A stretch of DNA of 64,000 nt, taken from an uncultured Clostridia bacterium (GTDB lineage: Bacteria > Bacillota > Clostridia > Christensenellales > Aristaeellaceae). Of this stretch, positions 1 through 64,000 are shown piece after piece (the first letter of the stretch is position 1; every line of letters begins with the position of its first letter). A program made the position numbers and the translations under genes. The notes under the pieces are model-generated. The model made no database searches. It was not told the DNA's origin and saw only the letters and a list, made by a program, of their open reading frames with translations. The stretch spans positions 11,277 through 75,276 of the forward strand of contig CAKURR010000013.1 in NCBI GenBank assembly GCA_934675735.1, written 5' to 3'.

Positions 1-9099: not shown

Positions 9100-9588
9100 T
9101 CAAATTTCCCGTCTCATCACGGTATAATCGTCCTCGCGCAAAACCTCAAACCCGTTTTTCTGCCAAAACGCGAAGCTCTGCGGATTCCCTTTATCCACGC
9201 CGAGCCGAATCTCGCGATAGCCGACCGCCTTCAGGCTTTCCGCCAAGCCGCGGATGATTCCGCTACCGACGCCCTTCCCCTGTTCTTCCGCATTGACCAT
9301 GAACAGCCCAATCCACGCAATTTCTTTCGTCGGGTAGCCGCTGATCCAATCCAGAATCGCGGCCAGCTTTCCATCCTCAAAAAAGCCGACGTAGGCCTTG
9401 TCCTCCATGCTCTTGTTCGGCGGCAGCGCGGTCATGTCCGCCAAAATGCTTTCCCGCGTCGCCATCGGCGGATGATATTGATAAAACAGGCGGTTTCCCT
9501 CGCAGAGCGCCAATATCGCGTCCACATCCCGCTCGTCCAGCCGCCGCACCTCATAGGCATCGCGCCGCGTTTCAATCTGCATGTTCAT
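9100..9588 (-). CDS. GNAT-family N-acetyltransferase
   Basis: Motifs VNAEEQGKGVGSGIIRGL and FWQKNGFE. Confidence 0.8.
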   Translation of the reverse strand: MNMQIETRRDAYEVRRLDERDVDAILALCEGNRLFYQYHPPMATRESILADMTALPPNKSMEDKAYVGFFEDGKLAAILDWISGYPTKEIAWIGLFMVNAEEQGKGVGSGIIRGLAESLKAVGYREIRLGVDKGNPQSFAFWQKNGFEVLREDDYTVMRREI

Positions 9589-9600
9589 TTTCTCCCTTTG

Positions 9601-10065
9601 TTATAACCCCATCACATACACCTGACACGGGTTCCATTCGTCCCACAGGTGTGGAAACACCTCGAACTCCCTGAATCCCAGCGCCAGATAAAACCGATTC
9701 GTCGCGTCATACTCGGCGTATTTCCCCATCTGCACCGTTTTCACCTGCATGAACGCATAGCCCGACTCGCGCGCGGCCCGCTTGGCCGCCTCCACCAGCG
9801 CGCGCCCGACGCCCGTCCTGTGCCGCGCCTTCAAAACGCCCATCACATACAGCTCGACCGTGTCGCGCCCCGTCTCTTTCAGATACAGAAAACCGACGGG
9901 CTTCTCCCCGTCCGCCGCGGCAAAAAAGAGCTTGTCCGCGCTCTCGCGGATGTATTCCTCCCGCGCCTCGGGAATGCCGAACCATTCCGGCAAGGCTTCC
10001 AAAATCGCGCGGCTGATTGCCCGCTTTTCCGCCGCATTTTCGATTTGCCGAATTTCGGTTGTCAT
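9601..10065 (-). CDS. GNAT-family N-acetyltransferase
   Basis: Motifs VLKARHRTGVGRALVEAAKRAA and FYLALGF. Start moved to ATG 10065 (MTTEIRQ), just after the stop of the upstream gene at 10085. Confidence 0.8.
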   Translation of the reverse strand: MTTEIRQIENAAEKRAISRAILEALPEWFGIPEAREEYIRESADKLFFAAADGEKPVGFLYLKETGRDTVELYVMGVLKARHRTGVGRALVEAAKRAARESGYAFMQVKTVQMGKYAEYDATNRFYLALGFREFEVFPHLWDEWNPCQVYVMGL

Positions 10066-10084
10066 CTTGCTTTTCTCCGTTTCC

Positions 10085-10627
10085 TTATTTTTCCAGCGCC
10101 CGCCGCACCTTTTCCACGTTCCGTCCGACCTCGTCCGTTCCATCGACCCGCAGAATCGGGCATTGCAGCATGCGTTCCCATGCGTCGTGCTTTGCGCGGC
10201 TTCTCGTGTCCAATCCGCCGTCGTCGTAGCCCGCCGCCCATGTTAAAAAGTTCATGTGCGTTTCATGCATGTCCCCATTCGGCAGAATCCGCTCGCCGAA
10301 TTTGCGATATTCCCGCTCGCGGATGCGCGCAAGCCGCGTCGGCGTATCCGTCTCCACGCGAACAGCCAGCGTGAACCGCGTCATCAGCGCGTCGCCCCAG
10401 TCCGTCAGCGAACCGGAAAGCACGACGTTTTCCGCCGCTTCAATGTCTCGGTTCATCGCATTCAGCCGTTCCGCGATGCCGCGCTTGGTCGTATACGGCG
10501 GGTTGGTCGGCAGCCAAAAATAATCGTCCGAATCCAGCCATGTGAATCCGAGCGCCTTGCCGATAGCCCTGCCCAGCGTCGATGTGCCCGCCCCCGACGC
10601 GCCGTAGATGTGAATGACCTGTTTCAT
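10085..10627 (-). CDS. P-loop NTPase, adenylate-kinase-fold small kinase-like protein
   Basis: Walker A GASGAGTSTLG at the N-terminus. Start at ATG 10627 (MKQVIHIYG). Substrate unknown. Confidence 0.6.
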   Translation of the reverse strand: MKQVIHIYGASGAGTSTLGRAIGKALGFTWLDSDDYFWLPTNPPYTTKRGIAERLNAMNRDIEAAENVVLSGSLTDWGDALMTRFTLAVRVETDTPTRLARIREREYRKFGERILPNGDMHETHMNFLTWAAGYDDGGLDTRSRAKHDAWERMLQCPILRVDGTDEVGRNVEKVRRALEK

Positions 10628-10696
10628 TTTTCCGCCTTTCATGTTGAACCGTAGAGCCTATTTGCAGCGGCGCGTCCGCCGTTTCTTGCAGTCTTT

Positions 10697-10755
10697 GCGG
10701 CTTGAACCCGTTTCAATCGTAGGCCGCTTCGCGGCCTGCTCTGAAACTACGTTTT
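10697..10755 (+). repeat. 59-nt hairpin module, copy 1
   Basis: Inverted copy at 17914-17973. Central hairpin AGGCCGC-TTC-GCGGCCT. Confidence 0.8.
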
Positions 10756-10785
10756 CTTTTGCACAGCGGGCTATCGCCCGAACTA

Positions 10786-10892
10786 TTTGGGCTGCCGCCC
10801 AAACCTGCTTGAGGGATGATTGATATCTCGCTGAATCCCGCACAGCGGGCGCGTGATATCAATCCCCATCAAACTCCCTTCTTCGCTTCGCG
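10786..10892 (+). repeat. 107-nt three-hairpin element, copy 2
   Basis: See 8154-8260. The middle stem here is GATTGATATC/GATATCAATC, a T:A to A:T swap relative to copy 1. Confidence 0.85.
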
Positions 10893-10941
10893 GCGGCTTA
10901 AAATCTTTTCCCCTTGGATTGCGCAGCAATCCAATACAGAG

Positions 10942-10991
10942 GGTCAAGGGAACTGAGTTCCCTTGCGGGGTTTGGGGCAGCGCCCCAACGT
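10942..10991. repeat. 50-nt two-hairpin module (GGGAAC-loop-GTTCCC plus GGGGCAGCGCCCC), copy 1
   Basis: Other copies at 24702-24751 and 28030-28079. Confidence 0.85.
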
Positions 10992-11055
10992 CGCCCCATG
11001 CCCCCACGCAAAAAGCGGCGCCGCAAAATACGACGCCGCTTTCCAAATGCTGTTT

Positions 11056-12651
11056 TTACTTCGCGAACTCGGTGCAGCGGGTCTCGCGGATGACGTTAAC
11101 CTTGATTTGGCCCGGATATTCCAGCTCATTCTCGATGCGCTTGGCAATTTCGCGGGCAAGCACATACGTGCCCTCGTCGGAAATGTCCTCCGGCTTGACC
11201 ATGATGCGCACCTCGCGGCCGGACTGAATCGCGAACGACTTTTCCACGCCCGGGAAGCTGTTGGAAATCTCCTCCAGCTTTTCGAGTCGGCGGATGTAGT
11301 TCTCGATGCTCTCGCGGCGCGCGCCCGGGCGGGCCGCGGAAATCGCGTCCGCCGCCTGAATGAGCACGGCCTCGACGGTCTGCGGCTCGATGTCGTTGTG
11401 GTGCGCCGCGATGCAGTGGATAACCTCGGGGGACTCGTGGTAGCGCTTGGCCATTTCAACGCCCAGCTCGACGTGCGTGCCCTCCATCTCGTGGTCAACG
11501 GCCTTGCCGATATCGTGGAGCAGGCCCGCGCGCTTGGCGAGCTGCACATCCGCGCCCAGCTCCGCGGCCATCAGGCCCGCCAGGTGGCTGACCTCGATGC
11601 TGTGCTGAAGCACGTTCTGGCCGTAGCTCGTGCGATAGCGCATGCGGCCCAGCAGCTTCACCAGCTCGTGATGAATGCCGTGCATGTTCGTCTCAAAGAT
11701 GGCCTGCTCGCCCGCCTCGCGAATCTGGTTGTCCACCTCGCGCTTGGCCTTCTCGACCATTTCCTCGATGCGCGCCGGATGAATGCGTCCGTCGGCGATG
11801 AGCTTTTCCAGCGCGATTCGCGCAACCTCGCGGCGAATCGGGTCAAACGCGGAAACGATAACGGCTTCCGGCGTATCGTCGATGATGAGGTCAACGCCCG
11901 TCGCGGTTTCCAGCGTGCGGATGTTGCGGCCCTCGCGGCCGATGATGCGGCCCTTCATATCCTCGTTCGGCAGGGACACGACGGAAACCGTGGTCTCCGC
12001 CACATGGTCGCTCGCACAGCGCTGAATCGCCATCGCGACGATGTTGCGGGCCTTCTTTTCGGCCTCGTCCTTCGCGGTCTGCTCGATTTCGCGAACCATC
12101 ACGCCCGCGTCGTGATACGCTTCCTTCTGGATGCGCTGCACGATCATGTCGCGCGCCTCGTCCTGGGTCATCTTGGCGACGCGCTCCAGCTCGGCCTGGC
12201 TCTTTTCTTCCAGTTCCTTGGCGGTCTTTTCGGCCTCCTCGGCGGCGGCCTTCTGGCGCGCGCCGTATTCCTGCGCCTCGGCGGTCAGGCGGTCCAGTTC
12301 GTTCTGCTTGCGCTCCAGCCCCGTCTCGCGCGCGTCGAGGTTGTCGGCCTTTTTATCCAGCGTCTCTTCGCGCTGGGTCACGCGGCGCTCGCTGCGCTGC
12401 ACTTCGGCGCGGCGGTCGCGAATCTCGCGGTCCAGCTCGTTTTTGAGGCGGATGACCTCTTCCTTGGCTTCAAGGATGCTTTCCTTCTTCTTCTCTTCCG
12501 CACGGCGCTGCGCGTCGTCCAGCAGATTACGGGCATATTCTTCGGTGCGCCCGATTTTCTTTTCCTGCACGTTTTTGCGATACATATAACCTGCCGCAAG
12601 GCCCGCAGCCAGTGCGGCAAGAATCGCCAAAAGGGTAAAAATAAACGCCAA
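11056..12651 (-). CDS. rny: ribonuclease Y
   Basis: N-terminal TM helix, long charged coiled coil, KH domain ([12 protein letters not shown]) and HD domain ([12 protein letters not shown]). Confidence 0.95.
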
Positions 12652-12933
12652 TCTGCTTCACTCTCCTTCTGTTTGGATTCTCAATTTCAATCAAATCAAT
12701 CGTCCAAGAAAAAAGGCTTGCAGACCGACGCGCACCTCCGGCGATAAACAACACAATTTAGGCACAAAGAACCATGCCGGCGTCGGGGCGCAAAAACCCC
12801 GCCGCGGCTTTGCCGCCTATACGGTTTTGATGTATCAAACGTCCGAAAAAGTCAGCCTAAACGCACGCCGCTTTTTCGTGACGCAATGTCCGGCACAGCA
12901 TCATCTGCACACGCTTTCACTTTGACTGATTCT

Positions 12934-12962
12934 ATTTTACATTTGATTGCCCCGCGTGTCAA
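12934..12962 (-). promoter_or_regulatory. candidate sigma-A promoter for rny
   Basis: On the minus strand: TTGACA (12962-12957), a 17-nt spacer, then TAAAAT (12939-12934). This implies a ~280-nt leader. Confidence 0.45.
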
Positions 12963-13018
12963 GAGAATTTGTCACTTTGGTGAAATTGGGGTACCGTTTT
13001 TGAGCAAAACATATAGAA

Positions 13019-13044
13019 ACGGGCGGACATTTCTGCCCGCCCGT
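13019..13044. terminator. hairpin downstream of the EF-G paralogue
   Basis: ACGGGCGG / CCGCCCGT 8-bp stem with a 10-nt loop and weak T-runs on both sides. Confidence 0.4.
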
Positions 13045-13061
13045 CGTTTGTTTGGAAAGTT

Positions 13062-15140
13062 TTATTCCTCGTCCTCCGCCAAATCGGCCTTATGCGCCTC
13101 GATAATCTTGGCGGCGATGGCCTGCGGCACTTCTTCATAGCGCTCGAAGCTCATCTTGAACGCGCCCTTCGCCTGCGTCATGGAACGCAGATCCGTCGCG
13201 TATTTGAACATTTCGGCCTGCGGCACTTCGGCGATAATCAGCTGCCTGCCGTCGCTCTGCTCCATGCCGAGGATGCGGCCGCGGCGCTTGTTCAGGTCGC
13301 CCATGATATCGCCCATGTACTCATCCGGCACGCTGATTTCCACGTGCATAATCGGCTCGAGCAGCACGGGGTTCGCGTTGATGCACTGCTTGTAAGCGAT
13401 GCGCGCCGCCGTCTTGAACGCCATTTCGGAGGAATCGACCGGATGATAGCTGCCGTCGTAGAGCTTGGCGCGCAGGCCCGTCATCGGGAAGCCCGCCAGA
13501 ACGCCCTTGACGAGGTTCTCGCGCAGGCCCTTTTCGACCGACGGAATGAAGTTGCGCGGCACCGCGCCGCCGACGACTGCATCGACGAACTCGAAATCCG
13601 TGCCCGGCTCGGCGGGGGAGAACTCAATCCACACGTCGCCGAACTGGCCGTGGCCGCCGCTCTGCTTCTTGTGGCGGCCCTGCACCTGAATCGTCTTGCG
13701 GATGGACTCGCGATAGGCGATCTTCGGATCTTTGAACACGGCTTCCGCGCCGAACTTGCTCTGCAGCTTCTGGCGCACGATTTCAAGCTCCAATTCGCCC
13801 TGGCCGCTGATGAGGGTTTCGGTGGTCATCGGGTCTTTGGCGACGATGACGTCCGGCATTTCTTCGCACAGGCGCGCCAGGCCGGAGAACACCTTGTCCT
13901 CCTCGCCCGCCTTCTTGGCGTATACCGCCAGAGAAATCTGCGGCGCGGGGAAGTCGATGCTGTCATACTGAACGACCTTGCCGATTTCGCAGAGGCTGTC
14001 GCCCGTGGAGGTGTATTGCAGCTTGCTGAGCGCGCCGATGTCGCCCGCGCAGAGCATGCCGACGGGAATCTGCTTCTTGCCGCGCACCATGAAGATACCC
14101 GCGGCCTTTTCGGGCTTATCCGCGTTCGCGTTGAACAGCGGGGTCGCCGGCGTCAGCACGCCGGAGATGACCTTAATCAGCGACAGCTTGCCCACAAACG
14201 GGTCGGCAATCGTCTTGAACACCTGCGCGGTGAAGCTCTCGCTCATATCCGCGTGGCGGATGTGCATGGATTTGGTCTTGGGGTTGATGCCGTGATAGGT
14301 GTGTTCCATCGGGCTGGGCATATACATCGCCAGCTCATACATCAGCGGGCGCACGCCGATGCCGTCCAGGCTGGAGACCGGCGCGACGGGCACGATGCTG
14401 CCCTCGTAAATGCCCGCGGACAGGCCGCGCAGCATATCCTCGTCGCTGAGCTTGCCCTCGTCGAAGAATTTTTCCATCAATTCCTCGCTGGTGCTGGCCG
14501 CCGCCTCGTGGCAGGCTTCCAGCGCTTCTTCCACCAGACCGGTCATCTCCTCGGGAATCGGAATTTCGTTGCGATCCTTGCCCGCGCCGGTGAAGGCCTT
14601 GCCCGTCAAAACATCCACAACGCCGCGGAAGGACGTGCCCTCGCCGATGGGCAGAACCGTCGGAATGATGCAGTTGCCGTAGGTGCTGCGCAGATCGTCG
14701 AGCACCTTGCGGTAGTTGATATGTTCACGATCGACCTGAGAGACGGCGATGATGCGCGCAAGGCCGTGCTTCGCGGTCGCGTTCCATGCTTTTTCAAAGC
14801 CGGTGGAGATACCCGTCGCGGCGCTGATGACGATGACCGCGCCCTCCACGGCGTGCAGCGGGCCGGCCATTTCGCCCGCAAAATCGAAGTATCCGGGAAC
14901 GTCAATGAGGTTGATCTTTTTGCCGTGGATTTCAATCGGCGCCACGGACGCGCTGATGGAGATATGACGCTTAATCTCTTCGGGGTCGTAGTCACTGACC
15001 GTGTTTCCATCCTCGACACGGCCCTGGCGGTCAGTCACGCCGGCGGCATAGAGCATCGACTCAACCAGCGTCGTTTTGCCTTCAGAGCCGTGTCCCAATA
15101 CAGCGATGTTGCGTATGTCCTTCACCATGTAGTCCTTCAT
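13062..15140 (-). CDS. EF-G-like translational GTPase paralogue with degenerate G motifs
   Basis: 692 aa with five-domain EF-G architecture (domain IV/V strings HKKQSGGHGQFGDV, GAVPRNFIPSVEKG). AAAGGAGGAACGATTT precedes ATG 15140. G1 is GHGSEGKTT, G3 is DVPGY (not DxPGH) and G4 is SQVD (not NKxD). Confidence 0.85.
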   Translation of the reverse strand: MKDYMVKDIRNIAVLGHGSEGKTTLVESMLYAAGVTDRQGRVEDGNTVSDYDPEEIKRHISISASVAPIEIHGKKINLIDVPGYFDFAGEMAGPLHAVEGAVIVISAATGISTGFEKAWNATAKHGLARIIAVSQVDREHINYRKVLDDLRSTYGNCIIPTVLPIGEGTSFRGVVDVLTGKAFTGAGKDRNEIPIPEEMTGLVEEALEACHEAAASTSEELMEKFFDEGKLSDEDMLRGLSAGIYEGSIVPVAPVSSLDGIGVRPLMYELAMYMPSPMEHTYHGINPKTKSMHIRHADMSESFTAQVFKTIADPFVGKLSLIKVISGVLTPATPLFNANADKPEKAAGIFMVRGKKQIPVGMLCAGDIGALSKLQYTSTGDSLCEIGKVVQYDSIDFPAPQISLAVYAKKAGEEDKVFSGLARLCEEMPDVIVAKDPMTTETLISGQGELELEIVRQKLQSKFGAEAVFKDPKIAYRESIRKTIQVQGRHKKQSGGHGQFGDVWIEFSPAEPGTDFEFVDAVVGGAVPRNFIPSVEKGLRENLVKGVLAGFPMTGLRAKLYDGSYHPVDSSEMAFKTAARIAYKQCINANPVLLEPIMHVEISVPDEYMGDIMGDLNKRRGRILGMEQSDGRQLIIAEVPQAEMFKYATDLRSMTQAKGAFKMSFERYEEVPQAIAAKIIEAHKADLAEDEE

Positions 15141-15486
15141 AAATCGTTCCTCCTTTGAAGCCTTTCGGCTGTTTTTCGGGGCGGCTTGTTTCGCGCCCGC
15201 CCGTCCTTTAGGCCCATTATATCAGAATGTATGAAAAAATGGAAGTGTTTTTGGACAATTTCTTTTTGTCCGTCGGTCAATTCTTCTAAATTTGCGTCGA
15301 ATTTTTACGAATATTCCGCATATTTCGCCGCGTTTCGGTCGTCTTTTCGGGTTTGGCGGGCAACAAAAAAACGCCCGACGGGCATAACGCGGCAGGCGCG
15401 CGGTTTTCGCGCCTTTCTGCGTCTTTCCGTCGAACGTTTGGGTATATATCGTTTTTTTACAGTTTTTTCGTCGGGAATCGCTTGGT

Positions 15487-16026
15487 TTACGGCTCGGTCT
15501 GTTCGGTTTCGCCCAGCCGTTCCATAATCGTCTGATAGAGAAACGGCGCGCTTCTGGGCCAGCGCTCACAGAAGCGCTTGGCCTGCTCCTTGGTGACGGC
15601 CGTCAGCGACATGGAAAAGATTTCCGCGCCGCTTTCCAGCGCGCGCAGGGTGACGACAAAGCCGTTATCCGTCTCCTTCCACTCGGCGGGCATCTGCAAT
15701 TCCTCGCGGATGCGCCGCTTCCATTCCGGCGCGCTCCTGTCCAGCTTCTCCTGCTGGGAAGCGCGGATGCGCGAGCCGAACATTTCCACGCTTTCGCGCC
15801 CCTGCGGGGTCAGAAACAGCAGCATCCCTTCCAGATGGCGCGTCTCGCGCACGAAGCCCGCCTCTTTCAGCCCGCCCAGCGCGAGATAAAACTGAAACGG
15901 GTTCATCAGTGCGTTTTCCGCCAGAAAGCGCAGCAGCTGCTCCTGCGTGCAGCCGCCGAGGCGGTTCAGCGATGAAAGCACAATCAGCTTATCCTCTTCC
16001 TCTGTGGCATGCACATCCAGCGGCAT
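15487..16026 (-). CDS. DUF4364-family protein (PadR-like winged helix)
   Basis: The N-terminal LIVLSSLNRLGGCTQEQLLRFLAEN..YLALGGLKEAGFV matches the family as I recall it. Confidence 0.65.
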   Translation of the reverse strand: MPLDVHATEEEDKLIVLSSLNRLGGCTQEQLLRFLAENALMNPFQFYLALGGLKEAGFVRETRHLEGMLLFLTPQGRESVEMFGSRIRASQQEKLDRSAPEWKRRIREELQMPAEWKETDNGFVVTLRALESGAEIFSMSLTAVTKEQAKRFCERWPRSAPFLYQTIMERLGETEQTEP

Positions 16027-16038
16027 GGGCGCACCCCC

Positions 16039-16290
16039 TTATTTCGCTTCTTCGCCGTCCTTGACCAGATAGCCGTCCAAATCGCGGAGCAGCTCGTCGC
16101 AGTCGTCGCTGTAAATCGTCATCGTAATCGGGCGGGAAAGGTCGATGGAAAAGATGCCCAGAATCGACTTTGCATCCACCACATAACGCCCCGACCGCAA
16201 ATCCATGTCATACGGATAGCGATTGACCAGGCTGACAAAGTTTTTCACATTGTCGGTCATCATCGTCAGACGAATCGTCACAGTTTTCAT
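16039..16290 (-). CDS. HPr-fold protein lacking the His15 phosphorylation site
   Basis: 83 aa. The Ser46-region motif is kept (DAKSILGIFS), but the GIHARPA region is replaced by MTDNVKNF. Confidence 0.7.
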   Translation of the reverse strand: MKTVTIRLTMMTDNVKNFVSLVNRYPYDMDLRSGRYVVDAKSILGIFSIDLSRPITMTIYSDDCDELLRDLDGYLVKDGEEAK

Positions 16291-16473
16291 ATCTCATGCT
16301 CCTTGGCGCGCGCATGCGCGGTCATCAAAGTCTATTTTACCAACATGCCCCTTTATTATAACCAAAATATGGTCAAAATGCAAGTATGGATTTGGATGCA
16401 TTCATTCCGTCTTGACGCATTTGATGTGTTGTGCTATGCTGTTCGCATTGCTTTTTTTCAGAGGTGATTTGAT

Positions 16474-17829
16474 TTGTTTGCCCGCCGTTCTCATCGGGTG
16501 GAGATGACCTCCGGCCCGCTGCTGCCCAATGTGCTCGCCTTTACCGTGCCGCTGATTCTCTCTGGCGTACTTCAGCTTCTGTATAACTCGGCGGATATCA
16601 TCGTCGTCGGGCGCTTCGCCGATTCCGTCGCGATGGCCTCCGTCGGCGCGACAACCTCGCTCATCCAGCTGCTCGTCAGCCTGCTGATGGGCCTGAGCGT
16701 CGGCTCATCCGTCGCCGTTGCCCGCGCGACCGGCGCGGGGGATCGCGAAGGCGTGCGCCGCGCGGTGCATACCTCCATAGCGCTCGCGCTGCTCTCGGGC
16801 GTGCTGCTCGGCGCGCTGCTGCTGCTCCTCTCCCGCCCGCTGCTCGAACTGATGGGCTGCCCCGAAAACGTGGTGGAGGGCGCAAAGCTCTACCTCAATA
16901 TCTACGCCGTCGGCCTGCCCGCCAGCCTGCTGTATAACTACGGCGCGGCGATTCTGCGCGCCGTCGGCGACACCAAGCGCCCGCTGTATTACCTCACCGT
17001 CAGCGGCATGGTCAATATCGTGCTCAACGTGCTGCTCGTCGCCGGGCTGAAGCTCAGCGTCGCGGGCGTGGCTATCGCCACCATCGTCAGCGAAACCATC
17101 AGCGCCGCGCTTGTGCTCGCCAGCCTCATCACCAGCCACGGCGATATCCGCTTCGAGCCGAAAAAGACCCGCATCGAGCGCCGCGCCCTCGGCCAGATTC
17201 TCCGCGTCGGCATCCCCGCGGGCCTGCAGAGCAGCATGTTCTCCATCTCCAACGTGCTGATTCAGTCCGCCATCAACTCCTTCGGCGCGGCCGCCATCGC
17301 GGGCAATACCGCCGCCGCCAGCATCGAGGGCTTTGCCACCACCGTTTCCAACGCCATCTCTCAGGCCGCGCTCACCTTCTCCAGCCAGAATATGGGCGCG
17401 GGCAAAACCAACCGCGTGCGCCGCGTGCTTGTCGTCTGCCTCGCCGCGACGTGCGTCGGCGGGCTCTCCCTCGGCCTGCTCATTTATGCGTTCGGCACGC
17501 CGCTGCTCTCCCTGTTTAATACCGACCCCGAGGTCATCGCCAGCGGCCTTGTCCGCGTCAGCCATAATATGCCGCTCTATGTCCTCTTCTGTATGCAGGA
17601 TACCTTTGTCGGCCAGCTGCGCGGCATCGGCTATTCCCTCATGCCGACCGTCACCAGCCTGAGCGGTATCTGCCTGCTCCGTGTGGTTTGGCTCTATACC
17701 GCCTTCGCCGCGTCGCCGACGCTCGATACCCTCTACCTCTCTTACCCCGTTTCGTGGGCCGTCACCCTCGCCGCCCTCGTCACCTGCTACGCCGTCGTCG
17801 TGCGGAAACTGCCGAAAAAGACTTCTTAA
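16474..17829 (+). CDS. MATE-family efflux transporter
   Basis: 451 aa, 12-TM pattern, N-terminal PLLPNVLAFTVPLILSGVLQLLYNSADIIVVGRF. TTG start 6 nt after GAGGTGA. Confidence 0.9.
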   Translation: MFARRSHRVEMTSGPLLPNVLAFTVPLILSGVLQLLYNSADIIVVGRFADSVAMASVGATTSLIQLLVSLLMGLSVGSSVAVARATGAGDREGVRRAVHTSIALALLSGVLLGALLLLLSRPLLELMGCPENVVEGAKLYLNIYAVGLPASLLYNYGAAILRAVGDTKRPLYYLTVSGMVNIVLNVLLVAGLKLSVAGVAIATIVSETISAALVLASLITSHGDIRFEPKKTRIERRALGQILRVGIPAGLQSSMFSISNVLIQSAINSFGAAAIAGNTAAASIEGFATTVSNAISQAALTFSSQNMGAGKTNRVRRVLVVCLAATCVGGLSLGLLIYAFGTPLLSLFNTDPEVIASGLVRVSHNMPLYVLFCMQDTFVGQLRGIGYSLMPTVTSLSGICLLRVVWLYTAFAASPTLDTLYLSYPVSWAVTLAALVTCYAVVVRKLPKKTS

Positions 17830-17835
17830 AACCGC

Positions 17836-17902
17836 CGCGAAGCGAAACAGGGGTTTGGGGGATTATCCCCCAAACAGGTCTGGGCGGTAGCCCAGCGTTC
17901 CC
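17836..17902 (+). repeat. 67-nt two-hairpin module starting CGCGAAGCGAA, copy 1
   Basis: Second copy at 63189-63256. Both stems differ by compensatory changes. Confidence 0.8.
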
Positions 17903-17913
17903 CCTCTCCGTAA

Positions 17914-17973
17914 AAAACGCAGTTTCAGAGCAAGACGCAAAGCGTCCTACGATTGAAACGGGTTCAAAGCCGC
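17914..17973 (-). repeat. 59-nt hairpin module, inverted copy 2
   Basis: Reverse complement aligns with 10697-10755. Central hairpin here is AGGACGC-TTT-GCGTCTT. Confidence 0.8.
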
Positions 17974-18040
17974 AACAAAACAATTTTCTGCCTTCATTGC
18001 CGTATATCTTCTTGGATATGCGGCTTTTTCGTATATAAGC

Positions 18041-18060
18041 GGACGCGCAATGCGCGCCCC
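18041..18060. repeat. 20-mer GGACGCGCAATGCGCGCCCC, copy 1
   Basis: Identical copies at 19147-19166 and 19293-19312. It contains the dyad CGCGCA-A-TGCGCG. Confidence 0.9.
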
Positions 18061-18075
18061 TACATACAATTCAGA

Positions 18076-18095
18076 ATTTAGAATTTTTTCTAAAT
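18076..18095 (+). promoter_or_regulatory. operator-like dyad upstream of the sdpR promoter
   Basis: ATTTAGA-N6-TCTAAAT, ending 6 nt before the -35 hexamer. Confidence 0.55.
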
Positions 18096-18100
18096 ACCCC

Positions 18101-18129
18101 TTGACACCCGCCCTCCGCCCTGCTACAAT
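18101..18129 (+). promoter_or_regulatory. sigma-A promoter of sdpR-sdpI
   Basis: TTGACA (18101-18106), a 17-nt spacer, then TACAAT (18124-18129). Confidence 0.75.
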
Positions 18130-18143
18130 ACAGCCATCACCTG

Positions 18144-18161
18144 TTTAGATGAATTTCTAAA
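18144..18161 (+). promoter_or_regulatory. second operator-like dyad, downstream of the -10
   Basis: TTTAGA-N6-TCTAAA, the same half-sites as 18076-18095, overlapping the predicted transcript start. Confidence 0.55.
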
Positions 18162-18183
18162 TAGAATTGAAAGGAGGCCGCGC

Positions 18184-18465
18184 ATGGGCTTTGCCGAAAC
18201 CTTCAAGGCGCTTTCCGACCCCGCAAGGCGGGAAATCCTGCTGCTGCTTCGGGGCGGACGCATGAGCGCGGGCGAAATCGCCGGACATTTCGAGATGACG
18301 GGCGCAACCGTGTCCTATCATCTCAGCGTGCTGAAAAAGGCCGATCTCGTGTTTGAAACGCGTGAAAAAAACTTCATCTATTATGAGCTGAATACCTCCG
18401 TCGTCGAGGAGGTCATGCTCTGGCTCTCTCAGCTGAAAGGAGATAACCATGAAAGCCATCAATAA
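18184..18465 (+). CDS. sdpR: ArsR/SdpR-family autorepressor
   Basis: FKALSDPARREILLLLRGGRMSAGEIAGHFEMTGATVSYHLSVLKKADLV. AAAGGAGG precedes the ATG. Confidence 0.85.
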   Translation: MGFAETFKALSDPARREILLLLRGGRMSAGEIAGHFEMTGATVSYHLSVLKKADLVFETREKNFIYYELNTSVVEEVMLWLSQLKGDNHESHQ

Positions 18466-19090
18466 GCGCACCCTGGTTCTCACAAGCATCGTCATCCTGC
18501 TGCCGATGTTCGTCGGCCTTATCCTGTGGAACCGGCTGCCCGAGCAAATGCCGACCCACTTCGATTTCAACGGCACGGCGGACGGCTATTCCGGCCGCCC
18601 GTTCGCCATCATCGGCCTGCCGCTGTTCCTCCTCGCGATGCAGCTGCTCTGCGCCTTTGCCTTGCGGGCCGACCCCAAAAAGCAGAATATTTCCGAAAAG
18701 TTGGTGCAGCTCACCCTGTGGATTTGCCCCGCCGTCAGCCTGTTCGTCGGCATCTCCATGTATGCGAGCGCGCTGGGCTGCCTGTTCAACATCAACCGCC
18801 TCGTCTCGGTTTTTGTCGGCCTGCTTTTCGTCGTCATGGGCAACTACCTGCCCAAGTGCCGCCCCAATTACACGATGGGCATCCGCATCCCGTGGACGCT
18901 CGCCGATGAGGAGAACTGGAATCACACCCACCGTTTCGCGGGCTATGTCTGGATTGTCGTCGGGCTGATCATCACGGCTTCCGCGTTCTTCGGCGGGATG
19001 AATAACGTATTAACCGTTCTGCTCATCGCCGCGGCAGCATCGCCCGTCGTCTATTCGTATGTATACGCCAAACGGCATGGGAAGATTTGA
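18449..19090 (+). CDS. sdpI: SdpI-family membrane immunity/signal protein
   Basis: It overlaps the sdpR stop by 17 nt. Multi-TM protein with DUF1648-like N-terminus (MPTHFDFNGTADGY) and SdpI-type core (NYTMGIRIPWTLADEENWNHTHRFAG). Confidence 0.85.
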   Translation: MKAINKRTLVLTSIVILLPMFVGLILWNRLPEQMPTHFDFNGTADGYSGRPFAIIGLPLFLLAMQLLCAFALRADPKKQNISEKLVQLTLWICPAVSLFVGISMYASALGCLFNINRLVSVFVGLLFVVMGNYLPKCRPNYTMGIRIPWTLADEENWNHTHRFAGYVWIVVGLIITASAFFGGMNNVLTVLLIAAAASPVVYSYVYAKRHGKI

Positions 19091-19146
19091 GTCGGTTCTC
19101 ATTTGTTCTTTCGCCAAAAAGCAGGTTTTGAATACCATATAAACTA

Positions 19147-19166
19147 CGGACGCGCAATGCGCGCCC
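19147..19166. repeat. 20-mer GGACGCGCAATGCGCGCCCC, copy 2
   Basis: Exact match to 18041-18060. Confidence 0.9.
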
Positions 19167-19243
19167 CCAGCTTGTTGACATAAGCAAACTCAGCTTGAAT
19201 AGCAAAATCAAGAAATTCAGCTATTCTTTCATTTACGGAAAGG

Positions 19244-19279
19244 GCTATTCTCCCCCCCTTTGGGGGAGAATAGCTTTTT
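19244..19279 (+). terminator. rho-independent terminator
   Basis: GCTATTCTCCCCC / GGGGGAGAATAGC 13-bp stem followed by TTTTT. Confidence 0.7.
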
Positions 19280-19292
19280 GTCTACGGTCTGC

Positions 19293-19312
19293 GGACGCGC
19301 AATGCGCGCCCC
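19293..19312. repeat. 20-mer GGACGCGCAATGCGCGCCCC, copy 3
   Basis: Exact match to 18041-18060. Confidence 0.9.
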
Positions 19313-19321
19313 TGCAATAAT

Positions 19322-20230
19322 TTATCGCTTCAAATATTCCGCAATCTGCGCGAAATTCTCTTTGGCTTCCTTAAAATACGGCAGCATGCAGTAGCAATGC
19401 ACCATGCCCGGGCGGGCGAACATGGTATAGGGCACATTCGCCCGCCTGCAGGCTGTTTCGAACTCGGGCCGCGCACCGTAGAGGGTTTCATCCGCGCTGT
19501 AAAAGAAGTGGATATCGCCCACGCCCGAAAAATCGCCGCGCGAAAGATGAATCATATAGTCCGGCACATCGTCGCGGCCGTGGCGCTGGATTTTTTCAAA
19601 CTTCGTCTCAAACGCCGTGCAGTCGATGGAAACGTCGCTGTCGTTGAGCGCCAGCATCCGCGCGCGCTCGTCGTCGTTCCACGGCACTTCGCCCGGGGAG
19701 ACGGCGACGATATGGCGCGGCGGCGGGAGCGGCCTGCCCAGCGCGTTGTTATGGGCGGCCATGCCCAGCGCGAGCGCGCCGCCCGAGGAGAAGCCGCACG
19801 TGCTGACGTTGCCGCCGCCGTAGATGGCAATCATTCGGCGGTAGCATTCAAAAGCCATGTCATAGCTCTCGGTGATGCAGTGCTCCGTGCACAGCGGATA
19901 GCACGGAAACCAGATATCGCAGCCCGTCATGCGCATCAGCTTGCGCAGAACGGGGATATCGCCCTTATCCGGCCCGACGAGCATGCCGCCGCCGAAGAAA
20001 TAGAGGATGGCGCGCTCGGAGGGCTTTTCGTTTTCGCGCACAATCAGGCAGGGAAAGCCGTTCACCATTTCCTTTTCATAGTGCGCCTTGTTATCCGTGG
20101 GCAGATAGAAGCCGCGGTTTCGGTTCTGCTTTTCGACGACCTTGAGCAGTTCGTCCTCCGGCAGGCTGAACGCCTTTTTCACGCCCACGATTTGATAAAG
20201 CATGCGGAACGCCGATGCAAACAGACTCAT
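19322..20230 (-). CDS. alpha/beta-hydrolase fold esterase/lipase
   Basis: Oxyanion-hole region YFFGGGMLVG and nucleophile elbow GFSSGGALA. Confidence 0.8.
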   Translation of the reverse strand: MSLFASAFRMLYQIVGVKKAFSLPEDELLKVVEKQNRNRGFYLPTDNKAHYEKEMVNGFPCLIVRENEKPSERAILYFFGGGMLVGPDKGDIPVLRKLMRMTGCDIWFPCYPLCTEHCITESYDMAFECYRRMIAIYGGGNVSTCGFSSGGALALGMAAHNNALGRPLPPPRHIVAVSPGEVPWNDDERARMLALNDSDVSIDCTAFETKFEKIQRHGRDDVPDYMIHLSRGDFSGVGDIHFFYSADETLYGARPEFETACRRANVPYTMFARPGMVHCYCMLPYFKEAKENFAQIAEYLKR

Positions 20231-20272
20231 CTCGTTTCCCCCTCATTTCGATTTGCTTTGCGGTTCGTTGCG

Positions 20273-20896
20273 TCAGAGCAGAAGACCCAGCGCGAGCGTC
20301 GTCACCGCGCAGACGATGTTCCCCGTGCCGACGATGCGGAGCGGGAACAGCACGATATACAGCAGCGGGTTAAAGACGCACGCCCAGCGCGGCAGGGTCG
20401 TCAGGCCGCCGACGACGGCGGCAAACAGCGCCAGCGAAAACATCAGCAGGCCCGCATAACAGACCATCATCGTGGACGACGACTTTTTGAAAAGCTCGGC
20501 AATCAGTCTGCGCGCCTCATCGGTCTTGCCCATGCGGATATACACCCATTCCACCACGCCGCAGAGCACGTGATGCGCGCCGCCCGGCACGAAGAACAGC
20601 ATCTCGCCCGCCGTCATCAGCGCCGCGCACACGCCCGAGAACGGGCGCATCCATTCGCTCAGCGCCAGATAGCCGGGGAGCATCGCCGCCATCGCCATCA
20701 CGCCGCCTATGCCCGAGCGCATCGGCTTATCGAGCGGCGTATTGCCCATCACCGCCGACAGCTTTTGGTTGTCGCTCAGCATCTTAAAATCGAACCGCCC
20801 GCCGTCCAGATAGGTCAGCATGCGGTCGCAGTGCCAGAGCAGCAGGTGCCCCACGCCCGCCAGCAGCAGCAGGATTTTCGTCGCAGTCAGTCCCAT
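20273..20896 (-). CDS. integral membrane protein of unknown function
   Basis: 207 aa with about 6 hydrophobic segments. It is codirectional with, and 42 nt upstream of, the esterase gene. Confidence 0.6.
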   Translation of the reverse strand: MGLTATKILLLLAGVGHLLLWHCDRMLTYLDGGRFDFKMLSDNQKLSAVMGNTPLDKPMRSGIGGVMAMAAMLPGYLALSEWMRPFSGVCAALMTAGEMLFFVPGGAHHVLCGVVEWVYIRMGKTDEARRLIAELFKKSSSTMMVCYAGLLMFSLALFAAVVGGLTTLPRWACVFNPLLYIVLFPLRIVGTGNIVCAVTTLALGLLL

Positions 20897-21032
20897 TCCT
20901 TCGTCCTCCCTTTTCTTTTGTTAGTTTTTACTAACCCAAGGTGCTTTGAAAAGCTGCCCTTCGGCAGCCGCTCATGCGTTTGAATTTGGTTTTATTATAG
21001 TAGCGCGCCGCGGGATTGTCAAACCCCAAATT

Positions 21033-21072
21033 TCTGCATACGCGGCCGACCTGCCGCAATTTTGCCCAAAGC
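21033..21072. repeat. 40-nt interspersed module, copy 2
   Basis: See 4782-4820. Confidence 0.7.
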
Positions 21073-21141
21073 AAAACGCCGCCCTTGACGGGCGGCGCGA
21101 ATCATGCTACAATAAAGGCACGACGAGGGCTTTTATAGGGA

Positions 21142-21273
21142 TTAGCCTCTCGGCACTAACACGATGATGACCTCAACATCACCGTGTTCTTTTGTTTCTG
21201 TCGATTTTTCGATCTTGATGGACGTAATCAGCGTCTGTCTGATCGTAATCGTCGCCGTTTCTTTGGCTTTGAT
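21142..21273 (-). other. candidate 43-codon small ORF with perfect SD but ATC at the start position, or part of a small RNA
   Basis: GGAGG (21286-21282) lies 8 nt before ATC 21273. The frame is open to TAA 21144-21142 (IKAKETATITIRQTLITSIKIEKSTETKEHGDVEVIIVLVPRG). It is flanked by a minus-strand promoter-like site (TTGCGT, 17 nt, TATCAT at 21384-21356) and a terminator hairpin at 21097-21077 followed by a T-run. Confidence 0.25.
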
Positions 21274-21398
21274 GGCTCTCACCTCCTTCCGGTCAGAATC
21301 CGGAGCGTACTGGTGTCAAGCCCTCGACATGCCTGTCGGCCAAGCCGACTTGTGTATGATAACACAGTTATCCTTTTGACGCAAGAATCCCGCAGCGC

Positions 21399-21440
21399 AA
21401 AAAATCCGTCCGCCGTTGACCTCGGCAGACGGATTTTTTT
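21399..21440. terminator. bidirectional rho-independent terminator
   Basis: ATCCGTCCGCC / GGCAGACGGAT stem flanked by A5 and T7. It lies 23 nt after the patatin stop. Confidence 0.8.
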
Positions 21441-21462
21441 GCGCAGAATTTATTTTTTCCGC

Positions 21463-22311
21463 TCAATGACAATCATTCAGAAACGCCCCGATTTTCTCGG
21501 CGTCCTTCATGCCCTTATCATACATCATTTGCAGCTTTTCGTGGCTCTTGCTGAGCGTGGACAGGCCGCAGATATCGTCGGGTGCGACGATGAGCAGCTT
21601 GCCGAGCTTTTGATACTCTTTGGCGATATCCACGCCGTCGTTATACAGGCGGTAGCGGTCGAGCAGCCGCTCGGCGGCCTTCGGATAGGATTTGGCCAGC
21701 AGGCGCGCGGGCATGACGTCCTTCTTCTGTTCGCGCTTCTGGTCAACGGGGCGGGTGAGAATCAGCACGACCTTATCGCATCCATCCTCAAACGCCTTGA
21801 GCACGGGCACGGGGTCAGAGATGCCGCCGTCCAGACAGGGGATGTTTTCCACCATATACGGCTTGCAGAACACGGGCAGGGCGCACGAGCCCTTGAAGAT
21901 ATCGTAGTGGTCCTTCTTCAAGCAGCTCTTGCCGAAATAGACGGCCTGACCCGTGCGCGCGTCGCATGCGCCGACGTAGAACTCGGCGGGGTTTTTCGCC
22001 ATCGTTTCATAATCAATCGGGTTTTCGCCGTCGCTGTTGGACAGGGTGCTGTACACATAATCCAAATCGACATAGTTGCGGGTCTTGAACCAGTTATCCA
22101 GACTGGCATACTCCTTGCGGAACACATAATCCATATAGAAGGTATAGTTCCGCCCGCGCTGCTTCGCCAGATAAGAAGCCAGATTTGCGCTGCCCGCCGA
22201 GATACCGATACAGTAATCGAAATTCACATCGTGGTCGAGGCACCAGTCAAAAACGCCCGCGCCATAGATATCGCGGAAGCCTCCGCCCACGTCGATCACG
22301 CCAAGTTTCAT
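21463..22311 (-). CDS. patatin-like phospholipase
   Basis: Glycine-rich GGGFRDIYGAG, nucleophile GISAGS and a DGG catalytic Asp motif (PCLDGGISDPVP). Confidence 0.85.
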   Translation of the reverse strand: MKLGVIDVGGGFRDIYGAGVFDWCLDHDVNFDYCIGISAGSANLASYLAKQRGRNYTFYMDYVFRKEYASLDNWFKTRNYVDLDYVYSTLSNSDGENPIDYETMAKNPAEFYVGACDARTGQAVYFGKSCLKKDHYDIFKGSCALPVFCKPYMVENIPCLDGGISDPVPVLKAFEDGCDKVVLILTRPVDQKREQKKDVMPARLLAKSYPKAAERLLDRYRLYNDGVDIAKEYQKLGKLLIVAPDDICGLSTLSKSHEKLQMMYDKGMKDAEKIGAFLNDCH

Positions 22312-22355
22312 AAAAAAACCTCCCTTGGGGACTCTGTCTCCAAACCCCTGCCGAA

Positions 22356-22422
22356 GGGCTTTCGTTTTCTGCCGTTTGTTTCCGCCGCCGGCGGCAACAG
22401 CCGAAAACCTCTTCGGAAACCT
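22356..22422 (-). repeat. 67-nt module, inverted copy
   Basis: Reverse complement aligns with 44837-44904 and 50214-50280. Confidence 0.8.
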
Positions 22423-22629
22423 TCGGCCCCAAAAATTCGATGCGGTTTCAAGTTTTCAGATGATTTTATATTATATGCAAGAAGCGATGACTTGTCAAAA
22501 AGCTTTTTTCGGGGTCAAACTGCTTCTTTCTTTATTTACCCTTCCACCGTCCGCAGACGGTGGAAAGGTGAAAAGGTTAAGCAGCAAAAAGGCGCGGAGC
22601 CAAGCCCCGCGCCAACGCGATTGCTCGCA

Positions 22630-24402
22630 TCAGATGGCATTGTATTCCTTGAGGAATTTCTCGATGTCCGTGCCCTGAATCTTCTTGAGCACTTCCTTGA
22701 GCGCAATCTTCTCGATGAACGGCAGTTCCATGTCGGTAATCTTCTTGCCGTCGCGCAGCTGCACGGTGGCGTTGATGAGGTCGCGCAGGTCATAGGTGCT
22801 GCCCCAAACCTCCGGCACGCCGCGGTCCACGTTCAGCAGGGTGTAAACCGCCTCCATGCCGGTGCGCATGGAATACTCGGTGGTGAAGATGGTGTCGCGG
22901 GCGGTCTCGGCGAACTGGCCGAGAAACGCGAAGTTCACAGCGCCCTTCGGCACGATATCCGGACGGTCGCCCTTGGCGCGCGGCATGAAGAACGCGTCGA
23001 TATACGGCATCATGACCGGCACGGTGTTGGCGCTCTTCTCCGCCAGCTCCTCAATCTGGTCCTCCGGCACGCCGATGTGGTACAGCCACTCCATGCAGAT
23101 TTCCTTGCCGGTGCAGTCGCGCATGGGCTTCTTGACGTAGTCGCCCGGCTTGTCGGTGAACAGCGCGTAGACCCAGACGCACAGCTGGTTCTTCGGCTGG
23201 TCGTGGAACTGCTGCTGACGGTTGAGCGTCCAGCTCATCAGCCAGCTGGAATCCTTCACGGTGACAATGCCGCCGGTGACGGTGTGGCCGGTGAACGGGT
23301 CGCGCTTGCAAATCTTCCGGATGTACGGCGGAATCTTGTCATCCAGCGTGGTGATGGTCGCGCTCTCCCAGTTGGTCTGCTCCGCGTCGTAGATGAACTT
23401 GTCCGGATGGCCGAAGCTCGCGTCCTGCGCGGCAATCTTCTTCCAGAGATCCCAGCCGTTGCCCGGCTTGAGCTCGGGGTCGAACTTGGCCGCCTCGTTC
23501 TGGCTGCCGATGGAGCTGTTCTCGACGCAGCCGCCGTTGGTGATGAACAGCAGGTCGTTTTCGGTCAGGTTGATGGTCTCCTGCTGGCCGTCGCTCTCCA
23601 CCACGATGCTTGAAGCCTGCTTGCGCTCGCCGTTGATGTCAAACTTCACATCCACGACCTTGGTGTTGTAGAAGAACTGCACGCCGTGGCTCTTGAGGTA
23701 GCTGGTCATCGGCAGGATGATGGATTCATACTGATTATAGCGGGTGAAGCGCAGGGCCTTGAAGTCCGGCAGGCCGCCGATGTGATGGATGAAGCGCTTG
23801 ATGTAGAGCTTCATCTCCAGCGCACTGTGCCAGTTTTCGAAGGCGAACATCGTGCGCCAGTAGAGCCAGAAGTTGGAGGAGAACACCTCGTCGTCGAAGA
23901 AGTCGGTGATGCGCTTATCCTGAAGCTGCTCATCCGGCGTGAAGAACAGGTGCATGATTTCCATCGCGCCCTTGTCGCTGATGGCGAACTTGCCGTCGGT
24001 GTGCGCATCCTCGCCGCGGTTCACGGTCGCGCGGCAGAGAGAGGAGTTCGGATCCTCCTTGTTCAGCCAGTAATACTCGTCCAGCACGCTCTGGCCCTCA
24101 TGCTCCAGCGACGGAATGTCGTGCAGCAAATCCCACATGATCTCGAAATGGTTATCCATCTCGCGGCCGCCGCGCATCACATAGCCGACGTCCATCTTGC
24201 GGCCGTCGCACGCGCCGCCCGCCACGGGGTCTTTTTCAAAGACGTGGATGTGCTCGCCCTTCATCTGGCCGTCGCGCACGAGGTAGCAGGCCGCGGTCAG
24301 CGCCGCAAGGCCGGAGCCGATGATATACGCGGACTTGCCGTCCACGCCTTCCGGCTTCTTGGGATGAGAGAACGCTTCATAGTTGCCGCTGCTGTAATAC
24401 AT
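22630..24402 (-). CDS. ohyA: oleate hydratase (MCRA family, FAD-dependent)
   Basis: 590 aa. N-terminal MYYSSGNYEAF..SAYIIGSGLAALTAACYLVRDG dinucleotide fold and RGGREM motif. Confidence 0.9.
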   Translation of the reverse strand: MYYSSGNYEAFSHPKKPEGVDGKSAYIIGSGLAALTAACYLVRDGQMKGEHIHVFEKDPVAGGACDGRKMDVGYVMRGGREMDNHFEIMWDLLHDIPSLEHEGQSVLDEYYWLNKEDPNSSLCRATVNRGEDAHTDGKFAISDKGAMEIMHLFFTPDEQLQDKRITDFFDDEVFSSNFWLYWRTMFAFENWHSALEMKLYIKRFIHHIGGLPDFKALRFTRYNQYESIILPMTSYLKSHGVQFFYNTKVVDVKFDINGERKQASSIVVESDGQQETINLTENDLLFITNGGCVENSSIGSQNEAAKFDPELKPGNGWDLWKKIAAQDASFGHPDKFIYDAEQTNWESATITTLDDKIPPYIRKICKRDPFTGHTVTGGIVTVKDSSWLMSWTLNRQQQFHDQPKNQLCVWVYALFTDKPGDYVKKPMRDCTGKEICMEWLYHIGVPEDQIEELAEKSANTVPVMMPYIDAFFMPRAKGDRPDIVPKGAVNFAFLGQFAETARDTIFTTEYSMRTGMEAVYTLLNVDRGVPEVWGSTYDLRDLINATVQLRDGKKITDMELPFIEKIALKEVLKKIQGTDIEKFLKEYNAI

Positions 24403-24701
24403 AACCGAAACCTCCTTATGATTCAGGCGATACCGTCGGGGGCTTCTGCCCTGCCGGCTTGCGTATCGCTCATTTCCTTTTGATGACGTTATTGTACCAG
24501 GGTCAAGCGGTTTTTAACACGGGCAGAAAAAAAGCTGTGTCCCGTTTTTCGACACAGCTTCGATTTTGGATGATTTTTGGACACTTCGGGGAAAGTGTGG
24601 GAGAAGGAATACGTTGGGGCTCTGCCCCAAGCCCCGCCAGAAAACTGAGTTTTCCGGACTTTCCTCCTCCGCTTCGCGACATGCCGCGAAGCCATACGGA
24701 A

Positions 24702-24751
24702 GGTGAAGGGAACTCAGTTCCCTTCTGGGGTTTGGGGCAAAGCCCCAACGT
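24702..24751. repeat. 50-nt two-hairpin module, copy 2
   Basis: GGTGAAGGGAACTCAGTTCCCTTCTGGGGTTTGGGGCAAAGCCCCAACGT. Confidence 0.85.
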
Positions 24752-24755
24752 AACC

Positions 24756-25472
24756 TTACTTATGCACCTTTCTGAACAGGCCCCTGTTCGTCGTGCGGCG
24801 CGCCAGCGCGTTGCCCAAACTCTGCAAAATAAACACGACAATCAGCAGCACGACCACGCAGACGTTGACGATATCCTGATGGTTCTGGTTCTGGCCGTAG
24901 TTGATGGCGAAGCTGCCGATGCCGCCCGCGCCGACCGCGCCCGCCATCGTCGTCAGGCCGATGAGGCTGATGGCCGTGACCGTCGTCACGCGAATCAGTT
25001 CCGGCACGGCTTCATGCAGATACACGCGGAAAATCAGCCCCAGCGTGCCCGAGCCCATGCTGCGCGCGGCCTCGACCTTGCCCTCGTTCACGCCCGTCAG
25101 CGCAACCTCGACCTGACGCGTGTAAAACGGCACCGTGCCGAACACCAGCGGCAGAATCGCGCCCTTCACGCCGATGGCCGAGCCGACCACCGCGCGCGTC
25201 AGCGGAATCAGGAAAATCAGCAGGATGATGAACGGAATCGAGCGGAACACGTTGATGACGATATTCACAACCTGATAGACGATGAGGTTCTGGCGCACGC
25301 CGCCCTTGCGCGTAATCACCAGCAGCACGCCGAAAAACAATCCGACGACAAACGCGATGATGCCCGCCTTGGCGAACATCTCAAACGTCGCCGCGAAGCT
25401 GGTGAAGAAACGGTCGCGATAAGCGTACAGATTCGGCGCAATCTGCTCAATCAGCTGTTCAAATGCTTCCAT
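24756..25472 (-). CDS. metI: methionine ABC transporter permease
   Basis: MetI-type core (EAARSMGSG..FRVYLHEAVPELI). GGAGG lies 9 nt before ATG 25472. It overlaps the metN stop by 14 nt. Confidence 0.85.
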   Translation of the reverse strand: MEAFEQLIEQIAPNLYAYRDRFFTSFAATFEMFAKAGIIAFVVGLFFGVLLVITRKGGVRQNLIVYQVVNIVINVFRSIPFIILLIFLIPLTRAVVGSAIGVKGAILPLVFGTVPFYTRQVEVALTGVNEGKVEAARSMGSGTLGLIFRVYLHEAVPELIRVTTVTAISLIGLTTMAGAVGAGGIGSFAINYGQNQNHQDIVNVCVVVLLIVVFILQSLGNALARRTTNRGLFRKVHK

Positions 25473-26538
25473 CGGCGATAACCTCCGTATACACATGGTT
25501 TTCGTTCAGATAGTTCAGCGCGGCGGCAACCTGCTTTTCCTCGCCGCCGAGCAGGGCGATCATGCCGCCCAGCGGGTTATCCTCGATGACCTCGACGTTG
25601 GCCAGCACGATGTTGATATCCACGCCGAAATCGCGGGAGACTGTGGAAATCACGTGCTCGCCGACGCATTCCTTGTGGAAGGTCAGGCGCACGAGCTTCT
25701 GGTTCGCGGCGGGGCGCACGAGCGTGCTCCCCTCTTCCATCAGCTTATCCACCTTGCTCAGCGCAGAGGCGGAAGAGACGAACTTGCGCGTAATCGCCGC
25801 GCGCGGATGCGCGAAGATATCATACACGTCGCCCTCTTCGACGACGCGGCCGTTTTCCATCACCGCCACGCGCTGACAGATGGATTTGATGACCGCCATC
25901 TCGTGCGTGATGAGCACGACGGTCAGGCCGAGCTTGCGGTTCAGATCGCGGAGCAGGTTCAAAATGGCTTCCGTCGCATCCGGATCAAGGGCGCTGGTCG
26001 CCTCGTCGGAGAGCAGCACCTGCGGCTTGTTGGCCAGCGCGCGGGCAATCGCGACGCGCTGCTTCTGGCCGCCGGAAAGCTGGGAGGGATAGACGTCCGC
26101 CTTGTCGCGCAGATCGACCAGATCCAGCAGTTCAAACACGCGCGCCTCAATATCGGCCTTCTTCATGCCCGTATAGCGCAGCGGATAGGCGATGTTTTCA
26201 AACACGGTCGAGCGATCCAGCAGGTTGAAATGCTGGAAAATCATGCCGATGCCGCGGCGCATCGCGCCGAGCTTCTTTTCGGTCATCTTGCGGCCCTGCG
26301 CGTCGTAGGCTTTGCCGTCTTTGAGCGTAATCACGCCGGAGCCGCCGACGCTCAGCGTGCCGCTGTCCGGCGTTTCCAGCAGGTTCAGGCAGCGCACCAG
26401 CGTCGATTTGCCCGCGCCGGAATAGCCGATGACGCCGTAAATCATGCCGTCGTCGATATTCAGCGTCACGTTATCCAGCGCGGTCACGTCGCCGCTCTTG
26501 AGGTGGAACACCTTGTTCATGTTCGCGATTTGAATCAT
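25459..26538 (-). CDS. metN: methionine ABC transporter ATP-binding protein with C-terminal NIL domain
   Basis: Walker A GYSGAGKST, signature LSGGQKQRVAIARAL and a NIL-type C-terminal domain. Confidence 0.9.
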   Translation of the reverse strand: MIQIANMNKVFHLKSGDVTALDNVTLNIDDGMIYGVIGYSGAGKSTLVRCLNLLETPDSGTLSVGGSGVITLKDGKAYDAQGRKMTEKKLGAMRRGIGMIFQHFNLLDRSTVFENIAYPLRYTGMKKADIEARVFELLDLVDLRDKADVYPSQLSGGQKQRVAIARALANKPQVLLSDEATSALDPDATEAILNLLRDLNRKLGLTVVLITHEMAVIKSICQRVAVMENGRVVEEGDVYDIFAHPRAAITRKFVSSASALSKVDKLMEEGSTLVRPAANQKLVRLTFHKECVGEHVISTVSRDFGVDINIVLANVEVIEDNPLGGMIALLGGEEKQVAAALNYLNENHVYTEVIADGSI

Positions 26539-26623
26539 GGGGATACCTCGCTTCTTCTGTTATAGACAGGAAAAGCCGGTACGGCCTTTTTCGGGCCATA
26601 CCGGTTGAAAAGAGCCTGTTTGC

Positions 26624-27544
26624 TTACTTCGCGCCCGCGGCTTCCTTGATGGCGTCAACGGAATCATACTTCTCGGAGTAGATGCACAGCGGCGCAATCA
26701 GCGTGTCGCCGATGACAGTCAGGTCATAGCCGTTCGCGGAACAGTCCTTGGCGAGATAGGCCTTGTGCTGGAAGGCGTTCAGGTCGATATCGCCGCTGCT
26801 CAGCGCTTCGTTCGGCAGGTTGTAGGCGTCAAACTCCACCAGGTCGATGTAGATGTTCGCGCCCTCGTCGTCAAGCACCTTCTGGGTGGCAATCCACTGC
26901 TCGTTATTGCTCACGCCGCCGCACACGCCGACCTTGACGACGGTTTTGCCATCCTTGGAGGACTTGTAGCCGGAGATTTCGGCGACGTTGTCCTCGGTGA
27001 CGGAGAACGCGGCGTCCGCGTCATACGCGAAGGCCGGATAGAACGTCTCGTGATAGTTCACCAGCAGGAACTCGGCGACCAGCTGGGTCTGATAGGCTTC
27101 GACAACCTTCTTGTAAACCTCGTTATCCTTGTCCGCAGTGCGGGCGACGATGACGTTCACATACGGGTTCTCGCCGTTCTCGTCCTGCTTCTCGATGAGC
27201 AGCGCGTCGCGGGAAGGAATCAGGCCGTAGGGCACGGCATACGTGCCGTTGATGGTGGAAGCGGCGAAGTCGCCCAGCGTGGAGGGCAGCGTGTTGGCCG
27301 CAACCGGCGTCACCTCGACATTGTAGAGATACTTGGTGATATCCTTGATTTCCGGCGTGTAGCCCGCTGCCGGATCCACCTCGATGAAGCCCGCCGCCTC
27401 CAGCAGCTTGATGCCGCGGGAGAGGTTCGTGCCGTCATCCGGCACGCCGAGCTGAAGCGGCGCGGCCGCCAGCGCTGCGGCAGAGGACAGGGTGAGCGCG
27501 GCCGTCGCGGCCAGAGTGACGATTTTCTTGGCAAAGCTGTTCAT
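26624..27544 (-). CDS. metQ: MetQ/NlpA-family substrate-binding protein
   Basis: Signal peptide MNSFAKKIVTLAATAALTLSSAAALAA and an NlpA-type fold. AAAGGAG precedes ATG 27544. Confidence 0.85.
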   Translation of the reverse strand: MNSFAKKIVTLAATAALTLSSAAALAAAPLQLGVPDDGTNLSRGIKLLEAAGFIEVDPAAGYTPEIKDITKYLYNVEVTPVAANTLPSTLGDFAASTINGTYAVPYGLIPSRDALLIEKQDENGENPYVNVIVARTADKDNEVYKKVVEAYQTQLVAEFLLVNYHETFYPAFAYDADAAFSVTEDNVAEISGYKSSKDGKTVVKVGVCGGVSNNEQWIATQKVLDDEGANIYIDLVEFDAYNLPNEALSSGDIDLNAFQHKAYLAKDCSANGYDLTVIGDTLIAPLCIYSEKYDSVDAIKEAAGAK

Positions 27545-27697
27545 AGCGGTAATCTCCTTTGATATGTGATGAAAATGTTGTTTAGTGGTGAGAAGCGGCG
27601 CTTTGTCACATTCGGTTGTTGCTCCCACCCGGGTGAAACAGCATGTTCAAATCCTCCCGTTTTGTTCTTGGCGAACGTTTTTTCTTTCGATGGATGT

Positions 27698-27726
27698 ATT
27701 ATACGAGAGAACGCGGCAAAGGTCAA
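27698..27726 (-). promoter_or_regulatory. sigma-A promoter of metQNI
   Basis: On the minus strand: TTGACC (27726-27721), a 17-nt spacer, then TATAAT (27703-27698). The leader is about 145 nt. Confidence 0.65.
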
Positions 27727-27832
27727 ATCCCCGTTTCCTACGGCCTGCCATAGGATGAAGCTATGGAAGCACGATGAATGGGGCGTGAATCGATAAAAAG
27801 GGGAGTACGTTGGAGCTTCGCTCCAAACCTCA

Positions 27833-27860
27833 CCAAGAACCTGAGGTTCTTGGATTTCCC
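27833..27860 (+). repeat. 28-mer CCAAGAACCTGAGGTTCTTGGATTTCCC, copy 1
   Basis: Identical at 53475-53502 and 63126-63153, and inverted at 46020-46047. Confidence 0.95.
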
Positions 27861-28029
27861 ACTTTTACGGACGCGCATTCGTGGAACGGGCGCGTTTTTC
27901 GGAGAAAAAGGACAGCGCCCTGCGCGCCCCTACAATTTTTTCCAGTTCAAAAAAAGCATGCCTAAATTCCTTTAAGCATGCTCAAAAAACATTTATTCTC
28001 CTCGGCTCACAACGTGAGCCGATATGGAG

Positions 28030-28079
28030 GGTGAAGGGAACTCAGTTCCCTTCCGGGGTTTGGGGCAGCGCCCCAACGT
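28030..28079. repeat. 50-nt two-hairpin module, copy 3
   Basis: GGTGAAGGGAACTCAGTTCCCTTCCGGGGTTTGGGGCAGCGCCCCAACGT. Confidence 0.85.
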
Positions 28080-28096
28080 CCCCCCCGTCTCCCCCG

Positions 28097-29029
28097 TTAC
28101 TCCGCGAACAGCGGCGTGGAGAGATAGCGGTCGCCCGTGTCCGGCAGAAGCACAACGATGTTCTTGCCCGCGTTCTCCGGCCGCTTCGCCAGCTGAATCG
28201 CCGCATAGACCGCCGCGCCGGAAGAAATGCCCACCAGCACGCCCTCGCTGCGGCCGATGGCGCGGCCCGTCGCAAACGCATCCTCGTTCTCCACGGCGAT
28301 GATTTCGTCGTAAACCTTCGTGTTCAAAACATCTGGCACAAAGCCCGCGCCGATGCCCTGAATCTTGTGCGCGCCCGCAACGCCCTTGCTCAGCACCGGA
28401 GAGGTCGCCGGCTCAACCGCGACCACCTTTACGTTCGGGTTCTGCTCCTTCAGGTACTCGCCCACGCCCGTGATGGTTCCGCCCGTGCCGACGCCCGCCA
28501 CAAAGATATCCACAGCGCCGTCGGTATCCTCCCAGATTTCCGGGCCCGTGCTCGCCTTGTGCACAGCGGGGTTCGCGGGGTTCACAAACTGCCCCGGGAT
28601 GAAGCTGTTCGGAATCTCCGCCGCCAGCTCGTTCGCCTTGGCAATCGCGCCCTTCATGCCCTTCGCGCCCTCGCTGAGCACCAGCTCCGCGCCGTAGGCC
28701 TTCATCAGCTGACGGCGCTCGACGCTCATCGTCTCCGGCATCACGATGATGATGCGGTAGCCGCGCGCCGCCGCGACGGACGCAAGGCCGATGCCCGTGT
28801 TACCCGAGGTCGGCTCAATAATCACGCTGCCCGGCTTGAGCGCGCCCGTGGCCTCCGCATCGTCAATCATGCCCTTCGCAATGCGGTCTTTCACAGAACC
28901 GGCGGGGTTAAAATACTCCAGCTTGGCCAGAATGCGGGCGTTCAGGCCCTCTTTCTTCTCGATGTGGGTCAGCTCCAGCAGCGGGGTGCGGCCAATCAGC
29001 TGGTCGGCGCTCGTGTAAATCTTGCTCAT
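28097..29029 (-). CDS. cysK: cysteine synthase A (O-acetylserine sulfhydrylase)
   Basis: PLP-lysine motif [11 protein letters not shown] and GTGGT loop. GGGAGG lies 8 nt before ATG 29029; the TTG at 29035 used by the track is too close to the SD. Confidence 0.9.
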
Positions 29030-29289
29030 GGTCAATTCCTCCCGTTTATGTCTTATTATTTGATATGATGAAGATTTTTTCGGTCAACGCGCTCGGCGCT
29101 TCAACATCGTCCGCTCTGCGCGGCGCGGAATCCGCCGTATGCGCGGCGGCTGTGTTCGGCATGGCTCCTCATCATGGTAAAATCCCTCTTATCCGTTCGA
29201 TACCCGACTGATTTAACCCATCTTTCCGGTCGGTAAATGGATTATAGCGCGGCAGGCGGCTTCTGTCAAGCGGTTTCGGCAGAATTTTC

Positions 29290-29319
29290 TTGAAATTTTC
29301 ATTTACCCCATGGTATAAT
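29290..29319 (+). promoter_or_regulatory. promoter of the Rrf2 regulator gene
   Basis: TTGAAA, an 18-nt spacer, then TATAAT with an extended -10 TG (TGGTATAAT). Confidence 0.6.
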
Positions 29320-29404
29320 AGGTAATCAGGATTCACCCTTCCGCCGCTCCCCTTCGCGGGAGAGGCAATACCGTTATCGGGAGGGCGCGAAGGAGGCAAT
29401 ACCG

Positions 29405-29839
29405 ATGATGATTTCCACAAAGGGCCGTTACGCCCTGCGCATGCTGGTGGATATGGCCGAACACGAGCGTGGGAATAACCACGTGCCGCTCAAGGAAATC
29501 GCCGCGCGGCAGGAGATTTCCGAAAAATATCTGGAAAGCATCGTCAAGCTGCTCGTGCAGAACAACGTGCTCATCGGCGTGCGCGGCAAGGGCGGCGGCT
29601 ATCGGCTCAACGGCACGCCCGACCAGTTCACCGTCCGCAAAATTCTGGAAATCACCGAAGGGCCGCTCGCGCCCGTCGCCTGTCTCTGCGAGCCGCACGA
29701 ACCGTGCGCCCGCATGGCGAACTGCCGCACCTACCCGATGTGGCGGGGGCTGAGCAAGCTGATTTATGATTATCTGGAAAGCTATACCCTCGCCGATTTG
29801 ATGAAAAACGACGACGCGGGGTTCGACTATATCATTTGA
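29405..29839 (+). CDS. Rrf2-family transcriptional regulator (CymR-like by context)
   Basis: MMISTKGRYALRMLVDMA..LKEIAARQEISEKYLESIVKLL..GVRGKGGGYRL. Divergent from cysK. Confidence 0.85.
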   Translation: MMISTKGRYALRMLVDMAEHERGNNHVPLKEIAARQEISEKYLESIVKLLVQNNVLIGVRGKGGGYRLNGTPDQFTVRKILEITEGPLAPVACLCEPHEPCARMANCRTYPMWRGLSKLIYDYLESYTLADLMKNDDAGFDYII

Positions 29840-29845
29840 GCGGGA

Positions 29846-29880
29846 ACGGATGCACAGGTTTTCTGTACGTCCGTCTTTTT
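29846..29880 (+). terminator. terminator after the Rrf2 gene
   Basis: ACGGATGCACAG / CTGTACGTCCGT imperfect stem followed by CTTTTT. Confidence 0.5.
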
Positions 29881-29935
29881 ATAAGCGGTTAGCGGCCGAA
29901 CAAATCGGATTCGCAAATGCGGAGGCGCATCAATA

Positions 29936-30550
29936 ATGATCGACAAAAGATATTACGACAAGCTCGGCGGTTTTGCTTATCTCCTGAACGAACTGAGCAA
30001 TCGGCTTGGCCGGCCGCAGACCGACGCGCTGACTCGGGACGCGGCGGACCTCTGCAACAAATTCTGCGCCCAATACAAAGACCTGCCCAAAAAGGAAAAG
30101 ATGCACGCCGAACAGATGATTTTCCCGCGAGCCGCGATTTATCTGCAGATGATTCGATATATCCCGCGCGAAGAAGCCCTCGGCCTGCTCGAAGAAGCGG
30201 TCAGAATCGGCGTAGAGCCTGACCGAAAGCGCCTGCATCTTGCAACGAAGCTCCCCTTCGTTCGTCCTCTTTTCTTCAGGATTTTCCCGATGCTCATCCG
30301 CACCCTGTTCAATGAAGAAGCGGGCTTCAAAACCGAAGAACATGAATCCGACAGCAGGCATTACAGGGTCGATGTGCTGCAATGCCCCTATATGAAGTAT
30401 TGCGAATTGCTGGGCTGCAAAGAGCTGACGGGCACCTTCTGCCTGAGCGACGACCGCGTCTACGGCAATCTGTGCGGCATCGCCTTTGAACGGCAGGGCA
30501 CAATCGGGCGCGGCGGCAGGCAATGCGATTTCTATTTTTACAGGAATTGA
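29936..30550 (+). CDS. L-2-amino-thiazoline-4-carboxylic acid hydrolase-family protein
   Basis: C-terminal Cys-rich signature VDVLQCPYMKYCELLGCKELTGTFCLSDDRVYG..GRQCDFYF, as in the ATC_hydrolase family. Confidence 0.65.
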   Translation: MIDKRYYDKLGGFAYLLNELSNRLGRPQTDALTRDAADLCNKFCAQYKDLPKKEKMHAEQMIFPRAAIYLQMIRYIPREEALGLLEEAVRIGVEPDRKRLHLATKLPFVRPLFFRIFPMLIRTLFNEEAGFKTEEHESDSRHYRVDVLQCPYMKYCELLGCKELTGTFCLSDDRVYGNLCGIAFERQGTIGRGGRQCDFYFYRN

Positions 30551-30675
30551 ATTGCCGACCGATACCGCCGAAAATAACATCCTATCAATCTGTCGAATTG
30601 ACCCCCGCGATGCAATCGACGCGCTGTCGCTTATTCAAACGGAATTGATACATAGGCTTGAACGAGGTCATGAAA

Positions 30676-31182
30676 ATGGATATTGAAACGAGCAGAATGA
30701 TCATTCGCGATTTTACGATGAATGATATCAACGATTTGCAGGATATTTTGGGCGACGCCGAAACCATGAAGCATTGCGAGCCCGCGTATACGATTGAGAA
30801 AACGGCTGACTTTTTGCAAAAGTTCTGCATAGAAAAAAAGGGCGCGGTTGCCGCAACACACAAAGAAACCGCCAAAGTCATCGGATATATTCTCTTGAAC
30901 GCGTTCAACGAAGGCGTATATGAAATCGGGTGGATTTTCAACAGGAATTTCTGGGGACAGGGGTTCGCTTCCGAATCCTGCAAAGCGGTCATCGACTATG
31001 CTTTTGATACGCTGCATGCGCATAAAGTGTTTGCCGAAACGATCGACGGCACGAAATCCGTTCATCTCATGAAAAAGCTCGGCATGAAACCGGAAGGCAC
31101 ACAGAGAAGCCAAACGAAAGATTCTTTGGGAAACCCGGCGGATTTATACCTGTACGGCATGCTTTCGGAAGATAGACAGTGA
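30676..31182 (+). CDS. GNAT-family N-acetyltransferase (RimJ/RimL-like)
   Basis: IETSRMIIRDFTMNDINDL..WGQGFASESCKAVIDYAF. Start set at the ATG 8 nt after GAGG; the track uses TTG 30658. Confidence 0.75.
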   Translation: MDIETSRMIIRDFTMNDINDLQDILGDAETMKHCEPAYTIEKTADFLQKFCIEKKGAVAATHKETAKVIGYILLNAFNEGVYEIGWIFNRNFWGQGFASESCKAVIDYAFDTLHAHKVFAETIDGTKSVHLMKKLGMKPEGTQRSQTKDSLGNPADLYLYGMLSEDRQ

Positions 31183-31243
31183 TATAAAATTGTGACATCC
31201 CGCAGGGATGAGGCGGACAAATCGAAATTTGCGGAGGCGCGTC

Positions 31244-31684
31244 ATGATCATAGCAGTGGACAAAACAAGTCTTTCAGAAGCGGCTACGGTACATTCTATA
31301 TCTTGGAAAAAATCTCATTGCTCCTTTTGTTCTGCCAGCTTCATAGAGCAGCACACACCAGAACGACAACGGGAGTATCTAGAAAGAAAAATGAATGTCG
31401 GCAGCAAGATTTTTATGCTTGTCGAGGAAATGCCAATAGGAATAGTCTCGGTTACTGACAGTTTAATTGAAGACCTTTATATCCTTCCTGACAAACAGAA
31501 TATGGGGTATGGAACAAAACTTTTGCAATTTGCAGTAAGTCAATGCATAGGAACTCCAACATTGTGGATTTTAGAAAATAACATAAATGCCGAGAGGCTT
31601 TATCTGCGAATGGGTTTTGAAAAAACAGGCAGAAAAAATACGATAAGCAATGGGCTTGATGAGATTGAGTTTGCATTGACATAA
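31244..31684 (+). CDS. GNAT-family N-acetyltransferase, AT-rich gene
   Basis: LPDKQNMGYGTKLLQFAV..LYLRMGFE. GGAGG lies 6 nt before ATG 31244. The gene is visibly AT-rich compared with its surroundings. Confidence 0.75.
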   Translation: MIIAVDKTSLSEAATVHSISWKKSHCSFCSASFIEQHTPERQREYLERKMNVGSKIFMLVEEMPIGIVSVTDSLIEDLYILPDKQNMGYGTKLLQFAVSQCIGTPTLWILENNINAERLYLRMGFEKTGRKNTISNGLDEIEFALT

Positions 31685-31780
31685 ATTCCGATTTACTGTT
31701 CTCTTGTTCTTGCATATACCTTTACTTCATTTTCCCCTGATTCATATGCCTGTCCCCGCCTAACAGTATTCTCACTTTTC

Positions 31781-31818
31781 AAAAACGGACGCACAAGCTT
31801 CTGTGCGTCCGTCTTTTT
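31781..31818. terminator. bidirectional terminator shared by the GNAT (+) and TetR (-) genes
   Basis: ACGGACGCACA / TGTGCGTCCGT stem flanked by A5 and T5. The TetR stop codon lies in the T-run. Confidence 0.75.
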
Positions 31819-32410
31819 ATGCGTTCAAGCCGCCCTTCCACGGGCGAATCGGCAGGCTCTCGCTCCGCTTGAGCGACGCGCGGATGTTGCCGTCAAACAG
31901 CTGGCCGATGCGGGCGATCATCTCCAGCCCGTCCTCTTTCATCCCCTGCCCAATCCAGTTGAGCACCATCTCGGTCAGCGCGCTCTGGTAGAACTGCGCG
32001 ATGATATCCTTATCCTCCTGGCTCGCGTGGATGCCCGCGCTCTGCCGCTCGACATAGCGGCTCATAACCTCGCCCGCAACGTTGTACAGGTATTTTTCCA
32101 GCGTCTCGCGCTGCATCGAGTGATACACATGATAGACCGCGCGCTTATGCTGCAGCGCAATCTGCACCGCCTGCGCGATGCCCTCTTCCCACGTGACATG
32201 CTCCTTCACGCCGCCCAGCACCGCTTCCAGCTCGGATTCAAAAATCTCCGTCAGCACGGCATACAAATCCTGATAATAATAGTAAAACGTCTTGCGGTTG
32301 ATTTCGCACCGCGTCACCAGATCGGTCACGGTGATTTCGTCAAACGGGCGTTCGTCGAGCATCTCGATAAACACATTGCGAATCATGTTTCGGGTATACT
32401 TTTGCGCCAT
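31817..32410 (-). CDS. TetR/AcrR-family transcriptional regulator
   Basis: N-terminal HTH IRNVFIEMLDERPFDEITVTDLVTRCEINRKTFYYYY. GGAGGAACGAC precedes ATG 32410. Confidence 0.85.
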   Translation of the reverse strand: MAQKYTRNMIRNVFIEMLDERPFDEITVTDLVTRCEINRKTFYYYYQDLYAVLTEIFESELEAVLGGVKEHVTWEEGIAQAVQIALQHKRAVYHVYHSMQRETLEKYLYNVAGEVMSRYVERQSAGIHASQEDKDIIAQFYQSALTEMVLNWIGQGMKEDGLEMIARIGQLFDGNIRASLKRSESLPIRPWKGGLNA

Positions 32411-32553
32411 GTCGTTCCTCCGAATTCCGCGCGCCGCGCTTGCTTTTTCTGTTATTATACCGATTTCGCGCCGCAAATGCAAGCGCGGAAGCGGGTGGGT
32501 CAGGCCGCGCTGTCGATTGGCGGCGGTTTTTGCAAAAAATTGAAAAAAGGGAC

Positions 32554-32582
32554 TTGACGCGCCTGCCCAAATACGCTATAAT
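32554..32582 (+). promoter_or_regulatory. sigma-A promoter of tRNA-Ala
   Basis: TTGACG, a 17-nt spacer, then TATAAT. The -10 ends 13 nt before the tRNA 5' end. Confidence 0.75.
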
Positions 32583-32595
32583 ATTTACCGTTGAC

Positions 32596-32671
32596 GGGGC
32601 ATTAGCGCAGTTGGTAGCGCACAACACTGGCAGTGTTGGGGTCAGGAGTTCGAATCTCCTATGCTCCACCA
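32596..32671 (+). tRNA. tRNA-Ala (anticodon GGC), CCA encoded
   Basis: A manual cloverleaf fits: acceptor GGGGCAT/ATGCTCC with the G3:U70 Ala identity pair, D arm GCGC/GCGC, anticodon arm CAACA-CTGGCAG-TGTTG and T arm AGGAG-TTCGAAT-CTCCT. Length 76 nt. Confidence 0.95.
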
Positions 32672-32675
32672 ATTT

Positions 32676-32706
32676 GTCTGAAAGTGATAACTTTCAGACT
32701 TTTTTT
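32676..32706 (+). terminator. rho-independent terminator after tRNA-Ala
   Basis: GTCTGAAAG / CTTTCAGAC stem followed by T7. Confidence 0.85.
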
Positions 32707-32746
32707 ATTGTCTATTTCGCACAATTCTGCGTCTGAAAAGCATAAA

Positions 32747-32787
32747 ATCCGCCCCCGTACCGAGCTTCTTCCGGCGCGGGGGCGGAT
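32747..32787 (-). terminator. terminator at the end of the minus-strand island operon
   Basis: ATCCGCCCCCG / CGGGGGCGGAT 11-bp stem. On the minus strand it is followed by TTTATGCTTTTC, 22 nt after the last stop codon. Confidence 0.65.
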
Positions 32788-32808
32788 ACATTTATTTATT
32801 CTCTCGTC

Positions 32809-34092
32809 TTAAAACAGATTCCCATCCTCATCGAACTGCATATCCTTCGGCTCTTCGAGCACCTCAAAGCGCTCATCGCCGCGAATCTCTTCCAGCACGG
32901 CTTCGGAGACCCAGATATTTTCGAGATGGAGCGTATCCTGAATCCGCACGATGCGCAGGCGCTCCTTATCCGAGCCGATGGCCGTTTTCACCGCGGCCTT
33001 GATGGCGCGGCGCTGGTCGTCAAAGACCATCGGGATTTTGGCCGAATCGGTGCCGCCCGTCGTCAGCAGGTTGGGATAGGTGGTGTTGAAATCCATCTTC
33101 TCAAACATTCTGCGCGTCGTGGTATCCGCCGCGCCCAGACCGACGGCCGCGCCGTGGCTCTGCTCGGTGATATCCAGCACGGCGATTTTTTTCGCCCGCC
33201 CCTCGCGGCTGATGCCGGATTCCAGCGAGAAGGACTTGGTGATGTTGGTATCCATACCCGTTCCGCTGATGTTTTTGCCGATGTAATCGATGACCAGCAC
33301 GTCGAGGTTTTCGGGGATGATGCGCGGCATCAGCGAGCGCGCCTTGATGAGCATATCCGGCTCTTTTTCGCGGATTTCATCCGGCAGAAGCGCGGCGAGC
33401 GCATAGGTGCGGTCAAACGCGTTTTCCAGAATCGCGACGCCGAAGAGAATCTTTTCCTTTTGCAGGAACTGATTGCCAATAAGCTCGATGCTCTCGCCCA
33501 TTCGGCGGCGGCCGCGGTTGTGAACCGTTTCCGCGCCCTTCTGCTTGCCCAGACCGATGCACATCATCTTGAACAGGCCGCTCTCATAGCGCCCGCGGAA
33601 GCCCGTATGCGGCTTCACACGATTGATGACGACAATGCCGTCCGCCTCGTGCGCATAGCGGTCGATGTAGCACGGCGTTCCATCCTCCAGCTGCGAAAAC
33701 TGCACAACCTCCATGCCGGCGCGAATCGGGCAGCCCATCGTCTCTTCCGTAATGCCAAACCCTTCCAAAATGGCGCGCTGCCCCTCCGCAACCGCGCCGC
33801 CGTGGCTGCCCATCGCGGGGATGATAAACGGCTTCGCCCCCAGCGATTTGAGGAAGGCGACCGTCTCCCGAATGAGCAGGTCGATATGGCAGATGCCGCG
33901 GCTGCCCGCCGTCACGCAAATGGACATGCCGGGCTTCACCGTTTGGCGAATCGCTTCGCGGTTCAGCTCCTCACGCAGCACCTCCGCCGCGTCCTCCAGC
34001 TCGGAGGCTTCAAAAATCTGGCGAACCCGCGCCATTTTCGGCAGCCGAACCGGATCGACCAGCGCGTTCACCTTTTCGTTATGTTCATGCAT
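32809..34092 (-). CDS. LarA-fold (DUF2088-like) protein lacking the cofactor-tethering lysine
   Basis: 427 aa. By-eye alignment to LarA: AMGSHGG aligns with ATGFHRP, and KPHTGFRGRYESG aligns with ESHFFAGFSGGRKSV. The histidines are kept, but the Lys position is Glu. Its start lies 3 nt after the larA-homologue stop, with the SD inside that gene. Confidence 0.6.
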   Translation of the reverse strand: MHEHNEKVNALVDPVRLPKMARVRQIFEASELEDAAEVLREELNREAIRQTVKPGMSICVTAGSRGICHIDLLIRETVAFLKSLGAKPFIIPAMGSHGGAVAEGQRAILEGFGITEETMGCPIRAGMEVVQFSQLEDGTPCYIDRYAHEADGIVVINRVKPHTGFRGRYESGLFKMMCIGLGKQKGAETVHNRGRRRMGESIELIGNQFLQKEKILFGVAILENAFDRTYALAALLPDEIREKEPDMLIKARSLMPRIIPENLDVLVIDYIGKNISGTGMDTNITKSFSLESGISREGRAKKIAVLDITEQSHGAAVGLGAADTTTRRMFEKMDFNTTYPNLLTTGGTDSAKIPMVFDDQRRAIKAAVKTAIGSDKERLRIVRIQDTLHLENIWVSEAVLEEIRGDERFEVLEEPKDMQFDEDGNLF

Positions 34093-34095
34093 GGC

Positions 34096-35370
34096 TCATT
34101 CTCCCTCTCCGAAACACGGGATGATTTCCGACGCGCTGGGCACGACGAGGATTTTGGCGTCCCTGCCGTATCGCGCAAGCATCGCGTCAATCGCCTCTTC
34201 CACCGTGTCAAACGCATCCATAAACATGGCGCGCGCCTGCTCCCGGCTAATCGCGCTGCCCGCCAGCACGACGTGGAACGCCTTGGCCGCTTTGGCAATC
34301 ATATAGGCCTTCCCGTTGCCGTTGGGCTTGTGCCCCTCCCGCAGGAAGGCTTCCATCACCTCGTCGGGCGAAGCGGCCTTTTCCAGCAGGATGCCGGGCT
34401 TGCCCGCCCCGTCCGGACAGGCGGCGCAGAGAATCACGCCGCCGTTCTCGCGACAGAGCATTTCCGCGCAGGCCAGCGACTTTTGGGACTGATGCAAATC
34501 GATATCCCGCGGGAAGCCGCCCGGGCTGACGATGACGATATCGGGCTTTTCGGGCACGTGCACCGTCCAGATTCGGCGGCTGAGTTCCGCGCCCGCGTAG
34601 AACGCCTCCTCCAAATCGCCCGAAACGCAGCGGACGATTTCGCGCTCGGTGTTTTCCACCGCGTTGACGATGAAATCCACGCCCGCGATGCGCGCCGCGC
34701 GCAAGGCCTCCTCGTGGAAGCGGTTGCCCGCCAGCACGCCCATCGACGCCTTTTCGGGGCGAATCGGGAAGAAATGGTGTTTTTGGATGGTCTCCAGCCC
34801 CGCAATGCCGGGCACGACGCTCTTCCGCCCGCCGGAGAAGCCCGCGAACTGGTGCGGCGCGATGCAGCCCGTCAAAATCTTCAAATCGGCCTGTGCAAAC
34901 GCGCGGTTGACGACGACGCGCACGCCGCCCTCGGTCGTGCCCAAATCCGCCAGCTGCGCCTCATCGCGGCAGTCGTGGTGAACGATGCGGAAGCGGGCCG
35001 TCACCTCTTCGCCGAAGGCCGCTGTCAGCTCCTCCGTCGTGTTTTTGCGATGCTGGCCATAGGCCACAATCAGCGAAATCTGCTCGTCGCGCATGCCCGC
35101 CAGATGCAGCTTTTTCGCGATTTCGAGCACCATTTCGCCGCCCGGGTAGGGGCGCGTGATGTCGTTGACGACAATCGCCGCGTTTTTTCTGCCGCGCGCC
35201 AAAACTTCCAGCTTTTCCGAGCCGATGGGTGCATCCAGACTGCGCGCGATTTCCGCGCGCACGTCGGCCGCGCCGGGCGTATAAGCAGGCACGGCGACGC
35301 CCATCAGATTCGGAACCCGCACATCGAACGCGTTATGGCCGATTTTCAGCCGAACCGTGTCCTGCGTCAT
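34096..35370 (-). CDS. LarA-family nickel-pincer-cofactor 2-hydroxyacid racemase/epimerase homologue
   Basis: 424 aa. Compared with L. plantarum LarA: SLDAPIGSEKLEVLARGRKNAAIVVNDITRPYP versus SLDNPIGSDKLEELARGKHNIVIISSDHTRPVP; VAYGQHRKNTTEEL (His108 equivalent); CIAPHQFAGFSGGRKSVVPGIAG (His174 and Lys184 equivalents); QKHH (His200 equivalent). Confidence 0.85.
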   Translation of the reverse strand: MTQDTVRLKIGHNAFDVRVPNLMGVAVPAYTPGAADVRAEIARSLDAPIGSEKLEVLARGRKNAAIVVNDITRPYPGGEMVLEIAKKLHLAGMRDEQISLIVAYGQHRKNTTEELTAAFGEEVTARFRIVHHDCRDEAQLADLGTTEGGVRVVVNRAFAQADLKILTGCIAPHQFAGFSGGRKSVVPGIAGLETIQKHHFFPIRPEKASMGVLAGNRFHEEALRAARIAGVDFIVNAVENTEREIVRCVSGDLEEAFYAGAELSRRIWTVHVPEKPDIVIVSPGGFPRDIDLHQSQKSLACAEMLCRENGGVILCAACPDGAGKPGILLEKAASPDEVMEAFLREGHKPNGNGKAYMIAKAAKAFHVVLAGSAISREQARAMFMDAFDTVEEAIDAMLARYGRDAKILVVPSASEIIPCFGEGE

Positions 35371-35383
35371 ACGCTTCCCTCCG

Positions 35384-36562
35384 TTAAATGACCGGGCCGA
35401 GGCAGTAAATATCCATCGTGGAGAAATACGTCAGCGACTCGTTCTTGGTCATGCGGCCGCTGAGCACGTCGAGCATCATCTCAAACGCCTCTTCGCCGAC
35501 CTGATCGATGTGCTTTTCGCCCGTGATGATGCGGCCCGCGTTGATATCCATATCGTGCTGCATGCGCTCGTAGGTGTTCGGGTTGCCGCAGATTTTGATG
35601 ACCGGCATGCTCGGGAAGCCCTGGGGCGCGCCGCGGCCGGTGGAGAACATCATCAGCTGCGCGCCGGTGGCGGCCATGCCGGTGAGGATTTCGGGCTCGC
35701 GGCCCGGCGTATCCTTAATCCACAGGCCCTTCTGCGTGGTGATGAAGTCCGGATATTCCAGCACGCCCTGAATCGGACGATGGCCGGATTTGACAATCGC
35801 GCCGAGGCTCTTTTCCTCGATGGAGGACAGGCCGCCCGCGATGTTGCCCGGGGTCGGCTGGCCGCCGCGCATATCCTCGCCGATGGCCTTCGCGCGGTTT
35901 TCCATGCGGTTGACGATTTCATAAATCTTCTGTCCCACAGGGCCGTCGCATCCGCCGACCGCGCGGTTGGCCAGAATATGCTCGCCGCCGAGGAACTCGG
36001 TCGTCTCGCCGAACACAACGGTCGCGCCGAGGTCAACCAGCTTGTCGGCCACATAGCCGATGACGCAGTTGGAGGCCATGCCCGACGTCGTGTCGGACGC
36101 GCCGCACTTGATGGACATGATGACTTCGGAAACATCCGCTTCCTCGCGCTGCGCGCCGGAGGCCTGCAAAACGAGCGCCTGCGCCGCGTCGATGCCCGCC
36201 TGAATGGCGCGCGCCATGCCGCCCAGCTCCTGAATGCGGATGACGGAAACGGGCTTGCCCGTCGCGGCGATTTCTTCCTGCATGCGCTGCACGTCCGTGC
36301 CCTCGCAGCCGAGGCTGACAATCAGCACGCCCGCCACATTCGGGCCTTTGCCCAGGCTGATGAGCGTATCCGTCACGCGCTTGAGGTCGATGGGCAGCTG
36401 GCAGCAGCCCTGATGATGGAAGTAGCCGACCGTGCCCTGCACCTGACGGACGATGGCCTGCGCGACGTCCGTCGCACAGATGACGCTCGGGATGACCGCA
36501 ACCAGGTTGCGGGAGCCGATGGTGCCGTTTGCGCGGCGATAACCGTAAAATGTACGTCTCAT
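35384..36562 (-). CDS. UxaA/GarD/SuyB-type dehydratase (lyase), large subunit
   Basis: 392 aa. Motifs GYRRANGTIGSRNLVAVIPSV, HHQGCCQ, SLGCEG and KCGASDTTSG are typical of the altronate/galactarate dehydratase C-terminal family. AAAGGAGG lies before the ATG. Confidence 0.8.
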   Translation of the reverse strand: MRRTFYGYRRANGTIGSRNLVAVIPSVICATDVAQAIVRQVQGTVGYFHHQGCCQLPIDLKRVTDTLISLGKGPNVAGVLIVSLGCEGTDVQRMQEEIAATGKPVSVIRIQELGGMARAIQAGIDAAQALVLQASGAQREEADVSEVIMSIKCGASDTTSGMASNCVIGYVADKLVDLGATVVFGETTEFLGGEHILANRAVGGCDGPVGQKIYEIVNRMENRAKAIGEDMRGGQPTPGNIAGGLSSIEEKSLGAIVKSGHRPIQGVLEYPDFITTQKGLWIKDTPGREPEILTGMAATGAQLMMFSTGRGAPQGFPSMPVIKICGNPNTYERMQHDMDINAGRIITGEKHIDQVGEEAFEMMLDVLSGRMTKNESLTYFSTMDIYCLGPVI

Positions 36563-36576
36563 TTCGATTTCCTCCT

Positions 36577-36870
36577 TTACAGGTCGCCGCGCCCGCGCAG
36601 GGCTTCCAGATTATGCACGTGCACATACTCGCCCTCGGCGATATCTTTCGTCGCCGCGCCGATGACCTCGCCGTATTTGACGATATGCTCGCCCTTGGCA
36701 ATGGGCTGAGCCGCAATCTTATGGCCGTAGGGCACGTTGCCGATGACCTTGATATCGCGGCAGTTGCCTTTTTTGTCGCGCAGTTCCACAACGTCTCCGT
36801 CCTTCACGTCGTTGACGAACAGGGTGGCCACGTTGTCCTTTTCATCCACGATAAGCGCAATTTTCGCCAT
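36577..36870 (-). CDS. UxaA/SuyA-type dehydratase small subunit (SAF domain)
   Basis: 97 aa. DNVATLFVNDVKDGDVV..YGHKIAAQPIAKGEHIVKYGEVIGAATKDIAEGEYVHVHN is a SAF-domain signature. Its stop lies 14 nt before the large-subunit start. Confidence 0.8.
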   Translation of the reverse strand: MAKIALIVDEKDNVATLFVNDVKDGDVVELRDKKGNCRDIKVIGNVPYGHKIAAQPIAKGEHIVKYGEVIGAATKDIAEGEYVHVHNLEALRGRGDL

Positions 36871-36916
36871 ATCCCTTTTCACTTCTTTCTTCATTCTTTT
36901 CCGTTTTGAAGGAAAC

Positions 36917-36994
36917 GGGGCTGTCAAGCCCTTAAACCCGACATTTCAAGAATAAATAAGTCTTTGAAATCTTTGATTTAAGCTTGACAGCCCC
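36917..36994. repeat. 78-nt long-hairpin element E1 (GGGGCTGTCAAGC ... GCTTGACAGCCCC)
   Basis: Near-perfect inverted repeat filling most of the fumC / uxaA-small spacer. A homologous element lies at 50164-50350. Confidence 0.85.
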
Positions 36995-37000
36995 CTTGAT

Positions 37001-38380
37001 TTATTTCTGAATCGGAGAAACCATCTTCTCGGGGCGGACGATTTCGTCGAATTTCTCGCCCGAGAGCAAACCGAGCTTCACGGCCGCCTCTTTGAGCGTC
37101 AGGTTCTCGCGGAACGCTGTCTTGGCGACCTTCGCCGCGTTCTCATAGCCGATATGCGGGTTGAGCGCGGTGACCAGCATCAGCGACTGGTTGAGGTATT
37201 CCCGAATCTTTTCGCGGTTGGGCTTGATGCCGCGGGCGCAGCGCTCTTCAAAGGAGAGCATCACGTCGCCCAGCAGCCGCGCGGATTGCAGGAAGTTGTA
37301 GATGCACACGGGCATGAACACGTTCAGCTCGAAGTTGCCCTGAGAAGCCGCCATGCTCACCGCCACGTCGTTGGCCATTACCTGCACGGCGACCATCGTC
37401 ATCGCCTCGCACTGGGTCGGGTTGACCTTGCCCGGCATGATGGAGCTGCCCGGCTCGTTTTCCGGAATCAGCAGCTCCCCGATACCACAGCGCGGGCCGG
37501 AGGACAGCAGACGCACGTCGTTGGCAATCTTCATCAAATCCGTCGCCAGCGCCTTCATCGCGCCGTGAACGTAGACAAGCTCGTCCTTGCTGGTCAGCGC
37601 GTGGAACTTGTTGGGCGCGGTGATGAACGTCTTGCCCGTCAGCGCGGAAATCTCCGCCGCGACGGTCTCGCCGAACTCGGGCAGGGCGTTCAGGCCCGTG
37701 CCGACGGCCGTGCCGCCCAGCGCAAGCTCGCGCACCTCGTCGAGGGACCGGCGAATCATCTTCGCGTCCTTTTCCAGCGAAGCGGCCCAGCCGCTGATTT
37801 CCTGCCCCAGCGTCAGGGGTGTGGCGTCCTGCAAGTGGGTGCGGCCCACTTTGATGACGTCGGCATACTCCTCGCTGAGCTTCACAAACGTCTTTTCCAG
37901 CACGTCGATGGCGGGCAGAACGTGGTCCTCCACCGCAATCAGCGCGGCGATGTGCATCGCCGTGGGGAACGTGTCGTTGGAGCTCTGCGACTTATTCACA
38001 TGGTCGTTGGGGTGAACCAGCTTTTCGCCCAGAATCTCGTTGGCGCGCGCGGCCACCACCTCGTTGACGTTCATGTTGCTCTGCGTGCCGCTGCCCGTCT
38101 GCCAAACCACCAGCGGGAACTCTTCATCCAGCTTGCCTGCGAGAATCTCGTCGCACGCGGCGGCAATCGCGTCCGTGCGCTTCTTGTCGAGATTGCCGAG
38201 CTTGCAGTTGGCCAGCGCGGACGCTTTCTTGAGAATGGCGAACGCGCGAATTACCTCGTGCGGGATGGTCTCCGTGCCGATGGGGAAATTTTCGTGGCTG
38301 CGCTGGGTCTGCGCGCCCCAGTAGTGATTGGCGGGCACACGAACCTCGCCCATCGTGTCGTGTTCAATGCGATATTCCAT
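37001..38380 (-). CDS. fumC: class II fumarate hydratase
   Basis: [28 protein letters not shown] and the signature [29 protein letters not shown] lies before the ATG. Confidence 0.9.
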
Positions 38381-38398
38381 GGTGCTTCCTCCTGCCTG

Positions 38399-39772
38399 TC
38401 AGGCCTTGGCCTTTGCCTCGTTGTCGCTCCTGATATGAGCGACGACCTGATCGCAGATTTCGCCGCACAGGCCGGTATATCCTTCCGGCGCGAGAATCTT
38501 CTGCACCTGTTCGCGGGTCATGTGGGCGGCGACGGTTTCGTTCTTCATGAGCATATCGCAGAAATCCGCCTTCTGCTCGAAGGTATCCATGCAGATCTGG
38601 TAGACGATGCCGTGCGCGGTCTGCTTGCCGACATACTTGCCCAGCTCGAGCATGATGCCCTCGCTCTGCATGAGGCCCTTGAGGATATCCAAATCGGCGC
38701 GCATCTTGGCCGCGTCCACCTGCAGGTGAGCGGTGACGACCTTGACGTTGTTGGCAGAGGAGCCCGCGAGAATGACGACTTCCGGCGCGGCCTTCCACTC
38801 AATCTTCCACAGCGCGCCGTCGCGCTCGTTTTCGCACATCATGGATTCCATGTTCGCATCCATCGACGCCTTGGTCAGCTTGGCCAGCATCTGCAGGGAC
38901 TCGAGCTTGTTCGGGTTGCGCTTATGCGGCATCGTGGAGGAGCCGACGGAGCCGGGCACGAAGCCCTCGAACGCCTCGCTCAGCTCGGTCTTTTGCAGGT
39001 TGGCCAGCTCGTTGCCGATTTTGCCGTTGGTGTAGGCCATCATCGCCAGCGTCATGCAGATTTCGGAGAGGCGGTCGCGGGAGACATGCCACGCCACGTC
39101 CGGCACATCCAGACCGAGACGCTTGATGGTGCGGGAGCAGACCTCCAAGCCCTGCGGGCCGAAGCCGGCCATCGAGCCGACCGCTCCGGCCATCTCGCCC
39201 ACGAAGCAGCGCTTCCGGCACTCTTCCATGCGCTCGATGTTGCGGTGCACCTCGCTCGCCCACACGGCCACCTTGTAGCCGAAGGTAATCGGCAGGGCCT
39301 GCTGGGTGTGGGAGCGGCCCGGCATGATGGTGTCGCGGTATTTTTCGACCAGCACAATCAGGTTCTGCTCGGTCTCGCGCATGTCGGCCAGAATGACCTC
39401 ATAGCCGCGCTTGATGGAGAGCATGAACGCCGTGTCGATGATATCCTGCGTGGTCGCGCCCATGTGGACGTACTCGCCGAGGTTGTTGTCGCACACGCGT
39501 TGGAACTCTTTGAGAATCGGCACGAGGGAGTGGCCCACGCGCTTGATTTCGGACTCGATGCGCGGGATATCCAGGTTCTCGGCCTTCGCCTTCCTGACGA
39601 TTTCGTCGGCGGCCTCCTGCGGAATCAGGCCCATCTCCGCCTGAGTCTCGGCCAGCGCGGCTTCGATATCCAGAATGTTCTGAATCATCGCCACGTCGTC
39701 AAAGATTTCGCGCATCTTCGGGGTGCTGTAGCTGTTGCGGTAGAGCATGGAATCGAGCATGTTGCATGCCAT
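38399..39772 (-). CDS. adenylosuccinate-lyase / 3-carboxymuconate-cycloisomerase-family lyase (fumarase-aspartase superfamily)
   Basis: 457 aa. Motifs HMGATTQDIIDT, PGRSHTQQALPITFG and the catalytic loop GSSTMPHKRNP. GGGAGG lies 9 nt before the ATG. Substrate not assignable. Confidence 0.8.
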   Translation of the reverse strand: MACNMLDSMLYRNSYSTPKMREIFDDVAMIQNILDIEAALAETQAEMGLIPQEAADEIVRKAKAENLDIPRIESEIKRVGHSLVPILKEFQRVCDNNLGEYVHMGATTQDIIDTAFMLSIKRGYEVILADMRETEQNLIVLVEKYRDTIMPGRSHTQQALPITFGYKVAVWASEVHRNIERMEECRKRCFVGEMAGAVGSMAGFGPQGLEVCSRTIKRLGLDVPDVAWHVSRDRLSEICMTLAMMAYTNGKIGNELANLQKTELSEAFEGFVPGSVGSSTMPHKRNPNKLESLQMLAKLTKASMDANMESMMCENERDGALWKIEWKAAPEVVILAGSSANNVKVVTAHLQVDAAKMRADLDILKGLMQSEGIMLELGKYVGKQTAHGIVYQICMDTFEQKADFCDMLMKNETVAAHMTREQVQKILAPEGYTGLCGEICDQVVAHIRSDNEAKAKA

Positions 39773-39774
39773 AA

Positions 39775-41175
39775 TTATGACCTCCCTAACATTGTTCTGA
39801 GCGAATCCGTCAAATCGCGGATTCGGGTATCATCCTTCGCGCCGAGCACGCGTTCCATCACGGCTGCGGCTTCGTCGGCCGAAAGCGTCATTTCGGCCAG
39901 CGACATAAACTTGTTTTCAATCACGCTGTGCGGCGGCCTGCCCTCGGGCAGGTTGACCGTCTTTTCCAGCGTGCGCCCGTCCTTGAGGGTGACGGTCACC
40001 TTCTCCGGCCTGCTCGCCGGATAGACCGCCGTAAACGCGGGTTCCTCGCGCACCGTGACGCGCGCGCCGAGCGCCGCGGCCGCCTCGCTGTTCAGGCTCT
40101 CGGGCGTAAACTCGCTGAGCGTCACGCGCCCGTTGAGCAGCATCATCGCGATGCAGTACGGCAGAGAGAACTTGGCCTTGAGGTTGGTGCTCACGTTGTA
40201 AGCCGAGCACAGCTCGCGCGCCGTCTTGTAAACGGCGACGTCGATGCGCTCCACATCCGCCGCGCCGAACGCGTTTTCGCGCATCAGCTGCTGAAGGGCA
40301 TCGAGCGCGCAGTGCGTGTGCCCGCAGGAGGCGTGAATCTTATAATACGCGTCCTCCATCATCAGCGGGTCGCCCGCCTTGGGCACCATGAAGCTCAGGT
40401 CGTCCTTGCTGCGCGCGGCGTGAGCAAAGCCCCGCTCGGCGGCAAAGCCGTCCTCCGGCGCGGTGAACTGCCAGTTTCCGGCCAGCTCCGCCGCCGCCGC
40501 GCCGTTTCGGGCCGCGTTGCCGACCGTCACGAGCTTGGCTTCCGTGCCGAACACGTGCACCAGGCCCGAAGCCGTCGTCGCCGCAATGCCCATCGCGGTT
40601 TCCGTCTGCTCCGGCGAAAGCCCCATGATTTTGGCGCAGGCCGCCGCCGCGGCAAACGTGCCGCATGTGCCCGTCGTGTGCCAATACACATAGTGGTCGG
40701 GGTTGGCCGCGCCGCCCATGCGGATCATGGCTTCATAGCCCGCCGCAACGCCCAGCGCGTATTGGCCGAAGCTCGCATCCAGCGCCTCCGCCTCGGCCAG
40801 CGCCGCCGAAACGACCGGCGCGCCGGGGTGGGTAATGGCGATTTTATTGGTGTCGTCATACTCGAGCGCGTGGCTGAGCATGCCGTTGCAGAAAGCCGCC
40901 GTGCCGACGGAGGTCTTTTCCGCCAGACCGAACGCGGTCGCCTGCGGATTGCCGCCGCAGGCGCGCGCATAGCCCTTGATTCGCTTCGCGACGTCGCCGT
41001 TCTGCGCCGCGATGACACAGCCGAGCCAATCCAGCGTCTTATAGCGAAGGTCGATTCGGTTCGCTTCGCCGAGCTGCTCGCTCGAAAGCGCGCAGAGAAA
41101 TTCGCAAAGCTGTCGGGTCAGATTCAAAAGCGCATCCCCCATTTCATCGTTTTTGGGCCGACGGGGCGAAATCAA
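39775..41175 (-). CDS. MmgE/PrpD-family protein
   Basis: About 455-466 aa with PrpD-type strings (LDWLGCVIAA, LEYDDT, HPGAPVVSAAL, GTCGTFAAAAA). The start is uncertain: TTG 41175 overlaps the tctA stop as TTGA, or ATG 41142. Confidence 0.8.
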   Translation of the reverse strand: MISPRRPKNDEMGDALLNLTRQLCEFLCALSSEQLGEANRIDLRYKTLDWLGCVIAAQNGDVAKRIKGYARACGGNPQATAFGLAEKTSVGTAAFCNGMLSHALEYDDTNKIAITHPGAPVVSAALAEAEALDASFGQYALGVAAGYEAMIRMGGAANPDHYVYWHTTGTCGTFAAAAACAKIMGLSPEQTETAMGIAATTASGLVHVFGTEAKLVTVGNAARNGAAAAELAGNWQFTAPEDGFAAERGFAHAARSKDDLSFMVPKAGDPLMMEDAYYKIHASCGHTHCALDALQQLMRENAFGAADVERIDVAVYKTARELCSAYNVSTNLKAKFSLPYCIAMMLLNGRVTLSEFTPESLNSEAAAALGARVTVREEPAFTAVYPASRPEKVTVTLKDGRTLEKTVNLPEGRPPHSVIENKFMSLAEMTLSADEAAAVMERVLGAKDDTRIRDLTDSLRTMLGRS

Positions 41176-42722
41176 TCGTCGTCGTCGATTTCCTCGCCGT
41201 CCGCCTGATCAAACGTGTTCACAATGCCGCGCTTCTGGCGAACCATCTTGATAATGTTGGAGATAATCGGGATGAAGAAGCTGACGAGCGACACGAGCAT
41301 GATGACCGCCGTCACCGGACGCGTCCACAGGAAGTTGTAAGAGCCCTTGGAGATGACCAGCGCCTGACGCAGCTGGCTTTCCGCCATCGAGCCGAGCACG
41401 AGGCAGACAATCAGCGGCGCGGCCGGAATTTCAAACTTATGGAAGAGATAGCCGATAAGGCCGAAGAGGATGACGATGAGCACGTCAAACGGGTTGGAGC
41501 TGAGCGCATAGCAGCCGGTGGCGCACAGCGCGAGCACGATGCCGTTGAGCAGCGCTTCCGGAATGGCCAGAACCTTCTTAATCCAGCGGAGCAGAATCAT
41601 GCCCAGCGGCCACATCAGCAGGTTGACGAGGAAGAACGCGATGAAGATGCCGTAAGCAATATCCGCATGCTCGGTGAAGAGCACCGGGCCGGTGGAAAGG
41701 CCCTGAAGCATCAGCGCGCCGAGGAACAGCGCGGAGGTGGAGTTGCCCGGCACGCCCAGCGCCAGCAGCGGCACCATCGAGCCGCCCGTAACGGCGTTGT
41801 TGGCGCTTTCCGGCGCGGCCACGCCGCGGGGATTGCCCTTGCCGAAGGTGTTGCCGTCCTTGCCGAACTTCTTTTCGGTGTCATACGCCAGAACGGTGGC
41901 GACGTTGGTGCCCGCGCCGGGGATGATGCCGATAATCGTGCCGATCACGCTGCCGCGGATGAACGTCGGCAGGAGCTTGAAGCATTCCTTCCAGCCGATC
42001 CAGACGCCCTTGACGTCCGGCAGCTTTTCGGTGTCATACGCGCTCATGGAGCGGAACTTGTCGGCGCTCTTGAGCACGGCGCAGACGCCGAACAGGCCCA
42101 TCAGCGCCGGAACGAGCTGAATGCCATCCAGCAGGTTGACGTTGCCGAAGGTGAAGCGTTTCGCGCCAGACTGCGGGTCCATGCCGATCATGGCGATGAA
42201 CAGACCGATCATGCCGGAGAGCAGGCCCTTGGAGAGCGACTTGCCGCCGATGCTGGAAATGCAGCACAGGCCGAGCACGGCGACGGCGAAGTATTCCGCC
42301 GGGCCGAATTTGAGGGCGACTTCCGCCAGAAACGTCGTCAGGAACGTGAGCACCACGGCGGAGAACAGGCCGCCGAAAACGCTCGCCATCGTGGAAATGC
42401 CCAGCGCGCGGCCCGCCTGGCCCTTCTTGGCCATGGGGTAGCCGTCAAGCGTCGTGGCAAACGAGGATATCGTGCCCGGTATGCCGAGCAGGATGGCGGA
42501 AATCGAGCCGCCGTAGATGGAGGAGCAGTAAATCGCAACGAGGAACGCGATGGCCGCCGTCGGCTCCATCGAGAAGGTGACGGGAACCATCAGCGCGATG
42601 GCCATATTGCCCGTCAGACCCGGCAGCGCGCCGATAATCAGGCCCGCGACCGTGCCGATAATCATGAACAGGATGGTGTTGAAGTTCATGAGCGCCAGAA
42701 ATCCGGCAACAAAGTTTTCCAT
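41172..42722 (-). CDS. tctA: tripartite tricarboxylate transporter, large permease
   Basis: 516 aa, highly hydrophobic. The N-terminus has GALPGLTGNMAIALMVP, followed by a TctA-type duplicated core. Confidence 0.9.
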   Translation of the reverse strand: MENFVAGFLALMNFNTILFMIIGTVAGLIIGALPGLTGNMAIALMVPVTFSMEPTAAIAFLVAIYCSSIYGGSISAILLGIPGTISSFATTLDGYPMAKKGQAGRALGISTMASVFGGLFSAVVLTFLTTFLAEVALKFGPAEYFAVAVLGLCCISSIGGKSLSKGLLSGMIGLFIAMIGMDPQSGAKRFTFGNVNLLDGIQLVPALMGLFGVCAVLKSADKFRSMSAYDTEKLPDVKGVWIGWKECFKLLPTFIRGSVIGTIIGIIPGAGTNVATVLAYDTEKKFGKDGNTFGKGNPRGVAAPESANNAVTGGSMVPLLALGVPGNSTSALFLGALMLQGLSTGPVLFTEHADIAYGIFIAFFLVNLLMWPLGMILLRWIKKVLAIPEALLNGIVLALCATGCYALSSNPFDVLIVILFGLIGYLFHKFEIPAAPLIVCLVLGSMAESQLRQALVISKGSYNFLWTRPVTAVIMLVSLVSFFIPIISNIIKMVRQKRGIVNTFDQADGEEIDDDD

Positions 42723-42739
42723 TCAGCTTAACCCCCTTT

Positions 42740-43192
42740 TTAGAAGAACATCGCCGTGAAGTGCGTGCCGAGGAACTGGGAGAACGCGACGTACAGCCCA
42801 ATGCTGACCAGCAGCGAGGACGGCACCAGCACCTTCCACTTCTTGTAGCCCAGAATCACGGACGTGCACAAAATCAGCAGGAACGTCGAGATGGTGTAGC
42901 TGAAATATTGGAAACCGAAGTAATACGCGAAGAGCAGCGCGGTGATGAGCGCCACGCGGAGGTAATCCGGCTTGGCCTTGGCCGGCTTATCCTTCGCGCC
43001 GGTCTTTTTATCCTTCATCAGTTCCAGAATCGAGAAAACGACGATCACAACGCCCAGCAGCACGATTGCGCCCGCAATCAGCTTCGGCCAGAACGCGCTT
43101 TTGGCCTTGAGCGAACCGCTCATGTAATAAATCCACGCGCCAAACGCAAGCGAAGCCACGCCGACGCCGAAGTCTTTTTTGTGTTGAAGCAT
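42740..43192 (-). CDS. tctB: tripartite tricarboxylate transporter, small membrane subunit
   Basis: 150 aa with 4 TM segments, 17 nt upstream of tctA. AAGGGAGG lies before ATG 43192. Confidence 0.75.
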   Translation of the reverse strand: MLQHKKDFGVGVASLAFGAWIYYMSGSLKAKSAFWPKLIAGAIVLLGVVIVVFSILELMKDKKTGAKDKPAKAKPDYLRVALITALLFAYYFGFQYFSYTISTFLLILCTSVILGYKKWKVLVPSSLLVSIGLYVAFSQFLGTHFTAMFF

Positions 43193-43267
43193 ATCTGAAC
43201 CGCCTCCCTTGTCCGAGGACAATTTTTTTCAACTTGAATGATGCAAATGGGGCTTCAAAAAGAGTAA

Positions 43268-43303
43268 GCGGGCCGGAGACGGTTTTCACCGTTTCCGGTC
43301 CGC
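43268..43303 (-). terminator. intra-operon hairpin plus T-run between tctC and tctB (attenuating terminator or stabiliser)
   Basis: On the minus strand: GCGGACCGGAAACGG-TGAAAA-CCGTCTCCGGCCCGC followed by TTACTCTTTTT. Confidence 0.5.
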
Positions 43304-43393
43304 CTTCAGGAATCATGTGGAGGATTTCCTAAAATGAAGTTGCTACGGAAGCTGCGTATGGGATAAAAGGGGGGTATCGAAGAAGAAGATGGA

Positions 43394-44353
43394 TTATTCT
43401 TCGAGGAGGTGATAGATGCTTTCCATGTTCTGATAATCCTGGTCGAGCATGGCCTGGAAGTCGGCGGCGCTGAGATAAGCGGCCGGGAAGCCCGCGTTGT
43501 CAAACGCAGCCAGCACGTCCGGATCTTCCATAACTTTCTTGAGCGCGTCGCTCAGGATGGTAACGACCTCGTCCGGCGTGCCCTTCGGCACGGCGTAGCC
43601 GCGATACGCGCCGTAGACGAACGGGTCAAAGCCCGCTTCTTCAACGGTCGGCACATCCGGCAGAGCCGCGGTGCGCTCGTTCGCGCAGACAGCCAGCGGA
43701 ACGATCTTGCCGTCGGCAATCAGGGTCGCCGCGCCGCCGTAGGTGGTGAAGCCCATCTGCACGTGGCCGCCGGCCAGCTGCACAACCTGCTCGGAGGAGC
43801 CGTTGGTGTGAACATATTCAAAGTTCACGCCGAACTGCTGAGCGAAAATCAGGCTGGCGATGTGGTGAGAGGTGGAGAAGCCCGGGGTGGAGTTGGTCAG
43901 GATGCCTTCCTGACCGGCCTTCATCAGCTCGGCGAGCGTCGTGAAGCCGGAATCGGCGGAAGCGACGATGACCTCGGGATCATAGCAGACCTGACCGACC
44001 GCAATCGCATCTTCCATGCCGTACTCGGTGTCGCCGGAGAGAACGTTGGTGACGAAGCTGGAGGTCAGCGCCAGAACGGTGTAGCCGTCGGGCGCCTGAT
44101 TGAGGGCGTAGGTCTGGCCGATGATGGCGCCGCCGCCTTCCTTGCATTCCACAACGACGTTGGTGTCGAGCACCTTGCCCAGCGCGTCGGCGACGATGCG
44201 GGTCGTCAAATCGACGTTGCCGCCCGCCTTAAACGGAACGATAATGGTGATGGTTTTGCCGTTCGGGAAATTGGTTTCCGCGCTTGCCGCCGCGCAGCAG
44301 AACACGAGCGCCAGAGCAGCAAACAGAGCAACGATTCGGGACAGTTTCTTCAT
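43394..44353 (-). CDS. tctC: tripartite tricarboxylate transporter substrate-binding protein (Bug/TctC family)
   Basis: 319 aa with a signal peptide (MKKLSRIVALFAALALVFCCAAASA) and Bug-family core (KPGGNVDL-like AGGNVDLTTRIVA, PGFSTSHH). Confidence 0.85.
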   Translation of the reverse strand: MKKLSRIVALFAALALVFCCAAASAETNFPNGKTITIIVPFKAGGNVDLTTRIVADALGKVLDTNVVVECKEGGGAIIGQTYALNQAPDGYTVLALTSSFVTNVLSGDTEYGMEDAIAVGQVCYDPEVIVASADSGFTTLAELMKAGQEGILTNSTPGFSTSHHIASLIFAQQFGVNFEYVHTNGSSEQVVQLAGGHVQMGFTTYGGAATLIADGKIVPLAVCANERTAALPDVPTVEEAGFDPFVYGAYRGYAVPKGTPDEVVTILSDALKKVMEDPDVLAAFDNAGFPAAYLSAADFQAMLDQDYQNMESIYHLLEE

Positions 44354-44381
44354 AAGAACGTGCCACCTTTCTAAAAATTCC

Positions 44382-44406
44382 GTTCACGTACTTGTCCGTC
44401 GTGAAC
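44382..44406. promoter_or_regulatory. perfect 7-bp dyad GTTCACG-N11-CGTGAAC in the tctC leader
   Basis: It lies between the predicted -10 (44424-44419) and the tctC SD. It is either an operator candidate for the adjacent LysR regulator or a leader hairpin. Confidence 0.45.
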
Positions 44407-44418
44407 CTTTCTGATGAA

Positions 44419-44448
44419 ATTGTAGCATGATGCACAGAAAATGTACAA
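44419..44448 (-). promoter_or_regulatory. candidate promoter of tctCBA and downstream genes
   Basis: On the minus strand: TTGTAC (44448-44443), an 18-nt spacer, then TACAAT (44424-44419), inside an AT-rich 400-nt spacer. Confidence 0.55.
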
Positions 44449-44756
44449 TTCGACTTTGTGATATCGGGCATAACAAAATGTGATAATCGTCTATTTTTGC
44501 AAAGATTTTTTTATGTGTTTTTTCGTTTTCGGCGCGTTTTGGCGCGTCCGTTTGGCGAATTTGCCACATTCTTGTCAACATTTTCGACCCGTTTCGACCT
44601 GTCGCTCCGCATTTCCCTTCCAAACAAAGGGATATCAAAAAATCATCCGGTTTTTCCGAATTGTTTTTGTGAATAATTTGTTTATCATCTTTTTAGCCGA
44701 TATAAGAATATAATTATCGTTTTTCTGTTTCTGCGCCGTTTTACCTTATTTCACCG

Positions 44757-44803
44757 TTAAAAAGAAAAAAAGAAAAGCGGGCCTGTCAAGCTGACAAGCC
44801 CGC
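44757..44803 (-). terminator. rho-independent terminator after the LysR gene
   Basis: GCGGGCTTGTCAG / CTTGACAGGCCCGC stem on the minus strand, followed by TTTTCTTTTTTTCTTTTT. Confidence 0.75.
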
Positions 44804-44836
44804 CCGATAAAAAAACGTTTGAGTTTTGTGGCCCGA

Positions 44837-44904
44837 AGGTTTCCAAAGAGGTTTTCGGCCGTTGCCGCCTGCGGCGGAAACAAACGACAGAAAACGGAAA
44901 GCCC
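44837..44904 (+). repeat. 67-nt module (AGGTTTCCAAAGAGGTTTTCGG..GCCGCCTGCGGCGG..AAAGCCC), copy 1
   Basis: Other copies at 50214-50280 (direct) and 22356-22422 (inverted). Confidence 0.85.
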
Positions 44905-44934
44905 TTTGGTGGGACGATGGGGCAACGCCCCATC

Positions 44935-45849
44935 TTACGCTTCCGGCGACCACTTGAGCGATGTGGCGATATCGATGAATTTCTGTAAATCGGGGTTCTC
45001 CTCCGCGCCGAAGGCACAGGCCACATACAGCTTGCGCAGCAGGCGGTTTTTGCCGATGTGGCAGTAGCAGGGCTGCTGCGTCGGCGAGCACAGGCGAACG
45101 GTCGTCTCCGGTATGAAAGCCAGGCCCGTGTCGTGAAAGACCAGATTGTTGGCGTTTTCCGTGCTCTTGCAGTAAAGCGTGATGTTCGGCCTGAACCCCG
45201 CCTTCTTCGCTTCGTTCATCAGCATCACGCCGATGCGCCGCTTGCCCTCATACGAAATGAAGCTTTCATCCTTGAAATCGGCCAGCTCCGCAACGGGTCT
45301 GCCGTCCGCGGCAAGGGGCAGGCCCGCAATCGCGGGGTGATTCGGCGGCAGGGCCAGAAAAATCTCTTCCTGATAGATTTCGTGCACCGAAAGCATTTGC
45401 GGCAAAGGATCCATCACAATCGCCGCATCCAGCTTCTTGTTTTCAATCTCTTCGATGAGCGTGTTGGTGAAGCCGTCCACAATATCCAGCTCCACGTCGG
45501 GCCGCACCTTGCGAAAGAGCGAAACAATGCGCATCAGAAAAAAGCGCTGATACGACGGCGCAGCGCCCAGCCGCAGCGTCGCCGTCTCTCCCCGCGAAAG
45601 CGCGTTGAGCCGATTGAGCATGTGATCCTCCAGCTCCAGCATGCGCCGCGCGTCCGCAACGATGATTTCCCCCGCCTTGGTCAGCTTGGTCTTTTTGTTG
45701 TGCTCGAAAACGGGCATGCCGATTTCCTGCTCCAAACGCTGAATGGCCTGGCTGAGCGCGGGCTGCGTCACATATAAAACCTCTGCCGCCTTGGAATAGC
45801 TTCCACAATCAACAATCGTGGTCAAATAACGAAGGGTCGACAGTTTCAT
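44935..45849 (-). CDS. LysR-family transcriptional regulator
   Basis: N-terminal HTH MKLSTLRYLTTIVDCGSYSKAAEVLYVTQPALSQAIQRLEQEIG plus a LysR substrate-binding domain. Confidence 0.9.
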   Translation of the reverse strand: MKLSTLRYLTTIVDCGSYSKAAEVLYVTQPALSQAIQRLEQEIGMPVFEHNKKTKLTKAGEIIVADARRMLELEDHMLNRLNALSRGETATLRLGAAPSYQRFFLMRIVSLFRKVRPDVELDIVDGFTNTLIEEIENKKLDAAIVMDPLPQMLSVHEIYQEEIFLALPPNHPAIAGLPLAADGRPVAELADFKDESFISYEGKRRIGVMLMNEAKKAGFRPNITLYCKSTENANNLVFHDTGLAFIPETTVRLCSPTQQPCYCHIGKNRLLRKLYVACAFGAEENPDLQKFIDIATSLKWSPEA

Positions 45850-46019
45850 CGCAAAATCACCTTATCTAATCATCCTATTTATTTTTTATTATAGCATATT
45901 TTCTATGACAAGACCAGCAAAAAAAAAATAAACAATGGGAAAAAGCCCCCTTTCCGACCTTTTGAGCCGAAAAGTTGGCGTTTTCCCATTGACTTTATTT
46001 GTTTTAACCGTAAAAAAGT

Positions 46020-46047
46020 GGGAAATCCAAGAACCTCAGGTTCTTGG
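46020..46047 (-). repeat. 28-mer CCAAGAACCTGAGGTTCTTGGATTTCCC, inverted copy
   Basis: Exact reverse complement of the 28-mer at 27833-27860. Confidence 0.95.
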
Positions 46048-46278
46048 TGAGGATTGAAGCCATGCTCCCGCTGTGCGGGAGACAGCATGGCGGAAATCGG
46101 AAATCGCAAGGAGCCGGAACGGCGTTCGTGAAACGGGCGCGTCTGCCGCAGGCAGAGGACAGCGCCCCTATGCGAGTTTCCCGTCCTTTGGGGCAAAGCC
46201 CCATCGTTTCCCCTATCGCGAAGCGAACCCCAGCGCGCGTCAGGGAGCGAAGCGTTACCTGACGCCGGAAACGCCGCT

Positions 46279-48207
46279 TTATTTCTGCGCGTCCCGAATG
46301 GCGTTGAGCAAACCGCCGTGCAGCAGCAGCTCGGCCTCATGCGGCGTAATATCCAGCCGAAGCGGGATGTCGCGCCCCGTCGTCTCGTCGCGAAGGATGA
46401 CGCGGCCGCTTTGCAGCGCGCCGTGCAGCGACGCAAAGGCCAGCACGTCGCCCTCGCCGATGGCGTCGTAATCCGCGCCGCTTTCAAACGTCAGCGGCAG
46501 AATGCCGAAATTTATCAGGTTCGAGCGGTGGATGCGCGCAATGCTCTTGGCAATCACCGCGCAAACGCCCAGATAGCGCGGCATGACGGCGGCATGCTCG
46601 CGGCTCGAACCCTGCCCGTAGTTTTCGCCCGCCACAATCACGGGATTGGCGCATCTGCGCGCGCGCTCCGCGAAATCCGGCACAAGGCGGATGAACGTCG
46701 ATTTGGATGCCTCCGGTATGTTCGCGCGCAGCGACACATACTGCGGCCCGGCGGGCGCAATCTCGTCGGTGGAGACGTGATCCCCCAGCTTAATCACCAC
46801 GTCCGAACGCATCGCGTCCGGCAGCGCGTCAAACACGGGCATGGGGCGGATGTTCGGCCCGCGCACGATTTCCGTGCCGCGCCCGTCCTTCGGCGGGAAA
46901 ATCAGCATCGCGTCATCCTGCTCGTAAACGTCCGGCTCGTGCACCTGCGCCAAAATCGCGGGGTCGATGACCTCGTCGGCGCTCGCCAGCCGCCCCAGCA
47001 CCGCGCAGGCCGCCGCCGATTCCGTCGAGGCCAGATACACGGAGGAATCCACCGTGCCGCAGCGCCCCTTGAAGTTGCGGTTGGAGGTGCGCACGGAAAC
47101 GCCGCCCGTCCGCACGGATTGGCCCATGCCCACGCACGGCCCGCAGCCGCATTCCAGAATGCGCGCGCCGCTCTGCACAAAGATATCCATGCTCCCATCC
47201 TCGATGAGCATGCGGTAAATCTGCCGCGTGCCGGGGCTGACCACCAGGCTCACGTTTGGCGCGGCGACATGCCCCTTGAGCACGAGCGCCGCGCGGCGCA
47301 GATCGCTGTATGAGCTGTTGGTGCAGCTGCCGATATACACCTGATCCACCGCAACCTTTTCCGCCTCGTCAATCGGGCAGACGTGGTCGGGCAGGTGCGG
47401 CAGCGCGACCATCGGGCGGATATCCGACAGGCAGCACTCGATTTCCTCGTCGTAGGCCGCGTCGTCCGAGGCCGCCAGCGGCACGTAATCCGCCGCGCGC
47501 CCGTTCGCCGTCAGATACGCCTTGAGCACGTCATCCGACGGAAACACGGAGGACGTCGCACCCGTCTCCGCGCCCATGTTGGCCAGCGTCATGCGCTGGG
47601 GCACGGTCAGGTTTTTCAGCCCTTCGCCCGCGTATTCGAGCACCTTGCCCTTGCCGCCCGCCACGCCGATTTGGCCGACGAGCCGGAGCGCCGCGTCCTT
47701 GGCGCTCACGCCCGGGCGCAGCGCGCCCGTCACGCGCACCCGAACCACCTTCGGCATGCTCAGCCGCAAGGGGAAACCGGCCATCGCCGCCGCCACGTCA
47801 ATGCCGCCCACGCCGATGCCCAGCATGCCCGCCGCGCCTGCGGAGGGCGTGTGGCTGTCGTTGCCGATGAGGATTTTGCCGGGCTTGGAAAACCGCCCCA
47901 GATGCACGAGGTGGCAGATGCCGTTGCCCGCGCGGGAGAGCACAAGGCCGTATTTCTCCGCAATGGTTTTGAGATACGTGTGGTCGTCCGGATTTTTATA
48001 ATCCATGTACACCATGTTGTGATCCACATAGCTGACGGAAAGCTCCGTTTTCACCCGCTCGATGCCCATGCTTTCAAACGCGATGTAGCAGAGCATGCCC
48101 AGCGCATCCTGGGTCAGGGTCTGGTCTACGCGGAGCGCAATCTCTTCCCCCGTCTCCAGCGTGCCGGAAACGAGGTGCGCCGCCAAAATCTGCCGCGTGA
48201 TGTTCAC
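46279..48207 (-). CDS. aconitase-family hydro-lyase, fused large plus swivel domains (paralogue 2)
   Basis: Motifs GNDSHTPSAGAAG, IGSCTNSSYSDL, CGCGPCVGMG (Fe-S ligands) and the swivel-domain GENYGQGSSREHAA. The GTG start 48207 (VNITRQILAAH) aligns with the N-terminus of paralogue 1 and overlaps its stop as GTGA, with AAGGAAGG upstream. Confidence 0.85.
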   Translation of the reverse strand: MNITRQILAAHLVSGTLETGEEIALRVDQTLTQDALGMLCYIAFESMGIERVKTELSVSYVDHNMVYMDYKNPDDHTYLKTIAEKYGLVLSRAGNGICHLVHLGRFSKPGKILIGNDSHTPSAGAAGMLGIGVGGIDVAAAMAGFPLRLSMPKVVRVRVTGALRPGVSAKDAALRLVGQIGVAGGKGKVLEYAGEGLKNLTVPQRMTLANMGAETGATSSVFPSDDVLKAYLTANGRAADYVPLAASDDAAYDEEIECCLSDIRPMVALPHLPDHVCPIDEAEKVAVDQVYIGSCTNSSYSDLRRAALVLKGHVAAPNVSLVVSPGTRQIYRMLIEDGSMDIFVQSGARILECGCGPCVGMGQSVRTGGVSVRTSNRNFKGRCGTVDSSVYLASTESAAACAVLGRLASADEVIDPAILAQVHEPDVYEQDDAMLIFPPKDGRGTEIVRGPNIRPMPVFDALPDAMRSDVVIKLGDHVSTDEIAPAGPQYVSLRANIPEASKSTFIRLVPDFAERARRCANPVIVAGENYGQGSSREHAAVMPRYLGVCAVIAKSIARIHRSNLINFGILPLTFESGADYDAIGEGDVLAFASLHGALQSGRVILRDETTGRDIPLRLDITPHEAELLLHGGLLNAIRDAQK

Positions 48208-50126
48208 GATTGCCCGCCTTCCTTTCGCCGCGCGCATACCCACGGCACCAGACCGCCCGCGCGCCAAATCTCCTTTTCGCGCTCCGTCATCGCCGCTTTG
48301 ACGATGATGTCGCAGCCCCGCGTCAAGTTGCGCACGGTGATGCGCTCCCCCGCCGCCAGCTGCTCCCGAACATGCGCAATGCTCAGTTTGTCGCCCCGCT
48401 CAATCAAAGCTCTGTCCTCCGCCCGCTCGAAAATCAGCGGCAGAACGCCGTAATTGATGAGGTTCGCCCGATGAATGCGGTGCATGGAAACCGCAAGCAC
48501 GGCTTCCACGCCGAGCACCATGCAGCCGATGGCCGCATGCTCGCGGCTCGAGCCCTGCGCATAGTTCGCCCCGCCGACGATAATCGAGCTGCCCATCGCC
48601 TTGGCGCGCTCGGGGAAGGTCGGGTCGATATGGGCGAACAGGTGCTCCGCCAGCGCGGGAATGTTGGTTCTGAGCGTAAGCACATGCTGCTGAGGCGGCA
48701 CGATGTCATCCGTGGAAATGCCGTCTCCCAGACTCAGCACGACCTCCGCTTCGATGCTCTCCGGCGGCTTTTCCCGCACGGGGAGCGGGCGGATGTTGTC
48801 ACCCATCAGAATCGGCGCGTTCGAGGGCGCGTATTCCACATAGCCGGGCATCTTTTCACGCTGCTCTTCATCTGGAATCGCCGCCAGCGCTTCATAGCCC
48901 GAAAGCTCAAACGGCGAGGTCAGCGTGCCGCTGACAGCCGAGGCCGCCGCCGTCTCCGCGCTGCACAAAAACATGCGCGCGTCGCCCGTGCCCGAGCGGC
49001 CGGGAAAGTTGCGGTTCGTGCTGCGCAGAATGGTCGCCCCGGGCTCGGGCATCTGCCCGATGCCCATGCACGGGCCGCAGCCGCATTCCAGCACGCGGAC
49101 GCCCGCTTCCAGATAGACGCTCAGCCAGCCGTTTTTCTGCAAAGCATTCATGATTTCGCGGCTGCCGCACTGCAAAAAGACGTTGACATCCGGCGAGACG
49201 CGCCTGCCGCGGAGCAGCGCCGCCGCGCGCGCCAAATCGATATACGAGCCGTTGGTGCAGCTGCCGATGACAATCTGCGAAAAGCTTTCCCGCTCGGCCT
49301 GCGAAATCGGCACGCCGTAATCCGGTTCGCCCGGCAGGGCGACCATCGGCTCGACCTCGGTCAGATTCAGCCGGATTTCGCTGTCATAAACCGCGTCCGC
49401 GTCGGCGGCAAGGGGCTTATACTGCGCTTCTCTGCCCCGCGCGGCCAAAAAGCGGCGGGTCGTCTCATCCGACGGGAACACGGAGGACGTCGCGCCCGCT
49501 TCCGCGCCCATGTTGCACAGCGTCGCCCGCTGGTGGATGGAAAGCGACGCCGCGCCCTCGCCGCCGTACTCCGCCACGCAGCCCAGAAAGCCCTTGACGC
49601 CAATCTTCGCCAGCAGCGCCAGCGCCGCATCTTTGGCGCTCACGCCCGGGCGGAGCGCGCCTTCCAGCGTGACGCGCACCACGCGCGGCTCAGAGAAGAA
49701 CACCGGCACGCCGCTCATGGCGACGGCGATATCCATGCCGCCCATGCCCACGCCCAGCATGCCCAGCGCGCCCGCCGTCGCCGTGTGGCTGTCCGCGCCC
49801 GCGAGCAGGCAGCCCGGGCGCGCGAAATCGTGATAATACAGGCTGTGGCAAATGCCGTGCCCCGGCTCGGAATACACCGCGCCGTAACGCTTTGCACAGC
49901 TGCGCATAAAGCGCTGATCTGCCGCCGTGGACGGCGACATGCCCACCAGATTGTGGTCGTTGAAGATAAACGCCCGCTCCACATTGATGCGGGGCAGATT
50001 CATCGCGCCGAACCCCATGAACGCCAGCAGGCCGGACATATCGTGCACCAGCGTGTGGTCCGGCAGATAGCCGCCGTCCGCCGTTCGGTGCGCGCTCAAG
50101 ATTTTTTCAGTCAGCGTCTGACCCAT
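48204..50126 (-). CDS. aconitase-family hydro-lyase, fused large plus swivel domains (paralogue 1)
   Basis: Motifs GADSHTATAGALG, IGSCTNGSYIDL, CGCGPCMGIG and GANYGQGSSREHAA. GGAGGAGAAC lies before ATG 50126 (MGQTLTEKILSAH). Confidence 0.85.
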   Translation of the reverse strand: MGQTLTEKILSAHRTADGGYLPDHTLVHDMSGLLAFMGFGAMNLPRINVERAFIFNDHNLVGMSPSTAADQRFMRSCAKRYGAVYSEPGHGICHSLYYHDFARPGCLLAGADSHTATAGALGMLGVGMGGMDIAVAMSGVPVFFSEPRVVRVTLEGALRPGVSAKDAALALLAKIGVKGFLGCVAEYGGEGAASLSIHQRATLCNMGAEAGATSSVFPSDETTRRFLAARGREAQYKPLAADADAVYDSEIRLNLTEVEPMVALPGEPDYGVPISQAERESFSQIVIGSCTNGSYIDLARAAALLRGRRVSPDVNVFLQCGSREIMNALQKNGWLSVYLEAGVRVLECGCGPCMGIGQMPEPGATILRSTNRNFPGRSGTGDARMFLCSAETAAASAVSGTLTSPFELSGYEALAAIPDEEQREKMPGYVEYAPSNAPILMGDNIRPLPVREKPPESIEAEVVLSLGDGISTDDIVPPQQHVLTLRTNIPALAEHLFAHIDPTFPERAKAMGSSIIVGGANYAQGSSREHAAIGCMVLGVEAVLAVSMHRIHRANLINYGVLPLIFERAEDRALIERGDKLSIAHVREQLAAGERITVRNLTRGCDIIVKAAMTEREKEIWRAGGLVPWVCARRKEGGQS

Positions 50127-50163
50127 GTTCTCCTCCGTCTGTCCATTAAGGTATAGGAAAAAA

Positions 50164-50350
50164 GGAGCTGTCAAGCTGATAAATCTGATATTTCAAGAAT
50201 AGCTAAGTATTTTAGGTTTCCAAAGAGGTTTTCGGTCGTTGCCGCCTGCGGCGGAAACAAACGACAGAAAACGAAAGCCCCATATCTCCTAAGACGGAGT
50301 AATACCCGGAAAATTGCCTCTTGAAATGTTCAGTTTAAGCCTGACAGCAC
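50164..50350. repeat. long-hairpin element E2 with a nested insertion
   Basis: The arms GGAGCTGTCAAGC..ATTTCAAGAATA (50164-50200) and TCTTGAAAT..GCCTGACAGCACC (50319-50350) are homologous to E1. The interior carries the 67-nt module at 50214-50280. Confidence 0.8.
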
Positions 50351-50381
50351 CGATTGCTCGCTTAACTGCCGCCCGACAGCG

Positions 50382-51551
50382 TTAAATTCTCGCCACGCCG
50401 GTCTCGCGGGCCGCCTTCATCACGGCGTCCGCCACGGCGCGGGCCACGCGCTTATCCAGCGCATCCGGCAGAATGTAATCCACGGAGAGCTTGTCGCCCA
50501 CCAAATCGGAGAGCGCATGGGACGCGGCCATCTTCATCTCTTCGTTGATGCAGGTGGCGCGGCAGTCCAGCGCGCCGCGGAAAATGCCGGGGAAAGCCAT
50601 CACGTTGTTGATTTGGTTCGGGAAGTCGCTGCGGCCCGTGCCCACAACCGCCGCGCCCGCGGCCTTCGCCTCGTCGGGCATGATTTCGGGCACCGGATTC
50701 GCCATCGCAAAGACAATCGGGTCTTTGGCCATCGAGCGAACCATGTCCTGCGTCAGCACGCCGGGCGCGCTCACGCCGATGAACACATCCGCGTCCTTCA
50801 CCGCGTCGGCCAGCTTGCCGCGCAGATGCTCGCGGTTGGTGACCTTAGCCATCTCCGCCTGCGCCGGATTCAGCTCTTCCATGCCCTCGTCGATGATGCC
50901 GAAGCGGTCAACCAGCGTCAAATGCTTCACGCCCAGGTTCAGCATGTGCTTGGAAATCGCGATGCCCGCGCTGCCCGCGCCGTTGAGCACCACGCGCGCC
51001 GTGCCGATATCCCTGCCCGTCACCTTGAGCGCGCCGAGCAGCGCGGCGGCGACGACGACGGCCGTGCCGTGCTGGTCGTCGTGGAAAACGGGGATATCGC
51101 AGATTTCCTTCAGCCGACGCTCGATTTCAAAGCAGCGCGGCGCGGCGATATCCTCCAGATTGATGCCGCCGAAGGAACCGGCCAGCAGGCTGATGGTCTG
51201 CACGATTTCGTCCACATTCTTGGAGCGGACGCAGAGCGGGAACGCATCCACGTCGGCAAACGCCTTAAACAGCGCGCACTTGCCCTCCATGACGGGCATG
51301 CCCGCCTCCGGCCCGATATCGCCCAGACCAAGCACCGCGGTGCCGTCCGTGATGACGGCGACCAGATTGGCGCGGCGCGTCAGCTCGTAGGATTTGTTCA
51401 CGTCGTCATGAATGACCATGCAGGCTTCCGCAACGCCCGGGGTATACGCCAGGGACAGGTCGTGGCGGTCGTTGATGGGCGCGCGGGAAATGACCTCGAT
51501 TTTGCCCTTCCACTCATAGTGCTTGGCCAGCGATTCTTCACGGATATTCAT
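50382..51551 (-). CDS. NAD(P)-dependent malic enzyme (short form)
   Basis: 389 aa. Motifs HDLSLAYTPGVA, GTAVLGLGDIGPEAGMPVMEGK, FGGINLEDI, FHDDQHGTA and GAGSAG. The SD AAAGG lies 9 nt before ATG 51551. Confidence 0.9.
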   Translation of the reverse strand: MNIREESLAKHYEWKGKIEVISRAPINDRHDLSLAYTPGVAEACMVIHDDVNKSYELTRRANLVAVITDGTAVLGLGDIGPEAGMPVMEGKCALFKAFADVDAFPLCVRSKNVDEIVQTISLLAGSFGGINLEDIAAPRCFEIERRLKEICDIPVFHDDQHGTAVVVAAALLGALKVTGRDIGTARVVLNGAGSAGIAISKHMLNLGVKHLTLVDRFGIIDEGMEELNPAQAEMAKVTNREHLRGKLADAVKDADVFIGVSAPGVLTQDMVRSMAKDPIVFAMANPVPEIMPDEAKAAGAAVVGTGRSDFPNQINNVMAFPGIFRGALDCRATCINEEMKMAASHALSDLVGDKLSVDYILPDALDKRVARAVADAVMKAARETGVARI

Positions 51552-51747
51552 GTGTTTCATCCTTTCTTTGCTCGAATATGAAAGCGTCTGTTTGGTACAG
51601 TCTTTTGAATTTCGACTTCTTTTTTGTTTAATCTTACCATATATTCGTCGCAAAGTAAAATTCGTTTTCATGATTGAATCAATAAGCAAATGTGATGACG
51701 GCCCGCGCGGCGGCCATTTTTCTGGACACCAGCTTAAAATATAAGAA

Positions 51748-51897
51748 TCAGGTTATCACTATGGATACTTCTCTGAATTTAGCGGGAGGCATCCATTTTG
51801 TTTTAGCTTGAATTCTACTGTTATTGTAATAGTCGATATAATCTGCAATGGCCTTGGAGAAAGCTTCAAAGGAAGGATAGTTCTTCTCAAAACCATA
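51748..51897 (-). mobile_element. IS3-family transposase (OrfB) C-terminal remnant, about 50 codons
   Basis: My own translation of the minus frame ending at TGA 51750-51748 is YGFEKNYPSFEAFSKAIADYIDYYNNSRIQAKTKWMPPAKFREVSIVIT. The xIxxYIxYYNxxRxQ..L..xxPxxFR tail is typical of IS3/IS150 integrase-core proteins. There is no upstream coding continuation. The segment is AT-rich, and the hairpin CCCCCAATACCGG/CCGGTATTAGGGGG at 51904-51934 lies at the break. Confidence 0.7.
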
Positions 51898-52037
51898 AAA
51901 ATACCCCCAATACCGGGTGTCCGGTATTAGGGGGACATATCAAAATTCTTTCCGTTTTTTCATTTTGGATTTTCCGGTTTGCCTTTTGGCGTTCGGCGCG
52001 ATATAATGAAGAAACGCTCTTAGAAGGGGAGGATTTC

Positions 52038-53348
52038 ATGCAGGACTTATTTTCATCCAAAGAAGCGGCGCTCAGCCCGCTGGCCGACCGCATGCGCCCG
52101 CGAACGCTGGATGAGTTCATCGGTCAGGGGCACATCGTCGGGCCGGGACGGCTGCTCCGCCGCGCCATCGAGGCCGACCGCATGACCTCTTCCATCTTCT
52201 ACGGCCCGCCGGGTTGCGGCAAAACGACACTCGCCTCCATCATCGCCAACACGACGCATTCCGCTTTCGTGCAGCTCAACGCCGTGACCAGCGGCGTGGC
52301 AGACGTTCGCCAGGTCATCAAAGAGGCGCAGGACAGGCGCAGCCTGTACGGGCAGGCGACGTATCTGCTGCTGGACGAATGCCACAGGTGGAGCAAGTCG
52401 CAGAGCGACAGCATCCTGCCCGCCATCGAGCGCGGCGTGGTGCGTTTCATCGGCTCGACGACGGAAAACCCGCTGGTGTCGATGACGCCGGCCATCGTGA
52501 GCCGGTGCCGCATCTTTCAATTCTATCCGCTCGGCGAAGCGGATGTGATGCTCGCCATGCGCCGCGCGCTGGCCGACAAGGAACGCGGTTTCGGCGGCAC
52601 GCGCGTGCAGATGGACGAGGACGCAATGCGCCACATCGCGCGAATCGCCAACGGCGACGTGCGTTCGGCGCTCGGCGCGCTGGAGCTGGCCGTGCTGACG
52701 ACCGAGCCGAGCGACGACGGCGCGATTCACGTGACGATGGAGGTTGCGGAGGAATCCATCCAGAAGCCGGTCATTCGCTGCGACGAATCGCTGTATTACG
52801 ACATGCTCTCGGCGTTCTGCAAGAGTCTGCGCGGCAGCGACGCGGATGCGGCGATGGCGTGGTTTGCGCGGCTTTTATACGCGGGCGTTGACCCGCGGCT
52901 GATTGCGCGGCGCATCATCGCGCACGCGAGCGAGGACGTGGGCCTGGCGAACCCGACGGCGATGCTGCAAGCCGTCGCCGCGTCTCAGGCGCTGGAAGCG
53001 GTCGGTCTGCCGGAAGCGCGGTTATCGATGGCCCAGGCGATTATCGCCATCTGCGAAAGCCCGAAATCGAACTCGGTCGTCATGGCGCTGGACCAATCCG
53101 TCGCGGACGCGGAGAAGGGCGGTTTCGGCCCCGTGCCGATTCATCTGCGGGACACACACTACGCCGGGCACGAGCGTTTGGGCAGCGGTGCGGCCTACAA
53201 ATACCCGCACGACTACCCCGGCCACTGGGTCAAGCAGGATTACATGCCGCCGGAGGTCAAGGGCCGCCGCTACTACGTTCCGTCCGATCAGGGGCAGGAG
53301 CTGAAGCTGCGCGAGCGCCGCAAAACGAGAGGGATTGTGGACCCGTGA
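52038..53348 (+). CDS. rarA: replication-associated recombination protein A (AAA+ ATPase)
   Basis: RPRTLDEFIGQGHIVG, Walker A GPPGCGKTT, Walker B LLLDECHRW and the MgsA C-terminal domain (YLPDE-like HLRDTHYAGHERLGSGAAYKYPHDY). Confidence 0.9.
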   Translation: MQDLFSSKEAALSPLADRMRPRTLDEFIGQGHIVGPGRLLRRAIEADRMTSSIFYGPPGCGKTTLASIIANTTHSAFVQLNAVTSGVADVRQVIKEAQDRRSLYGQATYLLLDECHRWSKSQSDSILPAIERGVVRFIGSTTENPLVSMTPAIVSRCRIFQFYPLGEADVMLAMRRALADKERGFGGTRVQMDEDAMRHIARIANGDVRSALGALELAVLTTEPSDDGAIHVTMEVAEESIQKPVIRCDESLYYDMLSAFCKSLRGSDADAAMAWFARLLYAGVDPRLIARRIIAHASEDVGLANPTAMLQAVAASQALEAVGLPEARLSMAQAIIAICESPKSNSVVMALDQSVADAEKGGFGPVPIHLRDTHYAGHERLGSGAAYKYPHDYPGHWVKQDYMPPEVKGRRYYVPSDQGQELKLRERRKTRGIVDP

Positions 53349-53474
53349 GGGCTGGGGAACGTTGGGACGCTGAAACGGGAAACTCGCATAGTCGCCTTTG
53401 GCTCCTTGCGATTTCCGATTTTCGCCGCGCTGAGCCCCGCACAGCGGGCGCGCGGCTTCAATCCCCAAACCCTG

Positions 53475-53502
53475 CCAAGAACCTGAGGTTCTTGGATTTC
53501 CC
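53475..53502 (+). repeat. 28-mer CCAAGAACCTGAGGTTCTTGGATTTCCC, copy 3
   Basis: Exact match. Confidence 0.95.
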
Positions 53503-53712
53503 ATTTTTGAGTGCTTCGCACTCAAACGAAGAAAATTCATGTTTCCATCTTCGTTCTTTTCAAAAACAGTTTTCCTGCATTGACAGTCATTTTTGTGTTT
53601 GTTATAATAAACGCATCTTTATAGACTCTGCACGTCGTCCCCATGCAATTCGGAAAAAGCTGCTCAGGCAGCTCTTTCTTTTGGCAGATGCTTTTCAGGG
53701 AGGATTTTTCGC

Positions 53713-54657
53713 TTGAAAAACCTGTTTGTTTCCCGCGCGGGCGATTCGCTCATCAACGTCACCCAGAACCGAAACTCCTATCGCCTGCTCGCCAATTTCG
53801 ACAACACCAACGTCATTCTGCTGCAAATCGGCGCGGGTTCGGTGGTCTGGCTCACGCCCGACCCGTCCCGCCCCGCCTATCTGGAATATTACACGCTGCT
53901 GACGGGGCGGCTGACGCTGCACAGCGAGCCGGATGCGGATCAGGAACTTCTGCCCGGCGACTCGTTTTACACCACGGGCATCGACCGCGACATCTCCGTC
54001 ACGCCGCTGACCGACGTGCGCCTGCTGTGCTTCACCTCGCAGCCCGTTTTCGACGATTTCATGGGATTTGTCAACGACCTTAACGATTTGAACGCGCAAA
54101 TCAACCGCAAGGACCATTACACCTACAACCACAGCCGCCGCGTCATGCGCTTCACCGAGGCGCTCTGTCATCGGCTGAACGTCCCGTCCGAAGCGACGCA
54201 CACGCTGCTGCTCGCCGCGCTGTATCACGACGTCGGCAAGTGCTACCAGTCCACGGAAATCCTCTCCAAGCCCGGCCGCCTGACCGACGCGGAATACGAG
54301 ACCATCAAGCGCCACCCCATCGACAGCTATAACCTGCTCGCCGCGCGCTTTCCCAAGGCCGTCGCGCAAATCGCGCGCAGCCACCACGAGCGGCTGGACG
54401 GAAGCGGCTACCCCGACCACCTGACGGCCGACCAAATGCCGCTTGAGGTCCGCATTCTTTCCGTCGCGGATACCTTCGACGCGATGACCTCCGACCGCCC
54501 ATATAAGAAGGGCATCCCGACGCGGCGCGCCATTTCCGAGCTGATGACGATGACGAATCAATACGACAAAGACGTGCTCGCCGCGCTCAAGACCATCGTG
54601 GACGACGGCACAGCGGATAAAATCTGCCGCATCGGCCTGGAGGATGACCGCCCATGA
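53713..54657 (+). CDS. HD-GYP domain protein with N-terminal cupin-like domain
   Basis: Motifs HSRRV..LYHDVGK and HHERLDGSGYPDHL. TTG start 8 nt after AGGGAGGA. Confidence 0.8.
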   Translation: MKNLFVSRAGDSLINVTQNRNSYRLLANFDNTNVILLQIGAGSVVWLTPDPSRPAYLEYYTLLTGRLTLHSEPDADQELLPGDSFYTTGIDRDISVTPLTDVRLLCFTSQPVFDDFMGFVNDLNDLNAQINRKDHYTYNHSRRVMRFTEALCHRLNVPSEATHTLLLAALYHDVGKCYQSTEILSKPGRLTDAEYETIKRHPIDSYNLLAARFPKAVAQIARSHHERLDGSGYPDHLTADQMPLEVRILSVADTFDAMTSDRPYKKGIPTRRAISELMTMTNQYDKDVLAALKTIVDDGTADKICRIGLEDDRP

Positions 54658-55610
54658 CCGTCTATTTCGCGCCGCTCGAAGGGGTGACGGACGCGGTTTT
54701 CCGTCGGATTCACCGCGAATGCTTCACGGGCGTTTCAAAATACTTCATTCCGTTCGTCAGCCCGACGCAGAACCTCGCCTTTACGTCGCGCGACCTCGCC
54801 GCCGTCGCGCCGGAAAAGAACGTCGGCGTGCCCGCCGTGCCCCAGCTGCTCGCTAAGGACGCGGCGCTGTTTGTGTGGGCGGCGCGGGAACTGCGCGACA
54901 TGGGCTATGACGAGGTCAACCTGAATCTCGGCTGCCCCTCCGGCACGGTGACGGCCAAGGGCAAGGGTTCGGGCCTTCTGGCGGATGTGCCCGCGCTCGA
55001 GCGCCTGCTCGACGGCATTTTTGAAAAAACGCCGATTCCCGTCTCCGTCAAAACGAGAATCGGCTATGTCCATGCCGAAGAATTTGACCGTCTGCTCGAC
55101 GTGTTCGCGCGCTATCCCATCCGCGAACTCATCGTTCATCCGCGCACGCGCGCCGAGTTTTACAAGGGCGCGCCCCACGCGGACGCGTTTGCCAAGGCCC
55201 ATGCCGCGCTCAACCTGCCCCTTTGCTATAACGGCGATTTGTTTTCCACAGAGGATTGCGCCGCGCTCATGCGGCGGTTTCCGAACACCCATGCGCTGAT
55301 GCTCGGGCGCGGTCTCATCGCCAACCCCGCGCTGGCGCAGACGCTGAGCGGCGGCACGGCGCTGGATAAAACCATGCTGCGTGCCTTTCACGACCGCCTG
55401 CTGGATGCGTATGCCGCGCAGTATCCGCCGCACGTCACGCTCGGGCGCATGCGCGAAATCGCAAAGCATTTCGTCTGCTGCTTTGAAAATCCCGAAAAGC
55501 CGCGCAAGGCCATCCGCAAGGCAAATCGGATAGACGCCTATCTCGAAGCCGTCAATCGGCTGTTTGATGAGCATGAACTCGCGGTCTGCCCGCGGTTTAT
55601 ACCGGATTAA
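54654..55610 (+). CDS. tRNA-dihydrouridine synthase family protein
   Basis: MTVYFAPLEGVTDAVFR..VNLNLGCPSGTVTAKGKGSGLL..VKTRIG is a Dus TIM-barrel signature. The ATG overlaps the upstream stop as ATGA. Confidence 0.8.
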   Translation: MTVYFAPLEGVTDAVFRRIHRECFTGVSKYFIPFVSPTQNLAFTSRDLAAVAPEKNVGVPAVPQLLAKDAALFVWAARELRDMGYDEVNLNLGCPSGTVTAKGKGSGLLADVPALERLLDGIFEKTPIPVSVKTRIGYVHAEEFDRLLDVFARYPIRELIVHPRTRAEFYKGAPHADAFAKAHAALNLPLCYNGDLFSTEDCAALMRRFPNTHALMLGRGLIANPALAQTLSGGTALDKTMLRAFHDRLLDAYAAQYPPHVTLGRMREIAKHFVCCFENPEKPRKAIRKANRIDAYLEAVNRLFDEHELAVCPRFIPD

Positions 55611-55651
55611 GGATAAAAGCGCCGCTCTGCTTTCTTGCAGAGCGGCATTTT

Positions 55652-57019
55652 TTACCCCGATATTTCCTCTTCCCCCAACCTCTTATACGCCGTGCACATC
55701 ATGGTGATATAGCACGCCAAACCGCCGACGACGTTGGAGACCGGCTCGGCCAAAAACACGCCCGCCGTGCCCAGCCCCATCGCGGGCAGAAGCAGCGTGA
55801 GCGGCACGACGATGACCACCTTGCGCAGCAGCGAGAAGGTGACGGCGTATTTCGCCCAGCCCAGCGACTGGAACGTGCTCTGCCCGCAGAACTGGAAGCT
55901 CTGGAAGAAGAAGCCCGCAAAATACAGCCGCATCATCTTCACGCTGGCCTCGACCAGCGCCTCATCCGGCGTGAAGGCTTCGCACAGAATCCGCGGCCAA
56001 ATCATGGAAACCAGCCACGCGCAGAGGGTGTAGCCCATCGTGACGGCGGACATAAACCGAATGCCCGATCGAACGCGCCGCATCTGCCGCGCGCCGTAGT
56101 TATAGCTGAGCACGGGGCGCGCGCCCTCGGTGATGCCGCTGACGGGCAGGGTAATCACCTCGCGGATGGAGTTGATAATCGTCATCACGCCGACATACAG
56201 GTCTCCGCCGTAAATCGAGAGCATCTTGTTGCAGGCCACCTGCACCAGCGAATTGGTGAATTTCATGATGAACCCGACCACGCCCAGGCTGAGGATATCC
56301 TTCAGCAGGAAGGTGCAGATTCGCGCCCTGCGCATATTCAGCGGCAGAATCGCCCGCTCGCCGGAGAGGAAGCGCAGCACCCAGATGCAGCTGACCGCCT
56401 GACTGATGACCGTCGCCACAGCCGCGCCCGTCACGCCCATGTTGAACACATAGATGAACAGCGGGTCGAGCACAAGGTTCATCGCCGCGCCCAGCACCGT
56501 GGTCATCATACCGATTTTGGGGCAGCCCTGCGCGTTGATGAAGGGGTTCAGCCCCGTGGCCAGCATGGTGAACGGCGTGCCGAGCAGATAGACCTTCAGA
56601 TACGCATCCGCATAGACAAATGAATCCTCGCTCGCGCCGAACAGAAACAGCAGCGGCCGCCTGACCGCGTAGCACAGCGCCATCAGCGCCAGCGACGAGA
56701 CGAGCAGCAGCGCAAACACCGTGCTCTGGATTTGCAGCGCGCGCTCTTCGTCCTTCCGCCCCCGCGCCATCGCGAAAATCGGCGCGCCGCCCGAGCTGTA
56801 CAGGCTGGTGAACGCGCCGACGATGGATACAATCGGGAAAATCAGCCCGACGCCGGTCAGCGCCAGCGTGTTGCCGTCCGGCAGGTGGCCCAAAAAGATA
56901 CGGTCTACGATGTTATACAGCATCTGCACAATCTCGGCCAGGCTCAGCGGGATGGCCTGCGCCATGATGCGCGAGCCGATGCTGCCTTGCGAGAAATCCG
57001 CCGTGTTCTGCTTATTCAA
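55652..57019 (-). CDS. MATE-family efflux transporter
   Basis: 455 aa, 12-TM pattern. The N-terminus has GSIGSRIMAQAIPLSLAEIVQMLYNIVDRIFLG. Confidence 0.9.
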   Translation of the reverse strand: MNKQNTADFSQGSIGSRIMAQAIPLSLAEIVQMLYNIVDRIFLGHLPDGNTLALTGVGLIFPIVSIVGAFTSLYSSGGAPIFAMARGRKDEERALQIQSTVFALLLVSSLALMALCYAVRRPLLFLFGASEDSFVYADAYLKVYLLGTPFTMLATGLNPFINAQGCPKIGMMTTVLGAAMNLVLDPLFIYVFNMGVTGAAVATVISQAVSCIWVLRFLSGERAILPLNMRRARICTFLLKDILSLGVVGFIMKFTNSLVQVACNKMLSIYGGDLYVGVMTIINSIREVITLPVSGITEGARPVLSYNYGARQMRRVRSGIRFMSAVTMGYTLCAWLVSMIWPRILCEAFTPDEALVEASVKMMRLYFAGFFFQSFQFCGQSTFQSLGWAKYAVTFSLLRKVVIVVPLTLLLPAMGLGTAGVFLAEPVSNVVGGLACYITMMCTAYKRLGEEEISG

Positions 57020-57082
57020 AGGGGAACGCCTCCGATTTCGGTCTTTTTTCAGTCTTTTTTCATTGTATCATGCGCAAGCGGG

Positions 57083-57616
57083 TTAAACAAGAGCGGGCAG
57101 GGATTCCTCCGGCGCGACGCTCACCCATTCATCCCCCACGCGCACATACGCGCCCTCCGCCCCCAGCGCGGGCAGCTGCGCTTCGTCGGCCGTGCGCCCG
57201 TCGGCGGCATAGAGCCAGACATGCTCTTCGTGATGCGCGGACAAGCCGAAGGAGGCATAGCGCTCCGCCCCGCTTGCGCCATGCTTGCCCGCCAGATACA
57301 CGCTCAGGCTTTCACCGCTGTGAAGCACCGTGCCGCTTTCAAAGACATATTTCACCTTGTAGACGCGGTCGGCCAGCCCCCAGCCGGATAGATCCGCGTC
57401 GTCATCGCCGAAGTTGGTCAGCGTGATGAAGCCCATCGCCCGCCCGTCGGCGTTGGTTTGGGTTGTATGCGGTCGAATTTCGGTGAGCCGCACGTCGGGC
57501 AGGGGCGCTTCCTCTTCGGGCTTGTCGCCCGCCGTCAGCAAAAGGACGGCGGCGATGAGCGCCGCGAACAGGGCAATCAGACCGATATTCTTCTTTTCAA
57601 AGATGATGTTTTTCAT
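57083..57616 (-). CDS. membrane-anchored lamin-tail-domain (LTD) protein
   Basis: Start at ATG 57616 (AAAGGAACGGTC upstream). One N-terminal TM helix, then VRLTEIRP..GFITLTNFGDDDADLSGWGLAD, an LTD-type beta sandwich. Confidence 0.6.
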   Translation of the reverse strand: MKNIIFEKKNIGLIALFAALIAAVLLLTAGDKPEEEAPLPDVRLTEIRPHTTQTNADGRAMGFITLTNFGDDDADLSGWGLADRVYKVKYVFESGTVLHSGESLSVYLAGKHGASGAERYASFGLSAHHEEHVWLYAADGRTADEAQLPALGAEGAYVRVGDEWVSVAPEESLPALV

Positions 57617-57800
57617 GACCGTTCCTTTGATTCGCTCGGGAAATGATGCATGCGCAAATTCGATTCCGAAGGCCAAAACCCCTCGCTCGTTTTTTGCTCG
57701 AAAACAAAAGTCTCTGCCTGCATGATACGCCCGCGGGACAAAAAAATCAAGCCGCGCTTTTGCGTCGGCCTGACAGTTTAGCATGAAAAGGGGTTCGCTT

Positions 57801-59303
57801 TTACGCATTTTCCGCAATTTCAATCAGCTCGTTCAGGGTTTTAAGCGTCTCCCGCGGCGGGAGCACCTTGCTTTCCAGCAAATCCTGCATGAAAAACTCT
57901 TTATACTTTCGGCTGAACTCGGGCTGGGTAATCAGCGCTTCCGCGTGCGCGCCGGAGAAATCGTAATCCGTGTCGGCGACGGTGAGCATCGTTCCCACGC
58001 CCTCATACAGACAGATTTCCGTGCGCGGCTGATGATATTCGGGCTGAAAGAAATAGAGTGAGAAATACGGGTTTTCGGCATGCTGTTCTCTCAAATGCCG
58101 CAGAATCCGGACGCGCTCCTCCGGGGTAAACGGGCGAATGGCGAAGAAATGATCGCTCTCTCTGCCCGTCCGCGCGAACTGCTCCATCGCCTGTTTGGAA
58201 AAGATGGTGTGCGTCGGGCGGCGCTTTTGAAAATAGTTGTCAAACCGCTTCTTGTGCACCTCGTAAAACTGCCCGATGAGCGCGTCAAGCTCGCTGTCCT
58301 TGGCGAACCCCTGCTCGATAAAGCCGTCCCGCGCGGGGCCGACGAGCACCTCGGGCGCGATAAAGTTAATCGGCACGTCGAGCTTGATATCATACACGCC
58401 GCGGCCGCGTTCCAGCTTCCAAAAGCTTTTGGTGTAGGCCAGATAATCCTCCGGCGCGTGGTTGAGCGAAAAGCTGCTCTTAATCGGGTGCATCTTGGGG
58501 CGGTCCTCGCGCATCATCCGTTCCAGAATGGCGATATTGCGCTCGTCGGCCAGGCCGATGGAAATCATGCGCCGCGGGTCAATCATCACGACCATGAACG
58601 TCTGTTTCCGCCCTTCGGCGTCCTCGCAGCGGGCGGCGATGGTGTTGCAGCGGTAGACCTGTTCGCGCTGCTCGTTGAACAGGTTTTCCTCGATGCAGTA
58701 GCCCTGATACGTCGGCAGATAGAGCACGGGCTGAATGGCCGAAACGCAGCTGATGATTTCGTCCCCGCCGGTATACATATAGTGTTCGATGCTCAATTCG
58801 CACGCGCTGCCCGCAAACGCGGCGGCGATGCGCTCAAACACGGCGCGGTAGCAGCAGCCGGTGATGGTGAAATGCACGCGCTTATACTGCTCGGCCAGCC
58901 GCTCCATCGCCTCGCGAAAAGTGGTAACCGTGCCGTCGATGCTGCGGTCGATGCGGAAGGGCGTCTCCGGCGCGGGCGGGCTGTCCACATCGCCCAGCAG
59001 CCTGTGCATGGCCAGATTGGTCATGTAGCCCGTCGGGCCGACGCGGCTGACCTCCAGCGCCTCTTCCAGCGCGCGCTGCTCCTCCCGCGTCAGGTTCAGG
59101 CAGCCGCTCTCCTTCAAACTCGCCCAAAACGCCGCCTGTACGGCGTATCCGCTGGTGTCATCCAGAATGCGGAACATGCTGTTGCGGCTCTTCTGCTCCA
59201 TCATGCGGGACAGCGCCGAGGCGGAGAGTTTGCGCTTGTTGAGTATCTCCTTGAGGCACTGGCCGAATGTGAGCAACGGGCGGGCTGCGGGCGCTGCCTT
59301 CAT
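57801..59303 (-). CDS. 500-aa protein with N-terminal XRE-type HTH and a large uncharacterised C-terminal region
   Basis: LTFGQCLKEILNKRKLSASALSRMMEQKSRNSMFRIL is HTH-like. I recognise no domain in the remaining ~430 aa. Confidence 0.6.
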   Translation of the reverse strand: MKAAPAARPLLTFGQCLKEILNKRKLSASALSRMMEQKSRNSMFRILDDTSGYAVQAAFWASLKESGCLNLTREEQRALEEALEVSRVGPTGYMTNLAMHRLLGDVDSPPAPETPFRIDRSIDGTVTTFREAMERLAEQYKRVHFTITGCCYRAVFERIAAAFAGSACELSIEHYMYTGGDEIISCVSAIQPVLYLPTYQGYCIEENLFNEQREQVYRCNTIAARCEDAEGRKQTFMVVMIDPRRMISIGLADERNIAILERMMREDRPKMHPIKSSFSLNHAPEDYLAYTKSFWKLERGRGVYDIKLDVPINFIAPEVLVGPARDGFIEQGFAKDSELDALIGQFYEVHKKRFDNYFQKRRPTHTIFSKQAMEQFARTGRESDHFFAIRPFTPEERVRILRHLREQHAENPYFSLYFFQPEYHQPRTEICLYEGVGTMLTVADTDYDFSGAHAEALITQPEFSRKYKEFFMQDLLESKVLPPRETLKTLNELIEIAENA

Positions 59304-59432
59304 GGTATCAAGTCCTTCCGTGGGTCATGATATTTGATTATACCCGAGATTGCCCGGCAAATCAACGCACGAGCACGCAAATAACGGACGGCTCATTTCC
59401 TAAAAAATGTAGGAAATCAGCCGTCCGCCTTT

Positions 59433-60521
59433 TTATTGCGCGCAGCGCCGAACGATATCGGCCATCTGCGCCCGGTTTTCCTCCATATGGCGCACCAGCT
59501 CAAACTGCGTGCGCGCGCGGTCGAGGTTGTGGCCCTCGCGGTGCACGCGGAAATACTTGTCGCCGTTCAGATAGTCGGCCAGAAAGCGCATGCCGCATTC
59601 CAGCGTCATCAGCTTCGCGCCCATCGGCAGCAGCTCGATTTCGCGCGCGTTCAGGGCCTGCCCGGCCTCTTTCAAAAAGCCGCGGGTAAACGCCTCGAAC
59701 ATCGTCAGCGAAAGCTGCACGCGGCTCAGATCCGGTTCGTCCTCCGCCGCCGTGCTCGCGCCGAAGCGGATGGAATCGCCGAAGTCATACGCCGCCAGAC
59801 CGGGCATCACCGTGTCCAAATCGATAACGCACACGCCGCGCCCCGTCTCGCTGTCGAGCAGCACGTTGTTGAGCTTGGTGTCGTTGTGGGTCACGCGCAG
59901 CGGGATTTCTCCGTTTTTCAGCGCGTCGAGCAGGGTGTGCACCTCGCGCTCATACTTGCGGCAGAAGTCGATTTCCGCCTGAACCTCGCCCAGCCGCCCC
60001 GCCTCGTTGCGCGCAATCGCGTCCTGAAGCTGTCGGTAGCGCGCAGGGGTGTTGTGGAAATCGTGAATCGTCTCATGCAGCGAATCCGCGGGGAACGCGC
60101 CCATCTGCCGCTGGAATTTGCCGAAGGCCTCGCCCGAAAGCTCAAACAGCTCGGGCGTATCCGGCAGATCGCGGGAAATCGTGTCCTCGATGAACAAATA
60201 CATGCGCCACAGGCCGCCCTCCGCGTCGTAGGCGAAGTATTCGCCCCGATGCGTCTTGACCAGTGTCAGCGTCTCGCGCTCGGGGTCGCCCCCCTCCCGC
60301 GCAATCTGCGCCTTGAGGAACGCGGTCACGCGCTCGATGTTTTCAATCACGTCCTCCGGCTTGGGAAAGACGTAGCTGTTGACGCGCTGGAGAATAAAAC
60401 GCTTCTCCCCCGTCGTGACCCGATAGGTGTCGTTGATGTGGCCGTTGCCATACGGCTCAGCCGTCCACGCGCCGTCCGGAATATCAAACTGAATGACGAC
60501 GCTTTCGATATGCTGATTCAT
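59433..60521 (-). CDS. nahK: N-acetylhexosamine 1-kinase (NahK/LnpB family)
   Basis: Long collinear similarity to Bifidobacterium NahK as I recall it: PYGNGHINDTYRV, RFILQRVN, PLRVTHNDTKLNNVLLD, VIDLDTVMPG, FDFGDSIRFGASTA and ECGMRFLADYLNGD. Confidence 0.85.
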   Translation of the reverse strand: MNQHIESVVIQFDIPDGAWTAEPYGNGHINDTYRVTTGEKRFILQRVNSYVFPKPEDVIENIERVTAFLKAQIAREGGDPERETLTLVKTHRGEYFAYDAEGGLWRMYLFIEDTISRDLPDTPELFELSGEAFGKFQRQMGAFPADSLHETIHDFHNTPARYRQLQDAIARNEAGRLGEVQAEIDFCRKYEREVHTLLDALKNGEIPLRVTHNDTKLNNVLLDSETGRGVCVIDLDTVMPGLAAYDFGDSIRFGASTAAEDEPDLSRVQLSLTMFEAFTRGFLKEAGQALNAREIELLPMGAKLMTLECGMRFLADYLNGDKYFRVHREGHNLDRARTQFELVRHMEENRAQMADIVRRCAQ

Positions 60522-60594
60522 GTTAATCGCCCTCTCGGCCGCCCGAAGGCGGCGGCTTCCTCCTTCGCGGAAGCTCCTTGATTCACACTTTGAA

Positions 60595-64000: not shown

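Follow-up and report, generated by a model that had tools for sequence, protein, structure and literature searches.

A conserved three-module gene island of Clostridia that may degrade a 2-substituted succinate to fumarate and pyruvate

The lyase 2SL splits S-(2-succino) thioethers, yielding fumarate, and XcbD couples cysteine to sulfoacrylate. [quoted passage not shown] The cysteate pathway is composed of an aminotransferase, ComC and then SuyAB. In the LarA superfamily, LarAH42 is weak on lactate and prefers 2-hydroxybutyrate, so that its native substrate is probably outside the compounds assayed, and group 22 has no function on record.

We analyzed a window of 64,000 nucleotides from an uncultured Clostridia bacterium, which contains an island of about 19 kb. 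As the initial annotation had it, the island holds 14 genes, codirectional on the minus strand; Pfam and NCBIfam profile searches recovered 14 of 14 in the families named (Table 1). Three modules make up the island: M1, with the transporter TctCBA, a PrpD-family enzyme, a class I lyase, fumarase and malic enzyme; M2, with a split UxaA/SuyAB-type lyase and nickel-pincer LarA homologues; and M3, with two aconitase paralogues and a third LarA homologue, LarAH_a. Known routes do not fit this gene set: citrate lyase, PrpB/PrpC, isocitrate dehydrogenase and CoA enzymes are missing within and beside the island. A full-text literature search found no published pathway or description matching the cluster, in line with the view that the set corresponds to no known pathway.

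Table 1. Genes and non-coding elements of the island, from its upper to its lower edge.
Feature	Position	Strand	Evidence
Terminator-like hairpin, 5' of malic enzyme gene (upper edge of island)	51904..51933	-	predicted; 13-bp stem, 8 G-C pairs
Malic enzyme, short NAD(P) form, 389-390 aa	50382-51551	-	Pfam malic + Malic_M
Aconitase paralogue 1, 640 aa	48204-50126	-	NCBIfam PRK07229, 683 bits (cut-off 612)
Aconitase paralogue 2	46279-48237	-	PRK07229, 823 bits
Terminator-like hairpin after aconitase pair	45950..45974	-	10-bp stem, then T-rich tail
LysR-family regulator	44935-45849	-	Pfam HTH_1 + LysR_substrate
Predicted intrinsic terminator after lysR	44775..44805	-	14-bp stem, 8 G-C pairs, then T run
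Promoter-like site before tctC	44419..44447	-	TGTACA, 17 nt, TACAAT, extended TG
TctC solute-binding protein	43394-44353	-	Pfam TctC, 141 bits
TctB small membrane subunit	42740-43192	-	Pfam TctB; 150 aa by gene call
TctA large membrane subunit	41172-42722	-	Pfam TctA, 521 bits
MmgE/PrpD-family protein, 455 aa	39775-41142	-	Pfam MmgE_PrpD_N + _C
ASL-like lyase, class I (aspartase/fumarase superfamily), 457 aa	38399-39772	-	Pfam Lyase_1 + ADSL_C
Class II fumarate hydratase FumC	37001-38380	-	TIGR00979, 766 bits (cut-off 665)
Long hairpin in 130-nt fumC-SAF spacer	36915..36997	-	dG -43.5 kcal/mol, z -4.4
SAF-domain small subunit of split UxaA/SuyAB-type lyase	36577-36870	-	Pfam SAF; aligns to GarD N-terminus
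UxaA/GarD-type large subunit, 392 aa	35384-36562	-	Pfam GD_AH_second + GD_AH_C
LarA homologue LarAH_a	34096-35370	-	Pfam Lar_N + LarA_C
Second LarA-type protein, group 22 (LarAH22)	32809-34092	-	NCBIfam NPN_iso_grp_22, 527 bits (cut-off 400)

Judged from its sequence, the island is divided into several transcription units and is not one operon, because a terminator-like hairpin follows the second aconitase gene, a strong terminator follows lysR and a promoter-like site precedes tctC, whose upstream spacer is A+T-rich and whose ATG is preceded by a Shine-Dalgarno sequence. From tctB onward the spacers measure 17, 29, 2, 18, 130, 14, 13 and 3 nt. The initial annotation had given them as an overlap to 18 nt, the 130-nt one excepted; the range of 2-18 nt stands elsewhere, but 29 nt separate tctA from the PrpD-like gene when the latter starts at ATG 41142, and they turn into a 4-nt overlap only if the TTG at 41175 is the start. 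The ATG is the most likely start, since an exact-sequence look-up matched its product and not that of the longer TTG reading frame. The GTGA overlap described for the aconitase genes is present (GTG 48207-48205 overlaps TGA 48206-48204); for paralogue 2, which has 652 aa from ATG 48237 or 642 aa from GTG 48207, the metagenome gene caller picked the ATG and not the overlapping GTG. The 130-nt spacer indeed contains a long hairpin, whose folding was equalled by none of 200 shuffles (0/200) and which is possibly an attenuator or an RNA-processing site. In metagenome contigs identical to the island, separate gene calls return the same gene set and the same 130-nt gap.

For comparison, 80 loci were retrieved with a PrpD-like profile and an ASL-like gene was sought within 10 kb. 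It was found in 25 of them, 21 of which have SAF-UxaA too, and in all of the 25 except L036 the PrpD-like gene adjoins the ASL-like gene. The transporter, PrpD-like and ASL-like genes are the most widely kept part and are found without any aconitase or LarA gene. Together with split UxaA, and optionally LarA homologues and aconitase, they form a core that occurs in Negativicutes, Acidobacteriota, Nitrospiraceae and Syntrophales; a separate look-up found M1 and M2 in Caproiciproducens sp. NJN-50. Most Clostridia loci, and those of Acidobacteriota, also carry a LysR gene with the cluster; the regulator of the island has no NCBIfam equivalog at or above cut-off. TctC, with a signal peptide/lipoprotein-like N-terminus, is 61-72% identical across syntenic Clostridia loci.

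The ASL-like lyase is under every NCBIfam cut-off, its top matches being PRK08937.2-4 (477 bits) and XcbD (466 bits). With phmmer it scores 356-371 bits against 2SL-type lyases, represented by those of canonical yxe-type 2SC loci (lyase, GNAT, ABC transporter, amidohydrolase) of Pantoea and Niallia, followed by XcbD (324), 3c8t (289), Tad1 (280), CMLE (267) and adenylosuccinate lyases (about 180). Its closest relatives make or break a bond between the sulfur of cysteine and a succinate-type unit; it shares just 39-40% identity with the 2SL-type lyases and falls in a different clade. Both the catalytic His ('GRSH') and the SS-loop motif 'GSSTMPHKRNP' are kept, and we propose that the protein is a lyase of 2-substituted succinates (X-succinates) giving fumarate.

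The PrpD-like protein reaches only 36 bits against true PrpD (NCBIfam), and among solved structures it is nearest to the B. subtilis IRG1-like protein (146 bits) and to IDS epimerase (141 bits). Its columns H91, E94, H105, Y151, H155, K203 and K268 are invariant and, matched by residue numbering, stand at nearly the same places as the seven residues of methylsuccinate isomerase named above. We propose that it is an epimerase or another enolising enzyme with C2 of a substituted succinate as its site of action, catalysing the same interconversion as iminodisuccinate epimerase and methylsuccinate isomerase. M1 resembles the pair of iminodisuccinate epimerase and lyase.

FumC is 77-84% identical at the same position in L007, L009, L021 and L022, and a two-subunit class I fumarase stands in for it in L015. 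Malic enzyme (ME) belongs to the cluster in L009, L011, L015, L016, L021, L088 and L095. The order is TctCBA-PrpD-ASL-FumC-ME in the Caproiciproducens operon and also in a BRH_c25-like contig, where an aconitase gene precedes it; L021 has ASL-ME-FumC. Because the lyase gene is immediately followed in several taxa by those for FumC and malic enzyme, and a class I fumarase can substitute, fumarate is the likely lyase product, and the branch fumarate-malate-pyruvate recognized at the outset is an integral part of the cluster.

From what is observed directly (gene content, conservation, family membership and intact catalytic residues) we infer a substrate and an order of steps. TctCBA would take up an X-succinate compound, with the cluster under the LysR regulator. 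The PrpD-family protein would enolise the succinyl C2-H, swapping both configurations at that carbon, and the ASL-like lyase would carry out a stereospecific beta-elimination to fumarate and X-H; fumarase would then give L-malate, and malic enzyme pyruvate and CO2. In M2, the nickel-pincer LarA homologue would set the configuration of the other fragment, or of its 2-hydroxy-acid analogue, and the split UxaA/SuyAB-type enzyme would convert it by beta-elimination into a 2-oxo acid, in the simplest case pyruvate. We give a probability of roughly 0.4 to this reading, in which a 2-substituted succinate, probably a thioether of the S-(2-succino)cysteine type, is broken down to fumarate and pyruvate; X would probably be the sulfur of the cysteine-type thioether, in S-(2-succino)cysteine (2SC) or a close relative. 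Such thioethers are stable tricarboxylates, formed spontaneously from fumarate and thiols. An epimerase would be needed because non-enzymatic addition should yield both configurations at the succinyl carbon.

The UxaA large subunit shares 71-86% identity with its counterparts in syntenic Clostridia loci and about 50% with those of distant phyla, and is proposed to be a metal-dependent beta-eliminating lyase or dehydratase on a 2-hydroxy acid. It shares 40% identity with genuine SuyB of C. pinatubonensis and 44-45% with copies linked to sugar-acid genes, being thus no nearer to SuyB. The Sporomusa termitida plasmid copy is 51% identical. LarAH22 of the island shares 44% identity with its counterpart in the Sporomusa termitida module MR_MLE-TctCBA-LarAH22-SAF-UxaA. 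LarAH_a, a predicted nickel-pincer-dependent 2-hydroxy-acid racemase or epimerase, keeps D72, R75, H108, H174, K184 and H200; it is nearest to malate racemase LarAH6 (410 bits, under the 500-bit cut-off), with 'GGRK' instead of the malate-racemase motif 'GGHK'. The E. asparagiformis cluster has a lactate-racemase-type LarA homologue with the Cys signature of LarAH42. Enolase-superfamily sugar-acid dehydratase genes within some clusters suggest a hydroxy-dicarboxylate as the M2 substrate. The cysteate pathway parallels M2, and Acidobacteriota clusters also hold an aminotransferase of the aspartate type and an Ldh_2 resembling L-sulfolactate dehydrogenase, the latter also found in a Negativicutes-like contig whose genes are ordered as in Pelosinus L035.

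M3 may act on a tricarboxylate analogue. Aconitase paralogue 1, whose orthologue is the first of an aconitase pair in L011 and L017, keeps the cluster cysteines, the catalytic residues and the R580 equivalent, with Q72 replaced by H and a 'DSHTATAG' motif; paralogue 2 has all 19 of the pig mitochondrial aconitase active-site residues that were checked, and S in place of N170. Since both retain the arginine responsible for binding the third carboxylate of citrate, a tricarboxylate is a possible intermediate. Both look like genuine tricarboxylate hydro-lyases that would be idle in a simple 2SC scheme, which counts against 2SC, as does the fact that desulfurising cysteine by four enzymes is less economical than by CyuA. 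Moreover, the window is devoid of CyuA-like, PLP-lyase, aminotransferase and Ldh_2 genes, which leaves cysteine without an evident way into the 2-hydroxy-acid module in the source organism; YxeL acetyltransferase and YxeP deacetylase homologues are also absent from it.

Elsewhere, genes of cysteine metabolism adjoin the cluster. In M1-only clusters of two Syntrophales species and a Clostridia MAG the adjoining gene encodes a full-length homologue of the E. coli cysteine desulfidase CyuA (33-34% identity, E 1e-58 to 1e-72, two different gene orders). DcuC and cystathionine beta-lyase adjoin lyase-PrpD-LysR in Proteus mirabilis, a Cys/Met PLP lyase stands at the end of a Sporomusa locus, and a PLP transsulfuration fragment adjoins the PrpD/lyase pair on an E. 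coli plasmid. An X-succinate is preferred to a hydroxy-tricarboxylate because of these neighbours, the core without aconitase or LarA, and the nearness of the lyase to enzymes acting on cysteine sulfur and succinate. The substrate first suggested, a branched or hydroxylated polycarboxylate occurring as several stereoisomers, found no specific backing, and the context favours an X-succinate. Iminodisuccinate-type compounds and sulfolactate were, to its credit, already among the compounds listed in the initial annotation.

A chance neighbourhood, in which the sub-blocks would never co-occur elsewhere, is discarded because the arrangement is kept across many species, with near-identical gene order in about 17 species of Clostridia, including Enterocloster asparagiformis DSM 15981, E. 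lavalensis, and Pseudoflavonifractor and Angelakisella MAGs. As a functional unit, the island is conserved near-completely in gut and rumen Clostridia and partially in other anaerobes.

ORF listing and profile searches against Pfam and NCBIfam found in the island all 14 codirectional minus-strand genes that the initial annotation had assigned to families: a malic enzyme, two aconitases, a LysR regulator, TctC, TctB and TctA, an MmgE/PrpD-family protein, a class I lyase resembling adenylosuccinate lyase (ASL-like), a class II fumarase, an SAF subunit, a UxaA large subunit and two LarA-type proteins, LarAH_a and LarAH22. The genes for TctC, TctB and TctA occur together, as expected of a tripartite tricarboxylate transporter (TTT) in Pfam terms, and with 766 bits (NCBIfam cut-off 665) the fumarase is a genuine FumC. 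ENA metagenome contigs identical to the window carry the same gene calls, including a 130-nt gap between fumC and the SAF gene. The GTGA overlap of the two aconitase genes was confirmed, and the 130-nt spacer is filled, as had been proposed, by a hairpin, a long fold with a dG of -43.5 kcal/mol and a z of -4.4. The spacer before the PrpD-like gene needs a correction, since an ATG is the most likely start of that gene and leaves 29 nt; in an exact look-up the product of the longest ORF, opening with TTG, had no match, whereas that of the ATG ORF had one.

The island is more than one operon, as is seen from a terminator-like hairpin that follows the two aconitase genes, a strong terminator downstream of lysR and a promoter-like site before tctC; terminators split it into at least three transcription units. 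Its flanks are made of unrelated genes, and a tRNA-Ala gene lies directly downstream. Between the island and tRNA-Ala(GGC) there is a block of low GC content (0.486 against about 0.60) with two GNAT genes and a TetR gene, and the lysR region is likewise low (0.515); these stretches may be island borders or later insertions. A core, CTGTCAAGC, is common to the arms of the fumC-SAF hairpin and to the lysR terminator. With three mismatches allowed it matches at 6 places in the window, where 2.6 would be expected, a count of at least 6 being reached in 3 of 100 shuffles, which weakly suggests a repeated element.

Further downstream, at 2-7 kb from the island, both strands carry a group of genes related to sulfur amino acids: an ATC_hydrolase, an Rrf2 regulator, a cysteine-synthase-like PALP protein and a methionine-type ABC transporter (Lipoprotein_9, NIL ATPase and permease). 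This group would fit the cysteine theme that is discussed below for the island. An MCRA-family (oleate hydratase-like) gene, located by patatin and alpha/beta-hydrolase genes, is unrelated to the island.

Coordinates of features in the window and in loci from other genomes
Feature	Sequence	Position	Strand
Island, 14 genes	window	32809-51551	minus
GTG start in GTGA overlap	window	48207	minus
Upstream TGA in GTGA overlap	window	48204-48206	minus
ATG start of PrpD-like gene	window	41142	minus
fumC-SAF hairpin arms with CTGTCAAGC	window	36917-36994	
lysR terminator with CTGTCAAGC	window	44779-44793	
Low-GC block and tRNA-Ala(GGC) gene	window	30001-32000 and 32596-32671	
Low-GC lysR region	window	44-46 kb	
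Sulfur-amino-acid-related gene group	window	25459-30550	both
MCRA-family gene	window	22630-24402	
Stand-alone M2	L089, Sporomusa termitida plasmid pSPTER	5977-13155	
AbrB-duplication protein	L009, Pseudoflavonifractor MAG	15634-16836	
Frameshifted aminotransferase-like gene	L087, Acidobacteriota	17358-18561	
Fragmentary M1-type genes	L099, E. coli FDAARGOS_1260 plasmid, NZ_CP069439.1	~3-11 kb	
LarA homologue with LarAH42 Cys signature	L017, [Clostridium] asparagiforme DSM 15981, NZ_CP102272.1	14064-15341	
Third PRK07229-type aconitase gene	L017, E. asparagiformis	19072-21126	opposite to cluster
larE and LarB-like AIRC gene	L095, BRH_c25-like contig	18188-19371	

Conservation was analyzed with a profile built from PrpD-like homologues, which was used to scan one genome per species; 80 loci were then fetched and searched with the 14 window proteins. 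The window's own species is absent from the scanned collection, where the best identity to the PrpD-like protein is 62%. Near-complete synteny was found in about 17 Clostridia species, with hosts such as sheep rumen MAGs, Pseudoflavonifractor, Angelakisella, Enterocloster asparagiformis DSM 15981, E. lavalensis and a Clostridium thermobutyricum MAG. The ASL-like gene lies within 10 kb of the PrpD-like gene in 25 of the 80 loci, adjacent to it in all but one, and SAF-UxaA is also present in 21 of these 25. In the window the two genes are 2 nt apart, and the pair is adjacent in Proteobacteria also. A reduced core exists in Acidobacteriota, Nitrospiraceae, Sporomusa, Pelosinus and Syntrophales, sometimes with a DcuC-family carrier in place of Tct, and with GntR in place of LysR. 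The initial annotation had held the island to be more than a chance juxtaposition, a claim that was to fall if its sub-blocks never occurred together elsewhere; the neighbourhood search finds them together in other genomes, so that this objection fails.

By comparing the variants, three modules can be separated. The first (M1) consists of the transporter, the PrpD-like enzyme and the ASL-like lyase, usually followed by fumarase and malic enzyme. In Caproiciproducens sp. NJN-50 it forms a single block, TctCBA-PrpD-ASL-FumC-ME, and a BRH_c25-like contig has the same M1 gene order preceded by a single aconitase gene. In another locus (L015) the class II fumarase is absent and a two-subunit class I fumarase follows the malic enzyme, a non-orthologous replacement which indicates that fumarate hydration is an integral step. 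The second module (M2) is SAF-UxaA plus a LarA homologue, either of group 22 or of the lactate-racemase type. The third (M3) joins the aconitase pair and LarAH_a, which are found together in the window and in the loci L007, L010-L014, L022 and L027; the aconitase pair is missing from roughly half of the clusters, for example L009, L015, L016, L021, L087, L088 and L096.

M1 is found by itself in Syntrophales, Proteus and Cupriavidus. Five phylum-level lineages have M1 next to M2 (Clostridia, Negativicutes, Acidobacteriota, Nitrospiraceae and the BRH_c25 type), and this adjacency is kept despite different gene orders and transporters (Tct or DcuC), which is hard to account for otherwise than by a functional link. 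M2 also stands alone on a plasmid of Sporomusa termitida, with an MR_MLE dehydratase, TctCBA, a group 22 LarA, SAF-UxaA and GntR; being less complex, this module would make the substrate of group 22 LarA easier to find. In the cluster of a Pseudoflavonifractor MAG (L009) the position of LarAH_a, between UxaA and LarAH22, is taken by an AbrB-duplication membrane protein, which may be an additional transporter.

Where M1 is found without M2, the neighbouring gene encodes an enzyme for the breakdown of cysteine or its S-conjugates. Beside M1, in two gene orders, a full-length homologue of the E. coli cysteine desulfidase CyuA (33-34% identity, E 1e-58 to 1e-72) is encoded in two Syntrophales species and a Clostridia MAG. 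In Proteus mirabilis, DcuC and a cystathionine beta-lyase (388 bits, cut-off 366) are located by the lyase-PrpD pair and LysR, and a Sporomusa locus has a Cys/Met PLP lyase at its end. Published work on CyuA names PrpD-family proteins as structural neighbours only. On a conjugative IncF plasmid of E. coli (L099), fragmented FumC, DcuC, a PLP transsulfuration enzyme, a 2SL-like lyase and a PrpD-family gene adjoin a group II intron, and these remnants look like a decaying copy of an M1-type cluster.

Other additions are seen with M2. The Acidobacteriota clusters have an extra aspartate-type aminotransferase and an Ldh_2 protein resembling L-sulfolactate dehydrogenase, and a Negativicutes-like contig, with the gene order of a Pelosinus locus (L035), has an extra Ldh_2; these mirror the cysteate pathway of Paracoccus (aminotransferase, ComC, SuyAB). 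In one Acidobacteriota cluster (L087) the aminotransferase-like gene is frameshifted into two ORFs in the assembly, and in the related L097 it is intact, with 400 aa. The island itself contains no sulfite- or cysteine-handling gene, and a sulfite reductase or exporter was found neither in the window nor beside the Clostridia clusters.

The PrpD-like protein has both Pfam domains (N, 184 bits; C, 128 bits), and H91, E94, H105, Y151, H155, K203 and K268 are invariant in 23 homologues. As read from residue numbering, these positions are near-identical to the set of methylsuccinate isomerase, in which dicarboxylate-binding residues and a Tyr/His acid-base pair have been assigned (PMC12290011). The two domains, the His/Glu/His/His/Lys/Lys set and the Tyr/His pair are those of the MmgE/PrpD family, all characterised members of which make an enolate on a substituted succinate (PMC12290011). 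Assignment as the 2-methylcitrate dehydratase PrpD was rejected (36 bits against NCBIfam cut-offs of 458-575). Among solved structures the protein is equally near to iminodisuccinate (IDS) epimerase (141 bits) and to an IRG1-like protein of B. subtilis.

The lyase belongs to the aspartase/fumarase superfamily, as indicated by Pfam Lyase_1 (145 bits), the SS loop 'GSSTMPHKRNP' and the general-acid His motif 'GRSHTQQALP'. In phmmer searches it scored 356-371 bits with the lyases of canonical yxe-type S-(2-succino)cysteine (2SC) loci of Pantoea and Niallia, 324 with XcbD, 289 with 3c8t (a 'fumarate lyase' without known function), 280 with Tad1, 267 with CMLE and about 180 with adenylosuccinate lyases. 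The nearest characterised relative is therefore, by this measure, the S-(2-succino) lyase (2SL) type, which converts S-(2-succino) thioethers to fumarate, and the identity to the Pantoea and Niallia proteins is 39-40%. XcbD, which couples cysteine with sulfoacrylate, is also the second-best NCBIfam match. In a neighbour-joining tree the window lyase groups with other cluster-associated lyases, apart from the Pantoea/Niallia clade; it is a relative of 2SL that stands outside the 2SL-type clade. A clade joining all PrpD-associated and 2SL-type lyases exclusively had 0% bootstrap, with a Cupriavidus/A. vitis branch interleaved. Neither PurB (308 bits against 326; 20% identity to the E. coli protein) nor the 3-carboxymuconate cycloisomerase PcaB (374 against 595 and 302 against 356 bits) was accepted as an assignment.

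Both aconitase paralogues exceed the PRK07229 cut-off of 612 (823 and 683 bits) and have intact the three cluster cysteines, the Ser/His/Asp catalytic residues and the Arg580 that binds the third carboxylate. E. asparagiformis has a third PRK07229-type aconitase gene 2 kb past its cluster, with 48% identity to window paralogue 2 and a His for Q72. LarAH_a has the catalytic His108/His174 and the NPN-binding D72, R75, K184 and H200. It is under both cut-offs for the malate racemases LarAH6 (410 against 500 bits) and LarAH5 (353 against 462 bits) and shows 'GGRK' instead of 'GGHK', so that neither score nor signature backs a plain malate/tartrate racemase. LarAH22 scores 527 bits against the NPN group 22 cut-off of 400 (NCBIfam), a recognised and uncharacterised group (PMC7583248), and had no sequence match among solved structures. 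The LarA homologue of the S. termitida plasmid was considered as the published malate racemase LarAH62 and rejected; it is a group-22 relative, unrelated to LarAH_a. No larB, larC or larE gene was found in the 64-kb window; in the BRH_c25-like contig, larE (334 bits) is found together with a LarB-like AIRC gene at a distance of about 6 kb from the related cluster.

The lactate-racemase-type homologues of three Clostridia clusters have Cys at the position of LarA T359. One of them, in the E. asparagiformis cluster, bears the Cys signature of LarAH42 and comes from the same source strain, and thus appears to match that published enzyme. According to the published account, LarAH42 was cloned from DSM 15981 and has weak activity on lactate and 2-hydroxybutyrate, with a preference for the latter; the assayed compounds therefore probably did not include its native substrate. 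The searched parts of the account do not mention the cluster context (PrpD, lyase, enolase-type dehydratase and SAF-UxaA). The UxaA-like protein is split into an SAF small subunit and a large subunit, the architecture of SuyAB in the hpsNO cluster of C. pinatubonensis; the large subunit has 40% identity to that SuyB, 44% to a split UxaA linked to a KDG permease and 51% to the Sporomusa plasmid copy. It is not the altronate/galactarate dehydratase UxaA/GarD (228 bits against 731, and split in two genes).

Beyond gene content, conservation and catalytic residues, we infer a substrate, an order of steps and a chemistry for M2. We tentatively propose, with a probability of about 40%, that the island degrades a 2-substituted succinate, the best candidate being 2SC or a close relative. 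The imported compound would carry the 2-substituted succinate, the PrpD-like enzyme would equilibrate the configuration at the substituted succinyl carbon, and the lyase would free fumarate, to be converted to malate and then pyruvate. The leftover three-carbon part would also yield pyruvate: directly through CyuA or a PLP lyase in other taxa, and in the window by way of a 2-hydroxy acid, on which a LarA-type racemase and the SuyAB-like lyase would act. 2SC has three carboxylates and forms non-enzymatically, so it should arise as a mixture at the succinyl carbon. Three points count against 2SC: genes for an aminotransferase, a reductase, CyuA and a PLP lyase are all missing from the window, the scheme leaves the two aconitases without a role, and the lyase is fairly distant from the 2SL-type proteins.

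The proposed route resembles the yxe/2SL system (PMC9706529) in that a class I lyase frees fumarate from a succinate conjugate, a stable tricarboxylate of spontaneous origin, and the lyases of canonical yxe loci are the highest-scoring placeable relatives of the window lyase. The yxe route, which serves sulfur salvage and has an ABC importer, acetylates 2SC, cleaves N-acetyl-2SC and then deacetylates (PMC9706529). In contrast, the window has no yxeL- or yxeP-type homologue, its GNAT genes show no similarity to YxeL, and ABC matches fall only in the distant methionine transporter; it has a TTT importer and a PrpD-family enzyme, carbon would go to pyruvate, and the lyase lies in a separate clade. 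A more specific version, which we consider unlikely, is that anaerobes have an oxygen-independent, energy-yielding route for spontaneous fumarate-thiol adducts (2SC and relatives) with three undescribed activities: a PrpD-family S-succino epimerase; a new 2SL clade acting on the free, non-acetylated compound; and a nickel-pincer racemase with a SuyAB-like metal-dependent lyase, which would desulfurise a 3-thio-substituted lactate. The aconitase paralogues would then serve aconitate-derived adducts.

The alternative that survives best, although we regard it too as improbable, is the funnel proposed in the initial annotation for stereoisomers of a hydroxylated tricarboxylate (isocitrate, allo-isocitrate, hydroxycitrate, cis/trans-aconitate). 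LarA homologues would epimerise the CHOH carbon, the PrpD-like enzyme would epimerise or dehydrate at the carboxymethine carbon, the aconitases and the ASL-like enzyme would hydrate or dehydrate cis and trans double bonds (the latter as trans-aconitate hydratase, Tad1-like decarboxylase or CMLE-like cycloisomerase), and UxaA would dehydrate a 2,3-dihydroxy form. Plant tricarboxylates are abundant in the rumen and gut, where many of the cluster hosts dwell, and citrate is the classic TTT cargo. This reading accounts best for the aconitases, intact in both copies down to the R580 equivalent and co-occurring with LarAH_a; moreover, the lyase and the PrpD-like protein have Tad1 and cis-aconitate decarboxylase, respectively, among their solved relatives. 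However, about half of the clusters have no aconitase, and elsewhere the core pair occurs with cysteine-degrading enzymes and without hydroxy-acid enzymes. Fumarase and malic enzyme directly follow the lyase, and conversion of a C6 acid to fumarate needs a C-C cleavage for which no aldolase or lyase is present. The lyase keeps its general-acid His and scores higher with 2SL-type proteins and XcbD than with Tad1 or CMLE.

The established tricarboxylate routes are a different matter. The initial annotation had reported no citrate lyase, no CoA transferase or ligase and no PrpB or PrpC, and this holds for the island and its 10-kb flanks, which have no CoA-ester lyase either; with these key enzymes absent, the methylcitrate, citrate-lyase, itaconate, citramalate and tricarballylate routes are rejected. 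The island is like the methylcitrate cycle in having PrpD-family and aconitase-family enzymes in one cluster, and unlike it in the absence of PrpB, PrpC and PrpE and in the low PrpD score.

A nitrogen-linked succinate conjugate, similar to IDS or an N-(1,2-dicarboxyethyl) amino acid of the aspergillomarasmine/EDDS type, is a distinctly less likely substrate; an epimerase and a C-N lyase would give fumarate and an amino acid, followed by transamination, reduction, LarA and UxaA. To our knowledge, the iminodisuccinate system (Cokesa et al. 2004) is the one characterised case in which a PrpD-family epimerase works with a fumarase-superfamily lyase. In Agrobacterium tumefaciens BY6 an MmgE/PrpD-family IDS epimerase and a stereoselective C-N lyase degrade IDS, and the island likewise pairs a PrpD-family enzyme with a lyase that would release fumarate, epimerisation of the succinyl carbon preceding stereospecific cleavage. 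Of the solved structures, IDS epimerase ranks among the two closest to the PrpD-like protein, members of the lyase superfamily most often cleave C-N bonds, the general-acid His is present, and the Acidobacteriota clusters include an aspartate-aminotransferase-like gene. On the other hand, IDS, a chelator of synthetic origin, is broken down under aerobic conditions and by a proteobacterium, and compounds of the IDS/EDDS type are either rare or man-made; the cluster, in contrast, has a wide distribution in anoxic habitats and lies in strict anaerobes, with the pair set among a TTT importer, fumarase, malic enzyme, LarA, split UxaA and aconitases. The nearest characterised lyases act on C-S bonds, and the CyuA and cystathionine beta-lyase neighbours indicate a sulfur-bearing fragment, so that the context points to sulfur, not nitrogen, as the linking atom.

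It is also very unlikely that the island is an organosulfonate pathway, with the split UxaA as a true SuyAB that releases sulfite, the LarA homologue standing in for the two-dehydrogenase sulfolactate racemase, and the lyase and PrpD-like enzyme acting on sulfosuccinate, cysteate, sulfoacrylate or a similar sulfonate. Sulfolactate/cysteate dissimilation through SuyAB, described in Paracoccus pantotrophus, Chromohalobacter salexigens and Cupriavidus pinatubonensis, also has a split SAF and UxaA-type lyase acting on a 2-hydroxy acid with a beta leaving group and needing prior inversion at C2, and related clusters include the aminotransferase and Ldh_2 (Acidobacteriota) or Ldh_2 (Negativicutes-like). 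In favour are also the XcbD match, a TauE gene 8 kb from the Acidobacteriota cluster and a TctC gene after suyAB in C. pinatubonensis. Against this, racemisation in the island would use a nickel-pincer LarA homologue, not two dehydrogenases; the UxaA-like protein, at 40% identity to genuine SuyB, is not specifically nearer to it than to other split UxaA; sulfite-handling genes are missing nearby; and the bona fide FumC and the malic enzyme favour carboxylate intermediates.

Equally doubtful is a set of separate operons that share end products and are held together by co-regulation or co-transfer (a tartrate/malate/aldarate module of Tct, LarA, UxaA and possibly an enolase-type dehydratase; the aconitase pair; and an unrelated lyase-PrpD pair), since the terminators, the stand-alone M1 and M2 loci (the latter with its own Tct and GntR), the aldarate-type genes ahead of the Caproiciproducens cluster, the ability of malate racemases to epimerise tartrate too and the known association of LarAH group 5 (Mar1) with UxaA (COG2721, 100%) and TctC/TctA (26%; PMC7583248) are set against the M1-M2 adjacency in five lineages, the lack of the 'GGHK' signature in LarAH_a and a published table in which the LarAH42-type enzyme has no activity listed for malate or tartrate.

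The gene combination of the island is absent from the IDS pair, the yxe/2SL system, the SuyAB system and the LarA-UxaA-Tct systems. COG2079, COG1048, COG0114 and COG0015, which we equate with PrpD, aconitase, fumarase and adenylosuccinate lyase respectively, are all missing from the COG tables of the survey of LarA homologues, which covered three genes on each side (PMC7583248). Full-text literature searches on hydroxycitrate, trans-aconitate, PrpD with succino or mercaptosuccinate, LarA with sulfolactate, Tad1 and co-mention of the cluster genes found no description of the cluster. The island is thus a new combination of known enzyme families, whose specificities are probably new.

Succinated thiols are stable products of fumarate that serve as disease biomarkers and are also formed by fumarate-ester drugs, and we know of their degradation so far only through Bacillus-type yxe routes. 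If the 2SC reading is true, anaerobes of gut, rumen and sediment would feed on succinated thiols, and the gut would have a new sink yielding carbon and sulfide. The hypothesis is directly testable, because the cluster is present in the cultivable E. asparagiformis DSM 15981, E. lavalensis and Caproiciproducens sp. NJN-50. Independently of the substrate, the cluster places in a physiological context LarA group 22 and the poorly active LarAH42 of E. asparagiformis, a large uncharacterised MmgE/PrpD clade, and a class I lyase clade routinely mis-annotated as adenylosuccinate lyase or PcaB; it is widespread in anaerobes and touches several orphan enzyme groups.

Follow-up and report, generated by a model that had tools for sequence, protein, structure and literature searches.

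The genome of a human-gut Clostridia species carries a ten-gene operon in which a two-subunit, UxaA-type dehydratase is encoded together with two predicted nickel-pincer isomerases of different lineages. We lean, with modest confidence, towards a catabolic operon for an imported hydroxy-polycarboxylate, in which epimerases would funnel stereoisomers to a stereospecific dehydratase, with a substrate of the tartrate or glycerate type being favoured. The evidence comes from a window of 64,000 nucleotides, meaning the whole stretch of DNA that was analysed, and from comparison with related loci in other genomes.

Layout and conservation of the operon

Three genes on the minus strand, at 34096-36870, encode a SAF-domain small subunit of 97 amino acids (36577-36870; Pfam SAF 30.9 bits), a UxaA-family large subunit of 392 amino acids, here called UxaL (35384-36562; Pfam GD_AH_second 118 bits, GD_AH_C 283 bits), and a LarA homologue of 424 amino acids (34096-35370; Pfam Lar_N 213 bits, LarA_C 69 bits). 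All three are real and intact, and the 97-residue SAF reading from the ATG at 36870 is also the gene call in identical metagenome contigs. An earlier note on this DNA had described both the split dehydratase and the 13 nt that separate the UxaL TAA from the LarA ATG, and we find the same. Read from the sequence, this spacer contains GGAGGG, and the 14 nt between the SAF stop and the UxaL ATG contain AGGAGG. The LarA stop is followed after 3 nt by the start of a second nickel-pincer-type isomerase gene of NCBIfam group 22 (G22; 32809-34092, minus strand), which is the last gene of the operon.

SAF, UxaL, LarA and G22 are genes 7-10 in an order that runs TctC-TctB-TctA, an IDS-epimerase/IRG1-like PrpD-family protein, a CMLE/Tad1-like lyase, FumC, SAF, UxaL, LarA and G22. 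All ten are on the same strand with gaps of -4 to 17 nt, or 18 nt at the lyase-FumC junction, apart from wider gaps between tctC and tctB (171 nt) and between FumC and SAF (a 130-nt spacer). A promoter and terminator scan gave a promoter-like site at 44447-44419, 5' of tctC, and a strong terminator at 44805-44775, behind an upstream LysR gene. Neither G22 nor the extent of the operon featured in the earlier note.

The first three genes encode a TctC substrate-binding protein (43394-44353; Pfam TctC 141 bits), a TctB small membrane subunit (42740-43222; Pfam TctB 62.8 bits) and a TctA large permease (41172-42722; Pfam TctA 521 bits). The fourth product (39775-41175; Pfam MmgE_PrpD_N, MmgE_PrpD_C) is an MmgE/PrpD-family protein of the IDS-epimerase or bacterial 'IRG1' type. 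Its best PDB matches are Bacillus subtilis IRG1 (7BRA, 1.7e-41) and IDS epimerase (2HP3, 4.5e-40), and it keeps the two proposed IDS-epimerase bases, H99 and Y145 (motifs THPGAP and DHYVYWH). It was rejected as a PrpD equivalog, scoring 36 bits against an NCBIfam cut-off of 575. The fifth (38399-39772; Pfam Lyase_1, ADSL_C) is a lyase with the class II fumarase fold, from the CMLE/Tad1/CreD/XcbD subgroup. Its best NCBIfam matches are all below cut-off (PRK08937.2-4, 477 bits versus 626; XcbD, 466 versus 600), and its PDB matches are 3C8T (5e-85), Ustilago Tad1 (3.7e-82), CMLE (4e-78) and ADSL (about 1e-54). The sixth, FumC (37001-38380), is a class II fumarate hydratase that passes the TIGR00979 cut-off (765.7 bits versus 664.75).

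Further genes on the minus strand lie upstream. Directly before the operon is a LysR-family protein (44935-45849; Pfam HTH_1, LysR_substrate), a candidate operon regulator whose gene is upstream of the cluster at locus L007 too. Beyond it are two tandem aconitase paralogues within 46279-50174 (46279-48267 and 48204-50174; NF005558 823 and 683 bits, cut-off 612) and a malic enzyme (50382-51689; Pfam malic, Malic_M).

The gene set of the operon was found in all seven GTDB species representatives in which LarA is at least 61% identical, comprising an Angelakisella MAG, rumen Clostridia and uncultured Clostridia MAGs. The order SAF-UxaL-LarA-G22 is kept in 7/7, with the exception of one additional gene between LarA and G22 at L031, and because the order recurs in this way the linkage is beyond chance. 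SAF is 58-77% identical in these relatives. The position of tctC is conserved at L007-L011, L031 and L033, and an aconitase gene (Acn1 homologue) is directly upstream of it in five related species (L008-L011, L033). FumC is near the cluster in six of the seven, although in variable positions, and at L008 a malic enzyme homologue (66% identity) sits beside FumC, adjoining the cluster; both genes remain cluster-linked despite changes in position.

The earlier note was right that larB, larC and larE are missing from the window: tblastn at E <= 0.01 with Lactiplantibacillus plantarum LarB, LarC1, LarC2 and LarE, a roseobacter LarC and a clostridial Ni_insertion protein matched the LarA gene only, and Pfam scans of 30 window ORFs gave no AIRC, Ni_insertion or LarE-type domain. 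Nor were cofactor-synthesis genes found within 10 kb of the cluster in any of the seven full-cluster relatives, a point against the favoured pathway set out below.

Two nickel-pincer-type isomerases

Alignment to L. plantarum LarA (sequence from the plasmid lar operon) places D70, R73, H107, H173, K183, H199, Q294 and K297 of the window LarA at D72, R75, H108, H174, K184, H200, Q295 and K298. All catalytic and cofactor-binding residues are therefore present, as had been claimed for the H108, H174, K184 and H200 equivalents, and the motifs GQHRKN, APHQFAGFSGGRK and QKHH are found in the translation. The protein is a predicted 2-hydroxyacid racemase or epimerase of the LarA superfamily, and it was rejected as any named equivalog, since every NCBIfam score is below its cut-off (MAR-LarAH6, 409.7 versus 500; LarAH5, 352.8 versus 462; LarA, 339.5 versus 460). 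It belongs to a malate-racemase-like, uncharacterised subclade. The closest solved structure is the malate racemase Mar2/LarAH6 (6D6Z, 2.7e-73, 37% identity; also 7S91), which, like LarAH62, shares all catalytic and cofactor-binding residues and the second-carboxylate Lys. Malate racemases use this Lys for the distal carboxylate and have His or Gln before it (PMC11770544). The window LarA has the Lys (K354) but Gly (G353) in the preceding, W358-equivalent position, and it has His (H293) for Tyr294.

A related comparison is with LarAH5/Mar1 of Desulfitobacterium hafniense, a group for which Table S1 of Desguin et al. 2020 (PMC7583248) lists COG2721 'altronate dehydratase' (19 genes for 15 LarAHs) and TctC/TctA (26%) as associated genes. 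The association of a LarA homologue with a COG2721 dehydratase and TctAC is thus already known from a 2020 supplement, a precedent that the earlier note lacked. In both Mar1 and the window LarA, Gln-Phe follows the His174 equivalent and the T359-equivalent residue is Lys. However, they are only 34% identical, the window protein has G353 in place of the His of the Mar1 G-H-K motif and H293 in place of Tyr294, and the window operon has in addition a second nickel-pincer enzyme, the PrpD-family protein, the lyase and FumC. For Mar1, which has a Km of 55 mM for L-malate, tartrate or 2-hydroxysuccinamate has been proposed as substrate (PMC7583248).

The pocket residues of LarA co-vary with gene context. 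Relatives with at least 59% identity have a Q-F...G-K pocket, and every context read in that range is UxaA-linked. Six sampled relatives of 51-57% identity have Q-L...S-K, and the contexts read for these contain split aconitase/LeuCD-type genes, some also a PrpD-family gene, and no UxaA. Among 22 LarA relatives of 50-58% identity, none has UxaA nearby; within 10 kb, a PrpD-family gene is found in 17 and an aconitase/LeuCD-family gene in 18, and most also have TctA or TctC. At greater depth, then, this LarA clade is partnered by PrpD-family and aconitase-family proteins and by TTT transporters.

G22 passes the NF052515 equivalog cut-off (527.4 bits versus 400) and keeps the equivalents of H108, H174, K184 and H200, which are the two catalytic histidines and the Lys and His that bind the cofactor. 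Its AlphaFold2 model (pLDDT 86.8, pTM 0.85) predicts a LarA fold, and the top 19 Foldseek matches of the model in the PDB are all LarA-family structures. LarAH group 22, which has no characterised member, is tabulated in the literature with dehydratases, TRAP transporters, sugar kinases and LarE; the relatives in our analysis adjoin UxaA-family or MR/MLE dehydratases, and in the window G22 lies in one operon with a LarA of another, unrelated lineage. In Niallia taxi, a relative (49% identical) is two genes upstream of larE-larB-larC1-larC2, with a 256-residue ORF between, and relatives of 55-59% identity are in sigma54-MOFRL-G22-enolase operons adjoining TctCBA and tetronate genes.

Pairing of dehydratases with epimerases

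UxaL belongs to a gut orthogroup (81-87% identical) that adjoins a nickel-pincer isomerase in every context read (about ten). Its sole solved relative is GarD (6U7L, 3e-55). UxaL was rejected as an orthologue of SuyB, UxaA or GarD: it is 33-35% identical to GarD and to a context-verified UxaA, and 38% identical to the large subunit of a SuyAB-like pair verified by its context of a TauE sulfite exporter, an SlcC-like gene and a ComC-like gene. The likeness to SuyAB that had been noted before stands for the architecture, but not for the relationship, as the SuyAB-like pair is not a sister clade.

Elsewhere the same orthogroup (81-84% identical) is paired with a lactate-racemase-type LarA with a hydrophobic F-F-W-C pocket, which would suit a small monocarboxylate better than tartrate. 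LarAH42 of Enterocloster asparagiformis has the same T359-equivalent Cys and shows weak activity on all acids tested (PMC11770544); from this signature alone, we infer that the L052-type LarA is orthologous to it. SAF is 61-68% identical at the LarAH42-type loci L052, L055 and L056, where LarA is only 32% identical to that of the window.

UxaA-family dehydratases adjoin three different LarA-superfamily lineages in the loci that we read, and LarAH group 5 adds a fourth from the literature. The arrangements include lactate-racemase-type LarA-SAF-UxaL in other gut Clostridia, G22-SAF-UxaL on a Sporomusa plasmid, fused UxaA-G22-LarC in roseobacters, and TctA-lyase-PrpD-SAF-UxaL-Ldh_2-DmsABC-G22 at L068. 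This supports a recurrent module of a nickel-pincer C2 racemase or epimerase with a stereospecific UxaA-family hydro-lyase, and the general logic of the earlier note, a racemase serving a stereospecific lyase, survives in that form. The proposed LarA-dehydratase pair is not self-contained, given G22 and the ten-gene operon. Of the two isomerases, G22 accompanies UxaA-type dehydratases more steadily across genomes, a partnership that had been missed. As G22 and not the window LarA clade travels with UxaA in the distant lineages of Sporomusa, roseobacters and L068, either enzyme may be the epimerase that serves the dehydratase, and the assignment of LarA as its racemase is weakened.

Proposed pathway and alternatives

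We infer the chemistry of the steps, the substrate and the service of an epimerase to the dehydratase as follows. TctCBA would import a hydroxy-di- or tricarboxylate, in the favoured case a 2,3-dihydroxy acid of the tartrate or glycerate type. The malate-racemase-like LarA and G22 would invert C2-OH stereocentres by passing a hydride transiently to the pincer cofactor, with two histidines as acid and base, converting every available stereoisomer to the one accepted by the next enzyme. SAF and UxaL would then remove the C2 proton and the C3 leaving group (OH in the favoured case), giving an enol that would tautomerise to a 2-oxo acid, oxaloacetate or pyruvate. The PrpD-family protein, the lyase, FumC and the nearby malic enzyme may form a branch via fumarate and malate to pyruvate. 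Tartrate or glycerate is favoured by the tetronate-gene contexts of G22, by the linkage of FumC and malic enzyme, and by the activity of characterised malate racemases, which epimerise tartrate too. A simple route of this kind does not explain what the PrpD-family protein and the lyase do; the enzymes that match them best in structure act by decarboxylating aconitate, epimerising iminodisuccinate or cleaving succinyl adducts.

Sulfolactate, the leading candidate of the earlier note, is in our view unlikely. TctCBA would import racemic 3-sulfolactate, a nickel-pincer racemase would replace SlcC/ComC, and a SuyAB-type pair would yield pyruvate and sulfite. The two-subunit SAF plus UxaA-type architecture is common to the window and the (2R)-sulfolactate sulfo-lyase SuyAB, as is racemisation before stereospecific beta-elimination to a 2-oxo acid, and TTT uptake (SlcHFG) has precedent (PMC10507020). 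As the sulfonate analogue of malate, sulfolactate would suit a malate-racemase-like pocket with Lys, and the high malate Km of Mar1, a LarAH always beside COG2721, leaves room for another native substrate of that enzyme. The extra Ldh_2 of the rumen relatives matches L-sulfolactate dehydrogenase best (226 bits, below the cut-off of 500), and a CuyA-like PLP enzyme follows LarA-SAF-UxaL at L055. However, the SuyAB system racemises with two NAD-dependent dehydrogenases, the context-verified SuyAB-like large subunit groups with a Selenomonas protein rather than UxaL, no sulfite exporter or reductase is among the 30 window ORFs scanned with Pfam, and PrpD, lyase, FumC and aconitases are left without a role.

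Quite unlikely, although it gives every gene a role, is an imported tricarboxylate in which a succinyl group and a three-carbon 2-hydroxy or 2-amino acid are joined through S, N or O, e.g. S-(2-succino)cysteine or a hydroxy analogue. The IDS-epimerase-like protein would invert the succinyl carbon, the lyase would free fumarate for FumC and malic enzyme, and the nickel-pincer epimerases and UxaA pair would eliminate the heteroatom from a 3-substituted lactate to give pyruvate. In Agrobacterium tumefaciens BY6, an IDS epimerase gene is presumably paired with a C-N lyase gene, resembling the PrpD-family gene and adjoining fumarase-superfamily lyase gene of the window. YxeQ of the yxe operon is likewise a PrpD-family protein. 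The function of YxeQ is unknown, and the superfamily of the window lyase takes in the S-(2-succino) lyase 2SL (PMC9706529). The window PrpD-family protein, with both proposed bases, matches IDS epimerase and B. subtilis 'IRG1' far above PrpD, and the active sites of those two are reported to be fully conserved (PMC7347537). The cluster linkage of FumC and a DmsA-type S-/N-oxide reductase within the analogous cluster L068 also fit. Against this, no YxeL-type acetyltransferase and no deacetylase is encoded in the operon, the GNAT, Rrf2 and cysK genes that neighbour the cluster here do not recur next to it in other species, and the lyase stands closer to Tad1 and CMLE than to any proven C-S or C-N lyase. 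To our knowledge, no hydroxy-thioether or ether substrate of this type is known in the gut.

We find it similarly doubtful that the substrate is of the aconitate, isocitrate or hydroxycitrate type. LarA would act as a C2 epimerase on an isocitrate-like 3-substituted malate, dehydration of a 2,3-dihydroxy member (hydroxycitrate to oxalosuccinate) would fall to the UxaA pair, and the IRG1-like and Tad1-like proteins would act on aconitate-type intermediates. The PrpD-family, aconitase/LeuCD-family and TctA or TctC genes around the 22 more distant LarA relatives argue for it, as do the aconitase genes upstream of tctC (two in the window) and the closest named structures of the PrpD-family protein and the lyase, which are cis- and trans-aconitate decarboxylases; G, S or A at the W358-equivalent position would leave space for a C3 substituent. 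Such a route makes the conserved canonical fumarase superfluous, though, and the active-site bases of the PrpD-family protein are those of the epimerase, not of the mammalian decarboxylase. The dehydratase orthogroup is also present in many loci without tricarboxylate genes, and a search of the literature for a hydroxycitrate pathway in bacteria gave none.

A plain altronate or galactarate dehydratase, working in ordinary hexuronate or aldarate catabolism, would fit the GD_AH domains and the kinship to GarD but is very improbable, given a TIGR03248 score of 228 bits against a cut-off of 731, the low identity to GarD and UxaA, and no uxaB, uxaC, kdgK, kduI or garL-type gene among the annotated window genes in or beside the cluster or among the conserved genes of the seven related clusters. 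This check, which the earlier note had named as one that could overturn its claim, thus supports it.

Several loose organosulfur hints point away from the tartrate or glycerate reading: besides the CuyA/D-cysteine-desulfhydrase-like gene at L055, the Ldh_2 of the rumen relatives and the DmsA-type reductase inside L068, cysK is found near two loci.

Operon organisation and conservation

ORF calling with Pfam and NCBIfam searches places the LarA homologue in a run of ten tightly packed genes, all on the minus strand. The run begins with tctC (43394-44353; Pfam TctC), tctB (42740-43222; TctB) and tctA (41172-42722; TctA), followed by genes for an MmgE/PrpD-family protein (39775-41175; MmgE_PrpD_N and MmgE_PrpD_C), a class-II-fumarase-fold lyase (38399-39772; Lyase_1 and ADSL_C) and FumC (37001-38380; TIGR00979 at 765.7 bits, cut-off 664.75). 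The last four genes encode a SAF small subunit of 97 aa (36577-36870; SAF), a UxaA-type large dehydratase subunit of 392 aa, here called UxaL (35384-36562; GD_AH_second and GD_AH_C), the LarA homologue of 424 aa (34096-35370; Lar_N and LarA_C), and a second LarA-related protein of 427 aa, here called G22 (32809-34092; NCBIfam NF052515 at 527.4 bits, cut-off 400). Reading of the sequence gives 14 nt between the SAF stop and the UxaL ATG, with AGGAGG inside, 13 nt between the UxaL TAA and the LarA ATG, with GGAGGG inside, and 3 nt between the LarA TGA and the G22 ATG. By ORF coordinates the remaining junctions measure -4 to 18 nt, the exceptions being tctC-tctB (171 nt) and FumC-SAF (130 nt). 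An earlier note on this DNA had observed a LarA homologue with its key residues kept, 13 nt after a split SAF/UxaA-type pair, and Pfam, alignment and junction reading all bear this out.

A promoter-like site lies upstream of tctC (44447-44419), and a terminator with a 14-bp stem follows the lysR gene upstream of the operon. The FumC-SAF spacer holds a long hairpin (36885-36995, minus strand) with a 13-bp GC-rich outer stem, GGGGCUGUCAAGC / GCUUGACAGCCCC. Its folding energy of -43.5 kcal/mol (z = -5.4) was matched by none of 200 shuffled sequences. The hairpin may serve as a terminator or attenuator within the operon or as a processing site, or else be a trace of FumC insertion. An Rfam scan of the window returned tRNA only, with no riboswitch or other regulatory RNA. 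Farther upstream of tctC the window encodes two paralogous aconitases and also a malic enzyme. The aconitase genes stand in tandem (46279-50174, minus strand), overlap by about 60 nt and both exceed the NF005558 cut-off (823 and 683 bits); the presence of two copies side by side suggests that one of them acts on a non-citrate substrate.

Identical clusters are found in human-gut metagenome contigs, Hadza samples among them. We scanned GTDB with a single genome for each species and mapped the window proteins by tblastn; of the 43 loci obtained, seven carry a LarA homologue of 61-71% identity. These belong to one Angelakisella MAG, which is the closest named relative (LarA 65% identical), to four MAGs of rumen Clostridia and to two further MAGs of uncultured Clostridia/Clostridiales. 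TctCBA, the PrpD-family protein, the lyase, SAF, UxaL, LarA and G22 are present in all seven, in unchanged order. FumC is found in six of the seven, at a variable position, and in five of the seven the gene immediately upstream of tctC encodes an aconitase. In each of the four rumen MAGs an extra Ldh_2-family dehydrogenase gene separates tctA from the PrpD-family gene.

Two LarA-superfamily proteins

The two-domain LarA architecture is present in the protein encoded at 34096-35370 (minus strand; Lar_N 213 bits, LarA_C 69 bits), which aligns over its full length with the structures of LarA and of the malate racemase Mar2 (LarAH6; PDB 6D6Z), the latter being the best solved match (2.7e-73). We aligned it using MAFFT with Lactobacillus plantarum LarA, Mar1 (LarAH5 of Desulfitobacterium hafniense), Mar2 and 14 homologues. 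D70, R73, H107, H173, K183, H199, Q294 and K297 correspond to D72, R75, H108, H174, K184, H200, Q295 and K298 of the L. plantarum enzyme, and all eight of these catalytic or cofactor residues are common to the 14 sampled homologues. The protein nevertheless misses the equivalog cut-offs for malate racemase LarAH6 (NF052593, 409.7 bits against 500), malate racemase LarAH5 (NF052595, 352.8 against 462) and lactate racemase (NF033504, 339.5 against 460). Identity is 42% to a Tepidanaerobacter group-5 outlier, 37% to Mar2 and 34% to Mar1 (reference set: Dataset S2 of Desguin et al. 2020).

Malate racemases are defined by the residues that align with LarA W358 and T359, namely His or Gln followed by Lys (Urdiain-Arraiza et al. 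2024, PMC11770544). The window protein has Gly353-Lys354 here, so that the Lys is retained but the His/Gln is missing. It differs from lactate racemase LarA in having Gln-Phe rather than Phe-Phe after the His174 equivalent, and Gly rather than Trp at position 358, and it differs from all characterised enzymes in having His293 where they have Tyr294. Considered together, the retained residues, the missed cut-offs and the Gly353-Lys354/His293 combination lead us to assign it, at the level of sequence, to the LarA superfamily as a genuine member, in a malate-racemase-like subclade that has yet to be characterised.

Genomic context and pocket residues change together. Relatives of at least 59% identity have Gln-Phe...Gly-Lys, and all contexts read in that range are UxaA-linked. 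Six sampled relatives at 51-57% have Gln-Leu...Ser-Lys, and the contexts read for them are of the split aconitase/LeuCD type, lack UxaA and in some cases also carry a PrpD-family gene. The W358-equivalent position is Gly in the UxaA-linked subclade, and Ser or Ala in more distant relatives. Among the 22 loci with LarA relatives of 50-58% identity, none has a UxaA-family gene; within 10 kb, a PrpD-family gene is found in 17 and an aconitase/LeuCD-family gene in 18, with TctA or TctC in most.

The earlier note missed G22, the second nickel-pincer enzyme (32809-34092, minus strand). NCBIfam calls NF052515 'nickel pincer cofactor-dependent isomerase, group 22'. G22 has no PDB match at the sequence level. 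Its AlphaFold2 model was built on 20 homologues (pLDDT 86.8, pTM 0.85). In a Foldseek search of the PDB with this model the top 19 matches are all LarA-family (E 2e-12 to 3e-9), and the next match is at 3e-3. G22 keeps the equivalents of R75, H108, H174, K184 and H200, while D72, Q295 and K298 do not align. In Niallia taxi a single ORF stands between the gene of a G22 relative (49% identity) and the downstream genes larE, larB, larC1 and larC2, and on roseobacter plasmids larC follows a G22 relative. Fold, conserved residues and these gene contexts place G22 in the LarA superfamily. Desguin et al. (2020, PMC7583248) list group 22 as of 'unknown function', in a context of dehydratases, TRAP transporters, sugar kinases and LarE.

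Other group-22 contexts were also seen. Three independent gut contigs (L069, L070, L071) share a conserved sigma54(PrpR-type)-MOFRL-G22-enolase operon that is divergent from TctCBA, its G22 being 55-59% identical to that of the window. In L070 the operon spans approximately 8000-10550, with 3-oxo-tetronate kinase and PdxA nearby; L069 has PdxA and two kinases of the 3-oxo-tetronate kinase domain family, and L071 has neither within the locus. This arrangement resembles a pathway, not yet described, in which a nickel-pincer isomerase would help to turn a small hydroxy acid into phosphoenolpyruvate. On haloarchaeal plasmids (L066, L067; Haloferax, Natribaculum) G22 homologues, often annotated 'DUF362 domain-containing', adjoin enolase-superfamily (MR/MLE) dehydratases, and in Natribaculum genes for a TRAP transporter and IclR are close by. 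As G22 also stands beside UxaA-family enzymes, the dehydratase partners of group 22 come from two folds that are not related.

A homology search of the 64-kb window found no larB, larC or larE, in agreement with the earlier note, and none was found in the flanks (up to 10 kb on each side) of the seven related clusters.

The split dehydratase and its isomerase partners

SAF and UxaL (36577-36870 and 35384-36562, minus strand) are encoded by separate genes, the split architecture seen in SuyAB. More than 7,500 database proteins match UxaL at E <= 1e-20; the best 120 are almost all at least 80% identical, and the few named proteins among them come from Lachnospiraceae and Oscillospiraceae. This orthogroup (81-87% identical) is very common in gut and rumen Clostridia, and every context read has a nickel-pincer isomerase gene beside it. 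In other gut Clostridia it forms GntR-LarA-SAF-UxaL units, whose LarA is 32% identical to that of the window, scores above the lactate-racemase equivalog cut-off (576 bits, cut-off 460) and shares the Phe-Phe...Trp-Cys pocket signature with LarAH42 from Enterocloster asparagiformis (PMC11770544). In one of these loci a gene for a CuyA/D-cysteine-desulfhydrase-like PLP enzyme is present as well. More distant UxaA-family members occur on a Sporomusa termitida plasmid, as MR/MLE-TctCBA-G22-SAF-UxaL-GntR, and roseobacter plasmids carry a fused UxaA-G22-LarC arrangement. A further locus, L068, reads TctA-lyase-PrpD-SAF-UxaL-Ldh_2-DmsABC-G22 and is without the malate-racemase-like LarA. In short, the constant companion of the dehydratase is a nickel-pincer isomerase, and it is the lineage of the isomerase that varies.

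Some of these loci hold additional genes. In L052 (11212-13505; also in L053 and L054), from common gut Clostridia, LarA-SAF-UxaL is followed by a 597-aa protein without a Pfam or NCBIfam match, and its end is overlapped by a 169-aa protein that has only a Ni_insertion (LarC-type) domain; the two may be an unrecognised nickel-pincer accessory pair. The cluster of L068 is otherwise parallel to that of the window; its DmsABC-type molybdoenzyme (6252-9944), between Ldh_2 and G22, has a DmsA/YnfE subunit that scores 1126 bits on TIGR02166, a hint that the chemistry of this variant includes an S- or N-oxide or some other group open to reduction.

In a neighbour-joining tree the clade of the window UxaL is sister to the Sporomusa protein. 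Outside it fall a context-verified SuyAB-like pair (38% identity) and a true UxaA from a uronate cluster (35%); GarD (33%), which is absent from the tree, is set outside by identity and TIGR03248 score. This placement points to a distinct clade of the UxaA family. An ordinary altronate or galactarate dehydratase, the alternative that the earlier note had set against its own reading, is contradicted by score (TIGR03248, 228 bits against 731), by the split architecture, by identities of 33-35% to GarD and the context-verified UxaA, and by context: no uronate genes are present among the annotated cluster and flanking genes of the window or the conserved genes of related clusters. SuyB orthology was likewise rejected, the SuyAB-like pair being only 38% identical and not sister; this reference pair is defined by flanking TauE exporter, SlcC-like and Ldh_2/ComC-like genes and is not P. 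pantotrophus SuyB itself. The earlier analogy to SuyAB therefore stands for the architecture, but sequence backs it less than that note had leaned on.

For LarAH group 5, Table S1 of Desguin et al. (2020, PMC7583248) gives 19 COG2721 'altronate dehydratase' genes for 15 LarAHs, with TctC and TctA each at 26%. The pairing of LarA with a dehydratase is therefore a known genomic association, already tabulated in 2020. What the window adds is a group-22 isomerase in one operon with a LarA from a malate-racemase-like subclade not characterised so far, along with a distinct UxaA-family dehydratase, an iminodisuccinate (IDS)-epimerase-like protein and a CMLE/Tad1-like lyase. Most LarA-superfamily enzymes are still without a physiological substrate, including Mar1, LarAH42 and group 22: for Mar1 the Km towards L-malate is 55 mM (PMC7583248) and the tartrate activity lower still, and LarAH42 is weak on every acid tested (PMC11770544). 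We see at least four LarA lineages beside UxaA-family dehydratases in this locus and its relatives. With a shared dehydratase partner, three orphan enzyme groups become one problem, the turning of a 2-hydroxy acid into a 2-oxo acid. The earlier note's logic of an epimerase plus a stereospecific hydro-lyase is well supported by this recurrence across lineages, although it captured only part of the system.

Candidate substrates and genomic surroundings

Enzymes of the UxaA/GarD family abstract an alpha-proton, eliminate the beta-hydroxyl and yield a 2-oxo product. This chemistry favours a substrate of the tartrate, glycerate or small sugar-acid type, which we tentatively put first among the substrate classes, at somewhat below even chances; all such rankings are conditional on the general model being right, with the remainder going to other substrates. 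Malate racemases have a tartrate side-activity, and the window LarA keeps the carboxylate-binding Lys with a smaller neighbour residue that leaves space for a C3 substituent. In addition, the G22 relatives at 55-59% identity in the sigma54-MOFRL-G22-enolase operons of three gut contigs lie by TctCBA and tetronate genes, and fumarase, malic enzyme and the rumen Ldh_2 could process oxaloacetate and malate. Set against this, the pocket of the lactate-racemase-type partner found elsewhere is hydrophobic, neither the lyase nor the PrpD-family protein is accounted for, and there are scattered organosulfur hints. A literature search for a UxaA-type tartrate dehydratase gave nothing relevant among titles and abstracts. 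If the substrate is tartrate-like, a missing dietary-acid route in gut Firmicutes would be identified.

Sulfolactate, among the candidates of the earlier note, seems unlikely. The split architecture fits, but no sulfite exporter or reductase and no sulfolactate dehydrogenase is present in the 30 window ORFs by Pfam, although rumen relatives do carry Ldh_2; a literature search for a nickel-dependent sulfolactate racemase found nothing relevant. Were the substrate an organosulfur acid, this would be relevant to how H2S or sulfite arises in the gut. We are equally doubtful of an aconitate, isocitrate or hydroxycitrate type, and a search for a gut hydroxycitrate pathway turned up nothing relevant.

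A succinyl adduct, also an improbable substrate, would draw in the PrpD-family protein and the lyase. The former (39775-41175, minus strand) is closest to 7BRA, B. subtilis 'IRG1' (1.7e-41), and to 2HP3, an IDS epimerase (4.5e-40); its matches to cis-aconitate decarboxylases (about 1e-21) and PrpD (1e-8) are far weaker. The active site of B. subtilis IRG1 is fully conserved with that of IDS epimerase (PMC7347537). The window protein keeps both proposed IDS-epimerase bases, His99 and Tyr145, and belongs by sequence to the IDS epimerase/IRG1 branch of the MmgE/PrpD family; 2-methylcitrate dehydratase PrpD was rejected on equivalog scores (35.9 bits against 575 and 35.7 against 458). The lyase (38399-39772, minus strand) is closest to 3C8T, the Ustilago trans-aconitate decarboxylase Tad1 and CMLEs, a subgroup whose members carry out lactonisation, decarboxylation or fumarate release from succinyl adducts. 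As a canonical fumarase is linked to the cluster, fumarate is likely a pathway intermediate. The ligand of TctC could not be taken from solved homologues, the closest being too distant (E 1e-38 or weaker).

We give only a slim chance to a thioether or ether scheme, in which the operon would degrade a previously unrecognised tricarboxylate, the succinyl adduct of a C3 2-hydroxy acid, such as the hydroxy analogue of S-(2-succino)cysteine: the IDS-epimerase-like enzyme would reset the succinyl carbon, the fumarase-fold lyase would free fumarate, the nickel-pincer epimerases would reset the C2-OH carbon, and the SuyAB-like dehydratase orthogroup would be a beta-eliminase releasing H2S or sulfite from 3-substituted lactates. 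If true, this would be a new and widespread sulfur-release route in the gut and would provide native substrates for three orphan LarA lineages.

Just beyond the final stop codon of the operon, on the opposite strand, is a tRNA-Ala(GGC) (32596-32671, plus strand). Next to this tRNA, the 2-kb bin 30001-32000 has a GC content of 0.486, compared with about 0.57-0.63 in the flanking bins, and holds two GNAT genes, one with a low third-codon-position GC of 0.38; the bin may represent a small island of inserted DNA. Sulfur-amino-acid genes occupy 24756-30550, namely a MetQ/MetN/MetI-like transporter, cysK (TIGR01139, 464 bits), a partly CymR-like Rrf2 regulator and an ATC-hydrolase family gene. GNAT, Rrf2, cysK, ATC-hydrolase and MetQNI were rejected as system members and are taken as neighbours only, as they are not kept beside the cluster in other species; the sole exception is a cysK, 61% identical, upstream of G22-SAF-UxaL on the Sporomusa plasmid (L057:165-1142). 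The left end of the window encodes the large subunit of a phage terminase (1540-2964, minus strand; Terminase_6N, Terminase_3), which indicates a prophage or prophage remnant.
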